Assembly (NCBI GenBank): GCA_963829055.1
Contig: CAWHHI010000020.1
Span: forward strand, 896,001-960,000
Source: an uncultured Gemmatimonadaceae bacterium
Lineage (GTDB): Bacteria > Gemmatimonadota > Gemmatimonadetes > Gemmatimonadales > Gemmatimonadaceae
Direction: 5' to 3'
Length of the DNA stretch: 64,000 nt
Below, piece by piece: positions 1 through 64,000 of the stretch. The number at the start of each line of letters is the position of its first letter. Within the stretch, counting starts at the first letter, position 1. The position numbers were made by a program, and so were the translations under genes. The notes under the pieces were generated by a model that was not told the DNA's origin, ran no database searches, and worked only from the letters and a program-made list of their open reading frames with translations.

Positions 1-1
1 T

Positions 2-1189
2 GGCGGCCACCAGGCGTGCTGTGACCTGACCGCGCGGTAAGCCGGGGCGGCCCGGCAGGATGTTCCAGCCGTTGAACACCACGACCATGTCGTCGTCCGG
101 GAACGTCATCGGGAACTGCCCGCCGAAGCCCGAGCCGCCCCAGATGTACTTCGACCCATCTCGCGGGTCGGGATACAGCCACCACTTGAGACCGTACTTC
201 GGCGCGTTAGGCGCCTCGGCCACCGCGACGGCGGGGGCGATCGAGCTCTTCACCCACTCCGGCGACACGATCTGCTTCCCATCCCACACGCCGTTCTTCA
301 GGAAGAGGTACCAGATCTTCGCGAGATCACGCGACTCGAGGTACAGTCCGCCTTCCGTGTCGATGAGTCCCGACGGACCACGCTTCCAGAACCAGCGCTC
401 GATGCCGATCGGCGCGAACAGGTTCCGCGCGGCGTACTCCTCGATGTCCATCTTCGTCGCGCGACGGAAGATGTAGGCGAGCAGCGCCGACGCGCCGCTG
501 TTGTAGTTCCAGCGCACGCCCGGGTCCTCGGACATCGGACGATCGATCGTGAACTTCACCCAGTCATCGCTCGCCTCCATGCCGACGGCCGCGTTCCTCG
601 GATCGGCGTACGGCAGACTCTCGTTCCAGTCGATGCCGGCCGTCATGGTGAGCAGATGCCGGATCGTCATCTTGCGCTTCCGGTCGTCCACGTTCGCGAC
701 CTTGGACACATCGAAGAACGACAGCACCGGCGTGTCGAGGCTCGGGAACTCGCGGCGCGTAACGGCGACGCCGATGACCACCGACGCGATGGTCTTCGTC
801 ACCGACTGCAGCGTGTGCAGGTCGCCGCGCCGATAGTACGGGTGCCACCACGGGTTGTAATAGTTGTACGGCCCCGTCTCGTCGTGCGCGTTGAGCGCGC
901 CGGTGACGTGCACCGAATCGGCGTACACGCGGTCGTAGTCGTGCGCGTAGCTCTTGTCGTACGCGATCTTCCCGTGACGGATGACGAGCATCCGGTCGAC
1001 GTTCCCGTAGCGGCCCGACGCGATTTCGGCGTCGAGGCTATCGAGGACCTTCGCGTTGAGACCGACGGCCTGCGGCGTGGCGGTCGGCCACGACCTGGTT
1101 GGCCAGGTCTCCCGCGCCGCGGACTGCGCGGCCGCTACCGACGCGGTAGCGATGGACAGTGACGCTACGACGTAGCGGATGGTTCGCAC
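2..1189 (-). CDS. Serine hydrolase, beta-lactamase/AmpC-like family, signal peptide; 3' end runs off the window
   Basis: Not in the ORF track (no stop inside the window). Manual translation from GTG 1189: MRTIRYVVASLSIATASVAAAQ...LHTLQSVTKTIAS (SxxK), WNYNSGAS, GSGFGGQ. Confidence 0.85.
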   Translation of the reverse strand, partial: MRTIRYVVASLSIATASVAAAQSAARETWPTRSWPTATPQAVGLNAKVLDSLDAEIASGRYGNVDRMLVIRHGKIAYDKSYAHDYDRVYADSVHVTGALNAHDETGPYNYYNPWWHPYYRRGDLHTLQSVTKTIASVVIGVAVTRREFPSLDTPVLSFFDVSKVANVDDRKRKMTIRHLLTMTAGIDWNESLPYADPRNAAVGMEASDDWVKFTIDRPMSEDPGVRWNYNSGASALLAYIFRRATKMDIEEYAARNLFAPIGIERWFWKRGPSGLIDTEGGLYLESRDLAKIWYLFLKNGVWDGKQIVSPEWVKSSIAPAVAVAEAPNAPKYGLKWWLYPDPRDGSKYIWGGSGFGGQFPMTFPDDDMVVVFNGWNILPGRPGLPRGQVTARLVAA

Positions 1190-1373
1190 GGTGGATGGAG
1201 GCAAGTGTGGATCGAGATGGACGCGACGAACACGCGATTCGCCGCCAAGCTTCGTCTCGAACCGAACCGGGCGCTAGCAGCCTATTGTGGCGCCTCGCGT
1301 TTGTCGTCCCGAACGTCAGCGATGGACCTTGCGTGAAGTACTCGTGGCAGGCCGGCTACAATGACATCACAGA

Positions 1374-1429
1374 AGGTCCCTCGTCGCTGTCGCTCCTCGG
1401 GATGACCATCGCTGACGCTCGGGATGACA
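1374..1429. repeat. Partial (right-arm) copy of the GTCAT(T/C)CCGAG REP-like repeat family
   Basis: aggtccctcgtcgctgtcgctcctcgggatgac followed by cgctcgggatgaca; resembles the CGCTCGGAATGACA arms of the copies at 2714, 10318 and 35722. Confidence 0.55.
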
Positions 1430-1518
1430 CACGTCCGTTGCCGACCGCACCTCCGCGCGACATACTGTTCGCTCAGCCTCGAGACTCCCCTCGAGACGCT
1501 CCCGGCAACGGAGGTTCC

Positions 1519-2322
1519 ATGCAGCGAAGAGAGTTCGTCGTCCGCTCCGCGGTCGGTTCGGTCGCCCTCGGCGCCGGCAAGATCCCCTTCAGCGGCGAAC
1601 GCGCCGAGTCCACCATGCATTCCGGGAGGGCTGCTACGCGAAAGATCCTCATCGCCGGCGGCGGGTTCGGCACGGCGTTCATCCGCTACATGGCACAGCT
1701 GACCGGCAAACCGCGCCCGAAGCTCCTCTACTTCCCCACCGCGTCCGCCGACAGCCCCAACGGGTCGCTCACGTGGTTTCAGAACTGCGCGCCGCTCAAC
1801 GTCGAGGCGTCGGTACAGAACAGCTTCATCGCGAGCACCCAACAGTCGAGAGGATGGGACGAGGTGCTCCTCTCGGTCGACGGCATCGTCTGCTCCGGCG
1901 GCAACACGCTGAATCAGCAGGCGATCTGGAAAGCGCAGGGCATCGACCAGGTCCTCCGACAGGCATGGGACCAGGGCGTCGTCCTCGGCGGCGCGAGCGC
2001 GGGCTCGTTATGCTGGTTCGAGGAAGGCACCACGGACTCGCGTCCGAAAGAATTGTCGACCGTGCAGTGCCTCGGCTTCCTCAAGGGCAGTCACTCGCCG
2101 CACTACGACCGCGAGCCCGGCCGTCGCCCGCTGTACCAGAAGCTGATCAGCTCGGGGCAGATGAAGCCCGGCTACGCATGCGACAACGACGCCGGCATCT
2201 ACTTCGAGGACAACGAAGTGAAGCGCGTCGTTCATACGCGCCCGGAAGCGAAGGTGTACTACGTGAGCGCCGTCGGCGGTAAGGCTGTCGAGAAGCTCAT
2301 GGAGCCGGAGATGATCTCGTAG
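1519..2322 (+). CDS. Peptidase E / S51 family (class I glutamine amidotransferase-like) with twin-arginine signal
   Basis: GGAGG RBS before ATG 1519; QRREFV Tat motif; PTASAD, SGGNT, GGASAGS nucleophile elbow, SPHYD. Confidence 0.88.
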   Translation: MQRREFVVRSAVGSVALGAGKIPFSGERAESTMHSGRAATRKILIAGGGFGTAFIRYMAQLTGKPRPKLLYFPTASADSPNGSLTWFQNCAPLNVEASVQNSFIASTQQSRGWDEVLLSVDGIVCSGGNTLNQQAIWKAQGIDQVLRQAWDQGVVLGGASAGSLCWFEEGTTDSRPKELSTVQCLGFLKGSHSPHYDREPGRRPLYQKLISSGQMKPGYACDNDAGIYFEDNEVKRVVHTRPEAKVYYVSAVGGKAVEKLMEPEMIS

Positions 2323-2357
2323 GCGTCCAGTCGTCCCATTCCTCGTTGGAGTGACCG

Positions 2358-2561
2358 GTGCAGAAGAAGAAAGCAATCCTGCTCAAGCAGGAGTGGGGTG
2401 ACAAGCCGTGCACGCACCCCGCGTTGGCCAAGGAGTACGACCTCGGCGAACGTACCGGTAACTACGTCTGCACCACGTGTGGCGCGACACTGACCTTCCG
2501 TGAGAAGGCCGAGCTCGCGGCCTCGCGACGCGGCGCGACCGAGGGTGACGAGAAGTCGTGA
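2358..2561 (+). CDS. Small putative Zn-binding protein (CxH...CxxC)
   Basis: GGAG upstream of the GTG start; KPCTHP...YVCTTCG; GC3-rich codon usage. Confidence 0.7.
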   Translation: MQKKKAILLKQEWGDKPCTHPALAKEYDLGERTGNYVCTTCGATLTFREKAELAASRRGATEGDEKS

Positions 2562-2713
2562 AGCGAGTCGTGATCGCCGCGACGATCGTCTGATGATCTC
2601 AGCGCGCCGTCGCGGCGCACCGCGCGCTCGTCGTGTCGTCCGGCGACGGTCCGCGCATGAAGAACCGACGCGCCGCTCCAGTAGCTCTGCCTGATCAGCG
2701 CCTCCGCGTCGGG

Positions 2714-2854
2714 TGTCATTCCGAGCGAAGGCCGAAGGGCCGCAGTCGAGGAATCCTTGGCTCACCGGGTAGAGGGCTCTCTACCGGGACGCCAACGATT
2801 CCTCGACTCGCTCGACGCTCGCTCGGAATGACACGCGCTCCGCTCGGAATGACA
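2714..2854. repeat. REP/MITE-like palindromic element, copy 1
   Basis: TGTCATTCCGAGCG...GTCGAGGAATC...GGTAGAGGGCTCTCTACC...GATTCCTCGAC...CGCTCGGAATGACA, with the right arm doubled. Confidence 0.9.
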
Positions 2855-3805
2855 CCGCTCCGCCTTCTCGAGGAGCTGCAGGTCGCGTTGTGCCATGTCC
2901 AGCGTAAACCGCGGCGGGATGCCCGAACGAACCGCATTCATGAAGTCAGTGAGCATTCCATGATATCCGAATGGATCGTTGGAGGCGAACACCCGGATAG
3001 ACCGACGTCGACCAGTCGTCACCGCCGCGAGCCCGTTGGACTCGAACGTGACCGCGCCTAACGTCCCCTGCACCTTCGACAGCCGGAGACCACCGAATGG
3101 GGCAGCGAGCTCCCAGGAATGCGCCAGTGTTCCGACCGCGCCGCCCACATACTGGAATACGACCAGCGTGCTGCGCTCCGGATCGTCCACCGGGCCCGCC
3201 CGGTACCCGCGCACGTCCTCGACTTCGAGCCCGAGGTTCGCCGCGAAGCTCACCCAGTGCACGCCGCCCTCGAACAACGCGCCACCCCCACTCGTCGCCG
3301 GCTCGCCGCGCCAGCCATCCGCGCGTCGTCGCTTCGTGGCGTTGATGCCGACGAATCTGATCTCACCAAGATCGCCGTCCTGAATCGAACGACGCAGGTG
3401 ATCCGCCAACGGCTTGTACGCATAGTTCTCGGCCACGAATACCTGGCGACCCGCGATCGCCGCGATCTCGCGAACGGCATCGGCATCGCACGAGCGCATG
3501 AACGCGGGCTTCTCGACGATGACGTGCTTCCCTGCCTTCAGCGCCTCCACAGTAAGAGCACGATGCGTCACCGTCGGCGTCGCCACGAGCGCGACGTCCA
3601 CGCGCGGCTCCGCCAGCGCGTCGGCGTAGGAGCCGAACGCGCGTCGCCCACCATAGCGTCGGCGGTACACCTCCGCACGCTCGGCGTCGCGGCTCGCGTA
3701 GAACAACTCCACACCGCCAATCCGCCGCAGGACGCGACTGTGCATTCGCGACGCGACTCCGCAGCCGAGGAGTAGAACGCCCAACCGCTCTGTGCTCGCG
3801 TTCAT
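2762..3805 (-). CDS. Gfo/Idh/MocA family oxidoreductase; C-terminus reads through the repeat
   Basis: MNASTERLGVLLLGCGVAS; VATPTVTH; GKHVIVEKP; GGGALFEGGVHW. Confidence 0.9.
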   Translation of the reverse strand: MNASTERLGVLLLGCGVASRMHSRVLRRIGGVELFYASRDAERAEVYRRRYGGRRAFGSYADALAEPRVDVALVATPTVTHRALTVEALKAGKHVIVEKPAFMRSCDADAVREIAAIAGRQVFVAENYAYKPLADHLRRSIQDGDLGEIRFVGINATKRRRADGWRGEPATSGGGALFEGGVHWVSFAANLGLEVEDVRGYRAGPVDDPERSTLVVFQYVGGAVGTLAHSWELAAPFGGLRLSKVQGTLGAVTFESNGLAAVTTGRRRSIRVFASNDPFGYHGMLTDFMNAVRSGIPPRFTLDMAQRDLQLLEKAERCHSERSACHSERASSESRNRWRPGREPSTR

Positions 3806-4694
3806 GGGAGTGCTCCGGGAGTGCTCCGGTCGTGTGATTGGAGCCGGCCTGCACCGCGCGTCGGGTACTCGTCGTATCACGCAACGCCATCGTACCCGCC
3901 GCAATGATCGCTGCCCAGATGGCGACGTACGCTGGAACGAAGTACCGTCGCCACACCAGCATGGCGGGGAATCGGATCGGCTTGCCGGAGAACTTGCCCC
4001 GCGGCTTCGACGGGAAGAAGAACGTCTTGTACGTCTCGGCCGTCGCCCGCTCGTAGCCGATGGCGGCGACCGCGATTTGCAGGTAGCTGTCGGTGAGGAG
4101 CGACAGCAGCAGTGCGAACACAACCGTTAGGCACGGACTGCGGAAGAACTTGCGGACGTCGAAGCCTTCCGTCGGGGCGTCCTTCCAGGCGCCGCCGAAC
4201 GCGATGATGCTGCCCACCGTGAGGCCGACGAACGCGATCTTCATCGTCGTCGCTCCACCGACCGAGCCGCGGCCCGCGTGCGCGATGGCGACGAGACAGG
4301 CCGTGACGATACCGACGTACCCCGCGCCAGCAGCCAGCCGGATGCGACGCGCCGTCACCGGCACGCCGTGCACGCTGAACTGCATCGGGATCGTGTACTT
4401 CGACTGATCCTCCTCGCGCACGAACGTTTTCCACGTTTCCACAATACCTCGCTCGGCTGCATAGGCGAGACCGAAGAGCACGAGCAGCGCACCAGCGGTG
4501 TCCACTGACAGTCCGAGCGCGACGTGGATCGCCACGGCGACGCTTGCCCCGACAACGATGCTTCGCGCGAAGCGCCGTACCGAGAACCCTTCGTGAATCG
4601 CATCCTTGTACATGCCCCAGATCGCGGTGTGGGCGCCCGAGAGTATGCCGACCGCGAGAGCAATGGCGAGAGAGCGCGGAGAGATCGGTGTCAT
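3802..4694 (-). CDS. Multi-pass membrane protein with a two-fold internal repeat; probable frameshift near the 3' end
   Basis: Hydrophobic, with repeats GMYKDAIHEGFSVRRFARS and GAWKDAPTEGFDVRKFFRS. The track ORF runs to 3363 over the Gfo gene; an ATGA at 3802-3805 matches the coupling used elsewhere in the operon. Confidence 0.75.
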
Positions 4695-6301
4695 CGGGCG
4701 GCGTTAGGTGAGGTGGTGTGGCGGTCATCGATCACTGAGAGACGGCGGGTGTGCGCCACGGCCGCGGACGGAGCGAGCCGAGCCCCGATCCGGAGCGCGT
4801 TCGCGGCGATGGTCAGGCTCGGGTTCACGCCGGCCGCCCGCGGGAGCGCGCTCGCGTCAGTGACGTACAGGTTGTCGAGTCCGCGAAAGCGGCCGTGCTC
4901 GTCCAGCGGCGCCGTGTGAGGGTCACTGCCCATGCGCACGGTCCCGAGCGCGTGCGAGAACGTCTCGATCGGATGGACGTACGTGATGCGCGCGCCAGCC
5001 TCGCGCAGAATGCGCTTCGCGTGAGCGGCCAGCGCGGCCGCCGCGGCCTCATCGCGCGCGGTGTGCGCGTGCGATACGCGAAGACGCGGTAGCCCGAAGC
5101 GATCGCGATTCGTCCAGTCGATCGACACCGCGTTCTCACGCCTCGGCTGGTCTTCCGCGATCACGAGCAGCCCGGTCGCGTGTGACACGAGCGTCGCTGC
5201 GGGATCACGGACGAGCACCGGCATGTACGCGCGCACCAGCTCGACCGGGGGCGTCATCTGCTGGATGCCCCCGAGCGTACCGGTCAGCGCCCCATTTTCC
5301 GGATCACCGTCGTAGAAATCGTGAATGGCGATCTGCTTGTCGAAGCCGCGCTCGGGATTCGGTTGCCGAGCGTAGACGCCGAACACGACGGCGTTGCAAT
5401 GGCGCATGAGGTAGCGGCCGACGGAAGCTCCGGCGGGGTTGCAGCTCTCGAGCTTCGACGCGAGCAGCAGATGCGGCGTCGCCAGCGCGCCCGCGGCAAG
5501 CACGAAGCGTTCGGCCGAGAACGTGGAGCGCTCACCGGTGACGCGATCCACGCACTCCACCGCCGCGACACGCGATCCGTCGCGCACGAGCCTGACGCAG
5601 ACCGTGTTCGCGCGAAGCGTCATCCCGCGCCGCGTGAGATCCGGGATGACCGTGGTCGCGATGTCGTTCTTCGCTTCGGCGGCGCAGGCGTACCCGTCGC
5701 AGGTGCCGCAGCGCACGCACGCCCGACGATCCGACGCGCCCTCGTAGGAGATGGCGAGCGGAATGCGAAACGGCCGGAGTCCGAGTCGATTGGACGCGTC
5801 GGCGATGGTGCGTGCCGTGCGCGAGAGCGGAGCTGGCGGCTGCGGGTACGGCGCGCTGCGCCACGGTTCCGTCGGATCGACGCCGGCCTCGCCAGCGACA
5901 CCCAGGAGCTGCTCGGCCCGCGAGTAGAACGGCTCCATCGCGTCGTAATCGAACGGCCACTCGGCCCCCGAGTCGCCGACGATGGCGTCGTTAGGCTCGA
6001 AGTCTCGTTCGCGAAAACGCAGCGACGCACCACCGTAGAACACCGACTGTCCGCCCACGCAGTGCCACGACCCCGCCCGGTAGCGCCGTCCGCGAGATGA
6101 AACGTCGTACGGCGTCTCGGTCGTGTAGTGCGGCGTGATGAGCCCGACGCCGCTCGCGTCCCAGTTCTGCGGCCCCCGGGCGACCCAGCCGCCTCGCTCG
6201 AGCATCAGCACGCGTTGTCCCGCCGTCACGAGCGCGTGCGCCGCCATGGCGCCGCCGAAGCCGCTGCCGATGACGATTGCGTCCCACATCCTCGCGGTCA
6301 T
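4691..6301 (-). CDS. GMC family FAD oxidoreductase with a Cys cluster
   Basis: DAIVIGSGFGG; CVRCGTCDGYAC; LAAGALATP; HALGTVRMG; NPSLTIAANALR. ATGA overlaps at both ends. Confidence 0.92.
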   Translation of the reverse strand: MTARMWDAIVIGSGFGGAMAAHALVTAGQRVLMLERGGWVARGPQNWDASGVGLITPHYTTETPYDVSSRGRRYRAGSWHCVGGQSVFYGGASLRFRERDFEPNDAIVGDSGAEWPFDYDAMEPFYSRAEQLLGVAGEAGVDPTEPWRSAPYPQPPAPLSRTARTIADASNRLGLRPFRIPLAISYEGASDRRACVRCGTCDGYACAAEAKNDIATTVIPDLTRRGMTLRANTVCVRLVRDGSRVAAVECVDRVTGERSTFSAERFVLAAGALATPHLLLASKLESCNPAGASVGRYLMRHCNAVVFGVYARQPNPERGFDKQIAIHDFYDGDPENGALTGTLGGIQQMTPPVELVRAYMPVLVRDPAATLVSHATGLLVIAEDQPRRENAVSIDWTNRDRFGLPRLRVSHAHTARDEAAAAALAAHAKRILREAGARITYVHPIETFSHALGTVRMGSDPHTAPLDEHGRFRGLDNLYVTDASALPRAAGVNPSLTIAANALRIGARLAPSAAVAHTRRLSVIDDRHTTSPNAAR

Positions 6302-7203
6302 CGCGCGCCTCCGACCTGGCGGGCGATGACTTGCGAACGTGGCGCGATGAGCAGGCGCGTGAGCTCCTGCGGCGCCTCCTCGTGTGGGAAGTGTCCGACG
6401 CCCGCCATGTGCTCGATGCGGAGCAGGGTGCCTAACGGCTCCAGCGCGACCAGCTCTGCCTGCTCCGGGCCCGCGGAATGCGGTGCGTCGCCAAGCACGA
6501 CCGTGACTGGAACGGTGATTCGGCTGATCAGCGTGCCTAGCGAGTCCGGTTCCTCGGTGCGACCGAGGCGGATCGCCAACGCGATCGCGCGACCGATCCC
6601 GTCGAGCATCGGCTCGGTGTACGCGCACTGCGTCTCGTGGTCGAGCCATTCCCGGCGGCCCGCGCTTTCCTCGAGACCGCGAACCAGCCGCCGCCGGATG
6701 AAGCCGCGGCCGCCGGGCATGTGGGCGATCAACGGAACCAGGCGGAGCGAGCTGCTGAAGATCGGCGAGTGGTGATTGGGCAGCGCGCCGACATCGAGGA
6801 AGTACAGCGCTGCAACGCGCTGCGGAGCCTGGGTCGATAGTCGGAGCGCGACTCCAGCCCCGTGCGCATGACCGACGACGCGTGCCGCTGTGACGCCTAG
6901 CGAGTCGAGCACGCGGTCGACGCGTCGCGCGAGGGCGACGAAGCTGACGTCGGCGGAGTCGGCCGACAGCAGGTATGGGTCGATGCTGACGACGCGGCGA
7001 TTCTGCTCGACGAGCTGCGCTTCGAGTCGGCGAAAGCCGGCAACGCCGCCGACCAGTCCGCTGAGCAGCACGAACGTCTCGGGCCCAGTGCCCGCGACGC
7101 GAATGGCTGGAACGTCGTGCGCTCGCTGCGCGTATGCGGGCGAGGACAGCGTGGTGGCGAGTAGTCCGGCGGTGACGAGCGCGTGAATGTATGCGGACGA
7201 CAT
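6298..7203 (-). CDS. Alpha/beta-fold hydrolase homolog with signal peptide; nucleophile Ser replaced by Ala
   Basis: GGAG RBS; GTGPETFVLLSGL; VVGHAHGAGVAL; GVGHFPHEEAP. Confidence 0.85.
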   Translation of the reverse strand: MSSAYIHALVTAGLLATTLSSPAYAQRAHDVPAIRVAGTGPETFVLLSGLVGGVAGFRRLEAQLVEQNRRVVSIDPYLLSADSADVSFVALARRVDRVLDSLGVTAARVVGHAHGAGVALRLSTQAPQRVAALYFLDVGALPNHHSPIFSSSLRLVPLIAHMPGGRGFIRRRLVRGLEESAGRREWLDHETQCAYTEPMLDGIGRAIALAIRLGRTEEPDSLGTLISRITVPVTVVLGDAPHSAGPEQAELVALEPLGTLLRIEHMAGVGHFPHEEAPQELTRLLIAPRSQVIARQVGGAR

Positions 7204-7414
7204 GACGGCTCCGACGGTTGGGGATGCAGGCGGCGAAGTGGGTCGAACGTCATCCCCGTCGCCGCTTGATTCGGAACGCGGAAAGGCCGTCGGAATCGGC
7301 TCACATCCGCTAGCACGTCGTGCTTGACGGCCTCCGACCCGCTGGGTATCGTCGTCGCTCGGGCTGCTATTAGTGCGCTCGTAGTTCGTCGCACTCGCGC
7401 CGCGGTCTCCGTTG

Positions 7415-8035
7415 ATGATGTCTCCCACGCCCTCGCCTTCTCCCTCGTCGTACTCCCCAGACGCTTCGCCTCCTGATGTCACCCAGCTGCTCGTCGGGTG
7501 GAGCGGCGGCGACCGATCCGCGAGCGAACAGCTGATGGCCGCGGTCTACGCCGAGTTGCATCGGCAGGCCGCGCGGGCCATGGGACGCGAGACGCCCGAT
7601 CACACGCTCCAGGCGACGGCGCTCGTGAACGAGGCGTACCTCCGTCTGATCGACCAACGCCGCGTGCAATGGCGCAATCGCGCGCATTTCTTCGGCGTCG
7701 CCGCTCAGCTCATGCGACGCATCCTCGTGGACCACGCGCGCGGCCGTCTCGCGGAAAAGCGCGGCGGCGGGCTTCGACAGGTCACGCTCGGCAATGCCGA
7801 CGCCGCCGGCGACACGATGCCTGACGAGAGCGGCGTCGACGTGCTCGTGCTGCACGAGGCGCTCGAGCGGTTGGCGGCGATCGATCCGCGTCAGGCACGC
7901 ATCGTGGAGCTTCGCTACTTCGGCGGCATGAACATCGAGGACACGGCGGAAGCGCTCGACCTCTCTCCGGCGACGATCAAGCGCGAGTGGGCGGTCGCGA
8001 GGATGTGGCTGCGTCGCGAGCTGCGGAAGTCGTGA
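7415..8035 (+). CDS. ECF sigma-70 factor, ECF43-like (kinase-associated)
   Basis: VYAELHRQA; HTLQATALVNEAYLRL; NRAHFFGVAAQLMRRILVDHAR; VELRYFGG. GTGA overlap with the kinase. Confidence 0.92.
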   Translation: MMSPTPSPSPSSYSPDASPPDVTQLLVGWSGGDRSASEQLMAAVYAELHRQAARAMGRETPDHTLQATALVNEAYLRLIDQRRVQWRNRAHFFGVAAQLMRRILVDHARGRLAEKRGGGLRQVTLGNADAAGDTMPDESGVDVLVLHEALERLAAIDPRQARIVELRYFGGMNIEDTAEALDLSPATIKREWAVARMWLRRELRKS

Positions 8036-10312
8036 CTCCCGAGATGACTCCCGAGCGCTATGCCGAGGTCAAGGCGATCGTCGCCGGAGCGATCGAGACG
8101 CCGATCGGCGAGCGCGCGCGATACGTCGAGCGCGTATGCGGCGCGGATGACGCGCTCCGCCACGAGGTCGACTCGTTGCTCGCCGAAGCCGACACCAGCG
8201 ACAGCCTGCCGGGCATGCGGGCCGCGGTCGCGGACGCGCGCGTTAGGCTCGTGGCCGACGGCGACTCCGCCCTCCTCTCACTCATCGAACGCGCGCTCGG
8301 CACCCAGTACGAGATCCTGAGGACATTGGGTCGCGGCGGGATGGGCGCGGTCTACCTCGCCCGTGAGCGCGCGCTCGATCGACTCGTCGCCGTGAAGGTG
8401 CTGCGCCCGGATCTCGCTGACGCGCCGGAGAGCCGTGAACGGTTCCGCCGCGAGGCGCGGATCGCCGCGCATCTCTCGCATCCCGGCATCCTGCCGCTGC
8501 ACACGTTCAGCGAGATCGACGGGATCTGGTACTTCGTGATGGGGTACGTGCGTGGCCAGTCGCTGGACGAACGGCTGCGCCTCGAGGGCGCGATGCCGGC
8601 CGGCGACGTGCGACGCATTCTCATCGAGCTCGCGGACGCGCTGGAGTGGGCGCACAGACATGGCGTGATCCATCGCGACATCAAGCCGGCGAACATTCTG
8701 CTGGATGACGAATCCGGCCGAACGATTCTCGCGGACTTCGGCATCTCGAAGATCAAGGACGCGGGTGACGGCCTAACGTTGACCGGCGCGGTCTGGGGTA
8801 CTCCCCACTTCATGTCGCCGGAACAGGGCATCGGCTCCTCCGACCTGGACGAGCGGAGCGACATCTATTCGCTCGGAGCGGTTGCGTACACGATGCTCGC
8901 GGGACGAGAGCCGTTCATGGGCGTGCGCCCGGAGGATCTGATCTTCAGACGCCTCTCGCATGATCCGCCCGCACTGCAGACGGTCGCGCCCTCGGTGCCC
9001 GACGATCTCGCGTCCGTCGTGATGCGGTGCCTCGCGCACGACCGCACGGCGCGGTGGCCGAGCGCGTGGGAGCTGCGCGAGGCGCTCGGTCGGGCGAGCG
9101 CCGCGCCGACGGCATCGTTGCCGGAACCGGTGCGTGATCTCCCGAGCTTCGCGCCCGTACGCCGTGTTCTGGGCGTTCGCGTGGACGATTCTCGCGTTCA
9201 TCACGCCGCGCACGGCCGGCGACCGCACGCTGCTCATGCTGGTCGCGATCTGCGTCCCCGTTGGGCTGCTGCTGCACGTCTGGAACATTGGACGACACGG
9301 GCTCGGGCCGCTCGAGCTGGCGCGCATCGCGTCGTGGCCGCCCGAGTGGTGGGGATTGTGGTGGCCGCGCGCGCTCCGGCGCCCGACCGACCTCTGGACG
9401 CGCCTGCCGTGGCAGGCCAGACTCGTTAGGGTCGTGCTCAGCCTGTTCCTGAGCACGCTTCCGGTGCTGGTGCTCACGCGGCAATGGTTCGTCGAGAACG
9501 GCGAGCCGGGTGGGCGCGAGCTCAGGAATCTCGCGTCGCTCGCCGGAGAGGGCCTGCTCGTGCTGGGGACGACCGCCGTTGTGACGGTCGCGTTCCTGTG
9601 GACGCGGCGACATGGGCTTTCGCTGGCGGATGGCGCACGATTGCTGTTCGGCGCGACGTCACCGTCCCCCGCGTGGAGCACGCCGGGGATCTCGCGACTG
9701 CTCCGCGTGCCGGAGGGAAGCGTCAGGCCACCCGACCGAGACTCGCCGGCGGATCACCGGCGCGCGATCGGCGATCTCGTGACGCTGATTCCGACACAGG
9801 CCAGCGACGTTGGCGCCGAGGCGGCGCGAGGCGCCCAGCGCCTCGTGACGGCCATCGAGCAGTGCGACAGGGAGATCTCGCTGCTGGCGCGCGACGCCGG
9901 CTCCGCGGAGCTCGATCGACTGGAGGCGCAGCTCGCGGCGCTGCAGCCCGCTTCGGACGATGAGAGCGCGGACCGGCGCGACCTCAGACAGCTGCTGAAG
10001 CATCAGCTCGAGGTCATGCGTCGCATGCACGCGCGCAGTGAGACGCTGTCGCATCGGCGAGCGCACCTGTTGCACCTGATGCGCGGCTTGTGGTCTCAGC
10101 TCTGCGTCGTGCGCGCCGCGGCGTCTGCCGGCGCAGCTGGCGCGGCGCGCGACGTGGCGCGGCTGGGTGCATTGTGCGCTGAGATCACCGACGCCATCGA
10201 GATGCCCGCGGCGCGCGAGTCACGGACGGATTCCGGCGGCAGCGCGCAGATCGGGGGCACGAGCGTCGGCACCGAGATCCCGCGGGCAGTCTACGTTCAT
10301 CGGGAACGTTAG
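8032..10312 (+). CDS. Membrane Ser/Thr protein kinase with TM helices and a C-terminal coiled-coil region; frameshift near 9155
   Basis: LGRGGMGAVYLA, VAVK, HRDIKPAN, DFG, GTPHFMSPE. Continues in the 9134..10312 frame (YAVFWAFAW...). Confidence 0.85.
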
Positions 10313-10317
10313 GCGGC

Positions 10318-10447
10318 TGTCATTCCGAGCGAGCGGAGCCGGAGCCCAGGAACGTCGGCAGTGAGGAATCGCGATCATACGCGGTAGAGGGCCCTCTACC
10401 GCGCAGAGTCGCGATTCCTCGACTCGCTGTCGCTCGCTCGGAATGAC
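10318..10447. repeat. REP/MITE-like palindromic element, copy 2
   Basis: TGTCATTCCGAGCG...GAGGAATC...CGCGGTAGAGGGCCCTCTACCGCG...GATTCCTCGAC...CGCTCGGAATGAC, between convergent stop codons. Confidence 0.9.
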
Positions 10448-10455
10448 GCATATCC

Positions 10456-11091
10456 TCAGGTAGCGAGCACCCGCGACACACCGTCCGAGGCAATTGGCAG
10501 CTCGACCGCGCGAGCGATGGCGCGCGCGATCTTCGCCCCGCCGTGTGACGATGGCTCGATGGGATTCGCGTAGTCCCTCGGCTCGTTGCAGATGAGGCGA
10601 AGGTCGAGCACAGTCAGCCTGTGCTCGAAGGCCACGCGGAGGATCGCGTCGTTGAAGACCGAGAGCGCCGTCGACGCGAGGCGCTGGTACTCCGCGTCCG
10701 GGAAGTTGCCGTTGTAGATCGTGCAGAGCGTGAGCGGCAGCCCAGGCACGCGGAGCGCCGTCACGATCGTTCGATATCTCGCCTCGAACCGCGCGGCGGC
10801 GGTCGCGAATCGCCCGATCACCTCGGCGCTCGACTGCGCGCGCTGCTCGAGCAGATCGGCGTGGCCCAGCGCGTCATTGCCGCCGAGGCTCAAGACGAGG
10901 TGCGAGGCGTCCTTCGGGATGGCGGTGAGCTGGCGGCCGAACGTTTCCGTGGTGGCTCCGTCGACGGCGCCTAACGTCGCCCGCCAGCCGGATGGGAGTA
11001 CGCCCCGCACTTGTGTGACGACGTCGGGCCCACCGCCCGTGTAAGCCCCGTTGTCGAGGATGGAATCACCGAGGAGAACCACATGTCGCAT
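10456..11091 (-). CDS. SGNH/GDSL hydrolase family protein
   Basis: LLGDSILDN; SLGGND; NPIEPS in place of DxxHP. Confidence 0.85.
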   Translation of the reverse strand: MRHVVLLGDSILDNGAYTGGGPDVVTQVRGVLPSGWRATLGAVDGATTETFGRQLTAIPKDASHLVLSLGGNDALGHADLLEQRAQSSAEVIGRFATAAARFEARYRTIVTALRVPGLPLTLCTIYNGNFPDAEYQRLASTALSVFNDAILRVAFEHRLTVLDLRLICNEPRDYANPIEPSSHGGAKIARAIARAVELPIASDGVSRVLAT

Positions 11092-11181
11092 GCACGAATG
11101 CTACTCGCCATGCGCGATTGGCGATTGCTGATCAGTCACCCGTCGGGCTCCGTTGAAGCCGCAGTTCGGCTGACACGGCGA

Positions 11182-13802
11182 TCACCGCGTCGCGCGGTCG
11201 AGTCCCATTTTCGCCAGCAACACACGCCAGCGCGGATCGCCGTGTAGCGACTTGAACCCAGGGTCCACCATCACCCCGTCGAGAAACGACGCCCGCTCGT
11301 TGAACGCGAGGTCGAGCCAGCGAAAGGCATCGTTCGCTTGTCCGAGCCCCGCGTACGCCATCGCGATATGAAATGGCGGTACATAACGCTGACTCCGCGA
11401 CGCCAGGAGCATCTGCACGATCCGCTTCGCGGTCGCGCGGTCGCCAGTCACGGCGTACGCGTACGCGAGCTGTGCCGAGTCGCGAACCCCGGTCAGGCGA
11501 GCCGCCGAACGAAGCGCGGCGATGGCCTCGCCGTGCATGCCCTTGAGCAGGTACGCGTGACCCAGCTGCTGCCACGCCATGTCGGACTGCGGGTTGAGTC
11601 GAGTGGCTTGTCTGAGCACTCGGATGGCGTCGTCAGGGCGTCCGGCATTCACGTAGACGCGGCCGAGCATTGTGTCGATCCCACGGTTCAGACGGGTCCG
11701 CTCGCTGGCAGTATCGAGCTGCGCTAGCGCCTCGTCGAAGCGGGCCTGCGACTGAAGACAGATCGCGAGCACCCTGCGCGCATACGCGTAACTCGGGTTT
11801 AGCTCGAGAGCGCGTCGCAGCTCGCGCTCCGATCCTTTCCAGTCATAGTCGTGCGTACACAGCGCGTGACCGAGCGACGTGCGCGCTTCCGCGAGCGTGG
11901 AGTCGAGCTGCAGCGCACGATCGGCGTTGGCGCGGGCGTTCGCGCTCGCCTGAGCGGCAGGATCGCCATACCCGAAGTTCGCGCTCGACGTGTAGATGTC
12001 CGACAGCCCCGAATAGGCCCTGGCGTACGTCGAATCGTGCGCGATCGCTTTTTTGAAGTACTCCTCTGCGCGCTGCAGATTCTGTCGGGCGCATGCCCGC
12101 ATAGAGGGCGAAGCGCCCCAAGAGGTACAGGCTGTCCGCCGCCGAATACGTGCCGGCTCGCGGAGCGTCGGACAGGGCGAACCGTACCTGAAGCGCCTCC
12201 GCGATCGCCCGCGCAATTCTTGGCTGCACGCCGAAGACGTCCTTCCACTCGCCTCGGTACGTATTCGTCCACAACACTGCTGATCCACCGCGCGGCTGGA
12301 GGAGCTCGACGAGCACCACGTATGACGTTCCGACGTGCCGCACGTTCCCCTCGATCAGGTAATCGACACCTAACGTGTCGGCGATCGCCCGTGGTTTGAG
12401 CGAGCTTCCCTTGAGCGCGAACGCCGACGAACGCGGCGGTGACACGCAACCCACGCACCTTGCCGAGCGTGCCGATCAGCTCGTCGGTGAATCCATCGAT
12501 GATCGGGTCGTCGGCCGGGATCCCCACGCTGTTCTCGAACGGAAGCACCGCGACTGACCTGACCATCACGTCCGTGGATGCGTGGCTTCCGGAGAGCGAT
12601 GCACTGCGCTGCCACACGAGGTAGCCGGCGATCACGGCGAGCAGGCCAAGCGCGCTGATGGCGACGCCAACGCGGAACCGGCGTCGCCGCGTTCCGTTGT
12701 TCGCCCGCCCTGTCCCGGCCGCGCTGCGTCCCGCCGTCGACGCCTCATCCAACGCACGAACGACGTCCTCCGCACTGGCTGGCCGCGACGCGGGATCCTT
12801 CTGGAGCAGGTGGGTCACGAGCGCGTCCACCGCCGGCGGAACGGCGGGCACGCGCTGAGCCAACGATTCGGGAGTCGCCTCCACGATCCGGTGCAACACC
12901 GCGGCGTACGACGGCGCATCGAACGGACGGACGCCGCAGAGCATCTCGTACAGTGTCACGCCTAACGCCCAGAAATCTGCCCGGCGATCGATCTCCCGAC
13001 CCCGCAGCTGCTCCGGCGACAGGTACGCCACGGTCCCGAGCACGGTCCCCGGTCGCGTTGGGTTCTCGCCGGCGATCTTCGCGATGCCGAAGTCGCTCAG
13101 GCGCACCGAGCCGTCGGCGTCGAATAGCACGTTGGCCGGTTTCACGTCGCGGTGCACGACGCCACGCGCGTGTGCGGCCGCTAACGCCATCGCAAGCTCG
13201 CGCGTGATGCGGAGCGCCTCCGCTACCGGTAGCGCGCCTTCCGCACGCAGCTTCTCGGCCAGTGATCCGCCCTCGCAGAACGCCATTGTGTAGTACGGCA
13301 GCCCATCGGTCGTCACGCCGCCGTCGAATATCCGGGCAATGTGCGGGTGCTCCAGCGACACCAGGAGCTGTCGCTCGGCGAGAAAGCGCGTGACGTGGGC
13401 TCGCCCGTCCGGCACTCCGGCGCGCACGACCTTGAGTGCCACGCGCTGTCGAAAGGTCGGGTCATCCCGCTCGGCAAGATAGACCACGCCCATGCCGCCG
13501 CGGCCGATCTCGCGCTCGATGCGGTACGGACCGATGCGATCGGGAGGACGCTCGGGTAGATCTGCGTCGGCGTCGCCCATCCCACCGGCGATCAACGGTG
13601 AAGCCAACTCGGTTGCCGCCCCGCTGAGAAACCGGTCCGACTTGTCGTGCGCACGCAGGAGCCGCTCGACGTCAGCTCCGAGCGCCGCGTCATCCGCGCA
13701 CGCGTGAGCGACGAACGCGGCGCGATCGCCGGGCGCGAGGTCCAGCGCTGCGTCGAACAGGGCGTCAGCACGGCGGAACCGCTCCGCGGATGAGGATTCC
13801 AT
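11182..13802 (-). CDS. Ser/Thr kinase - TM - TolB_N-like - TPR protein; two frameshifts (~12435, ~12090)
   Basis: IGRGGMGVVYLA, HRDVKPAN, DFG, GTVAYLSPE; SVAVLPFEN; TPRs AEARTSLGHAL; ends DPGFKSLHGDPRW. Confidence 0.85.
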
Positions 13803-13808
13803 GAGGCG

Positions 13809-14426
13809 TCAGCCGACCGCGTCGGGGTACAGCGTCTGGTAGAGCCAGCTCCTCGCCTTCGCCCAGTCACGCTTCGCCGTCCGCAGCCCGACGCCTAACG
13901 TCGTCGCCGTCTCGTCCTCGGTGAGGCCGCCGAAGAAGCGGAGCTCCACGACCTGTGCCTGACGCGCGTCGAGCGATGCCAGCCGCACGAGGGCGTCGTC
14001 GAGCGCCACGAGGAGGTCGGCGCGCTCATCGACCGCGAGCCCTTCCAGACTCTCGAGCGGGACGCGACGCGCTCCGTCACCGCGCTTGACCGCGTGATGG
14101 CGCCGCGCGTGATCGACGAGGATCCGTCGCATCGCGCGGGCGGCGACGGCGAAGAAGTGCACGCGGTCGTTGAAGGCGCCGCTCTCCTGGTCCCTCAACC
14201 GGAGATACGCCTCGTGCACCAGCGCCGTCGTGCTCAGGGTGTGCCCCTCGGCTTCACGCTCGAGGTGCCGGTGCGCGACTTGACGCAGCTCGTCGTAGAC
14301 CAGCGGAAATGTCTCTGCGACGCCGCCGGCGGGAAGCGGTGTAGGTGGGGACGGATTTTCCAACGACCGGCGTGGCTCGATTCGGGAGAAGGCTGCGCTC
14401 TTGGAAGTAGGGAGCGGGTTCAACAT
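13809..14426 (-). CDS. ECF sigma-70 factor, ECF43-like; exact start uncertain
   Basis: LVYDELRQVA; HTLSTTALVHEAYLRL; RVHFFAVAARAMRRILVDHAR; VELRFFGGL. Confidence 0.9.
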   Translation of the reverse strand: MLNPLPTSKSAAFSRIEPRRSLENPSPPTPLPAGGVAETFPLVYDELRQVAHRHLEREAEGHTLSTTALVHEAYLRLRDQESGAFNDRVHFFAVAARAMRRILVDHARRHHAVKRGDGARRVPLESLEGLAVDERADLLVALDDALVRLASLDARQAQVVELRFFGGLTEDETATTLGVGLRTAKRDWAKARSWLYQTLYPDAVG

Positions 14427-14494
14427 GGACCGCGACCCCAGTCCCGGCAATACAGCAGCTGCCGAAGCGGCGGCATTCCCCTCTGGAGGCACAC

Positions 14495-15019
14495 ATGCGC
14501 ACATCGCTCGCCACCATCGTCCTGCTCGCGTCCGGTCTCACCGCGTGCGCTGACAGCGCTCCCACCTCGCCCGCCACGTTAGCGGCAGGCTCCACCCGCT
14601 CTGTCGCCTCGCAACGCTCAGGCACGTCGCGGCCGTTTTCAGGATCCTGCACCCTCACATTCAACGCACCCTCGTTCCCGCCGCCTGCGATCCACCATCA
14701 GATCGATACGGGGACGTGTCACTTCACGCATCTCGGCCTCACCGACTTCTACGGGGAACAGGACATCAACTTCGCTGCCGGTACGCAAGTCGGATGGCGC
14801 ACACTCACGGCCGCTAACGGCGATCAGCTGTTTCTCACGAACTCCGGAAGAAACAGCGGGGGGCCGGTCGGAGGGCTGGTGAGCATCGATGCACAGTTCG
14901 TGATCGTCGGTGGAACTGGACGCTTCGCCGGCGCGACCGGAAGCGGACGGGGCATCGGCGTCGCGAACGTGATCACGAGAACGACCACGATCTCGATCGA
15001 CGGATCGATCAGCTACTAG
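14495..15019 (+). CDS. Hypothetical lipoprotein, beta-rich
   Basis: GGAGG RBS; lipobox LTAC; IVGGTGRFAGATG motif. Confidence 0.75.
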   Translation: MRTSLATIVLLASGLTACADSAPTSPATLAAGSTRSVASQRSGTSRPFSGSCTLTFNAPSFPPPAIHHQIDTGTCHFTHLGLTDFYGEQDINFAAGTQVGWRTLTAANGDQLFLTNSGRNSGGPVGGLVSIDAQFVIVGGTGRFAGATGSGRGIGVANVITRTTTISIDGSISY

Positions 15020-15056
15020 CTCGCCGCGCTCTAACCTGCCCTTCCCCGGAGGTTCG

Positions 15057-15509
15057 ATGTTCGCCACACTCGACAGTGAGCCGAGAGAATACCTGGTCGT
15101 ACTGGCCGTGATCGTCGGTACGCTAGCGGTTCCAGGGTGTGGCGCCTCGCCGCCAGCGATGCGTTCCCGCACGGGTCCCGAGCGCACCGAGATCACGTTG
15201 GCCGAGGTCCGGCCGGTAGCGCGACGAGTGACCAACGCCTACGACGTCGTCCGCACCGTGCGGCCGTGGATGTTGGTCGTGCGTGACAGGAGTAGGCTGC
15301 TGACAGCAGGCCCGTCGACACCTAACGACACACGTGGGGTCCGCGTCTACATCGACGACATCAGTGTTGGCGGTGTCGAGACGCTGCGCACCATTCCCAG
15401 GGATGCCATCGTTTTCATCCAATGGTTCTCGGCCATCAATGCGACGACGCGTTACGGAGAGGGACACCTGGCCGGCGTCATCGCAGTGACCACTGGCGCG
15501 CACCGCTGA
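15057..15509 (+). CDS. Lipoprotein with a stand-alone TonB-receptor plug-like domain
   Basis: GGAGG RBS; VPGC lipobox; VYIDD...LRTIPRDAI...ATTRYG...AGVIAVTT. Confidence 0.7.
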   Translation: MFATLDSEPREYLVVLAVIVGTLAVPGCGASPPAMRSRTGPERTEITLAEVRPVARRVTNAYDVVRTVRPWMLVVRDRSRLLTAGPSTPNDTRGVRVYIDDISVGGVETLRTIPRDAIVFIQWFSAINATTRYGEGHLAGVIAVTTGAHR

Positions 15510-15533
15510 TGATTGGGCCGCGGGCCAGCACGC

Positions 15534-16271
15534 TCACTCCCAGCGGAAGACCCGTGCCGAGAGTGCCGTGCACACGACGAAGACGACGACGAGCCCGATG
15601 ACATCGCCCACGTGGGCCGACCACGGCTCCCCCTGCCAGATGCCTAACAGCAGCGACACCGCGTACGTCAACGGCAGGTGTCGCAGCCACGACGGCAGCA
15701 GGGTGATCGGAATGAACAATCCCGACAGCACGAACATCGGGTAGAGGATGACGGCGCCGATGGGCTGCGCGAACCGCGCTGTCGGAACGACGGCCGCGAT
15801 GAGGAAGCCGATGGACAGGATGCTCCACGTCGCGATCACGAGCGCGACCACGAAGCTGACCACCGGGAACTGCGCCCCCGCGGGGTAGTACCGCCGGCCG
15901 GCGAGCAGCATCAAGGTCAGCGTCGCCGCCGTGAGCCCGAGCTTCACGAGCACGTGCGCCGTGAGAATCGTCCACGGCCGGAGCGGCGTCGCGCGCAGTC
16001 GTTTGAGGATGCCGCCCTCGCGGTAGATCGAGATGATCGCGACCAGCGACAGCACGGCGTTGAGCGTGATGAGCACGGCGACGAGCACCGGCAGGTTCAC
16101 GCGGAAGAACGTGTTCGACGCATAGGCGGCCGGCGGCAGCATCGTGCGCCCGAGGCGTCCGAACATCACGAACAGCAGCACCGGTATGAGAATGGAGCCG
16201 AACGCGCCTAACGGCTCGCGCATGAACACCTTCAGCTCGATCCACGTCAACGTCCAGAGACCGCGTAACAT
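15534..16271 (-). CDS. ABC-2 type transporter permease
   Basis: ELKVFMREP; YREGGILKRLRATPL; LSGLFIP; ends FRWE. Confidence 0.9.
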   Translation of the reverse strand: MLRGLWTLTWIELKVFMREPLGAFGSILIPVLLFVMFGRLGRTMLPPAAYASNTFFRVNLPVLVAVLITLNAVLSLVAIISIYREGGILKRLRATPLRPWTILTAHVLVKLGLTAATLTLMLLAGRRYYPAGAQFPVVSFVVALVIATWSILSIGFLIAAVVPTARFAQPIGAVILYPMFVLSGLFIPITLLPSWLRHLPLTYAVSLLLGIWQGEPWSAHVGDVIGLVVVFVVCTALSARVFRWE

Positions 16272-16285
16272 GATGCTCCGATGCC

Positions 16286-16724
16286 CGATTGCGGAATTAG
16301 GATTGCGGGATTGTGGCTGCGAGCTGCGTGCAACTGCAACTGCAGCGACAGGATGGCCAGGATTGACAGGATTGAGAAGATGACCACCTCGGCGTCGGGG
16401 AGCGTGTCGCCGGGGCCTAACGAATGGGGAACACATCTCGGGGCGAGTGGCGTCCCGAGCGGCCGTTCCTCTCATACTGGGCTCGTTGCGGGAGGGACGT
16501 TGGGCGCGACACGGAGCCTCTGTTCAATCCTGTCCATCCTGCCAATCCTGTCATGCCGTTGCTGTTGCTGTTGCCGGCCCACGCGGTGGAGCGGCGCTCG
16601 GCGAGAGTAGCGTCCGGAGCGGCCGTCCCCTTCGTTCCGACGCGTTGCGCGAGCGAGCCTGAGTGCAGAGTCGTCATCCTGTTAATCCTGTCCATGCTGG
16701 CCATCCCGTCCTGCAGTTGCAGTT
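16286..16724. repeat. Inverted repeat region built from 9-bp, 7-bp and 6-bp tandem units
   Basis: 16331-16384 is nearly the reverse complement of 16673-16724; a third inverted copy at 16524-16574; heptamers GATTGCG/GAATTAG at ~16286-16320. Confidence 0.8.
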
Positions 16725-16753
16725 ATACCGACCCGCGACGAAGCTCGGCATCC

Positions 16754-17689
16754 CTAATCCCGAATGGAGTGTCCCGTCACCTGCAGAAAGACATCCTCGA
16801 GCGTCGGCAGAATCGTCCGGAAGTCGGTCACGCGGATGCGCTCGTCGGACAGACAGTGGATCACCTCCGTCACCAGGTCATCGCCGTTGCCGGAGATCGT
16901 TAGGCGACCGTCGGTGGCCGTCACCGACGTGACGTGAGGCATCGCCCGAAAGCGCTCCTCGGCCACCGGGCTCTCCGTCGAGAGCACGACCGTCCGCGCC
17001 GGACAGTGGCGACGCACGAGACGATCGGGCGTGTCCATGTCGATGATGCGCCCGTGGTCGATGATCGCCACGCGATCGCACAGCCGCTCCGCTTCTTCCA
17101 TGAGATGCGTCGTCAGGAAGACCGTCTTGCCGCGCGTGCGGATGTCGCGCACGAGGTCCCAGATCGTGCGGCGCGACTGCGGGTCGAGACCCGTCGTGAG
17201 CTCATCGAGGAACACGACCTCCGGGTCGTTGATGAGCGCGAGCACGATGAAGAGACGCTGCTTCTGCCCGCCCGACAGGTTCATGAACCACGCGTTGCGC
17301 TTCTCCGCGAGCCCGAGCTGCTCGAGTAGCCGGTCGCCGTCCGACCGCGGTTTGCGGTACAGCGTCGCCCAGAGGTGCACCGCCTCCGACACCTTGATGC
17401 GCTTCTGAAGCTGGGCCTGTTGCAGCTGGGCGCCGATGCGGTCCTGCAGGGCATACACATCGCGGAAGGGGTCGAGGCCGAGCACGGAGATGGTGCCGCG
17501 GTCCGGCGTGCGGAGCCCCTGCACGCACTCCATCGTCGTCGTCTTCCCTGCCCCGTTAGGCCCGATCAGCCCGAAGATCTCCCCGTCATAGACCTCGAAG
17601 GACACGTCGTCCACGGCGACAGTGGACTTGTACGTCTTCCGAAAGCCCGAAACCTGGATGACGGGGCGCGGCGTTCTCGACGGCGGCAT
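16754..17689 (-). CDS. ABC transporter ATP-binding protein (DrrA-like)
   Basis: GPNGAGKTT; LSGGQKQR; VFLDELTTGLD; TTHLMEEAE. Confidence 0.93.
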   Translation of the reverse strand: MPPSRTPRPVIQVSGFRKTYKSTVAVDDVSFEVYDGEIFGLIGPNGAGKTTTMECVQGLRTPDRGTISVLGLDPFRDVYALQDRIGAQLQQAQLQKRIKVSEAVHLWATLYRKPRSDGDRLLEQLGLAEKRNAWFMNLSGGQKQRLFIVLALINDPEVVFLDELTTGLDPQSRRTIWDLVRDIRTRGKTVFLTTHLMEEAERLCDRVAIIDHGRIIDMDTPDRLVRRHCPARTVVLSTESPVAEERFRAMPHVTSVTATDGRLTISGNGDDLVTEVIHCLSDERIRVTDFRTILPTLEDVFLQVTGHSIRD

Positions 17690-18068
17690 GCGAAGAAAGC
17701 ATACGCGCAAGCGCACCCCGGTCGCCAGCAGCCACCGACCGTCCATGCCCGTCGCCGTCATCGTCGCGTCACGTCGCCCAACACTCGAACACGCCTGCGC
17801 ACGCCCGGCAACGTGAGACGCCGTTAATGGTCAGTCCATCGCTCCGTATTCGTGCGGAGGCGACGCCGATGCGACCGCAACGCCCCGCCTCACGCGCTCT
17901 ATTGCGGAAGATTGCGGTGCGCAGTATCCCAATTGTCTGCGACGCCCAAAAATCGTCGCCGCGCGATCTGCTCTCTGGCGTAGATCGGCGCCTCGCGGGC
18001 CGGCTCCTCTGGCGCTGTTGTGAGAGGACGCAGCCGCGCGATGTTCATGCACTCACACGGAGGTGCTC

Positions 18069-21000
18069 ATGCGTAGACGACTCGTCACTCGATCCCTAGT
18101 GCCACTCCTCGCGTTGTTCTTCGCCGGGACCGCCGCGGCGCAGAACAGAACCGCGACGGTCAGTGGCCAAGTCACCGACTCCTCGTCGAAAGCTCCGCTA
18201 CAGGGGGCGGAGGTGTTCCTCGGCGCGGACGCGGCCATCGTGGGTGCGCGAAGCGCGCGCACGAACGCGGAGGGTCGCTATACGTTCACGGGCGTCGCTG
18301 CCGGTACGGTCACGGTCAGCGTGCGGCTCGTCGGCTTCGCGCCGAAGGCCCAGCGACTGACCGTCACTGACGGTGCCCAGCTCACCGCCGACTTCGCACT
18401 CTCGCAGCGGACGACGCAGCTCGATCAGGTCGTCGTCACGGGCACCGGCGGCGTCACGCAACGGCGCGCGGTCGGCAACGTCGTCGAGACGATCGACGCG
18501 AAGAACGTGCTCGAGGTCGCGCCGGCGCGAAGCGTCGAGCAGCTCATCGGCGCGCGCACGCCCGGCCTCATCGCGCTGCCGAGCACGCGGTCAGGTGGGC
18601 ACCGGTCGCGCAGATCCGCGTTCGCGCGGCGAGCAGCCTCTCGCTCAGCAACGATCCGATCATCGTACATCGACGGCGTGCGCATGGATGCCGACGCCTC
18701 GCGCGGCCCCGGTGCAGCGCGGCGGCTGCCGGCGCGAGCCGACTCAACGACATCAACCCCGAGGACATCGAGAGCATCGAGGTCATCAAGGGACCCGCCG
18801 CGGCGACGCTCTATGGCACGGAGGCCTCCAACGGCGTCATCCAGATCATCACGAAGCGCGGCAATCCGGAAAGACGCAGTTTGGGTTCACCACGCGCCAG
18901 GGCACGAACTGGCTCGCGAATCCCGAAGGACGCGCCGGGATGCTCTACGCGCCGGGCGCAACGGCGGGCGAAGTCATTGGCTTCAACCTCTACAAGCACG
19001 AGATCGAGAACGGCAACGGCCCGATCTTCCAGAACGGCCGCAACCAGGGCTACCAGGGCAACGTGACGCGGCGGAACGGACGCCAACCGATACTACCTCT
19101 CGGCCGGCGTACGATGACGACGTCGGCGTCGTCAGCTGGAACTGGGACAAGAAGTTCAGCGGACGCGCAAACCTCGACATCCTGGCGACCGACAAGCTCC
19201 GCTTTCAGGGAAGCCTCGGTCACATCCGCGATCGCATTCGTCTCGCGCAGAACGACATCAACACCGACCCGTTCAGCCAGCTCGTCTGGGGCACCCCGCG
19301 CCTGAAGGACGGTATCACGCGCGGCTTCGCGAACACGCCGCCGGAAGAATGGAAGATGATCGAGGGTCACGCGGACAACGACCGGACGACGCTCAGCTTC
19401 CGGCGGACTACAATCCGCTGCCGTGGTTCACGCATCGGCTCGTGACTGGGCCTCGACGTCAACTCGGAGAACAACTCGCTTGCTGTACCCACGCATGCCG
19501 TTAGGCGCGCAGGACCCGCTCGGCAATCAGCGGCACTGGCCAGAAGAGCGCCAACCGCACGTCGCGCAGCTTCCTCACGCTCGACTACTCGGGCAACCTC
19601 AAGTACGACCTGGGCGAGGCGTTCAAGTTCACGACGTCGCGTCGGATTGCAGCACTACCGGTCCGAGATCAGCAGGTTGGTGCGACAGCGACGACGTTCC
19701 CGGCCGCGCCGATCACGCTCGATCAGCATGGCACGACGACGACGGGCAACGAGACGTTCACCGGCAACGCCACCGTCGGCATGTTCGTCCAGCAGACGGC
19801 GGCGTGGAACAACCGTCTGTTCCTCACCGCCGCACTGCGCGGCGACGACAACAGCACGTTCGGCAAGGACTACACGGCCGCGTACTACCCGAAGGTCAGC
19901 GTGTCGTGGGTCGTCGAGCGAAGAGCCGTGGTTCAAGCTGCCGTTCATCGGCGACCTCCGGCTCCGCGGCGCGTTCGGCGCCGCCGGGACGCAGCCCGGC
20001 GACGTTCGACGCCGCGCGTCTCTATCAGTCGACCACCGGATATCGGATACCGCCCGGGCTCGTCCCCGACTCCTACGGCAACCCGCAGCTCAAGCCCGAG
20101 CGAAGCCAGGAGCTCGAGCTCGGCTTCGAGTCGACGATCCTGAACGGGAAGATCGATCTCTCGTACACGCACTACGAGCGCAACATCACCGACGCGATCG
20201 TGAACATGCCAATCCCGCCGTCGGTCGGCTTCCCGGGCAACCAGGTCGTCAACATCGGAAAGGTGACGGGCTGGGGGAACGAGTTCTCGGCGAACGTCCG
20301 CGTTCTCCAGGGCAGGCACGTCGCGTGGGAGCTCGGCACGCAGCTCGCGCAGCAATGGCAACCGCATCGACGACATGGGCGGCGCGCAATTCTTCACCAC
20401 CGGTCGGCGGCGGCGTCGGCGCAGAATCGCGTCGGCTTCGGCATCGCCGACTTCTTCATGTACAAGGTTCGCAAACCCGTGCTGACGTCGGCCGGCGTCG
20501 CCGACCTGAACGCATCGATCTGCGACGGCGGAACTGGCAAGGGCGGCGTCGAAGCCGGCGGTCCGGACACGCCGTGCGCGACGGCACCCCGCGTGTTCTG
20601 GGGCCACTCGCAGCCGATCTGGCAGATGGGCTACAACACGACCGTGACCCTCATGAATCGGCTGCGGCTCTACGCCCGCGTCGACGGAAACGGCGGCCAC
20701 TATCAGTCGGACACCGAGGTCCGTGCGCTCCACAACCAGGGCTCGACGCTCGGCGTCATCAACAAGGATCCGCTCCTCACGGTCTATCGCGCCATCGAAG
20801 CGGACGCGCCGGGCACGTACCGGCGAGCTTCCTGCGTCTCCGCGAGCTCTCGGCGACGTACTCGGCTCAGCCGTCGATCGCCCGCCGCATCGGCGCGTCG
20901 AGCGCGTCGCTGAGCGTCGCCGGCCGCAATCTTTCGATGCTCTGGACGCAGCAGGACGGATGGAATACCTCGCGCGACGGCAAGATCAAGATCGACATCG

Positions 21001-21116
21001 CCGACCAGCACGTGTGGGATCCAGAAATCCGCGCGGTCGGACAGCTGTCCAACGGCTTCCAGACCATCCTGCCGCCGACGGCGAGCTTCGTAACGACACT
21101 TCGTCTCACTTTCTGA
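18069..21116 (+). CDS. SusC/RagA-type TonB-dependent outer membrane protein; many frameshifts
   Basis: GGAGG RBS, signal peptide, N-terminal carboxypeptidase-like domain, LDQVVVTG, plug motif NDINPEDIESIEVIKGPAAATLYG (18745-18820), YGNPQLKPERSQELELG, C-terminal LRLTF. Confidence 0.85.
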
Positions 21117-21131
21117 CCAAGAGACCTAACG

Positions 21132-22422
21132 ATGCGACATCACATTGCTAGGACCCCGGTGCGTCGGACGGTGAACCTCCGACGCCTGACGGCCACGGTC
21201 GTGGCCGCGCTCATGACGACGACCGCGGCCTGCGACAGGCTGCTGGACGTCGAGAACCCGGCGAGCGTTCCGATCGAAGCGCTCGACGATCCGGCGCTCA
21301 TGCAGACCCTCGAATCTGCATCGCATCCAATCGTTCCAGTGCGCGTTCCAGCAGTACGTCGGGACGGTTGGCGTACTGTCCGGTGAGTACTGGGTTTCCA
21401 GTAACTTCGTCGACAGCCACCCGTGGGAGTGGCGCGGCATCGTCCAGATCAAGGGCACGGGCGGCAGCTGTCCGAACAACCGAAATGCGACTTCGCTCGG
21501 CTTCTACACGCCCATGCAGCAGGCGCAATTCCAACTCGACGACCTGTTCGAGCGCGTCTCGAAGTTCACCGACGCGGAGGTACCGAACAGGCAGCGCATG
21601 CTGGCCGAGGCCCGCGCGTACTCAGGCTACGCCCATCTCATTCTGGGCGAGACGATGTGCGAGATGGCGCTCGACGGCGGCCCGAAGATGACGAGCCAGG
21701 AAGTGTGGGCAGTCGCCGAGTCGCGGTTCTCGGAAGCGATCACGATCGCGACGGCGTTAGGCACCGGCGCTGACGCCGTCAGCCTGAAGAACATGGCGAT
21801 TGCGGGGCGCGCACGGACACGACTCATGATGGGCAAGCTGGCCGAGGCCGCGGCGGATGCGCGGTTGGTGCCGGCCAACTTCGTGCGCAACGCGGAGTAC
21901 ACGAACTCGAGTCAGGCCCGCGAGAACCGCATGTTCAACATGACGGTCACGAACCGATTCATCTCCGTGACGCCTGCCTACCAGAACCTGACGGTCAACG
22001 GGGCTGCCGATCCCAGGGTCCCCGCGGTTAATGCGAATGTATTGGGTCAGGACGGCGCGACGCCGTACTGGCGGCAAACCAAGATCACGGCCGTCAACTC
22101 ACCGTTGCCGATCGCATCGTACAAAGAGTCGCAGCTGATTCTCGCCGAGGCGTCGACGGATCAGGCGGAGAAGCTCGCGGCGCTCAACCGCGTTCGCGCG
22201 CTTTACAGCATCGCGCCGCTGACCGGTACGGTCACCGACGACATCATCATCGAGGAGCGGAGACGCGGGCTGTTCAGCGAAGGACAGCGCTATACCGACA
22301 TGCTCCGCAAGAAGCTGCCGTTCCAGACGGGCACGAACCGGAAGGGCCAGACGTACAGCGATCTCACGTGCATCCCGCTGCCCGACGTCGAGACGCAGAA
22401 CAACCCGAACTTCTCGCCCTGA
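21132..22422 (+). CDS. SusD/RagB-type lipoprotein; frameshift near 21320
   Basis: Lipobox TAAC-DRLLDVENP; GRARTRL; YKESQLILAEA; EERRRGLFSEGQR; IPLPDVETQNNPN. Confidence 0.85.
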
Positions 22423-22465
22423 TCCTGCGGATCGTATGGCGCCGGTGAGCGCCTAACGATCGAGA

Positions 22466-22511
22466 CGACGACACCCCGCGGGCACCGGCCGGTGCCCGCG
22501 GGGTGTCGTCG
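22466..22511. terminator. Perfect 46-bp GC-rich palindrome downstream of susD-like gene; possible terminator or mRNA stabiliser
   Basis: CGACGACACCCCGCGGGCACCGG|CCGGTGCCCGCGGGGTGTCGTCG; no U-tract. Confidence 0.5.
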
Positions 22512-22674
22512 CATCCGGGCCTCGGCCGCTCACCCGCCGGGCGTCCTCTTGCTGTCCTTACGGCCGCGGTCGGCGCACGTAGTTTGCATTGAGCCCCAAC
22601 CCTGAGCCGAGCTGGCCACGGAACACGGATCGACAGCGATCCCTCCGTCCTGCTCCCCTTCGACGGAGCCACGA

Positions 22675-24255
22675 GTGACACCCCCTCCCGGAACAGGACC
22701 ATTTCCGGCCACCACGCCACGCGTTTCCACCGGCATCAGCGGTCTCGACGCCGTCCTCGGCGGCGGCCTGCCGGCGGATCGCATGCACCTCATCGACGGC
22801 GAGCCGGGAAGCGGTAAGACCACACTCGCGCTGCAATTCCTGCTCAGCGGCCGGGCCGCCGGGGAACGCTGCCTCTACGTCACGCTCTCCGAGACCGAAG
22901 CCGAGTTGCGGGCCACTGCGGATTCGCACGGCTGGACACTCGATGGCATCGAGATCTTCGAGCTCTCGGCGGCAGCCGGCGAAGGGCCCGAAGACACGTA
23001 CACGCTCTTCCACCCGGCCGAAGTCGAGCTGCAGCAAACGGTCAGTGCCGTCCTGGAGGCGGTGGAGCGGCACTCGCCGTCGCGCGTCGTGTTCGACTCG
23101 CTATCCGAGATGCGGATGCTCGCGCGCGACCCGCTGCGCTTCCGCCGCCAGATCCTGTGGCTCAAGCAGTTCTTCGCCGGCCGCGCCTGCACGCTCCTGG
23201 TTCTCGATGACCGGACTGGACCAGAGGGCGATCTTCAGCTGCAGAGCCTCGCGCACGGCGTCGTGGCACTCGAGCGGGTGCCGATGGAATACGGCGCCGA
23301 GCGACGACGCGTACAGATCAAGAAACTCCGCGGGGCGCGATACGCCGGCGGCTTTCACGACTTCCGCATCAGCACGGGTGGGCTGCAGGTGTACCCGCGC
23401 CTGCAGTACGTGGCGGGCGAGGTGGCACCTCCGAAGCAGCAGATCAGCACTGGCTCCGGCGAGTTGGACGCGCTCCTCGGCGGAGGGCTCGTTCGCGGGA
23501 CGAGCGTGCTGGTCACAGGGGCCGCGGGAACGGGGAAGTCGGTGCTGTCGATTCAGATCGCGCTCACCGCGGTCGCACGTGGCGAGCGCGCGGAGGTCTT
23601 CATGTTCGATGAGCGGATCGCCACCGCCAACATCCGTGCGGAAGGTCTTGGGCTCGATATGGCGCCGGCGAGAGCCGGTGGCGGCCTGACGCTGCATCAG
23701 ATCGAGCCGACGGAGATGTCGCCCGGCGAGTTCGCGACCGAGCTGGTGCGCGCGGTCGAGGAGAACGGCGCGACGGTCCTCGTGCTCGACTCGCTCAACG
23801 GGTACCTGCAGGCGATGCCTAACGAGCATCTCATGGGCGTTCACGTCCACGAGCTGCTCAGCTACCTGGCGACCCGCGGCGTCACCATCATCATGACGCT
23901 CGTGCAGCACGGCGTGTTCGGCGCGCCGGTGGACGAGGCAGCGGAGGTGAGCTACCTCGCCGACACTGTCATCCTGCTCCGATACTTCGAACACGCGGGC
24001 GCCGTCCGGCAGTCTATCTCCGTCGTGAAGAAGCGCACCGGCCCGCACGAGCGCACGATCCGCGAGTGTCGCGTCGAGCATGGTGGATTGCGCGTGGGCG
24101 AGCCGCTCGCGTCGTTCCGCGGCGTGCTGACGGGAGTGCCGATGTACGAGGGCGAGGGATCGCCACTCATGAATTCGCGCACGCGCTCGGCCAGGAAGCC
24201 CACGCCGCCGAAGCCGAGCAGCGCGACGTTGGACGATTCGCAGGGCGGCAGGTGA
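22675..24255 (+). CDS. KaiC-like double-domain ATPase (RecA/RAD55 family)
   Basis: RVSTGISGLD; GEPGSGKT; IKKLRG; ISTGSGELD; GAAGTGKS; VSYLADTVILLRY; VVKKRTGPHERTIRE. Confidence 0.92.
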   Translation: MTPPPGTGPFPATTPRVSTGISGLDAVLGGGLPADRMHLIDGEPGSGKTTLALQFLLSGRAAGERCLYVTLSETEAELRATADSHGWTLDGIEIFELSAAAGEGPEDTYTLFHPAEVELQQTVSAVLEAVERHSPSRVVFDSLSEMRMLARDPLRFRRQILWLKQFFAGRACTLLVLDDRTGPEGDLQLQSLAHGVVALERVPMEYGAERRRVQIKKLRGARYAGGFHDFRISTGGLQVYPRLQYVAGEVAPPKQQISTGSGELDALLGGGLVRGTSVLVTGAAGTGKSVLSIQIALTAVARGERAEVFMFDERIATANIRAEGLGLDMAPARAGGGLTLHQIEPTEMSPGEFATELVRAVEENGATVLVLDSLNGYLQAMPNEHLMGVHVHELLSYLATRGVTIIMTLVQHGVFGAPVDEAAEVSYLADTVILLRYFEHAGAVRQSISVVKKRTGPHERTIRECRVEHGGLRVGEPLASFRGVLTGVPMYEGEGSPLMNSRTRSARKPTPPKPSSATLDDSQGGR

Positions 24256-25458
24256 CGGGAGCGACCGCGCCCTCCACGGCGCCGGCCCCGAGCCCGCATC
24301 GCTCCGACGAGATCGCCGTCCTCGCGCCCACGGGCAGCGACGGGCCGGTCGCGCAGCGCGTGCTCGGCAAGTGGGACCTGCAACGTCGTCGCGTACCCCA
24401 CGATGGACGCGCTCTCGGCCGCGATCGAGCGCGGGGTCGGCGCGGTCCTCCTGGCCGAAGAAGCGCTGCGGACCGGCGCGCTGGAGCGACTGGTCGCCGC
24501 GTTAGGCACGCAGCCGTCGTGGTCGGACGTGCCGATCGTGGTCCTCACCGCCGAGGACGAGTTGTCGGGCGTGATCGCGAGGGGCGTCGAGGCGCTCGCG
24601 AAGCGCGGCAACGTCACACTGCTCGAGCGGCCGGTCCGCGTCGCCACGCTCGTGACTGTCGTCCGCACGGCCCTTCGCGCGCGCATCCGGCAGTACGACC
24701 TCCGCGAGCATCTCACCGAGCTCCAGGCCGCACGCGACGCTGCGGACGAAGCGCGAGGCGCCGCCGAGCGTGCGAACCGCGCGAAGAGCGAGTTCCTCGC
24801 CATCATGAGTCACGAGCTTCGCACGCCGCTCAATGCCATCGGCGGCTATGCGGAGCTCATGGAGCTCGGGATCCGCGGGAACGTCACGCCGGAGCAGCGC
24901 ATGGACCTCGATCGCATCCAGCGCAGCCAGCGTCACCTGCTCGGCCTCATCAACGGCGTGCTGAACTACGCGCGCGTCGAGACGGGCAACGTTCGCTACG
25001 ACGTCCGAGACGTTTCCGTCGACGAGCTGCTCGCGACCTGTGAAGCGCTCGTGGCGCCGCAGGCGCGCGCCAAGCGCATCGGCCTCGATGTACCACCGTG
25101 CCCGCACGGGCTCACGGCGCGCGCCGACAGCGAGAAATTCCAGCAGATCGTGCTGAACCTGCTCACGAACGCGATCAAGTTCACCGACAGCGGCGGGGTT
25201 GTCGGCGTCACGTGCGAGGAGGCGCAGGACTCGGTGATCGTGCGTGTGACCGACACCGGCTCTGGCATCGCCGAGGACAAGCTGGCGACAATCTTCGACC
25301 CGTTCGTGCAGGTCGATTCGGGACTCACGCGCACGCGCGAAGGCGTGGGTTTGGGCCTCGCCATCAGTCGCGACCTGGCCAAGGGCATGCGCGGCGACCT
25401 CACGGTCACGAGCGTACTCGGTCAGGGGAGCACGTTCACGCTGACGTTACCGCGTTAG
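24252..25458 (+). CDS. Histidine kinase with an N-terminal receiver-like domain, coupled to KaiC; frameshift near 24385
   Basis: GTGA overlap; VLAPTGSDG; QPSWSDVP; TLLERPV; MSHELRTPLN; NLLTNAIKFT; DTGSGI; GVGLGLAI. Confidence 0.87.
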
Positions 25459-25463
25459 GCCCG

Positions 25464-26843
25464 TCAGCGTCCCGGGGCGTGCGTGGCCGCCTCGGCATCC
25501 ACGTCCTTTTCCCACGCCGCGAGCAGATCCCGAAGTTGTCGGACCAGGTCGGGCCGTTGGGCCGCCAGGTCGCGGCGCTCGCCCGGGTCGGCGCGGAGAT
25601 CGAAGAGCAGCAGATCGTCGCCGTCGACGAGCAGCTTCCAGTTGCCTTTGCGCACCGCGCGCTGCTGTCGCGTCGGCACGGCGATCCGCCAGAACAGCGT
25701 GCGCTCGAGCGGCGCGTTGCCCGCGAGCAGCGGCAGGAGGTCGATGCCCTCCAGTCCGGCCTGAGCAGGCACCGCGGTCTTCGTCGCCGCGAGGATCGTC
25801 GCGGTGAGGTCCATCGTTAGGCCGGCCTGCGGGCTCGTCTTCCCGGCGGGCAGATGGCCCGGCCAGCGGAAGATCGCGGGCACGCGGATGCCCCCTTCCC
25901 ACAGCGTGTCCTTCCGGTGGAAGAACGGCGCGTTGTTCGACAGCCACTCGCCACCGTTGTCGTTCGTGAAGATGACCAGCGTGTTGTTCGTCAGGCCGAG
26001 TCGCGCGAGTGCCGCGACGATCTCGCCGACGCCCGCGTCCGCTCGCTCGATCATGGCGACGTAGTCTTTCCGGGTCGCGGGGATGCTGTCGGCCGCGCTC
26101 TGGAACGCCGCGTTGTTCGGTGCCTTCGAGTAGTGATCGGGCGGCTGGAACGGCCAGTGCGCGGCGTTGTAGGTGACCTCGAGGAAGAACGGCTTCGCCG
26201 CGCCGGCGGTACTCTGCTGCTCGACGAAGCGGAGGGCGTGCCGCGTAATGAGATCCGTCATGTAGCCGGAATCGGCGACGGCGGTGCCGTTCTCGTAGAG
26301 GTCGGGAAGCCCGTCGCCTCCCCGCGTGTGCGTGTAGAAGTCGATGTACCCGCTGAGAAAGCCGTAGAAGTAGTCGAACCCGTGCGCGTTAGGCCCGAAC
26401 TCGGGCTTGAACCCGAGGTGCCACTTCCCGATCAGCCCCGTCGCGTAGCCGTTGTTCTTGAGCAACTGCGGCAGCGAACGGCCAGTGGCCGCGAGCCCTT
26501 GCTCCAGCGCCGGACCGACGCTTCCCAGAGCCCGCTCGAGCAGCACGCGTTGCTGGTATCGACCGGTGATGAGCGCCGCGCGCGTGGGCGTGCACTGCGG
26601 CGCTGCGTAGAAATCGGTCAGCCGCACTCCCTGCTTGGCGAGGCGATCGATGTTCGGCGTGCGAACGTCGCGCGCACCATAGCTGCCGAAGTCAGCGTAG
26701 CCGACGTCGTCGGTGACGATGAGCACGACGTTCGGACGGTCGGCAGAACCCGACTGACCCTGCGTGCGAGCCGCGCTCGCGCCAACGCTGAGCGCGAGCA
26801 CGACGAGCCCTGCCCACCTGACGAAATCGCGTCGCTCCATCAT
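25464..26843 (-). CDS. Arylsulfatase (formylglycine-dependent), Tat-exported
   Basis: ERRDFV; NVVLIVTDD; CTPTRAALITG; GKWHLG; NDNG; EGGIRVP. Confidence 0.92.
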   Translation of the reverse strand: MMERRDFVRWAGLVVLALSVGASAARTQGQSGSADRPNVVLIVTDDVGYADFGSYGARDVRTPNIDRLAKQGVRLTDFYAAPQCTPTRAALITGRYQQRVLLERALGSVGPALEQGLAATGRSLPQLLKNNGYATGLIGKWHLGFKPEFGPNAHGFDYFYGFLSGYIDFYTHTRGGDGLPDLYENGTAVADSGYMTDLITRHALRFVEQQSTAGAAKPFFLEVTYNAAHWPFQPPDHYSKAPNNAAFQSAADSIPATRKDYVAMIERADAGVGEIVAALARLGLTNNTLVIFTNDNGGEWLSNNAPFFHRKDTLWEGGIRVPAIFRWPGHLPAGKTSPQAGLTMDLTATILAATKTAVPAQAGLEGIDLLPLLAGNAPLERTLFWRIAVPTRQQRAVRKGNWKLLVDGDDLLLFDLRADPGERRDLAAQRPDLVRQLRDLLAAWEKDVDAEAATHAPGR

Positions 26844-26861
26844 TGGCCTCGTTATGCGAAG

Positions 26862-27902
26862 TCAGGCTGGGGCCGGCGAGACCGTCGCCAGGATCGCCTG
26901 CTCCTCGGGAGTCATGTCGGTGCCGATATCGGCGAACAACGGCGTGCTGAGATAGCGCTCGCCGGTGTCCGGCAGCATGCACAACACCGTCGACCCCTTC
27001 GGTGCGTCCTTACAGACTTCCAGCGCACCCGCGAACGTGCCGCCGGCGGAGATGCCCACGAGGATTCCTTCCTTCTGCGCGAGCTGCTTGCTGCACTGCA
27101 TCGCGACAGGTGCGGGAATCGTGATCACGCGATCCACGAGCTTCATCGCCACCGCGTCCCCGGTGAGCTTCGGGATGAAGTCGGGGCTCCAGCCCTGATG
27201 CGGATGCGGGTTCCACGAGGGATGTCCCGCCGCCGGAGAGCCGTCGGCATTGCGCTGCTGCTCCGTGCCGCTCGTGAGCATCGCCGCTTCCGCCGGCTCG
27301 CACACCACGACCTGCGTCTCGGGCCGCTCCTTGTCGAGCACTCGCGCGACGCCCTTCAATGTCCCACCGGTCCCGAACCCCGTCACCCAGTAGTCGAGGC
27401 GCTCGTTCGCGAAGTCGGCGATGATCTCCCGCGCCGTGGTTCGCGAATGCATGTCCGCGTTCGCCTCGTTCTCGAACTGGCGCGTCAGGAACCAGCCGTG
27501 CTTCTCCGCGAGCGCGATGGCCTTCTTCACCATCCCCGTCCCGCGCTCGGCCGCCGGCGTCAGCACGACCTTCGCGCCGAGAAAGCGCATCAACCTGCGA
27601 CGCTCGAGACTGAACGACTCGGCCATCGTCACCACGAGCGGGTAGCCCTTCTGCGCGCACACCATCGCGAGCCCGATGCCGGTGTTGCCGCTCGTCGCTT
27701 CGATCACCGTCTGTCCGGGCTTGAGCGCGCCGGTACGCTCCGCGTCCTCGATGACTCCGAGTGCGAGTCGATCCTTCACGGAGCCGAGCGGGTTGAAGGC
27801 CTCGATCTTCACGTAGAGGTCGACGTGCGCGGGCGCGAGCTTGTTGATGCGGACGACCGGCGTGTTGCCGACGGTCTCGAGGATGTTGGCGAAGCGAGTC
27901 AC
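26862..27902 (-). CDS. cysK: Cysteine synthase A (PLP-dependent)
   Basis: VGNTPVV; NPLGSVKDR; EATSGNTGIGLA; GFGTGGT; GISAG; PDTGERYLST. Confidence 0.92.
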   Translation of the reverse strand: MTRFANILETVGNTPVVRINKLAPAHVDLYVKIEAFNPLGSVKDRLALGVIEDAERTGALKPGQTVIEATSGNTGIGLAMVCAQKGYPLVVTMAESFSLERRRLMRFLGAKVVLTPAAERGTGMVKKAIALAEKHGWFLTRQFENEANADMHSRTTAREIIADFANERLDYWVTGFGTGGTLKGVARVLDKERPETQVVVCEPAEAAMLTSGTEQQRNADGSPAAGHPSWNPHPHQGWSPDFIPKLTGDAVAMKLVDRVITIPAPVAMQCSKQLAQKEGILVGISAGGTFAGALEVCKDAPKGSTVLCMLPDTGERYLSTPLFADIGTDMTPEEQAILATVSPAPA

Positions 27903-28005
27903 GTGTGCTCCACTGTAGTTGGGAGTTTCTGGCCAGAACCGCCTGCGGATCAGGTGCTATGAGATATGTCTGGACGCCGCGAACGCGAGGTGGCTACGTT
28001 GCGGC

Positions 28006-29103
28006 ATGAATGACGTTGTGAACGACGCGCGAATTCGCGTTGCGGCGGCATGCTGTGCGTTGCTCCTGCTACTCGGTCAAAGCCGAGCGGCGGTTGCCCA
28101 GGGAGGGGCCGCGCAGCAGACCGGCCGCGCGCCAGGCCCCAGGCTCCATCACGTGGGGCTCAACTCCGTGGACCCCGCCCGCGCCATCGAGTGGTATCTC
28201 CGCGTGTGGCCGGCCGCAAGAAGGACCGAAGTTGCGGGCTACCCGGCGGTCGAGGGCGAGATGCTCGTCGTGTTCAACAAGGTTGATCGGCCGCCGCCGG
28301 GCGCGTGGCGCGACGACCTCCACCGTGCGGAGCCGCAGAGCGCGTTCTGGCACATTGGCGCGATGACTAACACGACCGACCTCGCGGCGCGATTACAGTC
28401 CGTCGGCATCAAGCACCTCCCGTTGTTCGTCGGCCCGCAGGACACGCAAACCGTGTGGCGATCCGGACTCGCGCCATACGCGGGCACGCTGACCGCGAAG
28501 CAACTGCCCACGGCAGCCCCAGCGCCGCCACGTGATGGCGGCTTCAGCTACGTCGTGGCGCCTGACGGCGTGCTGTTCGAGCTCACCGGCGGACCGGGCA
28601 CGAAGGACTCGTTCTCGCACATGCACTTCTACCACGAGCAGCCACTCTGCGCCGCGAACTGGTACGTCGAGCATCTCGGGATGGAGTTGCCACCCGTGCG
28701 CGACTCGAGCGGCGTGGAAACTCCGCGGAAGCCGTACGCCCCGTGCGAGGTGAGCTACGGCGAAGCCGGCTGGCCGTCGCTCGAGCCCATCGGCACGATC
28801 CGTCAGCCTTCGGGTGGCGTGCGGTTCGAGAATGGCTCGATGTCGTGGTATCCGCGTCAGTGCGTGAGCGACCGGTGCGGCCGCGATCAGCCGCTCGTGC
28901 GCTCGCGGGGACAGGCGCTGGACCACGTCGCGTTCGCGGTCGACAGCCTCGATGCCCTCGTCGCGAAATTGCGGCGCGACGGCGTCAAGATCCTGGAAGG
29001 GCCGTACAAGTTCGGTGACGCGCGGGCGTTCATGATCGAGGATCCGGACGGCCTCGCCATCGAGCTGATCGAGCGACAGGGAGCGTCGCCGCGAACGCGT
29101 TAG
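28006..29103 (+). CDS. Secreted VOC (glyoxalase/bleomycin-resistance) family protein with tandem domains
   Basis: LHHVGLN; FWHIGA; PDGVLFEL; FSHMHF; LDHVAFAV; DPDGLAIELIE. Confidence 0.85.
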   Translation: MNDVVNDARIRVAAACCALLLLLGQSRAAVAQGGAAQQTGRAPGPRLHHVGLNSVDPARAIEWYLRVWPAARRTEVAGYPAVEGEMLVVFNKVDRPPPGAWRDDLHRAEPQSAFWHIGAMTNTTDLAARLQSVGIKHLPLFVGPQDTQTVWRSGLAPYAGTLTAKQLPTAAPAPPRDGGFSYVVAPDGVLFELTGGPGTKDSFSHMHFYHEQPLCAANWYVEHLGMELPPVRDSSGVETPRKPYAPCEVSYGEAGWPSLEPIGTIRQPSGGVRFENGSMSWYPRQCVSDRCGRDQPLVRSRGQALDHVAFAVDSLDALVAKLRRDGVKILEGPYKFGDARAFMIEDPDGLAIELIERQGASPRTR

Positions 29104-29529
29104 GCAGGAGCCGGTAATCGTGACGGTGGCGTTGCCCGTTGCCACGGCTGCCGCCGTCGTCACGACGAGAGTGCTCGTCGTTCCCGTCGTGATGCTCGGA
29201 TTCATGGTCGCGGTAACCCCGGCGGGAACGCCTGTGACGGCGAGCGTCACGCTCCCGGCGAACCCGCCACTTCGAACGATGGCGATGTTCGCCTCGCCCG
29301 TGCCCCCTTGCAGGACCGGAACAGGCGCCTGCGCGGCAGTCAATGTGAACGTGCCGCCCGCGGCGGGTGTGGGCTCCGTCGCGCCGTCGCCACAGGCCTG
29401 AACACCAATGGCGACACCGAGCAGGAGGCCTAACGCGCGCGGCAGCGCGCATGCACGCTGGGTCCGAGTGCTCCCGACCGAGGCCTGCTGCGGAAGCACG
29501 AATGCGAATTGCGGCACTCGGGATCTCAT
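29104..29529 (-). pseudogene. Lipoprotein with one Ig-like repeat, apparently 3'-truncated at the VOC stop
   Basis: GGAG RBS; VQAC lipobox; RSGGFAGSVTLAVTGVPAGVTA...TVTITG, then reads without a stop into the antisense of the VOC gene. Confidence 0.6.
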
Positions 29530-29681
29530 GTGTGTCTCCGTGAAGCTGGGTCCGTGAGACCGAAGCACCGGCCTCCCTGACGAGACACACGACGAACTGC
29601 CGCCAAACACGACATCACCGCCGAAACCGTGGCGCACCGTTAGGCACGCAAGCGTCCGCGACGCGTCCAGGCCAGGCGCGT

Positions 29682-30203
29682 CTAGCGCGGCGGGAAGATC
29701 ATGGCGACGCCGCGGTCCAGCTCCTCGCGGCTGAGCGGGCCGCGGTGGACCAGTTGCACGACGCCAGCCGAGTCGACGAAGACCGTCGTGGGCATCCCAC
29801 GGATGAGGTACGTCTCCCGCGAGCGGCCACGTTTGTCCAGCGCGATATCGAACGGGACAGAGAGTTGGTCGACGAACGTCTGCACGTGTTTCGTGCTCAT
29901 CTCCTGGTCGCGCTCGTTGACGCCGAGCACGTACAACCCGGCCGGACCGAGCTCCCGATGAACTCGGACCAGCTCGGGAAACTCGGTGAGGCACGGCGGG
30001 CACCACGTATTCCAGAACGTCACGACGACGGGGCGGCCGCGCAGCGTGGAGAGCCGCACATGGCCACCGGCGAGCGTCGGCAGGTCGATCTCCGGCGCCA
30101 GCGCGCCCTGCCTAACGGGTTGCGCCACGGCGGCAGGCGCCGCCAGTACCAGAGTCAGCACCGCGGACGCCGTGAGCCGGCGCCGGTGTCCAGCGGAATG
30201 CAC
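29682..30203 (-). CDS. TlpA/ResA-like thiol-disulfide oxidoreductase
   Basis: GRPVVVTFWNTWCPPCLTEFP; GMPTTVFVD. Confidence 0.9.
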   Translation of the reverse strand: MHSAGHRRRLTASAVLTLVLAAPAAVAQPVRQGALAPEIDLPTLAGGHVRLSTLRGRPVVVTFWNTWCPPCLTEFPELVRVHRELGPAGLYVLGVNERDQEMSTKHVQTFVDQLSVPFDIALDKRGRSRETYLIRGMPTTVFVDSAGVVQLVHRGPLSREELDRGVAMIFPPR

Positions 30204-31264
30204 TAGATCCGACGCGAGTAACTGGCGAACACGAGGTACTTCGCGAACCCACCGCCGTTGAGCGTGTTCGTGCTCTGCTCGAGGAGACTCTTCTGACGGT
30301 TGACCCTCATCCGATAGGGAACGCTCAGCGTGAACGTGTCCTTCCCGCGCGCCAGCGACAACCCCGGCTCGGCGAACACGACGTACGCCGTTCGCTTGAT
30401 GGTGGATTCGTCCCCGCCGCCTAACAAGTCGTGCACCGGAATCCCATCCAGCCGGCCAGCCAGACTCATCGCGAGACCCCGGTCGGGCATCAGCGTGAAC
30501 GCGCCGCCCAGCCGCGCCGAGTACACGTCCGGCACCGACCAGTACGTCTTCGACGTGGGCGTGAACAGCACATCACTCCGTGCCTTCGGGCTTACCATAT
30601 AGGAGCCGGACGCGAACGCCACCGCGCGATCCGTGATCTGACGGAACGCCTGCAGTTGGGACAGGATCGCCCAGCCGCCATCACCCGGCTGTATCGTCTG
30701 GTCCGCTGGATAGTCGACCGCGCTGTTGGCCGTGTAGAATCGGCTGCTGATGGTGTGGCTGCCGGTCGGCGTCTTCACGCCCAAGCCCACTCCGATGTTG
30801 CCGCTGGCGTGCGTGCGCGGCGTGAGGATCCAGCCCTCCCCCGCCAGGCTCACGTCGCCGATGCCAGTCGCGCTCTGCTCGTGGCGGAGCTTGTCCGGCC
30901 AGATGCGGGAGAACGAAGCCGTCGACACCGGCACGCTGAGACGCACACGAAACCGCTCATCAATCGAGTACGCGACGTCGGCCACGAGCGTGCGAATCCT
31001 GAACACCGGGGACTCTCCACCCGGCGCCAACGCCGATTTGTCTTCCGATCCGACGAACCACTGGTTCGACTTGAGATGGCGATACGCCAACGTCAGCTGC
31101 CATTCGTGCGCACGTTGGTATGCCTGACCCTCAGCACCCAGGTTCACCGGCGTACTGAACCGGATCGGTTCGCACCCCTGAGCGGCTGCGCTGGCAGGGG
31201 TGAACGCGGTACCGAGCGCCGAGGCTGACAGGGCCAGCGCCAGCATCGAGACGTGATGTTTCAT
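30203..31264 (-). CDS. Putative outer-membrane beta-barrel protein with signal peptide
   Basis: AGGAG RBS; AQGCEPIR; GIGDVSL; GLGVKTPTG; QPGDGGW; terminal VFASYSRRI. Confidence 0.75.
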   Translation of the reverse strand: MKHHVSMLALALSASALGTAFTPASAAAQGCEPIRFSTPVNLGAEGQAYQRAHEWQLTLAYRHLKSNQWFVGSEDKSALAPGGESPVFRIRTLVADVAYSIDERFRVRLSVPVSTASFSRIWPDKLRHEQSATGIGDVSLAGEGWILTPRTHASGNIGVGLGVKTPTGSHTISSRFYTANSAVDYPADQTIQPGDGGWAILSQLQAFRQITDRAVAFASGSYMVSPKARSDVLFTPTSKTYWSVPDVYSARLGGAFTLMPDRGLAMSLAGRLDGIPVHDLLGGGDESTIKRTAYVVFAEPGLSLARGKDTFTLSVPYRMRVNRQKSLLEQSTNTLNGGGFAKYLVFASYSRRI

Positions 31265-31483
31265 GGAGATTCTCCTGAATTGCGAATGCTCCAGAGCCTC
31301 GCACCGACCCCGCAGATCCAACATACCACTTTTTAGCGGTGGCCTACGATTTTCCGCCGGCTGGTTGCGGGACCAGAAGGGCAGGCGCCGCTCGGACCGG
31401 AGATCACCACCCACCCAGGACACGAGAATTCTTCCAGGAACACGACACACCGCGCGCAACCCGCAGTCCTGGGCGGCTACGAC

Positions 31484-32059
31484 TCACCGCGCGCCGGTGC
31501 GCAGCGCCTCTTCGAGTAGCTCGTTCACGCCGAGTATCGCCGACACGTGGCGCAGGTACGCGAGATCGAGCGTTTTGCCGGCGACCTTGAGCACACCGAG
31601 TGCGTCGCTCCATTGGCGCTCGGAAACCCGGTCGCCAAGTGCGTACCAGTACAGCTTCTGGGCAATGGTATCCTCAGGGCTTGCGACGACGATCTCACGG
31701 CGCGGCGTTTCTTCGATCACGAAACGTTGGCGCCGTTCCATCTCGAGGCGAGACGATTCATCGTCCTTCGGGATGAAAACATCCGCCTTGAAGTACGAGC
31801 GCAGGTGCACGACGTTGAACGATCGGCGCTGCTCGATCGCCTCACGGATCGCGCCGTCGTCGAGGTAGAACTCACCGCGGAGCACGTCGGCGAACGCGGT
31901 TGCGTGTGCCAGGGATAGGGACGCCACGATATCCACGTCCTGGGTCGCGCGCGGAATTCCGTGCAACGAGCTCGCCAACGAGCCGACGACGGCGTATGGA
32001 ACGCCTAGACGCTCACAGACGTCCGTGACACGCAACGTGATCTCGAGGATCTCATCCAC
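31484..32059 (-). CDS. Minimal nucleotidyltransferase-fold protein (putative toxin)
   Basis: YAVVGSLASSLHGIPRATQDVDIV; SPEDTIAQKL; SERQWSD; LDLAYLR. Confidence 0.8.
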   Translation of the reverse strand: MDEILEITLRVTDVCERLGVPYAVVGSLASSLHGIPRATQDVDIVASLSLAHATAFADVLRGEFYLDDGAIREAIEQRRSFNVVHLRSYFKADVFIPKDDESSRLEMERRQRFVIEETPRREIVVASPEDTIAQKLYWYALGDRVSERQWSDALGVLKVAGKTLDLAYLRHVSAILGVNELLEEALRTGAR

Positions 32060-32080
32060 GGCGCGTGAGGAACCGGCGCG

Positions 32081-32341
32081 TCAGAGGCCGTGAACCGCCG
32101 GATCCCAGCCGAATACATCCGTCATGAGCGTTGCATCCAACCGCAGCGCGGCCAGTCGCAGGCGCAGCTCCTCGTCGTGAAGGTGCGAGCCGTAGCGCGC
32201 ACGCAGGCGAGCCGTCGCGAGCTGATCGAGGGCTCGGTTGAGCGCCACGACTCGGCCGAGCTTCTCGGCCGGGGACATGCGGCGGTATCCCTCGATGATG
32301 AGCTGCTCGACTGCTGGCGCGGTATCCGATGGCGAATCCAT
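32081..32341 (-). CDS. Small partner protein upstream of the nucleotidyltransferase (putative antitoxin)
   Basis: DTAPAVEQLIIEGYRRMSPAEKL...RLRARY; 86 aa, directly upstream in the same orientation. Confidence 0.7.
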   Translation of the reverse strand: MDSPSDTAPAVEQLIIEGYRRMSPAEKLGRVVALNRALDQLATARLRARYGSHLHDEELRLRLAALRLDATLMTDVFGWDPAVHGL

Positions 32342-32406
32342 GTGTCAAAGCTACGGCGAAGGATGCGCTGAGGTAACCCGGCCGCGTGGGTGGGCCGGAG
32401 GACATC

Positions 32407-33298
32407 TCATCGGCGCGCCGTTCGGCCGCCTAACGACGCCAGCAGACTCGGTAACACGTCGTGGATGGTCGTGGCGCCGGCTAACGCGCGATCACCTTCC
32501 GGACGCACTCGGCCCGACTCGAAGCACGCGTACAGCTCGGCCACGGTTTCAGCGAACGGCTGCGGCAGGCCCGCTTGCATGAGCGCGCCTGCCCGCGCTG
32601 CTGCCGGCACGTCGACCACCTGAAGCTGTTTGCCGAGCGCGGAACCTAACGCCAACGCGAGGTCGCGGGATGAGTAGGAGGGGCCTGTGAGGTCGATGAT
32701 TTCGCTAGTGGGCGGAGGCGACACCAGCAGCGAGGCCGCGACGCGACCGACATCGCGCGTCGCGATGGTCGGGAACGGCGCGTCCGCCGACGCCATGAAG
32801 TTCGGGTAGATCCCCGCCGCGGTCGCCGGCCCGAGCATCGCGCCGACGTTTTCCTGAAACCAGCACGCCCGGATGATCGACAGCGTCGTGCCGGTCGTCC
32901 GGAGCGCGCGCTCGAGATAGTGCAGATCCTTCGCCGGGCCGTTGCCGTCCGCGAGCGACGCCGCCACCGCGGACATGCACGACGACATGCGGCACTCGGC
33001 TCGCCCGCACCGCCGTCGCCATCGCGTCCGCCATCGCGCGCCGAGCGCCGTGAAAGTCCGCGGCGAAGGGATCTTCCGGGAGGAGCGCGAAGAATCCGTC
33101 CACTCCGTGGAGCGTGCGGGTCAGGAACTCGGCATCGTCGAGCGATCCGTACGCGGCTTCGCCCCCTCCGATGGCCCAGGCCACACCACGCTCCGCGTCC
33201 CGTGCGATCCCGGTCACGCGGTGCTGCTGCGCGAGCAGCTCGCGGGCAACGACAGACCCAACCCGTCCGGTGACACCGGCGACGACGTACGTGGCCAT
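32407..33298 (-). CDS. NmrA-like NAD(P)H-binding protein; frameshift near 32980
   Basis: VAGVTGRVG; continues in the second frame HYLERAL...IRACWFQEN, IATRDVG, LTGP. Confidence 0.85.
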
Positions 33299-33321
33299 AA
33301 TACCCCTCAGTATTCCTCGAC

Positions 33322-33906
33322 CTACTTGCCGCTAGGTGGCGAGCGTTCGGCGGGTGGCGTGCTACAGCGGACATCGGCCGGCGGATACGTTGACGCTATC
33401 TCGAATGGTGCGTTCTCGTCAACATCCGGCCACGGAAGCCCTCGGCCGGTCGATGCGATCGCCGTGAGCATGCGGCCGTGGCGTCCCAGCGCCTCGTCGG
33501 CGAGCGCGACCAGCTTCTCGTTAGGCCTGACGGATGGGCTCACCTGGCGTAGTGCCACGGCAATCTCGTGCTCGCTCGCGCCGGGATTCCGCGCGCACGC
33601 CACGATGAATGCCGCGGCCGGCGAGCGCCCCATGCCCGCTCGGCAATGAATGAGGAGTGGCGCGTCCTGGCGCCAGTCGGCGGCGAAGGCGAGCAGCTCT
33701 GCCACGTGCGCGCTCGAGGGGATGACGTGACCGTCAGCAGCCGAGTGGCGATCGTGAAACCGGAGCTTGAGATGCCGCTCGGCGTAGCGAGGACCCGCGT
33801 CCGGAAAGGCGAACTCGGGATCGAGCATGCTGATGATGCGTTCAGGCTTCCGCGCCGCGACGAGCGCCGTGACCTGCGACAGCGGGCAGACGAGAATGGC
33901 CGTCAT
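33322..33906 (-). CDS. Protein-tyrosine/dual-specificity phosphatase-like protein
   Basis: P-loop LLIHCRAGMGRSPAAA; LRFHD; VRPN. Confidence 0.88.
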   Translation of the reverse strand: MTAILVCPLSQVTALVAARKPERIISMLDPEFAFPDAGPRYAERHLKLRFHDRHSAADGHVIPSSAHVAELLAFAADWRQDAPLLIHCRAGMGRSPAAAFIVACARNPGASEHEIAVALRQVSPSVRPNEKLVALADEALGRHGRMLTAIASTGRGLPWPDVDENAPFEIASTYPPADVRCSTPPAERSPPSGK

Positions 33907-33978
33907 CTAGAGGCGGGACAGCCGCCACCACGCGATGAGCAGCGCAATGCCGATGCCTATCACCTTCACGGTGTGCAT
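33907..33978 (-). CDS. 23-aa hydrophobic small ORF (MHTVKVIGIGIALLIAWWRLSRL)
   Basis: GAGGGAG RBS before the ATG; its TAG abuts the phosphatase ATG; below the ORF-track size cut-off. Confidence 0.55.
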   Translation of the reverse strand: MHTVKVIGIGIALLIAWWRLSRL

Positions 33979-33995
33979 GTGTGTTGGCTCCCTCG

Positions 33996-34517
33996 TTAGG
34001 TGCCCGGCGGTAGCGCGCCCTGGTCGCCGCGTCCGGTCGGGGCTTCGAGTGATTCCTTCGCCTCAGCCGCCGCGAGCGCACGCTCCGCCAACGCGAGCTC
34101 GAGCTCACCGGCAAACTCGCGACCCAGTTCCAGATCCGCGCCGCGCAGTCGAAGCGCCAACTCCGCGGGGTGATCCAGGCTGAGGCCCGCCGCGCCGGCC
34201 ACTTCCTCGAACGCGCGGAGGTCTGCTGCCGTCAGCACCAGGTGCATGACCGGCGGCCAGCCCCATCGGCGCCGTACGGTCGCGCCGGCTACGGCGCTCA
34301 ACGGCACCGTTACCTCGCGCACTGGCTCCACTTCCTTGTCGGTCCGGATCTGCCAGCCGACGCGCTCGGTGGACCGCGCCACGCGCCACTGGATGTGGAG
34401 CTCGTCACCGTCCAGCCGGAGCAATCCGTGCACCGTCTCCTTCGTCGACGTGATCTCGAAACCCACCACGTCGTGCTTGCGGTGGATCACGAACGGAACG
34501 GCAGCGGAGTGCGGCAT
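33996..34517 (-). CDS. Hypothetical protein
   Basis: Coherent 173-aa ORF (HGLLRLDGDELHIQWR...LTAADLRAFE) fitting the operon. Confidence 0.7.
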   Translation of the reverse strand: MPHSAAVPFVIHRKHDVVGFEITSTKETVHGLLRLDGDELHIQWRVARSTERVGWQIRTDKEVEPVREVTVPLSAVAGATVRRRWGWPPVMHLVLTAADLRAFEEVAGAAGLSLDHPAELALRLRGADLELGREFAGELELALAERALAAAEAKESLEAPTGRGDQGALPPGT

Positions 34518-34689
34518 GGTGCGTTAGGCTTTCAGAAGCTACTTGCTGCGTGCTGCGTGCACGAGGCACAGTGCTGGTTGCACGCAGCTCATGTTTCGTC
34601 TTGCCGCGACGCGGTGAACGCCGAATGTAGATTCTCCTGTGCGACGCGGCAATCGTGATCGTGGTTCACTCTCACCTGTCCAGTCGATC

Positions 34690-35721
34690 GTGACCCCCGG
34701 CATACCCAATCGACGAGGCGCGCTCACGACGCTTCTCGCGACTGTCCTTGCGACGATCGCGTGCGCCGGGAATGCCTCACCGCCGACCGGTAGCAACCCG
34801 CCCGGCGGCACGGGATCGACCATTCCGCCTGGCCCGTACGTCGTGGGGAAGTCGTACACTGGACGCAACGGCTACATCGAGTACATCGCGGGCAACGCGC
34901 CGCTCATCTACACGGCGCCACACGGCGGCGATCTACTGCCGGCCGAGATTCCCGATCGTACTGCGGCACGATGCGGTGGTTCGGCGACGACGTCCACCGA
35001 TCTCAATACCGAGGACCTCGTGCGCGCCATGCAGCAGCGCCATTTCGCGCGTTATGGTACGTACCCGCACATCATCATCAACCACCTCGCGCGGCGGAAG
35101 CTCGACGCGAATCGCCTCGAGCCGGAAGCCGCGTGCGGCAACGCCGCGGCGGCAATCGCGCTCGTCGAGTGGCACGCGTTCATCGACAGCGCGAAGGCGG
35201 CGGTCCTGCGTACGAGCCCGCGTGGCTGGTACATGGACATGCACGGCCACGGCCACGCGAAGCAGCGTCTCGAGCTCGGCTACCTGCTCACGAGTGGTCA
35301 GCTCGGGCTCTCCGATGCAGCGCTCGATGGCAATCGTGCGTTCCAGGATACCGCGAGCATGCGCACGGTGTCCGAAGCGTCGCCGCTCACGTTCTCCGCC
35401 CTGCTGCGCGGCGCGACGAGTCTCGGCGCCCTGTACGCCGCGAACGGATTCCCAGCGGTGCCGAGTGCGTCGGACCCGAGCCCGGGGGCCGACGATTACT
35501 TGAGCGGTGGGGACGACACGCGCCGCCACGCCTGCGGCGCGGAGGCGAACACGTTAGGCGGCGTGACCAACGGAATGATCTGCGGCGTGCAGATCGAGGC
35601 GAACTTGACCGGCGTGCGTGACACACAGGCGAACCGTGACCGCTTCGGCGACGCTACGGCCGCGGTGCTTGGACAGTACCTGTCGATGCACTGGGGAATG
35701 AGCTTCGGACCAACACGCTAG
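34690..35721 (+). CDS. Lipoprotein, N-formylglutamate amidohydrolase-like metallohydrolase; start uncertain
   Basis: IAC lipobox; TAPHGG; DLNT; RRKLDANR; DMHGHGH; GVQIE. Confidence 0.72.
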   Translation: MTPGIPNRRGALTTLLATVLATIACAGNASPPTGSNPPGGTGSTIPPGPYVVGKSYTGRNGYIEYIAGNAPLIYTAPHGGDLLPAEIPDRTAARCGGSATTSTDLNTEDLVRAMQQRHFARYGTYPHIIINHLARRKLDANRLEPEAACGNAAAAIALVEWHAFIDSAKAAVLRTSPRGWYMDMHGHGHAKQRLELGYLLTSGQLGLSDAALDGNRAFQDTASMRTVSEASPLTFSALLRGATSLGALYAANGFPAVPSASDPSPGADDYLSGGDDTRRHACGAEANTLGGVTNGMICGVQIEANLTGVRDTQANRDRFGDATAAVLGQYLSMHWGMSFGPTR

Positions 35722-35898
35722 CGTTGTCATTCCGAGCGGAAGTCGTCATTCCGAGCGGAGCGCGAGCGCGGAGTCGAGGAATCGTGCGATTCCCGGTAGA
35801 GGGCCCTCTACCGGGACGAGTCTCGATTCCTCGACTGCGGCCGTCGGCCTTCGCTCGCGAGCTGACAGCCGAGCTGGCGCTCGCTCGGAATGACAACG
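35722..35898. repeat. REP/MITE-like palindromic element, copy 3 (inverted relative to copy 1)
   Basis: 17-bp terminal IR CGTTGTCATTCCGAGCG...CGCTCGGAATGACAACG; central perfect palindrome 35791-35816; fills the gap between two stop codons exactly. Confidence 0.92.
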
Positions 35899-36705
35899 TC
35901 AGCGCGGCTTCTCCGCGAGGTATGCATAACGCGACAGCCGGTGCTCGACGGACAGCGTGTGCACGCACAGCAGAAAGCGCTGGAGCCCATCGAAGTTTGA
36001 TTCGCCTTCTCTCGCCACGAGTGCGTCCCGCTGCCGCGCGCGCGCGTCGTGCCATCGACGCGCGACGTCCGCGGCGTTCTGCGTGACGTCCTCGACGCTC
36101 AGCACCGCGAAGCCCGCCGCCGCGAGCAGCCGCTCATTCTCGCCCGGAGGCACGAAGAGGTAGTACCCGATGGAACTGCGCGTCGCGATCTCCTCGTGCG
36201 ACACCGTCCCCGTGATGACCATCGCGTCCGTGAACAGCACGCGCCCGCCCGGTCGCAGCACGCGAAACCAGTCGCGCAGCACCGTCGCCCGATCGCGGAT
36301 GTGGCACATGGCGTCATTCGACACTACCGCGTCGAACCGACCATCCGCGAACGGCAGCGGTTGACTCGCATCCACGGCCTGAAACTCCACACGATCAGCG
36401 ACGCCGCGCGCCTCGGCCAGCGCCGTCGCGTTGCGCACCCCGTGCGCGTTGAGGTCCACACCCGTTAGGCGGCAGCCGCGCGCGAGCGCGAGGTACACGG
36501 CGGGCCCGCCGGATCCGCTCCCGACCTCGAGCACGTCGGAGCTCGCGTCGATCGCGAGCTGGTCCGCGAACCGGAGCCACTCGGACGCCGTGAGCCAGCT
36601 ACTCTGGCCCATGTCCTCCCCGTACGTCTCGTGGCGCACGGTCGCCTCGGCGACGCTCGCGAAGTCGCCGTAGACGTGATCGTAGAGACGAACCTCACTG
36701 CTCAT
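35899..36705 (-). CDS. Class I SAM-dependent methyltransferase
   Basis: VLEVGSGSGG; GVDLN; LPFADGRFDAVVS; RVLRPGG. Confidence 0.92.
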   Translation of the reverse strand: MSSEVRLYDHVYGDFASVAEATVRHETYGEDMGQSSWLTASEWLRFADQLAIDASSDVLEVGSGSGGPAVYLALARGCRLTGVDLNAHGVRNATALAEARGVADRVEFQAVDASQPLPFADGRFDAVVSNDAMCHIRDRATVLRDWFRVLRPGGRVLFTDAMVITGTVSHEEIATRSSIGYYLFVPPGENERLLAAAGFAVLSVEDVTQNAADVARRWHDARARQRDALVAREGESNFDGLQRFLLCVHTLSVEHRLSRYAYLAEKPR

Positions 36706-36777
36706 GTTGTCTCCCGTCTGGTGGTGTGTGCTTGCTGCCTGTTCCTTGCACGTCGCATGGTGGCTGCAGCAGACCGC

Positions 36778-37182
36778 TCAGCCAGGCGTGAACGTGTAGC
36801 ACCACGCTTCCCCTTCGAGCACCGTCTCTCCCGTCTGCCGCGTGACGACGATCCGAAGTTGAGTGACCGGCTTCGTGGCGTGAACGCTGACGACTTCCGC
36901 CTCCGCCGTGATCGTGTCGTCGATGTACACGGGCGCCGTGAACTTCCACTGCTGGCTCAGGAACACCGAGCCCGGACCGGGCAGGTCCATCGCCACGAGT
37001 GCGTGCAACAGCCCAGTCGTTAGGCCTCCCTGCACCACGAGCGCGCCGAAGCGCGTGCGTGCCGCGAAGTCGGCGTCGAAGTGCAGCGGGTTGTAGTCGC
37101 CGGTGAGCGCGGCGAACGTCGCGACGTGGTGCGCCGTGAGCGTCAACGACCGGCGCGCGGTCTGGCCAACCTGAATCGCCAT
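36778..37182 (-). CDS. MaoC family (R)-enoyl-CoA hydratase/dehydratase
   Basis: FAALTGDYNPLHFD; LPGPGS; FTAPVYIDD. Confidence 0.92.
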   Translation of the reverse strand: MAIQVGQTARRSLTLTAHHVATFAALTGDYNPLHFDADFAARTRFGALVVQGGLTTGLLHALVAMDLPGPGSVFLSQQWKFTAPVYIDDTITAEAEVVSVHATKPVTQLRIVVTRQTGETVLEGEAWCYTFTPG

Positions 37183-37338
37183 GTCTTTCTGGAGCTATGG
37201 TAACGGCCTCGGGCCTCGGACCCATTGCCGAGTTGCAACATCGCGGCCGGCATCTGTCGTGTAGAGTGACCCTGAGCGCCTCGAGCGGAGAATGCGACAT
37301 CGGTCAGCCTCGTGGCTAGGATCTTATAAAGATCGGCT

Positions 37339-37570
37339 GAACGGCGCGAAATCCCGAACGGCGCCAAATCCCGAAGAGCGCGAAATCCCGAAGAGCGCCA
37401 GATGCCGAAGAGCGCGGAATCCCAGACGGCGCCCAACGGCGGTGCCGTTCCGCTCTTTGTCGCCGTTCGGGATTTCGCGCTGTCTGGCATTTCGCGCGTT
37501 CGGGATTTCGCGCCGTCTGGGATTTGGCGCCGTTCGGCATTCCGCGCCGTTCGGCCCCTGCGCCGTTTCA
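37339..37570. repeat. 17-bp tandem repeat array followed by its inverted array
   Basis: About 5-6 copies of GAA(C/G)(G/A)GCGC(G/C)AAATCCC, then about 6 copies of GGGATTT(C/G)GCGCCGTTC. Confidence 0.88.
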
Positions 37571-37696
37571 GCAGTTCGCCGTTTGCTCGACGCGCGTCTC
37601 GTCCGGACGTACTTTGTGTCCACGCCACGACCTTCCAGCAAGTCGAGCACGACCTGACATGAACACCCGCCTCGAAGCAGCGCGCAGGCCATAGCG

Positions 37697-40600
37697 ATGA
37701 ACGCGCGGGCGCTCTGTGCAGGAGCCTTGGCTCTGGTCGGCGCAGCCGCCGCTCCGCTACACGCGCAGGAACGCGTCGCGTTCAGACACCTGACGATCGC
37801 CGACGGACTCTCGCAGAACGCCGTCTCGGCCATCGTGCAGGACCGGCGCGGCTTCATGTGGTTCGGCACGAAGGACGGACTCAATCGCTACGACGGCTAC
37901 CAGTTCGTCGTCTTTCGCCACGACCCGTTCGATTCGACGTCGATCTCCGACAGCGAGATCACGACGCTGTTCGAGGACAGCCGCGGGCGCCTCTGGGTCG
38001 GCACGCGCGGCGGCGGCGTGAACCGGTTCGATCGCGCTCACGAGCGGTTCGACACGGGTGGCGGCGGGTCCGGCGCGTGACATCACGGCGATCGCCGAAG
38101 ACTCGAGCGGCGGCATCTGGGTCGGGTCGGCCGGCGAAGGGCTGTTCCGCCTAACGATCAACGCGCAACGGGCGAGGTCACCGTCGATCGATTCGTGCAT
38201 TCGCCGGCGGACGCCGTCGAGCCTCGGCGATGATCGCGTACGCGCGGTGCTGGTCGACCGCCGCGGCGTGCTGTGGGTCGGCACCGAGGCCGGTCTCGAC
38301 CGGCGTGAGCCGCGAGCAGCGCGGGATGTGGCGTTCACGCACTTCACGGTGCGATCGAACGCGCCACTCGCCCTCATCGACACGGCCGTCACGTGCGCTG
38401 CTACGAGGATTCGTCGCGGCCGGCTGTGGATCGGATCGGTGCCGGGCCTGAGCGCGTTCGACTCCGACAGAACGACGCATTCGCCACTACTACCACAGAT
38501 ACCGGACGTACCGGTACGGCTGGGGCATACGCCATCAGCCTCGCCGAGGATCGATCGGGCAGCTCTGGGTGTCGACCGCGCTCCGAGCTGATGCGTCTCG
38601 ATCCGTCGACCGGCGCGTTCACGTATTTCCGCCACGACCCGCTGAATCCCGAGAGCATCAACAGCGATCTGCCGACGCGGGTGTATCGCGATCGCTCCGA
38701 ATGTGATCTGGGTCGGCACGAACGGGTACGGCATCAACATCGTACGATCCGAAGGCGAATCGCTTCCAGACCTTCCGGCGTCCCGAGAACTGGACGTCTC
38801 GGCTGTCGGGGTTCAGCGTGTACACGCTGTTCGAGGATCGCTCGGAGACGCTCTGGATCGACGCCGGCCTGCTCTATCGGTGGAATCGCGCGACCGGCGA
38901 GCTCCGGAGCTTCGAGACCAGCTCGAACCGACCTAACGATTTCGGCAACACTGGCGTGTGGTCGATCGTCGAAGATCCACCCGGCTTTCTGTGGGCCGCG
39001 CACGTACCGCGGGCTCTATCACTACGAGATCGCGACCGGCCGGTCCCGCCAGTACCGATACGACCCGGCCGACTCCGCGGGCCTCCCCGAACAGGTGGTC
39101 GTACGACGTCCTTCGCGACCGCGACGGCGTGATCTGGGCAGTGACGGAGAATTTTCTCGTTAGGCTCGCCGACGCCGAGCGAGGCCGCTTCCAGCGCTTG
39201 CCGCTACAAGGAGCGACCGACAGCGCGGCAATGGATCTTCCCGTCCACGATCCAGGACTCGACCGGCGCGCTCTGGCTCGGGTCGGATCAGGGGCTCGCG
39301 CGGTTCGATCCGAAGACGGGGACGTTCCGGCACTATCCGCCACGATCCGCGCGTACCCGGCGAGCCTGAGTCACGACGCGATCCGCTGCGATTCTGCCCG
39401 ATCCGCGCGAGCCGAACCGCTTCCTGTGGGTCGGCACCGCCGGCGGCGGACTCAATCGACTCGACATCGACTCGGGCACCTTCGTGCACTTCACCGAGCG
39501 CGACGGCCTGCCTAACGATGTCGTGTACGCGGTCCTCGCCGATTCGAGCGGCCGGCTGTGGCTGAGCACGAACAAGGGATTGTCGCGGTTCGACCCGGCG
39601 ACGCAGGCAATTCCGGAACTACGACGCCAACGACGGACTCCAGAGCAACGAGTTCAACTCCGGCGCCGCGTTCAGGAGCCGGAGCGGTGAGATGTTCTTC
39701 GGCGGGCATCTATGGCTTCAACTACTTCCGGCCGGAGGCCATCCGTGACAACCCGAACGTCCCTGCGGTGGCGATCACCGGATTCCGTCGCGGAAATCGC
39801 TACGAGACCGTCCGCGACAGCGGGACCGTGCTGCGCACGCACGATCTCGGAGGCGGACACGCTGCGCCTCTCGTATCGCGACGCCGTGCTCACGTTCGAG
39901 TTCGCCGCGCTCGAGTACTCGGCCCCGGCCAAGAATCGTTACGCGTACCGGATGGTCGGCTTCAACGACGACTGGTTCGAGTCGGGCTCGGTGCGCGCGG
40001 CGACCTACACGAACCTGCCGCCGGGCCGACTACACGTTCCAGGTGCGGGCGAGCAACAACGACGGCGTGTGGAACGAGCAGGGTGCATCGCTCGCGATCC
40101 TGCATCGTGCCGCCGTGGTGGCGAACGTGGTGGGCGTACGCGCTCTACGGCGCGCTCGTGCTCGCGGCGCTGTACGGCGCGAGGCGCTACGAGATGAACC
40201 GGCTGCGTCTCGAGAACCGGCTCGAGATCGAGCAGCGTCGAAGGCGAGCAGCTGCGGGAGCTCGACCGCGCCCGCAGCCGCCTGTTCGCGAACGTGAGCC
40301 ACGAGTTCCGAACGCCGCTGACGCTGACGATGGGACCTCTCGACGATCTCCGCGCCGGGCTCCATGGACCGCTGTCGCCGGCGGCCGCCGAGCAGGTCGA
40401 TCTCGCGCGACGAAATGCCGGACGCGTGCTCGACCTCATCAACGAGATCCTCGAGCTGGCGCGCGCCGAGTCGGGACGAGAGACGGTCCACGCCAGGCGG
40501 GTCGACCTCGGGGCGTTCGTCGGCAGCGTCGCTCGCACGTTCGTGCCGCTGGCGGAGCGAAAGGCCATCGCCTACGACATCCAGGGTCCGGCCGGGGACA

Positions 40601-41893
40601 GCTCATCGTCTACGCGGACCCGGACCATCTCGACCGCGCGCTCTCGAACCTGCTCTCGAACGCCTTCAAGTTCACGCCCGACGGTGGCGCCGTCCGCGTG
40701 ACCGTCAGCGGCGACGAGATCTCGGCGCGCATCACGGTTCGCGACAGCGGCCCCGGAATCCCGGCGGCCGATCTCGATCTCATCTTCGATCGGTTCCACC
40801 GCGCGCGGACCGCCGGCACGCAGCCGGGAACGGGGATCGGGCTCGCGCTCGCGAAGGAGCTGATCGCGCTGCACGGCGGCTCCATCACCGTCGACAGCGA
40901 GGAGGGCTTCGGGAGCACGTTCACGGTCACGCTCCGAAAGGGACGCGCGCATCTCGCGCCCGAGCAGGTCGTCGACGACGGGATCGTCGTCGCGTCGGCC
41001 TCACCGCGCCGCTGGTCCACCGCCGGAGTTCCTGGCTCCGGCGTCTCCCATGCGAGACGTGCCTAACGTCGAGCGCCGGCCCGGAGGCGTCGACCGAGGA
41101 CGTCACGACCGTGCTCGTGGTCGACGACAACGCCGAGGTGCGCGCGTACGTGAGGCAGCATCTCGGCGCCGCGCTACCGGGTGCTCGAGGCGGTGAACGG
41201 ACGAACAGGGGCTCGCGATGGCGCGCCGCCCCCTGCCCGACCTCGTGCTCTCCGACGTCATGATGCCGGTGATGGACGGGTTCGCGCTCTGTCGCGCGCT
41301 CAAGTCGGATCCGGAGACGGACTTTCTGCCCGTCATCCTGCTGACGGCACGAGCCGAGGCAGAGGACAAGTTCACCGGGCTCGACGGAGCAGGCCGATGA
41401 CTACCTGACGAAGCCGTTCGACGTGCGCGAGCTGCTGGCGCGGATCGCGAACATCATCGCGATGCGCCGACGGCTCCGGGAACGGTTCGCGGGCGCGCCC
41501 CTAACGATTCATCCCGCACCGCGTGGACGTCGCGCCGGCGGACCGGAAGTTCGTCGACCAGGTTCGCGCGGCCATTGAGACGCACCTCGGCGACGAGGAA
41601 TTCACCGTCGAGCGCCTCGCCGGCGAGGTCGCGCAGAGCCGCGGCAACCTTCACCGCAGGCTGCGCGAGCTGATTGGGGAGAGCCCGTCGGATCTGATCC
41701 GGCGCATGCGGCTGGAGCGGGCGGCCGAGTTGCTGGAGGCCGGCGCCGGCATCGTGTCGCGGAGGTCGCGTACGCGGTCGGGTTCAAGAGCGTCGCGCAT
41801 TTCTCGAACGCCTTCCACGAGCTGCACGGGGTTCGCCCGTCGGCGTGGCGCGATCGGGCGTTTGCAAACGAGGCCGTGCGAAGGAGGCCGTAG
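37697..41893 (+). CDS. Hybrid two-component system (beta-propeller, Y_Y_Y, HisKA, HATPase, receiver, AraC HTH); many frameshifts
   Basis: [10 protein letters not shown]...[88 protein letters not shown]. Confidence 0.85.
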
Positions 41894-41899
41894 ATGGAG

Positions 41900-44555
41900 T
41901 CAATCCGTTCGCAATGCCACGAGCGGATCGACATGCATCGCCCGGCGCGCGGGAACGACAGTGGCGATGATTCCGATCAGCACGATGCACGCGGACGCCG
42001 CGGCGTACACGGCCGTATCACCGGGGGTCACCCCGAAGAGCATTGATGCGACCACGCGTGATAGTACCGCCGCACTCGTTAGGCCGATCGCGAGTCCGGT
42101 CAGCATCAGTGCTGCCGCGTTGCGGGCGAGCAGATGCAGCACGTCGCGACGCTGGGCGCCCATCGCCACGCGGATGCCGATTTCCTTCGTTCGTTGTGTC
42201 ACGGAGTAGGCCATCACGCCGTACAGTCCGACGGCCGCCAGAAACAGCGCCACGCTCGCCAGAACGGTCAGCAGGCTAGCTGCCGTCTTCTGCTCATAGA
42301 GCGGCGCGGCGGTGAATTCGCCCAGGGAAAGGGCATTGAACACCGGCACCGCCGGCTCGAGGGCCCGCACCTCTCGGCGGATCGCGGCCACGGCTTCATC
42401 CACCGAGCCGCTCGTGCGGACGAGGAACGTGAATGGGAACTCGGGCCGGTAGACCTGCCGCATTGGAACGTAGAAATAGGGTGCCGGTCGTTCGGTGAGC
42501 CGATACGTCTTGATGTCCGGCACGACGCCGATGATGGTGAATGGCTTTCCCCACCCGTCCACCTGTCGACCGATCACGGAACCACCGTGGAGGAATCGCC
42601 TCACGAACTCCTCGTTCACGATCATCACCGGCGCGTGCGCACTGTCGTCCTGGATTGTGAAGTCGCGACCTTCACGCATTGGCACCCTCAGCACATCGAA
42701 GTACCCAGGGGCAACGACGGCGCGGTAGATCTTCATGTTCTCGCTCGGGTCGGGAGCGTAGCCCTCGATCCGCAGGTCCTCCCACGATCCTGCCCCGACG
42801 GTGAGCGGTACGTAGTCCGTGTAGCTGACAGCCGTGACGCCTGGCTGACGCTCAAGTCGCTCGCGCACGGCCCGCATGAACGCGTCGCCCTGTGGTCCGT
42901 CATAGCCTGCCGCGGACAGGCTGACGGCCCCGATCGCGACGCCACGCGAGTCGAATCCGGGCTGCACCGCGCGAACGACGAAAAAGCTCTTCATGAACAA
43001 TCCGGCTCCCACGAGTGCCACGACGGTGAGGGCCATCTCACCTCGCCACGAGCAATCCCCGGAGTCGCCCGGACCGTGCGGACCCCGTCATGCCTCGGCT
43101 CCCTGCGCCGAGGGCGTCGCCGAGCTGTTCGCGGGCGACGTACCAGGCCGGTGCAATTCCCGCCAGAATGGTGACCGCGCACGCCAGGCCGGCCGTGAAG
43201 GCGAGCACGCGTGCATCGAGGTGAGGCCGCAGCAGCGTGGGTACGGCCAGGTCCGGCACGAAAAATCGCAACGAGCCGCTGAGCCAATGAGCCACGAGCA
43301 GCCCGAGTGCCGAGCCGGCAGTCGTGAGTACGGCGGATTCCGTCAACAGCTGCCTAACGAGCCGAGCGCGGGGGGCGCCCAGCGCGAGGCGTAGACTCAT
43401 CTCGCGTCGGCGATTCATGGCGCGGGCCAACAAGAGGTTGGCCATGTTGGCGCAGACGATGAGCAGCACGACCGCGCCGGCGCCCGTCAGCATTCCGAGC
43501 GGTGCTCTCAGCCGATCGTGGACGCCATAGTGCGATAGCGACACCGGCAGCATCGCGGCAGTCATCCCTCGATTGGTGTTCGGATGCACCTCCGCGAGGC
43601 GGGACACGGCCGATGCGAGATCCGCGCGGGCCTGCTCGATCGTGACGCCGGCGGCGAGTCGCGCCAGGACGCGGAACATTCGCGTCTTCCGATCCTTGAG
43701 GAATGATCCGCCGTTCGGGTCCAGATGGCTGATCATCGTCGCCGGCACCCAGAGCTCGAACTCGCTACCCGGCATCGACCCGTGAAACCCCCGGGGAGCG
43801 ACGCCAATGATGGTGAAAGGGTAGCGGTTGATGCGTATCGGAGACCCGATGACTGCAGGGTCGCTTTGGTAACGACCGGCCCACAGCGCGTAGCTGATGA
43901 CCGCGACCGCGGGTGAGCCCGCCGCGTCTCCGCGCTCGCCTGCCGAGAAGAAGCGACCGCGCAGAGGTTGGATGCGCAGCACGTCGAAGAAGTTGCCCGA
44001 GACGAGCTCGCCCCAGCGACGCTCGATGGCCCCATCGCTGCCTAACGCTAACCCGGTCGGCAATGAGACCGTCATGGACTCGACGGTTCGCAACCGATTG
44101 CGGAGGTCGCGGAAGTCCGGGTACGACGTCGGCGTCCATTCGCTCGACGGCGTGACGCCCTCTATCGCCACGACGCGGGCGGGGTCGGCGGCGCCTGGCA
44201 ACGCGTCCAGCAGCACGGCTCGCCGCCAGCTGAACACCGTCGCATTGGCCGCGATCCCGATCGCCAGTGTGAGGATGGCCGCCGAGGCGAGTGCCGGGCT
44301 CCGTCGGAGCTGGCGCAGCGCGTAGCGGACGTCCATGGCGAACGAGTCGATCGTCGGCCACTGCCAGACTTCGCGGCTCGTCTCCTCGATTGCCGTCACG
44401 TTGCCGAACTTCCGGCGCGCAGCCGCCGTGGCGTCCACGCGTGACATGCCGCTAGCCATGAGCGACTCGACCGTCTCCTCGAGGTGGGCACTGATCTCAG
44501 CCGAGAGATCGTCGTGCTGGCGACGGCGCGTGAACAGCTGGGCAACCCAGTTCAT
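41900..44555 (-). CDS. ADOP-type duplicated ABC permease (MacB-like); frameshift near 43037
   Basis: DVRYALRQLRRSP; VSGNFF; LLIVCANMANLLLAR; QLLTES; YSVTQRTKEIGIRVAMGA; PARRAMHVDPLVALR. Confidence 0.9.
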
Positions 44556-44893
44556 GATTCACCCAAGGCGAGGACGCGGGTGATCCCTTCCAGCATTTTC
44601 TCGAAGGAGGAGACCTGCCGGGCGAGGTGTTTCGCGCCTTCTGGTGTCAGGTGGTAGATGCGTACGCGACGGTTGCTGGACGAAACGCCCCATTCGGCTT
44701 TCACCAGTCCACCCTTGAGCAGGCGCTGCAGCGCGGGATAGAGCGACCCCTCTTCCACCTGCAGCAGGTCGTTGGATGCCTGGTGAATCCGCTGGACGAG
44801 CGCGTAGCCGTGGAGCGGCTGCTGCTTGAGGAGGCGCAGGACCATCATCTCCAGCGCACCGGGGAAGAGATCGCGTTGGTCGTCGGGTTTCAT
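44552..44893 (-). CDS. PadR family transcriptional regulator (ADOP-associated type)
   Basis: GALEMMVL; LHGYAL; VEEGSLYPALQRL; SNRRVRIYHLT. ATGA overlap with the permease. Confidence 0.92.
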   Translation of the reverse strand: MKPDDQRDLFPGALEMMVLRLLKQQPLHGYALVQRIHQASNDLLQVEEGSLYPALQRLLKGGLVKAEWGVSSSNRRVRIYHLTPEGAKHLARQVSSFEKMLEGITRVLALGES

Positions 44894-45205
44894 GAACGAG
44901 TCCGGGCGAACCTGTTTACTCAATGCCTAGAGCAAAATAGCCTTCTCCGACGGAGGGTGTCAAGCGTGTCCACGCGCGACATAACAACCCGCTCGGAATG
45001 AGCGTGGTTAGACGGCGGTTTGGCGCGCTCGGGTCGCAATTGCGTGCGCATACGTTCAAATGCGACAAGCACGCAACGACCTGATCCATAACCGCTCGGC
45101 CAGACAGCACCATTTCGGCACGTTGGCCCGGACGCTCGCCTCGAGGCGGCGTGACTCCGACGACCGTGGACCGACTGACAATGGGTTCGGTGCAATTGCA
45201 AATGC

Positions 45206-45611
45206 GTGAGCCAGACTGGCGACAGCGCGGACGCGCTGCCGCAGACCGTCCTTCTCGTGGACGACGATCCGGACATGCGGCTCTACCTGCGGAGCTGTCT
45301 CCGCGGGCCTCGCGTTGCCGTTCGACCGCGTGATCGAAGCGGGCGATGGGCTGGAAGCGCTGCGCCTGGTCAGATCCGGGACCGTCAGCCTCGTGATCAG
45401 CGACGTGGGCCTCCCGGGCCTCGACGGCCGACGGCTGTCCCGGGCGATTCGCGACGATGCGGCCCTGCATCACGTGTCCGTCCTCCTCGTGAGCGGTGAC
45501 GGTGTCATGGGGGACAGCACCGCCGACGGCTTTCTCAGCAAGCCGTTCAACAGTCACCAGCTCCTCGCCGCACTCGACGCACTGCCACCCCGACGTTTCG
45601 CCTCGCCATAG
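45206..45611 (+). CDS. Single-domain response regulator; frameshift near 45305
   Basis: VLLVDDDPDMR; then EAGDGLEAL, VISDVGLPGLDG, FLSKPF. Confidence 0.8.
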
Positions 45612-45671
45612 ACACGACACAGCAGTCCACGTTAGGCGCCGTTCACACCCCGACCCATACAAGAGGTCACC

Positions 45672-46277
45672 ATGGAGTTCCGCCGATTCGCCCAGCGCGC
45701 CGCCGGATGCGCGCTCGTCATCCTCGCCGTCGCCCCCGAGCGCACGCAGGCGCAGAAGCAGGGCATGACGCCCGCGCTCGAGAGCGTCCGCAAGCTGCTC
45801 GACAAGTACAACGATCCGATCGTCGCCGTGCACGATGGCTTCTACTCGTCGGTCGCCTGCATCTCGTATCCCAGCGGTGGCGGCGAGGGATCCATGCGCT
45901 ATGCCGCGGGCGCCATGGGCGTGCACTTCCTGAACATGGGGAACGTCGGGCCCAAGCTCGACCCGTCCAAGCCGCAGGTGCTGATCTACGAGCCGCAGGG
46001 CGACAAGCTCCGTCTCGTCGCCGCCGAGTGGTTCATGCCCGCCGAGCTTGCCGGCGGGAAGGCGCCGTCGATCCTCGGTCAGGAGTTGGGCGGACCGATG
46101 GAAGGTCACAAGCCGGTCATGCCGGACGGGCTGCACCACTACGACCTGCACGTCTGGCTGTGGAAGACGAATCCGGAAGGCGTCTTCTCGCCGACCAACC
46201 CCGCCGTGAAGTGTCCGACGACTGGATACTCGTTCGCGGAAGCAGCGCCGAAGATGGTCCACTCGCAGCAGAAGTAG
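45672..46277 (+). CDS. Secreted hypothetical protein with conserved His motifs
   Basis: GAGG RBS; GAMGVHFLN; PQVLIYEP; YDLHVWLWKTNPEGVF. Confidence 0.78.
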   Translation: MEFRRFAQRAAGCALVILAVAPERTQAQKQGMTPALESVRKLLDKYNDPIVAVHDGFYSSVACISYPSGGGEGSMRYAAGAMGVHFLNMGNVGPKLDPSKPQVLIYEPQGDKLRLVAAEWFMPAELAGGKAPSILGQELGGPMEGHKPVMPDGLHHYDLHVWLWKTNPEGVFSPTNPAVKCPTTGYSFAEAAPKMVHSQQK

Positions 46278-46280
46278 CGG

Positions 46281-49266
46281 ATGACCACTGCCGCCCGCGC
46301 CTGCCCGTCCTGCCATACTCCGCTTCCGGACGAAGCGCATTTCTGCCTGCACTGCGGTACGGCGACGCCGACCGAGCCGGGCGTTCCGGCTCGCACGGCG
46401 GCGACCGACGTGAGCGAGATCGTCCGGGTGCGGAAGGCGCTCGCCGGCCGAGGCTACGCGATCGAGCGCGTACTCGGCGAAGGCGGTATGGCGACCGTCT
46501 ACCTGGCCACCGACGTGAAGCACCGCCGCCACGTCGCGGTCAAGGTGATGCGTCCCGAGCTGGCCGCGACGTTAGGCGCGGAGCGGTTTCTCCGCGAGGT
46601 GGAGATCGCGGCACAGCTCAGCCATCCACACGTCCTGCCCGTGCACGACTCGGGAGAATCGGACGGCGTGCTGTTCTACGTCATGCCGTACGTGGAGGGC
46701 GAGTCGCTGCACGAGCGAATCAAGCGTGAGACGCAGTTGCCGGTGGAAGAAGCACTCCGCATCGCGCGCGAGGTTGGTGAGGCGCTCGCGTATGCCCATG
46801 GCAAGAAGATCGTCCATCGCGATATCAAGCCGGCCAACATCATGCTCTCGGCCGGCCACGCGCTCGTCGCGGATTTCGGGATCGCGCGAGCCGTAGGCGG
46901 CGGGGCGGCGATCACACAGACCGGGTTCGCCGTCGGCACCCCGCAGTATATGAGTCCCGAGCAGGCCAGCGGCTCGGCCATGGTCGACGGGCGGAGCGAC
47001 GTGTTCGCGTTAGGCTGCGTCGTGTACGAGATGCTGGCCGGCGAGCCGCCATTCACCGGGCCCAACGCGCAGGCTATCGTCACTCGCAGCCTGACCGAGG
47101 CGCCGCGCTCTCTCACGGCCACGCGCGAGGGCATCTCGCCGGCGATCGAAGCGGTGGTCACTCGCGCGCTGACGAAGAACCCTGCCGACCGCTGGCAGAC
47201 CGCAGCAGAGTTCGCCAAGGCGTTAGGCGGGGCCGAGGATCAGCTGCGGCTCGGTCCCATCTCGGGCGCACGGACGCCGGCGCCCATGGCGGTCGCGGGA
47301 TCGGGGCCGGCGGCGGCGACGGTCTGGACGACGTTCGGCATCGCCGGCGTGATGGCGTTGGGTCTCATCTTCGGTCTGGTGCGGCGCTGGGGGCTTCCCG
47401 TCTGGGCGCTCGGCGTCGCGGTGCTCTTCCTCGCGATCGGCGCGCTGGTGCTCGTCGTGACCGGGAAGATGGAAGGCAGAAGGACCGCGGGCGGCAGCGT
47501 CACGGGGCCCGCGGCGCTGTTCACCTGGCGGAACGCCACCCTGGGTGGCGTCGCCGCGTTAGGTCTGTGGGCCGTCCTCGCCACCGTCCTCGTGTTTCGC
47601 GGCCCGGCCAGCGCGTCGGAGCCCAGTTCGGGAGTCAGGCTCGCGGTGCTGCCGTTCGAGAACCGCGGTGCCGCGGACGACAACTACTTCGTGGACGGCG
47701 TCGCCGACCAGGTCCGCGGAAAGCTCATGGGCCTCAAGGGCTTCCAGGTCACGGCCCGCACCAGCTCCGATCAGTACAAGGCGACGAAGAAGACGCCGCA
47801 GGAGATCGGGACCGAGCTCGGTGTCGACTACCTGCTCACGTCCACCGTGTCGTGGGCGAAGGCGGCCGGCACGAAGGGCCGAGTGCAGGTGGTGCCGGAG
47901 TTGATCGACGTGAAGACGGGCGCCGGAAAGTGGCAGCAGAGCTTCGACGCCGAGCTGACGGACATCTTCCAGGTGCAGGGCGACATCGCGACGCAGGTGG
48001 CTGGCGCGCTCAACGTCGCGCTCGCGCCGGCCGAGAAGCAGGAGATCGCCGAGCGGCCGACGAAGAATCTCGCCGCGTACGACCTGTTCCTCAAAGCCAA
48101 GGCTCTGACTGGGAACGACCCGGCGACCCTCCGACAGGCCGTGGCCTACAACGAGCAGGCGGTCGCGCTCGACTCGACGTTCACGGACGCGTGGATCGGG
48201 CTGGGAGTCAACCTGTCGAACCTGTACTTCATGGGCACGCCCGACCCCGATCTCGCGACCCGCGCTCGAAGGGCGGTGGACCACGCGACGGCGCTCGCGC
48301 CGGACAAGGTCGGCACCCGTTCAGCGCGAAGCACGTACTTCAACAGCGTCGCCAACGACCTGACCGCGGCCGACGCGGAGGTCACCGAAGCGATGCGCGT
48401 GGCGCCTAACGACGCCGGCGTGCTGCGGATGGCATCGGGCATGGAGGCACGACGCGGTCGCTGGCAGGAATCGCTGGCTCACGCCGAGCAGGCCATGCGC
48501 CTCGATCCACGCTCCAGAGGGTCGAAGATCACGCTGTACGACAAGCTGGCTCCGCCTGCACAAGTTCCCGGAGGCGGTCGTGCTGGGTCGCGAGGCCATG
48601 GCCGACCGCCCGCGGGACCTCAACACGGCGAACAGCCTCGCCCTTCTGTATCTGATGCAGGGCGACCTCGCGTCCGCGCAGGCGGTGATCCGGAACGTCC
48701 CGGCCGACGTGCCACGCACCGCGGTCGCGACGTACTTCGCGATCTACCAGGATCTGTACTGGGTGCTGGAAGACGACGACCAGAAGCTCGTCATGCGCCT
48801 CGGCCCCTCGATGTTCGACAACGACCGGGCCACGTGGGCGGCGGTCCAGATGCAGATCGCGACGCTGCGTGGGGACAAGACGCGCGCACGGGCATTCGCG
48901 GACACGGCGCAGGCGGAGTTCACGAAGCAGCTGCAGCTGACGCCTAACGATCCACAGCAGCACATCTTCCGCGGGCTCGCACTGGCCACGCTGGGCCGGA
49001 AAGACGAGGCCATCGCGGAGGCGACGCGTGGGGCGAGCTTCAATCCGCTCAGCCAGGATCAGGTCAACGGCCCGTACTACCAGCACCAGCTGATGCGAGT
49101 CTACCTCCAGGCGGGGGAGAACGAGAAGGCGATCGATGTGTTGGAGGAGCTACTCAAGATCCCCTACCTGCTGACACCGGCGCGGATCCGAATCGATCCC
49201 ACCTTCGCACCGCTCAAGGGCAATCCGCGGTTCGAGAAGCTGCTCAAAGGAGCAGAAGCGTCATGA
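46281..49266 (+). CDS. Zn-ribbon - Ser/Thr kinase - 3TM - TolB_N-like - TPR protein; frameshift near 48550
   Basis: CPSC/FCLHCG; LGEGGMATVYLA; HRDIKPAN; DFG; GTPQYMSPE; LAVLPFEN; ends DPTFAPLKGNPRF. Confidence 0.9.
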
Positions 49267-49386
49267 ACAGCGAACGGCTCGAAGGGCCGTGCGCTCTGTA
49301 GCGCCGTCCGCCCTGTCCATGTCGAGTGTCCTCACTACTGCCCTGGCGGGTCGCTACCGCAAGCGCGCCGTCGACGCGGCCAACTC

Positions 49387-50448
49387 ATGAGCGACGCGAT
49401 CACCTCGTTGCGGTCGCTCGCCGCCCGCTACCTCATCGAGCGCGAGCTCGGCTCGGGCGGCATGGCGACCGTCTTCCTCGCCCAGGACCTCAAGCACAAC
49501 CGGCAGGTCGCGGTGAAGGTGCTCAAGCCGGAGTTGGCTGCATCGATAGGCGCAGAGCGCTTTCTCCGGGAGATCGAGACGACCGCGAATCTGCGTCACC
49601 CGCACATCCTGCCGCTCTACGATTCGGGCGAGGTGCGCGGCGCTCTCTACTACGTCATGCCGTTCGTGGAAGGCGAGTCACTGCGTGACCGGCTCAAGCG
49701 CGACCACCAGCTGCCCATTGAGGACGCACTCCGCTTTGCGCGCGAAGTGTCCGACGCGCTCAGCTATGCCCACGCCCGTGGCGTCGTCCACCGCGACATC
49801 AAACCGGAGAACATCCTGCTCGAGAGCGGTCACGCGGTAGTCGCGGACTTCGGGATCGCGCGGGCCGTCCGCGCAGCGGGGTCCGAGTCGCTCACCGGCG
49901 CCGGCATGAGCGTCGGGACGCCCGCCTACATGAGCCCGGAGCAGGCGGCAGGCGAAGTGGACATCGACGGGCGCAGCGACCTGTACGCGTTAGGCTGCGT
50001 GCTGTACGAGATGCTGGCCGGCCAGCCGCCGTTCACCGGGCCCACGGGGGCGTCCCTCATCAGGCAGCACATGGTCGCGGAGCCGCCGCCGATCTCCAAT
50101 CTTCGCCCCGCGGTACCCGCGCCCGTGATCGCCGCACTCGAGCGCGCGCTCGCCAAGGCTCCAGCCGACCGCTTCGCCCGTCTCACGGAATTCACCGCCG
50201 CACTGCGGCTCGCGGAAACGACGCCGGTACCATCGAGCGCCGCCGTGCCGCCCGACGTACCGTCGCACCGTCACCGACGTGTCGCAGTGATCGGTGCCAT
50301 CATCGCCATCCTGCTTGGCCTCGCGTTCGCCCTCTGGTGGCGCACGGCCGCGAGCGCGACCGGCGACGTGACGCCGCTCCGCGGAATGCCGGAGTTCGAC
50401 CGGATCGTCGCGAAGGCAGCGCGGCGCGTGGCGGAGTTCAGCGCATGA
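49387..50448 (+). CDS. Ser/Thr kinase plus TM helix, sensor region missing (in-frame internal deletion)
   Basis: Complete kinase motifs, TM VAVIGAIIAILLGLAFALWW, then directly PLRGMPEFDRIVAKAARRVAEFSA*. Confidence 0.8.
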   Translation: MSDAITSLRSLAARYLIERELGSGGMATVFLAQDLKHNRQVAVKVLKPELAASIGAERFLREIETTANLRHPHILPLYDSGEVRGALYYVMPFVEGESLRDRLKRDHQLPIEDALRFAREVSDALSYAHARGVVHRDIKPENILLESGHAVVADFGIARAVRAAGSESLTGAGMSVGTPAYMSPEQAAGEVDIDGRSDLYALGCVLYEMLAGQPPFTGPTGASLIRQHMVAEPPPISNLRPAVPAPVIAALERALAKAPADRFARLTEFTAALRLAETTPVPSSAAVPPDVPSHRHRRVAVIGAIIAILLGLAFALWWRTAASATGDVTPLRGMPEFDRIVAKAARRVAEFSA

Positions 50449-50507
50449 GCGTCGGCGAGCCGCTCGCTTCCGCGAACAAATCTTGAACGTTCCCTAACGA
50501 GGCCGTC

Positions 50508-52454
50508 ATGGGCTTTCCTATACCCGCAGCATTGCTCCTCGCGACGGCGTTGTTTCAGGAATCCGTCACGCCGCCACCGGCGCGGCTCCCGCTTCCGCGC
50601 CCGGTCGCCAACGCGCCGATCGCTCAGGTCAATGACAACCGACAGCCCGCCGGCACTCTGGCGAACGGGCACGCTGACGCTGTCGCTCGACATCGTCGAA
50701 GCGGCGTATCAGGCCGAAGGCGAGCACGATCCCGTCGTGCGCGTGCTGGCGTTCGCCGAAACGGGCAAGGCGCCGCAGGTACCGGGCCCACTGCTCCGCG
50801 CGCCGCTCGGCACCGTCGTGCGATCTCACGGTGCGGAACCGCTCGGACTCCGCGGTGATGTTCGGCGGCCTTCGACAATCGCTCCCAGCGAGCCGTGACA
50901 CGGTGCACATCGCTGCCGGCGCAACACGCGAGATCACGTTCAGGCTCGACAAGGTCGGAAACTTCTTCTACTGGGCCGCGCTCGAGGGTCTCAGCACGTT
51001 CGAGGACCGCTACTGGCTCGATTCGCAGCTCACGGCAGCGTTCATCGTCGACGCGCCTAACGCGTCGCCTTCCGCGAACGAGCGCGTCTGGCTGATCACC
51101 GAGTGGTTTTTCCAGCCGCCGAAAGTGCGCGAGTTCGAATCGGCACTGACGTTCAACGGAAAGGCGTGGCCGTACAACGAGCGCCTGACGTTCACGCAGG
51201 GCGACTCGGTTCACTTCCGCATGATCAACGCGGCAGCGGTCGAGCATCCGCTGCACCTGCACGGCTTCTACTTCCGCGTGACGCGCCATGGCGGCACAGG
51301 CGCGGACACCGTGGTCGCCGCCTCGCTGCAGCCGCTGCAGAACATGCGGGTGATTCCGATCGGCGGGTCGCTGTCGCTCTCGTTCCTCCCGACGACACCG
51401 GGCAACTGGGTCTTCCACTGTCACTTCGCGGGCCACGTCGGCGAGATCGTGAGCCTGCACGACGCAACCGATGCGCAGCACGTGCCTAACGCTGGCGGCC
51501 ACGCGATGCCGGAGCACGACAAGCCCGGCGGCCACACGATGCGCGGACTGGTGATCGGCATGCACGTCACGCCCGCGCCCGGCTACAAGGAGCCGGAAGT
51601 CGCGAATCGGCGGACGATCAATCTGCTCATCCAGAAGCGGCCGAACGGGCTCGTCGGAGGACAGACCGCGTACGGATTCGTGCTGCAGAAAGGCGCCGAA
51701 GTGCCAGCGAGGGACTCCGTCGTGCTTCCGGCACCCGTGCTCGAGCTCAAGCGCGGCGAGCCGGTTCGCATCGTCGTGAAGAACAACCTCGACGAGCCGA
51801 GCGGCGTGCACTGGCACGGACTGGAGATCGAGAGCTATCCGGATGGCGTCGCCGGACTTCAGCGGCATCGGCGACAGGATCATGCCGCCGATTCCGCCGG
51901 GCGAGTCGTTCGCCGCGGAGTTCACGCCGCCGCGGAGCGGCACGTTTCCCTATCATTCGCATCTGCACGAGATGCGGCAGATCGGCTCCGGGATGTACGG
52001 CGCGATCATCGTCAGCGATACGCCGCGCGATACCACGCGCGATCACGTGATCGTCGCCGGCGGCGGCGGGCTTCCTGTGTTCTACAAGCAGGCGCCCACG
52101 TTCCTGCTGGTGAACGGCGAGCGTGAATCCGGCGCCCGTGCGTCATGACCGTCGGGGACACGCAGCGCCTGCGCATCGTGAGCATTCACGCCGACGAGGT
52201 GCTGCATTTCAGATTCGGCACCGACGGCGAGTGCGACCCAGTGGACGCCGCTGGCGCGGGATGGCGCCGACCTCCCGGCCGCGTTGCGCACCCGGGCAGT
52301 CGCCATCACCGAGATGGGGCCGGGCGAGACCGCGGATTTCACGTACGTGCCGACTCAGCCTGGTGACATGATGCTCGAGGTGTGGATCCCGAGCGGCATG
52401 CGGATCGTGCTGCCCGTGATAGTGCGAGCTCGCCAAGTGGCGGCGAAGCCTTGA
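50508..52454 (+). CDS. Multicopper oxidase-like protein with four cupredoxin domains; several frameshifts
   Basis: VPGPLLR; HPLHLHGF; GNWVFHCHFAGH; VHWHGLE; GTFPYHSHLHE...GMYGAIIV; ends VAAKP* at 52454. Confidence 0.82.
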
Positions 52455-52542
52455 TGAGCGGCGTGGTGGGCGGACTCGTCGGGGTGCCGGAATTCGAGCG
52501 CATCGTCGCGAAAGCGGCGCGGCGCGTGGCGGAGTTCGGCGC

Positions 52543-52546
<4 letters not shown>
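52454..52546 (+). pseudogene. 30-aa remnant of a kinase-TPR C-terminus
   Basis: MSGVVGGLVGVPEFERIVAKAARRVAEFGA*; near-copy of 50382-50448; coupled by TGATG upstream and ATGA downstream. Confidence 0.7.
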
Positions 52547-54913
<2,367 letters not shown>

Positions 54914-55007
54914 CGCCAAGATCCACATCGCACCGTAGACCGCCTAACGGGCGCTGCAACGGCTCGTCCACCTGCCTGAACCAACCCAGCCCTTCAGAGG
55001 CTTCAAA

Positions 55008-55283
55008 ATGTCCGGCACGTCTCCAGAACTCGACGCCATCATCACCGATCGCTACCGCATCGAACGACAGTGGCTCGCGGATGGAACGATCGCGTTCACG
55101 GTGTGGGGCAGCACCGACGCGGCCACACTGCGCCAGTTGACCGGACCCGGTCAGGCAAAGCCGATCGGCGCGCTCGGTCACGTCGCGAACCTGGTCAGCC
55201 TCTCGAAGGCCCTCGCGCGCGGCACGATCATGTGGCGCGAGTATCGGGGCGACGCGTGGATGTACCGGGTGGTGAAACCCTAA
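55008..55283 (+). pseudogene. Kinase start fused in-frame to a beta-propeller-like tail
   Basis: MSGTSPELDAIITDRYRIER joined to QWLADGTIAF...REYRGDAWMYRVVKP*. Confidence 0.65.
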
Positions 55284-55286
55284 CCA

Positions 55287-55949
55287 GTGTCAGATCCCTT
55301 GGATTCGAGATCCGTACGTAAGCGGACAACTGTCCAGTCAAAGGCTCTGACCCCTTGGCACACAGGGCATCGCGCAATCGTGGTGTGGTTGCTCCTGTTG
55401 CTTTCCTCGGCAACAGCGGCGGCCCAGGGCAAGTCGCCCGCGTCGATATCGCGCGCCTGGGACAGTGTCGAATCGATTTACGTCGTACGGTCGTGGCGGG
55501 AGTCCCGCATCGCACCGACGGATTTCTGTAGTGCGGCGCGCGCAGGGTTCCCCGGTGCGACCGTCGAGGATCGATACACGTTTCGCTCTGTAGGCACGAG
55601 CGCCGATGGAACAATTCGCGACGCGAACGTGAGAGTGGTCGGTCAACTGCACGCATGCTTCGCGATGCCCACCGACTCCGGCCCGATTGCGTTCTACGCT
55701 GATGGTTCGCTCGGTGAGGTCACGTTCACCGGTCGCGGTGAGTGTCGGACCGCGCGCACGGGCTTCCCAGAGGACGGACTGCTGATGCAGCGCTGCTTCC
55801 TTCTGCTCGAGGGCCTGAGCCACGGGCTCATCGGCGGTCACCTCACGACGAACACGATCAACTCCCGTCAGCCGCTCGGCGGGGTAACGGACCCCGCGGG
55901 CTATACGCAGTCGTCGATTGCCACCGTACGACTCTGGCGGCGTCGATGA
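55287..55949 (+). CDS. Secreted hypothetical protein, Cys-containing; start uncertain
   Basis: Hydrophobic signal AIVVWLLLLLSSATAAAQ; GGHLTTNT; YTQSSIATVRLW. Confidence 0.7.
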   Translation: MSDPLDSRSVRKRTTVQSKALTPWHTGHRAIVVWLLLLLSSATAAAQGKSPASISRAWDSVESIYVVRSWRESRIAPTDFCSAARAGFPGATVEDRYTFRSVGTSADGTIRDANVRVVGQLHACFAMPTDSGPIAFYADGSLGEVTFTGRGECRTARTGFPEDGLLMQRCFLLLEGLSHGLIGGHLTTNTINSRQPLGGVTDPAGYTQSSIATVRLWRRR

Positions 55950-56699
55950 GCGCGACCCTCGAGCGCCTGAGTGCGTCGCTCGACGGTCGTTACGGCATCG
56001 AGCGTGAGCTTGGGCAGGGCGGGATGGCGACCGTGTACCTCGCGCGCGACGTCAGGCACGACCGCAAGGTCGCGATCAAGGTCCTCACGCCCGAGCCTGC
56101 TCACGTCGTCAGGCGCCGAGCGGTTCTTGCGGGAGATTACGACGACGGCGAACCTGCGACACCCGCACATCCTGCCGCTCTACGATTCCGGTCAGGTGCC
56201 CGCGTCCGGGAGCGATGCCGACGCGGTCGTCTATTACGTGATGCCGTTCATCGACGGCGGCACGCTCCGTGACCGTCTGGACCGCGACAAGCAGTTGCCC
56301 ATCGACGAGGCGCTCGCCATCGCCCGCGAAGTCGCCGACGCGCTCGGTTACGCGCACCGGGAGGCTGCCGCGCGGACGATCGCACTGTCAGGGCCCGACT
56401 ACCCCTTCAGCCAGGCGGTCGACGGATACGTCAAGGCGAAGGCCGGTGACACGGCGGGCGCGCGACGCGTGCTGCGAGAGATGGGAACGGCGCCGCGCCT
56501 CCCCCAGCGGGCGCTGGTGTACGCGGCGCTCGGCGAGCGCGACTCCATGTACGTGATGTTCGAGCGCGCGATCGACGCGAAGGACCCAGATGCGATCTGG
56601 TTCCTCAACGCGATCCCGTCGCTGCGTCCGATGCGCCAGGACCCCCGCTACCAGCAATTGCTCGAGCGGATGGGCCTCCCGAAGGAGTGGCGCCGATGA
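55946..56699 (+). pseudogene. Kinase N-lobe fused to terminal TPRs (catalytic core deleted); frameshift near 56095
   Basis: GRYGIERELGQGGMATVYLA...VADALGYAHR joined to EAAARTIAL...LRPMRQDPRYQQLLERMGLP; no HRD, DFG or APE. Confidence 0.75.
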
Positions 56700-56920
56700 C
56701 GATCGCGAGCGACTTCGTGCTGCAGACGAATCCATCGAGCCTGTTCGAGCAGGATCGTCGCTCGACACATGACACGTGGCTGCTCCAGTACACGCGGGGC
56801 GAGCGCTACGACAAGCTGCGAAAGGACCCGCGTGGGCGCGGCGTCTCCCGGCTGACGGAGAGCACTGCACGTATCCGCGCCCTCCACGGCTCCGGAGCTG
56901 CCGGCAGCGACGCTAGGTGA
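56696..56920 (+). pseudogene. Remnant of a kinase-TPR C-terminus
   Basis: ATGA-coupled; HDTWLLQYTRGERYDKLRKDPR resembles the D-x-L-R-x-D-P-R tails of the paralogs. Confidence 0.5.
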
Positions 56921-57071
56921 CTGGCGATACGGCGCTGACGTCGGCTGACCGGTCCAACTTCAGGGCCTCGAGTGCGACCTTTCGGTCATGGCGGACGTCG
57001 CGGGCGGGATACACCGTGAGCTTGGCGCCCTCGGCCGCGAGACGTTCTACGGCCGAGCGGCCGGCGAGTCG
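56913..57071 (-). pseudogene. Decayed inverted kinase N-lobe fragment
   Basis: Manual translation RLAGRSAVERLAAEGAKLTVYPARDVRHDRKVALEALKLDRSADVSAVSPVT* aligns to LAGRYAIERxLGEGGMATVYLARDVRHDRKVA.K. Confidence 0.78.
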
Positions 57072-57121
57072 GCGTCCAGTGAGTCAGCGGTCTGGACGCT
57101 AGTGGTCGAGGACGCAATACG

Positions 57122-59565
<2,444 letters not shown>

Positions 59566-59639
59566 TGTCACTCGATAGCCACGGCGAGGTTACTCCACGC
59601 GCACACGCCTGACGCGACTTCGCGGTGGACGTGGGTAGG

Positions 59640-59770
59640 CTACCGACTCCAGCGTAGAAGCTGGTCGATCGCCAGGTCCGGCGTGAGACGCGTCGGGTTG
59701 CTGCCGTCGTCATTCATCACGTAAATCTCGCCACCAGCGTCGTCCCGCAGGCTGCGAAAGGCAATCCGCT
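59640..59770 (-). pseudogene. 3' remnant of a TolB/PD40 repeat gene
   Basis: RIAFRSLRDDAGGEIYVMNDDGSNPTRLT...RWSR*, paralogous to the 60554..61561 protein. Confidence 0.75.
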
Positions 59771-59771
59771 T

Positions 59772-60528
59772 ATGGAAGCGATGCGCGATGCCGAGCCGGG
59801 CATGTACGAGTACGAGCTGGAGGCGGCGGCGGAGTACGTGTACAAGCGCGGCGGCGCATACGGCGAGTCGTACTTCCCGCTCATCGCCGATGGGCCCAAC
59901 ATGCCGTACACACACTACCATAAGAATCGCGCGCGGCTCGAGTCGGGCCATCTCGTGCAATTCGATTGGGCGCCCGATATCGCGAACTACACGACCGACG
60001 TGACGCGCGTGTTCCCCGCGAACGGGAAGTTCACGCCGCGCCAGGGCGAGTTCTACACGATCTATCTCCGCCTGTACCAGGCCCTCATGTCGTCGATCCG
60101 CGTGCACGTGACCGCGCGCGAGATTATGGACAGCGCCGTGGTAAGAATGGATCGGATCATGGGTGCCTATCGATTCACGGATCCCGCAGATCAAGGCCAC
60201 CGCGGAGGGGTTCGTGAACCGCTATCGGCGGAATCCGAACGCGCCGGCGCGCGGCGGAGGCTCGTTAGGTCACAGCGTCGGGATGGAAGTCCACGACGTG
60301 CGGAATCCCACCCCGACGCTCGAGCCGGGCTACGTGTTCACGATCGAGCCACAGATGACCATGGAGAGTGGCGAGCTGTCGGTGCGGCTCGAGGACATGA
60401 TTCTCATTACCGAAACGGGCTATGAGAATCTCTCCGCGTTCGTGCCCATCGAAATAGTGGACATCGAGCGGCTCATGACGCAGCGCGGGCTCGGCGCATA
60501 CCGGTTGAAGGGAACGCTGGGGCGTTAG
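59772..60528 (+). pseudogene. Xaa-Pro aminopeptidase (M24) catalytic half, 5'-truncated; frameshift near 60185
   Basis: PGMYEYELEA; FDWAPD...[35 protein letters not shown]; no N-terminal domain. Confidence 0.8.
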
Positions 60529-60553
60529 GCATCCCCTCGCACCGTTGCTTCCA

Positions 60554-61561
60554 CTACCGGCTCCAGCGGGGGAATTCGTCAGCCCTGTTGCTCACCATGA
60601 GGCGCGTCTGCTCCGTACCGTCGGCGTTCATCACGTAGAGCTGTACGTTGCCATCGCGCCTGCTCTGGAAGACGATCTGCGATCCGTCAGTCGACCACGA
60701 CGGAAGCCCGTCGGACGTGGTCGCGCCGAATGTGAGCCGTGTGAGCCCCGAGTTGTCGAGGTTGAGCGTGTAGACGCCGTCCGAGCCCGAGGAATTGGAG
60801 ACGCTGAACGCGAGCCGTCGGCTGTGCGGGTCCCAACTCGGGTAGTCGAGCGTGCCGTCCTGAAACGTGAGCCGGCTGACGCCGGTGCCGTCCGTCTGCA
60901 TGACATACAACTCGGTCCCGAAGACTGGCTGATCGCGCGTGCTCACGAAGGCGATCTGACGTCCGTCGGAGGAGAACGTGGGCTGTCCGTCGAACGTGTT
61001 GTCGTTGGTCAGCCGAACAACCTGGCTGCCGTCGGCGTTCATCACGTAGATCTCGAAGTCAGGGCCCCTGGCCACCGCTGGATCGGCGGCATCGCGGTTG
61101 CTCGCGAACACGATCTGCTTGCCGTCCTTCGACCAACCCGGACTAACGTTGCTGGCGGTTCCGTTCGTCAGACGAACGACCTCGGTACCGTCGGCGTTCA
61201 TCACGTAAATCTCGCCAAGCGGATTGTCACGGTTGCTCACAAAGGCGATCCGCTTTCCGTCGGGGGACCAGACCGCCAACCGGTCCGTGCCGGGCGCGTT
61301 CGTCAACCGCTTCGGGTCGGTGCCATCGGGCTTGACGCTGTAGATCTCCAGGCTTGTTCCATCGCGATCGCTCGAGAACAGAATTCTCTGGTTGCTGCCG
61401 CTGACGTTCTTGCCAAGGTTGGGCGACGACGGCGATTGCGCCGTCGGCATGGGAGCGGCCGCATCCGAGCAGGCGTCGAGGCTGCCGGCGAGCGGCAACA
61501 GCAACGCGATGGTTGGCACGAATCTGCTCACGCGGCGAACACGATATCTCAGCATGTCCAT
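60554..61561 (-). CDS. TolB-like/PD40 beta-propeller lipoprotein
   Basis: LDAC lipobox; repeated WSPDGKRIAFVSNRD...EIYVMNADG. Confidence 0.9.
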   Translation of the reverse strand: MDMLRYRVRRVSRFVPTIALLLPLAGSLDACSDAAAPMPTAQSPSSPNLGKNVSGSNQRILFSSDRDGTSLEIYSVKPDGTDPKRLTNAPGTDRLAVWSPDGKRIAFVSNRDNPLGEIYVMNADGTEVVRLTNGTASNVSPGWSKDGKQIVFASNRDAADPAVARGPDFEIYVMNADGSQVVRLTNDNTFDGQPTFSSDGRQIAFVSTRDQPVFGTELYVMQTDGTGVSRLTFQDGTLDYPSWDPHSRRLAFSVSNSSGSDGVYTLNLDNSGLTRLTFGATTSDGLPSWSTDGSQIVFQSRRDGNVQLYVMNADGTEQTRLMVSNRADEFPRWSR

Positions 61562-61651
61562 GATCTGGTTGGTTGAAGGAAGTGGCGCTATGCGCGTTAT
61601 GTCCCATCACGCCGTCGCCGGTGGAATCCGGACACCCCAGGAGTGTGCGCC

Positions 61652-62224
61652 ATGAGTCTTCTCGGGCACGCCGATGACGCGGCCGCCATGCAGCGGCTCG
61701 CATTCGCCCTTGTCGATCGTTACCGCATCGAGCGCGAGCTCGGGGCTGGGGGCATGGCCACCGTGTACCTCGCGCACGACATTCGGCACGATCGCCCGGT
61801 CGCGATCAAGGTCCTTCATCCCGAGGTGGCCGAATCGTTAGGCCGCGAGCGATTCCTGCGCGAGATCCGCCTGGCCGCGAAGCTCACGCACCCCCACATC
61901 CTGCCGCTGCACGACTCGGGCGAGGGCGACTCGCGGCCCTATTTCGTGATGCCCGTGATCGAAGGGCAGACTCTCCGCGAGCGGCTGCAGCAGGAGGGCC
62001 AGCTGTCGGTGGAGTCGGCGGTGCGGCTCGCGTCCGAAGTGGCCGACGCACTCGACTATGCCCACCGGCGCGATGTCGTCTACCGCGACATCAAGCCGGA
62101 GAACATCCTGCTGCACGAAGGCCACGCGATCGTCGCCGACTTCGGCGTCGGTAAGGCACTGACTGCGGTTCCAGGGTCTGTTGACCCGGTCGTAGAGACC
62201 ATCGAGCTCCCGCGTGCTGCCTAA
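61652..62224 (+). pseudogene. Ser/Thr kinase truncated shortly after DFG
   Basis: DRYRIERELGAGGMATVYLA; YRDIKPEN; DFGVGKAL, then about 20 unrelated residues and TAA; no continuation seen downstream. Confidence 0.8.
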
Positions 62225-62296
62225 CGGCTCCAGCGGGAAGCGCTTGCGGCGGTGACTCGGGCCCGGTAGCATGGCTCGAACCCAGCAAGGCAAGCG

Positions 62297-63357
62297 ATGA
62301 GAACCACGCTCCGCGCATTTCTCGACCTCTTTTCGGGGCAGGGCCCAGCAGAACCACTGGAGCCGGACGACGACGAGCTGTTGATCGACCCGGACGCTCG
62401 CCTTTCCAAAGCGGAGCGAGCAAGGCGAAATACCGAGCGGCGTCAGGACCGCCAGCGGATCCTCGCCGAGGATCCGCATCATCCGACCGTCGAGCACATC
62501 GTCGACAATCGCGTGTTCCTCCTCGGTCTCGATCAACTGTATCGCACGAGAATGAAGCGCCACGAGAGTACGGAACTGCTCGCCTGCGCGCGTGCGGTCG
62601 CGGCGAAGCTGACCGTTCTCCCGGCCGGCGTGCCGATCGAGGGTTACTACGGGGAGACGACGAGGCTCACCGAGTACTTCCGCCTCATTCGCGGTCTGCA
62701 GAGCGTGGACAACAACAAGGTTGGTCGCGTCGCGCGGATGCGCGAATTTCGGCGGCTGTCCTCCATCATGGCGGCGCCGTTGTACGGGCGCCCAGTCAAA
62801 CAGCGTACTCTGTTTCCAGTCGGCTACGACTCACTCACGCAGGCGCTCGATGACACCACCGGGGATCTGAGTCAATTGACCGTTGGCAATCTCGTGGACC
62901 GTCGCATACCGCGTCGCGATCGAGACCAAGGACTTCTCCCTCGTGGGCCTCGCATTCTTTTGCGCGAGACGCGGTGATGATGGCCGCATTACGCGAGTCC
63001 GTCGTCTTGTACGCCGGAGTGACCAGATTTTTTCGGGAGCCCCTCGAGCCGCCTGTTCCCGTCTATGTATGGCACGTCGATCACGAGCTCGCGCGCCGAG
63101 GCGCGCGCTTCGCGGCCACGTTCAACGAGCTGTTCGATGACGATCTGCCGGAGCCCGTCGCGGAGAACGCGGATCTCTTCTTCGAGGCGGCGGACGAGAA
63201 CAAGATCTACGGACGATGCGTCCGTATCGCCGAGGACCCGGAGGCAGGCTTTTACCATTGGGCGGTGCGCCTCGGAGCGGATGGGAGACCGGCGGTCGAC
63301 GACTTTTGGGACACCGAGGTCTGGACGACTGAGCGCTATGAGCTCGAACGCGCGTAG
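62297..63357 (+). CDS. Hypothetical protein; frameshifts near 62900 and 62970
   Basis: Three overlapping ORFs join into one plausible protein (PIEGYYGE...LTEYFRLIRGLQ; DFSLVGLA; LRESVVLYA; YHWAV...FWDTEVWTTERY). Confidence 0.65.
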
Positions 63358-63422
63358 CGCCAGCGGACTCTTCGTACCGTGCCCCACTCTGGTAATGACT
63401 GGGAACTCACCGACGAGGACGT

Positions 63423-64000
63423 ATGAGCTGCGCTCAATGCGAGGGCATTGATCAGTTGTTCGACTCGAAGCGCGCACGCCGCCATCTCGAGAAATTCCGG
63501 CGCAAGGGCGCGGACCGGACGACCCGGATGCTCATCGAGGATGTGCAGGCCGCAATGCCCCAGCGCAGCGACGGCAACTCGGCCAGCCTCCTCCTCGATG
63601 TCGGCGCAGGTGTTGGGGCCATTCACCACACATTGCTCGACCGCGGAGTCGAGCGGGCGGTACACGTGGATGCGTCGTCGGCCTATCTGCGCTCCGCGCG
63701 CGAAGAGACTGAACGGCGAGGCCACGTGACGCGGGTGGAGTTCGTTCAGGGAGATCTCGTGGATGTTGCGGACCGCGTTCCGACGGCAGACATCGTCACG
63801 CTCGACCGCGTCATCTGCTGCTACCACGACATGCGCGGGCTGGTATCGCGATCGGGCGAAAAGGCGCGCTTCGTATACGGCGCGGTCTATCCTCGCGAGG
63901 GCTGGTGGACCCGACTCGTTGTCAATGCGGAAAATGTGTTCTTCCGGCTCCGAGGCTCTCCGTTTCGCACGTTTCTCCATTCGCCGAGCGACATCGACTC
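63423..64000 (+). CDS. Class I SAM methyltransferase (ChlM/BchM-like); runs off the window
   Basis: GAGGA RBS; MSCAQCEGIDQLFD; LLDVGAGVG; VDASSAY; DIVTLDRVICCY. Confidence 0.82.
   Translation, partial: MSCAQCEGIDQLFDSKRARRHLEKFRRKGADRTTRMLIEDVQAAMPQRSDGNSASLLLDVGAGVGAIHHTLLDRGVERAVHVDASSAYLRSAREETERRGHVTRVEFVQGDLVDVADRVPTADIVTLDRVICCYHDMRGLVSRSGEKARFVYGAVYPREGWWTRLVVNAENVFFRLRGSPFRTFLHSPSDID

What the first reader, a model, noticed from the sequence alone, without database searches (positions are those of the whole stretch)
205..62226. Highly iterated non-palindromic word CGTTAGG(C)/(G)CCTAACG, about one copy per kb
Seen: a manual count gives about 70 copies of the 7-mer (about 39 CGTTAGG and 31 CCTAACG on the + strand; e.g. 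205, 8241, 12961, 15321, 30111, 39511, 44041, 47221, 53141, 53891). Most extend to the 8-mer CGTTAGGC. A zero-order estimate at ~68% GC gives about 7 copies of the 7-mer and 2-3 of the 8-mer, and TA-containing words are usually under-represented at this GC. Inside genes it is written with otherwise rare codons (GCG TTA GGC, CCT AAC, CTA ACG). It also supplies the stop codon of six ORFs (10312, 25458, 29103, 33996, 60528, 62224) and sits just before the susD-like ATG. Inference: this is a genome-wide selected or mutation-driven signal comparable to DNA uptake sequences, HIP1 or a methyltransferase-linked motif. The near-even strand split argues against Chi or KOPS. It also equals the integron core consensus GTTRRRY. 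I know of no described function for it in this lineage.
Basis: partly seen in the sequence, partly recalled or inferred. Interest (0 to 1): 0.8.

Follow-up and report, generated by a model that had tools for sequence, protein, structure and literature searches.

The report
Hyper-abundant spaced DNA word, Gemmatimonadaceae
This soil bacterium and about one in six related species have written one short DNA word into their genes about once per thousand letters and keep it through evolution, much like the self tags some bacteria use when taking up DNA, but the protein that reads it is still unknown.

Summary
Confirmed: 70 copies in the window (3.3 expected); 6,391 genome-wide, 16-29x a codon-aware null. 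The word is made by point changes at synonymous sites (60% of TTA codons), has no replichore bias (51%), and is kept between congeners far beyond the same codons elsewhere. A site is strongly disfavoured within about 200-300 bp of another, on either side and in either orientation. The same avoidance marks functional variants (YGTTAKGB). Distribution is bimodal: 60 of 350 family genomes, 21 of 60 genera; one genus splits; one lineage reads CGTNAGGC and shows no spacing effect. Cultured Gemmatirosa KBS708 carries it, and its published m6A motifs do not include it. The word equals a common attC end, but genomic copies are not attC and integron integrase does not track them. Best reading (0.45): an unmethylated uptake-type self tag kept by drive or selection. 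No reader was found: ComEC, ComEA, DprA, FimT, a IIG methyltransferase-SNF2 pair and TopIB occur in motif-poor genomes too. This scan noted the word three times before on other genomes; five literature searches showed no description.

The parts
205..62226 (.). 70 dispersed single copies of CGTTAGG (39 +, 31 -), mean gap 899 bp, smallest gap 209 bp, no shared flanks
   Evidence: flank matrix
10307..10313 (+). copy supplying TAG stop of ORF 9134-10312
21125..21134 (+). CCTAACG followed directly by ATG, upstream of the SusD-matching ORF 21514-22422
25453..25459 (+). copy supplying TAG stop of histidine kinase ORF 24403-25458
29098..29104 (+). copy supplying TAG stop of glyoxalase-domain ORF ending 29103
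33994..34000 (-). copy supplying TAA stop of minus-strand ORF 33996-34517
46570..46576 (+). copy in a Ser/Thr kinase at a column where 2 of 6 paralogous stretches carry the word and two carry one-letter variants, without indel at the site
47008..47014 (+). copy coding kinase ALG as GCG TTA GGC; same column carries it in 4 of 5 paralogues (also 12961, 49988, 53141)
60523..60529 (+). copy supplying TAG stop at 60528
62220..62226 (+). CCTAACG supplying TAA stop at 62224

Best explanation
CGTTAGG(C) is an unmethylated self tag read on double-stranded DNA by a sequence-specific protein, most likely at the DNA-uptake step of the type IV pilus competence machine, as DUS/USS are. Shown: the word arises by point changes where the code allows, is protected against loss, is read without regard to strand, and a second copy within about 200-300 bp adds little.
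For: Density 0.8 per kb, both strands. Conservation: at conserved xLG tripeptides both/one/neither = 14/15/58, at PN[DEAGV] 11/2/6, while TTA and CCT outside the word are kept 27% and 14% and four-fold sites 54%. Occupancy of xLG falls from 41% to 2.6% as the nearest other copy comes within 50 bp, equally for all four side/orientation classes (4-5% under 75 bp). Lower in low-GC3 genes (0.17-0.22 vs 0.36); none in a 49.6-kb apparently foreign stretch. Dialect in G050. G000 has PilA, PilB, PilT, PilM, PilQ, ComEC, DprA and a FimT-like pilin ending GRVRR. USS are described as evenly spaced and conserved (PMC1939737, PMC2397512, passages).
Against: No reader tracks the word: ComEC 73 of 76, HHH_3 76 of 76, FimT 67 of 76 and 30 of 30, DprA 5 of 5 occur in motif-poor genomes too; the best FimT column fails inside the split genus. 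Not richer in genes shared with other genera (0.30/0.54 vs 0.29/0.63), unlike DUS. No terminator-type inverted pairs. The redundancy range is far shorter than the 1-7 kb tracts of Neisseria and Haemophilus. G050 shows no spacing effect (1.16 at 12-100 bp, 385 sites), and 100 kb of Gemmatirosa is inconclusive. I found no report of natural transformation in this phylum.
Confidence: 0.45

Rival explanations
1. A cytoplasmic sequence-specific DNA-binding protein (nucleoid bridging, loading or protection factor) needs roughly one site per few hundred bp; sites closer than a loop or footprint length are redundant.
For: Orientation- and side-independent redundancy of 200-300 bp; under-dispersed counts (variance/mean 0.59-0.71 at 1-10 kb on C20, control about 1); equal use in shared and other genes; present on both megaplasmids of Gemmatirosa. 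A nucleoid role was proposed for HIP1 (PMC5861425 abstract).
Against: No 10-11 bp or 0.1-100 kb periodicity; 404 gaps over 3 kb are tolerated; absent from five sixths of the family; TopIB does not track (20 of 23 carriers, 10 of 17 non-carriers).
Confidence: 0.25
2. Site-biased repair or gene conversion without methylation: heteroduplex is resolved towards the strand that bears the word unless a nearby intact site sets the direction, so the word is both gained and protected.
For: Explains conservation, central one-off variants near null (O/E 0.64-3) and a short tract-like range.
Against: No known enzyme of this kind (own knowledge); no candidate gene tested tracks; G050 lacks the range effect.
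Confidence: 0.15
3. A tyrosine-recombinase link: the word is the attC R box, and IntI or a relative creates or uses single boxes genome-wide.
For: CGTTAGGC is the R' end of attC hairpins in cassette arrays of four viral contigs, with partner ends equal to variants enriched here; G000 has an IntI over the cut-off.
Against: R''-like partners are not enriched upstream (405 vs 563 control of 6,384); GTTAGAC and GTTGGGC not enriched; IntI over cut-off in 32 of 68 genomes, many motif-poor, and not found in carriers G050, G104, G204, G205; the G050 dialect drops the GTT triplet.
Confidence: 0.07
4. HIP1-like word created by a cognate methyltransferase and methyl-directed repair.
For: An Eco57I/IIG-type N6 methyltransferase beside a SNF2 helicase is present in all carriers searched; edge letters are the tolerant ones, as for HIP1.
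Against: That gene is in 65 of 76 genomes regardless of the word, with no discriminating column beyond shuffles; no C5 methyltransferase in 5 of 5 carriers; KBS708 m6A motifs are RGATCY, ATGCAC, CCAGN7TCA.
Confidence: 0.05
5. Chi, KOPS or AIMS-type polar signal.
For: Non-palindromic 8-mer.
Against: 1,888 leading vs 1,792 lagging; opposite-strand copies are as redundant as same-strand ones.
Confidence: 0.02

Closest known systems
DNA uptake sequences: DUS of Neisseriaceae, USS of Pasteurellaceae
   Same: About one copy per kb, non-palindromic, both strands, inside genes, conserved, more even than random, lineage dialects, competence genes present.
   Different: Shorter (7-8 letters); written with rare codons; no inverted terminator pairs; no flank consensus; not core-enriched; redundancy range only 200-300 bp; no ComP-like reader found; another phylum.
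HIP1 (GCGATCGC) of cyanobacteria
   Same: Hyper-abundant octamer, conserved beyond codon effects, tolerant at first and last letter, alternative forms in some lineages; an uptake role is now proposed (PMC13756078, abstract and passages).
   Different: Not palindromic; no cognate methyltransferase found; no long-range periodicity; patchy within one family rather than phylum-wide.
Integron attC R'/R'' boxes (GTTRRRY; consensus name recalled)
   Same: Identical letters and similar variant set.
   Different: Single unpaired copies inside genes on both strands; other GTTRRRY words not enriched; IntI does not track.
Chi / KOPS / AIMS
   Same: Asymmetric octamer, over-represented.
   Different: No replichore bias; orientation does not matter.

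Membership tests
DUS/USS | Hundreds to thousands of dispersed copies, about 1 per kb, both strands | tested here: met
DUS/USS | Conserved beyond surrounding sequence | tested here: met
   118 of 200 aligned occurrences identical vs 0-37% for ten control words
DUS/USS | More even spacing than random | tested here: met
   G000 and congeners; not met in G050, inconclusive in Gemmatirosa
DUS/USS | Scarce in recently acquired DNA | tested here: met
   low-GC3 genes and low-GC gaps; age inferred from composition only
DUS/USS | [quoted passage not shown] | tested here: inconclusive
   241 genes shared with other genera 0.30/0.54 vs 3,757 others 0.29/0.63; core defined from partial loci
DUS/USS | Subset of close inverted pairs as terminators | tested here: not met
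   5 opposite-strand neighbours under 25 bp of 6,371 gaps
DUS/USS | Intact competence machinery | tested here: met
   some genes frameshifted in this assembly
DUS/USS | Cognate sequence-specific pilin that co-varies with the word | tested here: inconclusive
   FimT-like and pilVWX pilins occur in both groups; no clean column
DUS/USS | Word raises DNA uptake | not testable with these tools
   needs experiment
HIP1 | Palindrome | tested here: not met
   sequence itself
HIP1 | Cognate methyltransferase and methylated site | tested here: not met
   published m6A motifs; 5mC and unusual marks not excluded by that paper
HIP1 | 10-90 kb periodicity | tested here: not met
   three largest contigs, peaks within permutation range
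attC | Paired R''/R' boxes 40-150 nt apart folding into a hairpin | tested here: not met
   405 vs 563 control; only a few attC-like pairs near intI
attC | Dependence on IntI | tested here: not met
Chi/KOPS/AIMS | Replichore strand bias | tested here: not met
   51.3% over eight arms assigned by GC skew

The most novel reading that the evidence does not exclude
An undescribed, horizontally moving reader recognises an unmodified double-stranded octamer identical to the integron attC core and imposes a spacing code of about 300 bp on whole genomes from inside the cell, neither through uptake nor methylation; it has been gained, lost and retuned (CGTTAGGC to CGTNAGGC) repeatedly in Gemmatimonadales, and may explain why attC ends so often read GTTAGGC.
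Probability: 0.25. Interest if true: 0.9.

Novelty: new variant of a known kind. Interest (0 to 1): 0.72.

Why it matters
Only three families of hyper-abundant genome words of this kind are well known (DUS, USS, HIP1; own knowledge). This would be an independent fourth, in an abundant soil group. It offers what the others lack: close relatives with and without the word (one genus splits), a degenerate dialect, a measurable redundancy length, and a cultured carrier. That makes the old question of drive versus function for such words directly testable, and the word is a ready marker for binning and for spotting foreign or misassembled DNA in these genomes.

Tried and rejected
Readers tested by presence, none tracks: PF01555, PF00145 (77), IIG methyltransferase and its helicase, ComEC, HHH_3, FimT-like pilin, second fimT-pilVWX operons, IntI, TopIB, DprA, genes beside the FimT and methyltransferase loci (DUF4956 and an unnamed neighbour in 5 of 13 carriers only). 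A basic-looking pilin at C16:947.6k owes its charge to a frameshift. ATGCAC is not enriched in G000 (2,438 vs 2,462-2,834). Own words in motif-poor genomes: none evident in about 20 kb each (part's output was cut from view); CGTVAGGC is at or below control in 3 of 4 motif-poor members of the split genus and 1.9x in one. Proteome imprint: PN[DEAGV] O/E 1.96 vs reverse 1.22 in G000, but the orthologue comparison (17 vs 21, reverse 14 vs 31) did not confirm it. Reads: four runs held near-identical contigs, but only 40 of 1,606 differences were shown, none in a copy; no inference. rRNA: no copy in 6.5 kb ending at one 16S signature, six near the other; operon limits unverified. No Rfam match; no hairpin tendency. 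Gene calls are from my own simple caller (74% coverage, truncated starts). Literature searches: (listings only; no listed paper describes the word in this group); three other searches timed out. Subscription papers, REBASE and the GEO methylome file were not seen.
Full report
Observation. The count is exact: 39 CGTTAGG and 31 CCTAACG, 58 of the 70 extending to CGTTAGGC, against 3.3 in shuffles. The six stop codons hold. The window is G000:C20:896001-960000 of a 7.78-Mb, 86% complete assembly; its kinases are closest to Gemmatirosa plasmid proteins in a plasmid search (60%). Genome-wide there are 6,391 copies (order-2 expectation 249), the top 7- and 8-mer, with no consensus in the flanks. With the word masked from the null the 8-mer is 40- to 160-fold enriched.

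How it is written. In 3,998 high-scoring genes of my own calling there are 3,437 copies against 117-213 in synonymous resamplings; all four stop-free frames are used; 1,363 of 2,269 TTA codons, 990 of 1,585 PN[DEAGV] and 1,363 of 4,717 [ASPT]LG lie in the word, as do 123 of 1,061 TAG and 164 of 508 TAA stops; density is 0.72 per kb in called genes and 1.12 outside. Paralogous kinases show the word and one-letter variants in the same column, so it arises in place by substitution.

It is protected. In alignments of 17 congener loci to G000 (about 70-88% identity), 118 of 200 occurrences (counted from both sides) are identical, against 0-37% for ten control words including preferred-codon words. 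At conserved tripeptides both/one/neither is 14/15/58 for xLG and 11/2/6 for PN[DEAGV], where TTA and CCT outside the word are retained 27% and 14% and four-fold sites 54% (30,251 codons). The numbers are small, but a gain-only mutation bias does not fit. Across genera sharing is low (6 of 26 foreign sites).

Copies avoid each other. No gap in the window is under 209 bp (0 of 69 under 200, about 14 expected). Genome-wide the pair correlation of the 8-mer is 0.18, 0.25, 0.38, 0.51, 0.76, 0.87 for 12-50, 50-100, 100-150, 150-200, 200-300, 300-400 bp. Occupancy of xLG runs from 2.6% to 41% with distance to the nearest other copy and is the same for neighbours on either side and strand. Congeners repeat it (9 gaps under 200 bp vs 19.1). 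Using avoidance as an assay, TGTTAGGC (0.35), CGTTATGC (0.47), CGTTAGGT (0.39), CGTTAGGG (0.42) and GGTTAGGC (0.41, few sites) are read as the word, while CGTCAGGC, CGTGAGGC and CGTTCGGC (1.05-1.10) are not. Against generality: G050 shows no avoidance among 385 sites in 265 kb, and 63 sites in Gemmatirosa are inconclusive. There is no replichore bias (1,888 vs 1,792) and no periodicity.

Distribution. All 6 congeners carry 3,400-6,700 copies. Among 350 family genomes, by my tally, 60 have at least 200 8-mers and exceed the reversed control, in 21 of 60 genera, up to 1.3 per kb; nearly all others have under 100. Genus g123 splits: five genomes with 3,200-4,100 and six with 9-66. Outside the family only genus g55 is clearly rich among the 200 phylum genomes (232-1,446 7-mers). 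G050 has 4,641 CGTSAGGC against 655 control, all four letters enriched at position 4; G104 favours C and T. Carriers are scattered on a one-gene tree with weak deep support. Gemmatirosa kalamazoonensis KBS708 has 31 and 32 copies in 50 kb of each megaplasmid against 1.8.

Not methylation, as far as tested. The KBS708 genome announcement lists m6A at RGATCY, ATGCAC and CCAGN7TCA only (PMC3974934, whole text); that method sees 5mC poorly (own knowledge). No C5 methyltransferase in 5 of 5 carriers; PF01555 in 1 of 5. The one DNA methyltransferase my motif scan found in G000 is a 1,075-aa Eco57I/IIG type beside a SNF2 helicase, single-copy in 65 of 76 genomes with or without the word, with no discriminating column.

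Integron likeness. CGTTAGGC ends attC hairpins in cassette arrays of four viral contigs examined (1 of 5 gave none). In G000, partner boxes are not enriched (405 vs 563), a few attC-like pairs lie near intI at C20:208k, and IntI passes its cut-off in 32 of 68 genomes without following the word.

Uptake machinery. G000 encodes type IV pilus genes, ComEC, DprA and a FimT-like pilin ending in GRVRR, the motif tied to DNA binding in FimT (PMC8897410, passages). All are order-wide. One FimT column separates 38 carriers from 34 others better than shuffles (0.57 vs 0.26-0.34) but kin are not independent and it fails inside g123.

Verdict. The word works like an uptake sequence in abundance, strand symmetry, conservation, spacing and dialects (PMC2397512, PMC1939737, PMC2817400, PMC7811141: passages), but membership is not shown: no reader, no uptake data, no terminator pairs, no core excess. 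Orientation-free redundancy argues for reading on double-stranded DNA (inference). I give uptake-type drive 0.45, a cytoplasmic binder 0.25, site-biased repair 0.15, recombinase 0.07, methylation 0.05. HIP1 papers seen: PMC4390886 and PMC5861425 (abstract, passages), PMC13756078 (abstract, passages). Searches listed no paper on this word in this group. Three earlier notes of this scan report the same word on other genomes; they are not independent support.

Noticed in passing
G000:C8:73551-78400; loci L067-L106: An Eco57I/IIG-type N6 methyltransferase (about 1,075 aa, DPACGSG and NPPW intact) overlapping a SNF2 helicase is single-copy in 65 of 76 genomes, nearly all of the order and hardly outside it: an unusually stable, vertically kept pair of a type normally mobile.
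   Followed up: partly
G000:C6:5440-55038 (also C6 600-623 kb, C11 0-50 kb): Motif-free stretches at contig ends; sampled genes are housekeeping, one best matching a mycobacterial-type model; probably contaminant or chimeric sequence.
   Followed up: partly
G000:C20:191800-208958: Integron integrase just over the TIGR02249 cut-off with three or four attC-like hairpins upstream; IntI is common in the order.
   Followed up: partly
L201, L213, L237, L273: Contigs classed as viral carry integron cassette arrays with 3-11 predicted attC hairpins.
   Followed up: no
window 10313-10450, 2765-2838, 35740-35860, 1298-1433: REP-like intergenic inverted repeats with GTCATTCCGAGCG and GTCATCCCGAG ends, 650 and 453 copies genome-wide.
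   Followed up: no
window 37335-37556 and 16347-16724: 17-bp tandem units facing their inverted copies, and a second imperfect repeat pair.
   Followed up: no
window 46281-62224: Cluster of at least six paralogous Ser/Thr kinase genes, several apparently frameshifted as expected of a long-read assembly.
   Followed up: no
G000:C8:164914-165331: Orphan FimT-like pilin with C-terminal SRxGRVRR conserved across the order, suggesting widespread competence in Gemmatimonadales.
   Followed up: yes
G000:C4:50478, C19:85120: Two type IB topoisomerases; the family is in 30 of 40 genomes searched.
   Followed up: partly
G000 tRNA set: ARAGORN calls a tRNA-Pro(AGG), rare in bacteria, and a tRNA-Sec; not checked.
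   Followed up: no
window 22675-25458: KaiC-like ATPase followed by a histidine kinase.
   Followed up: no
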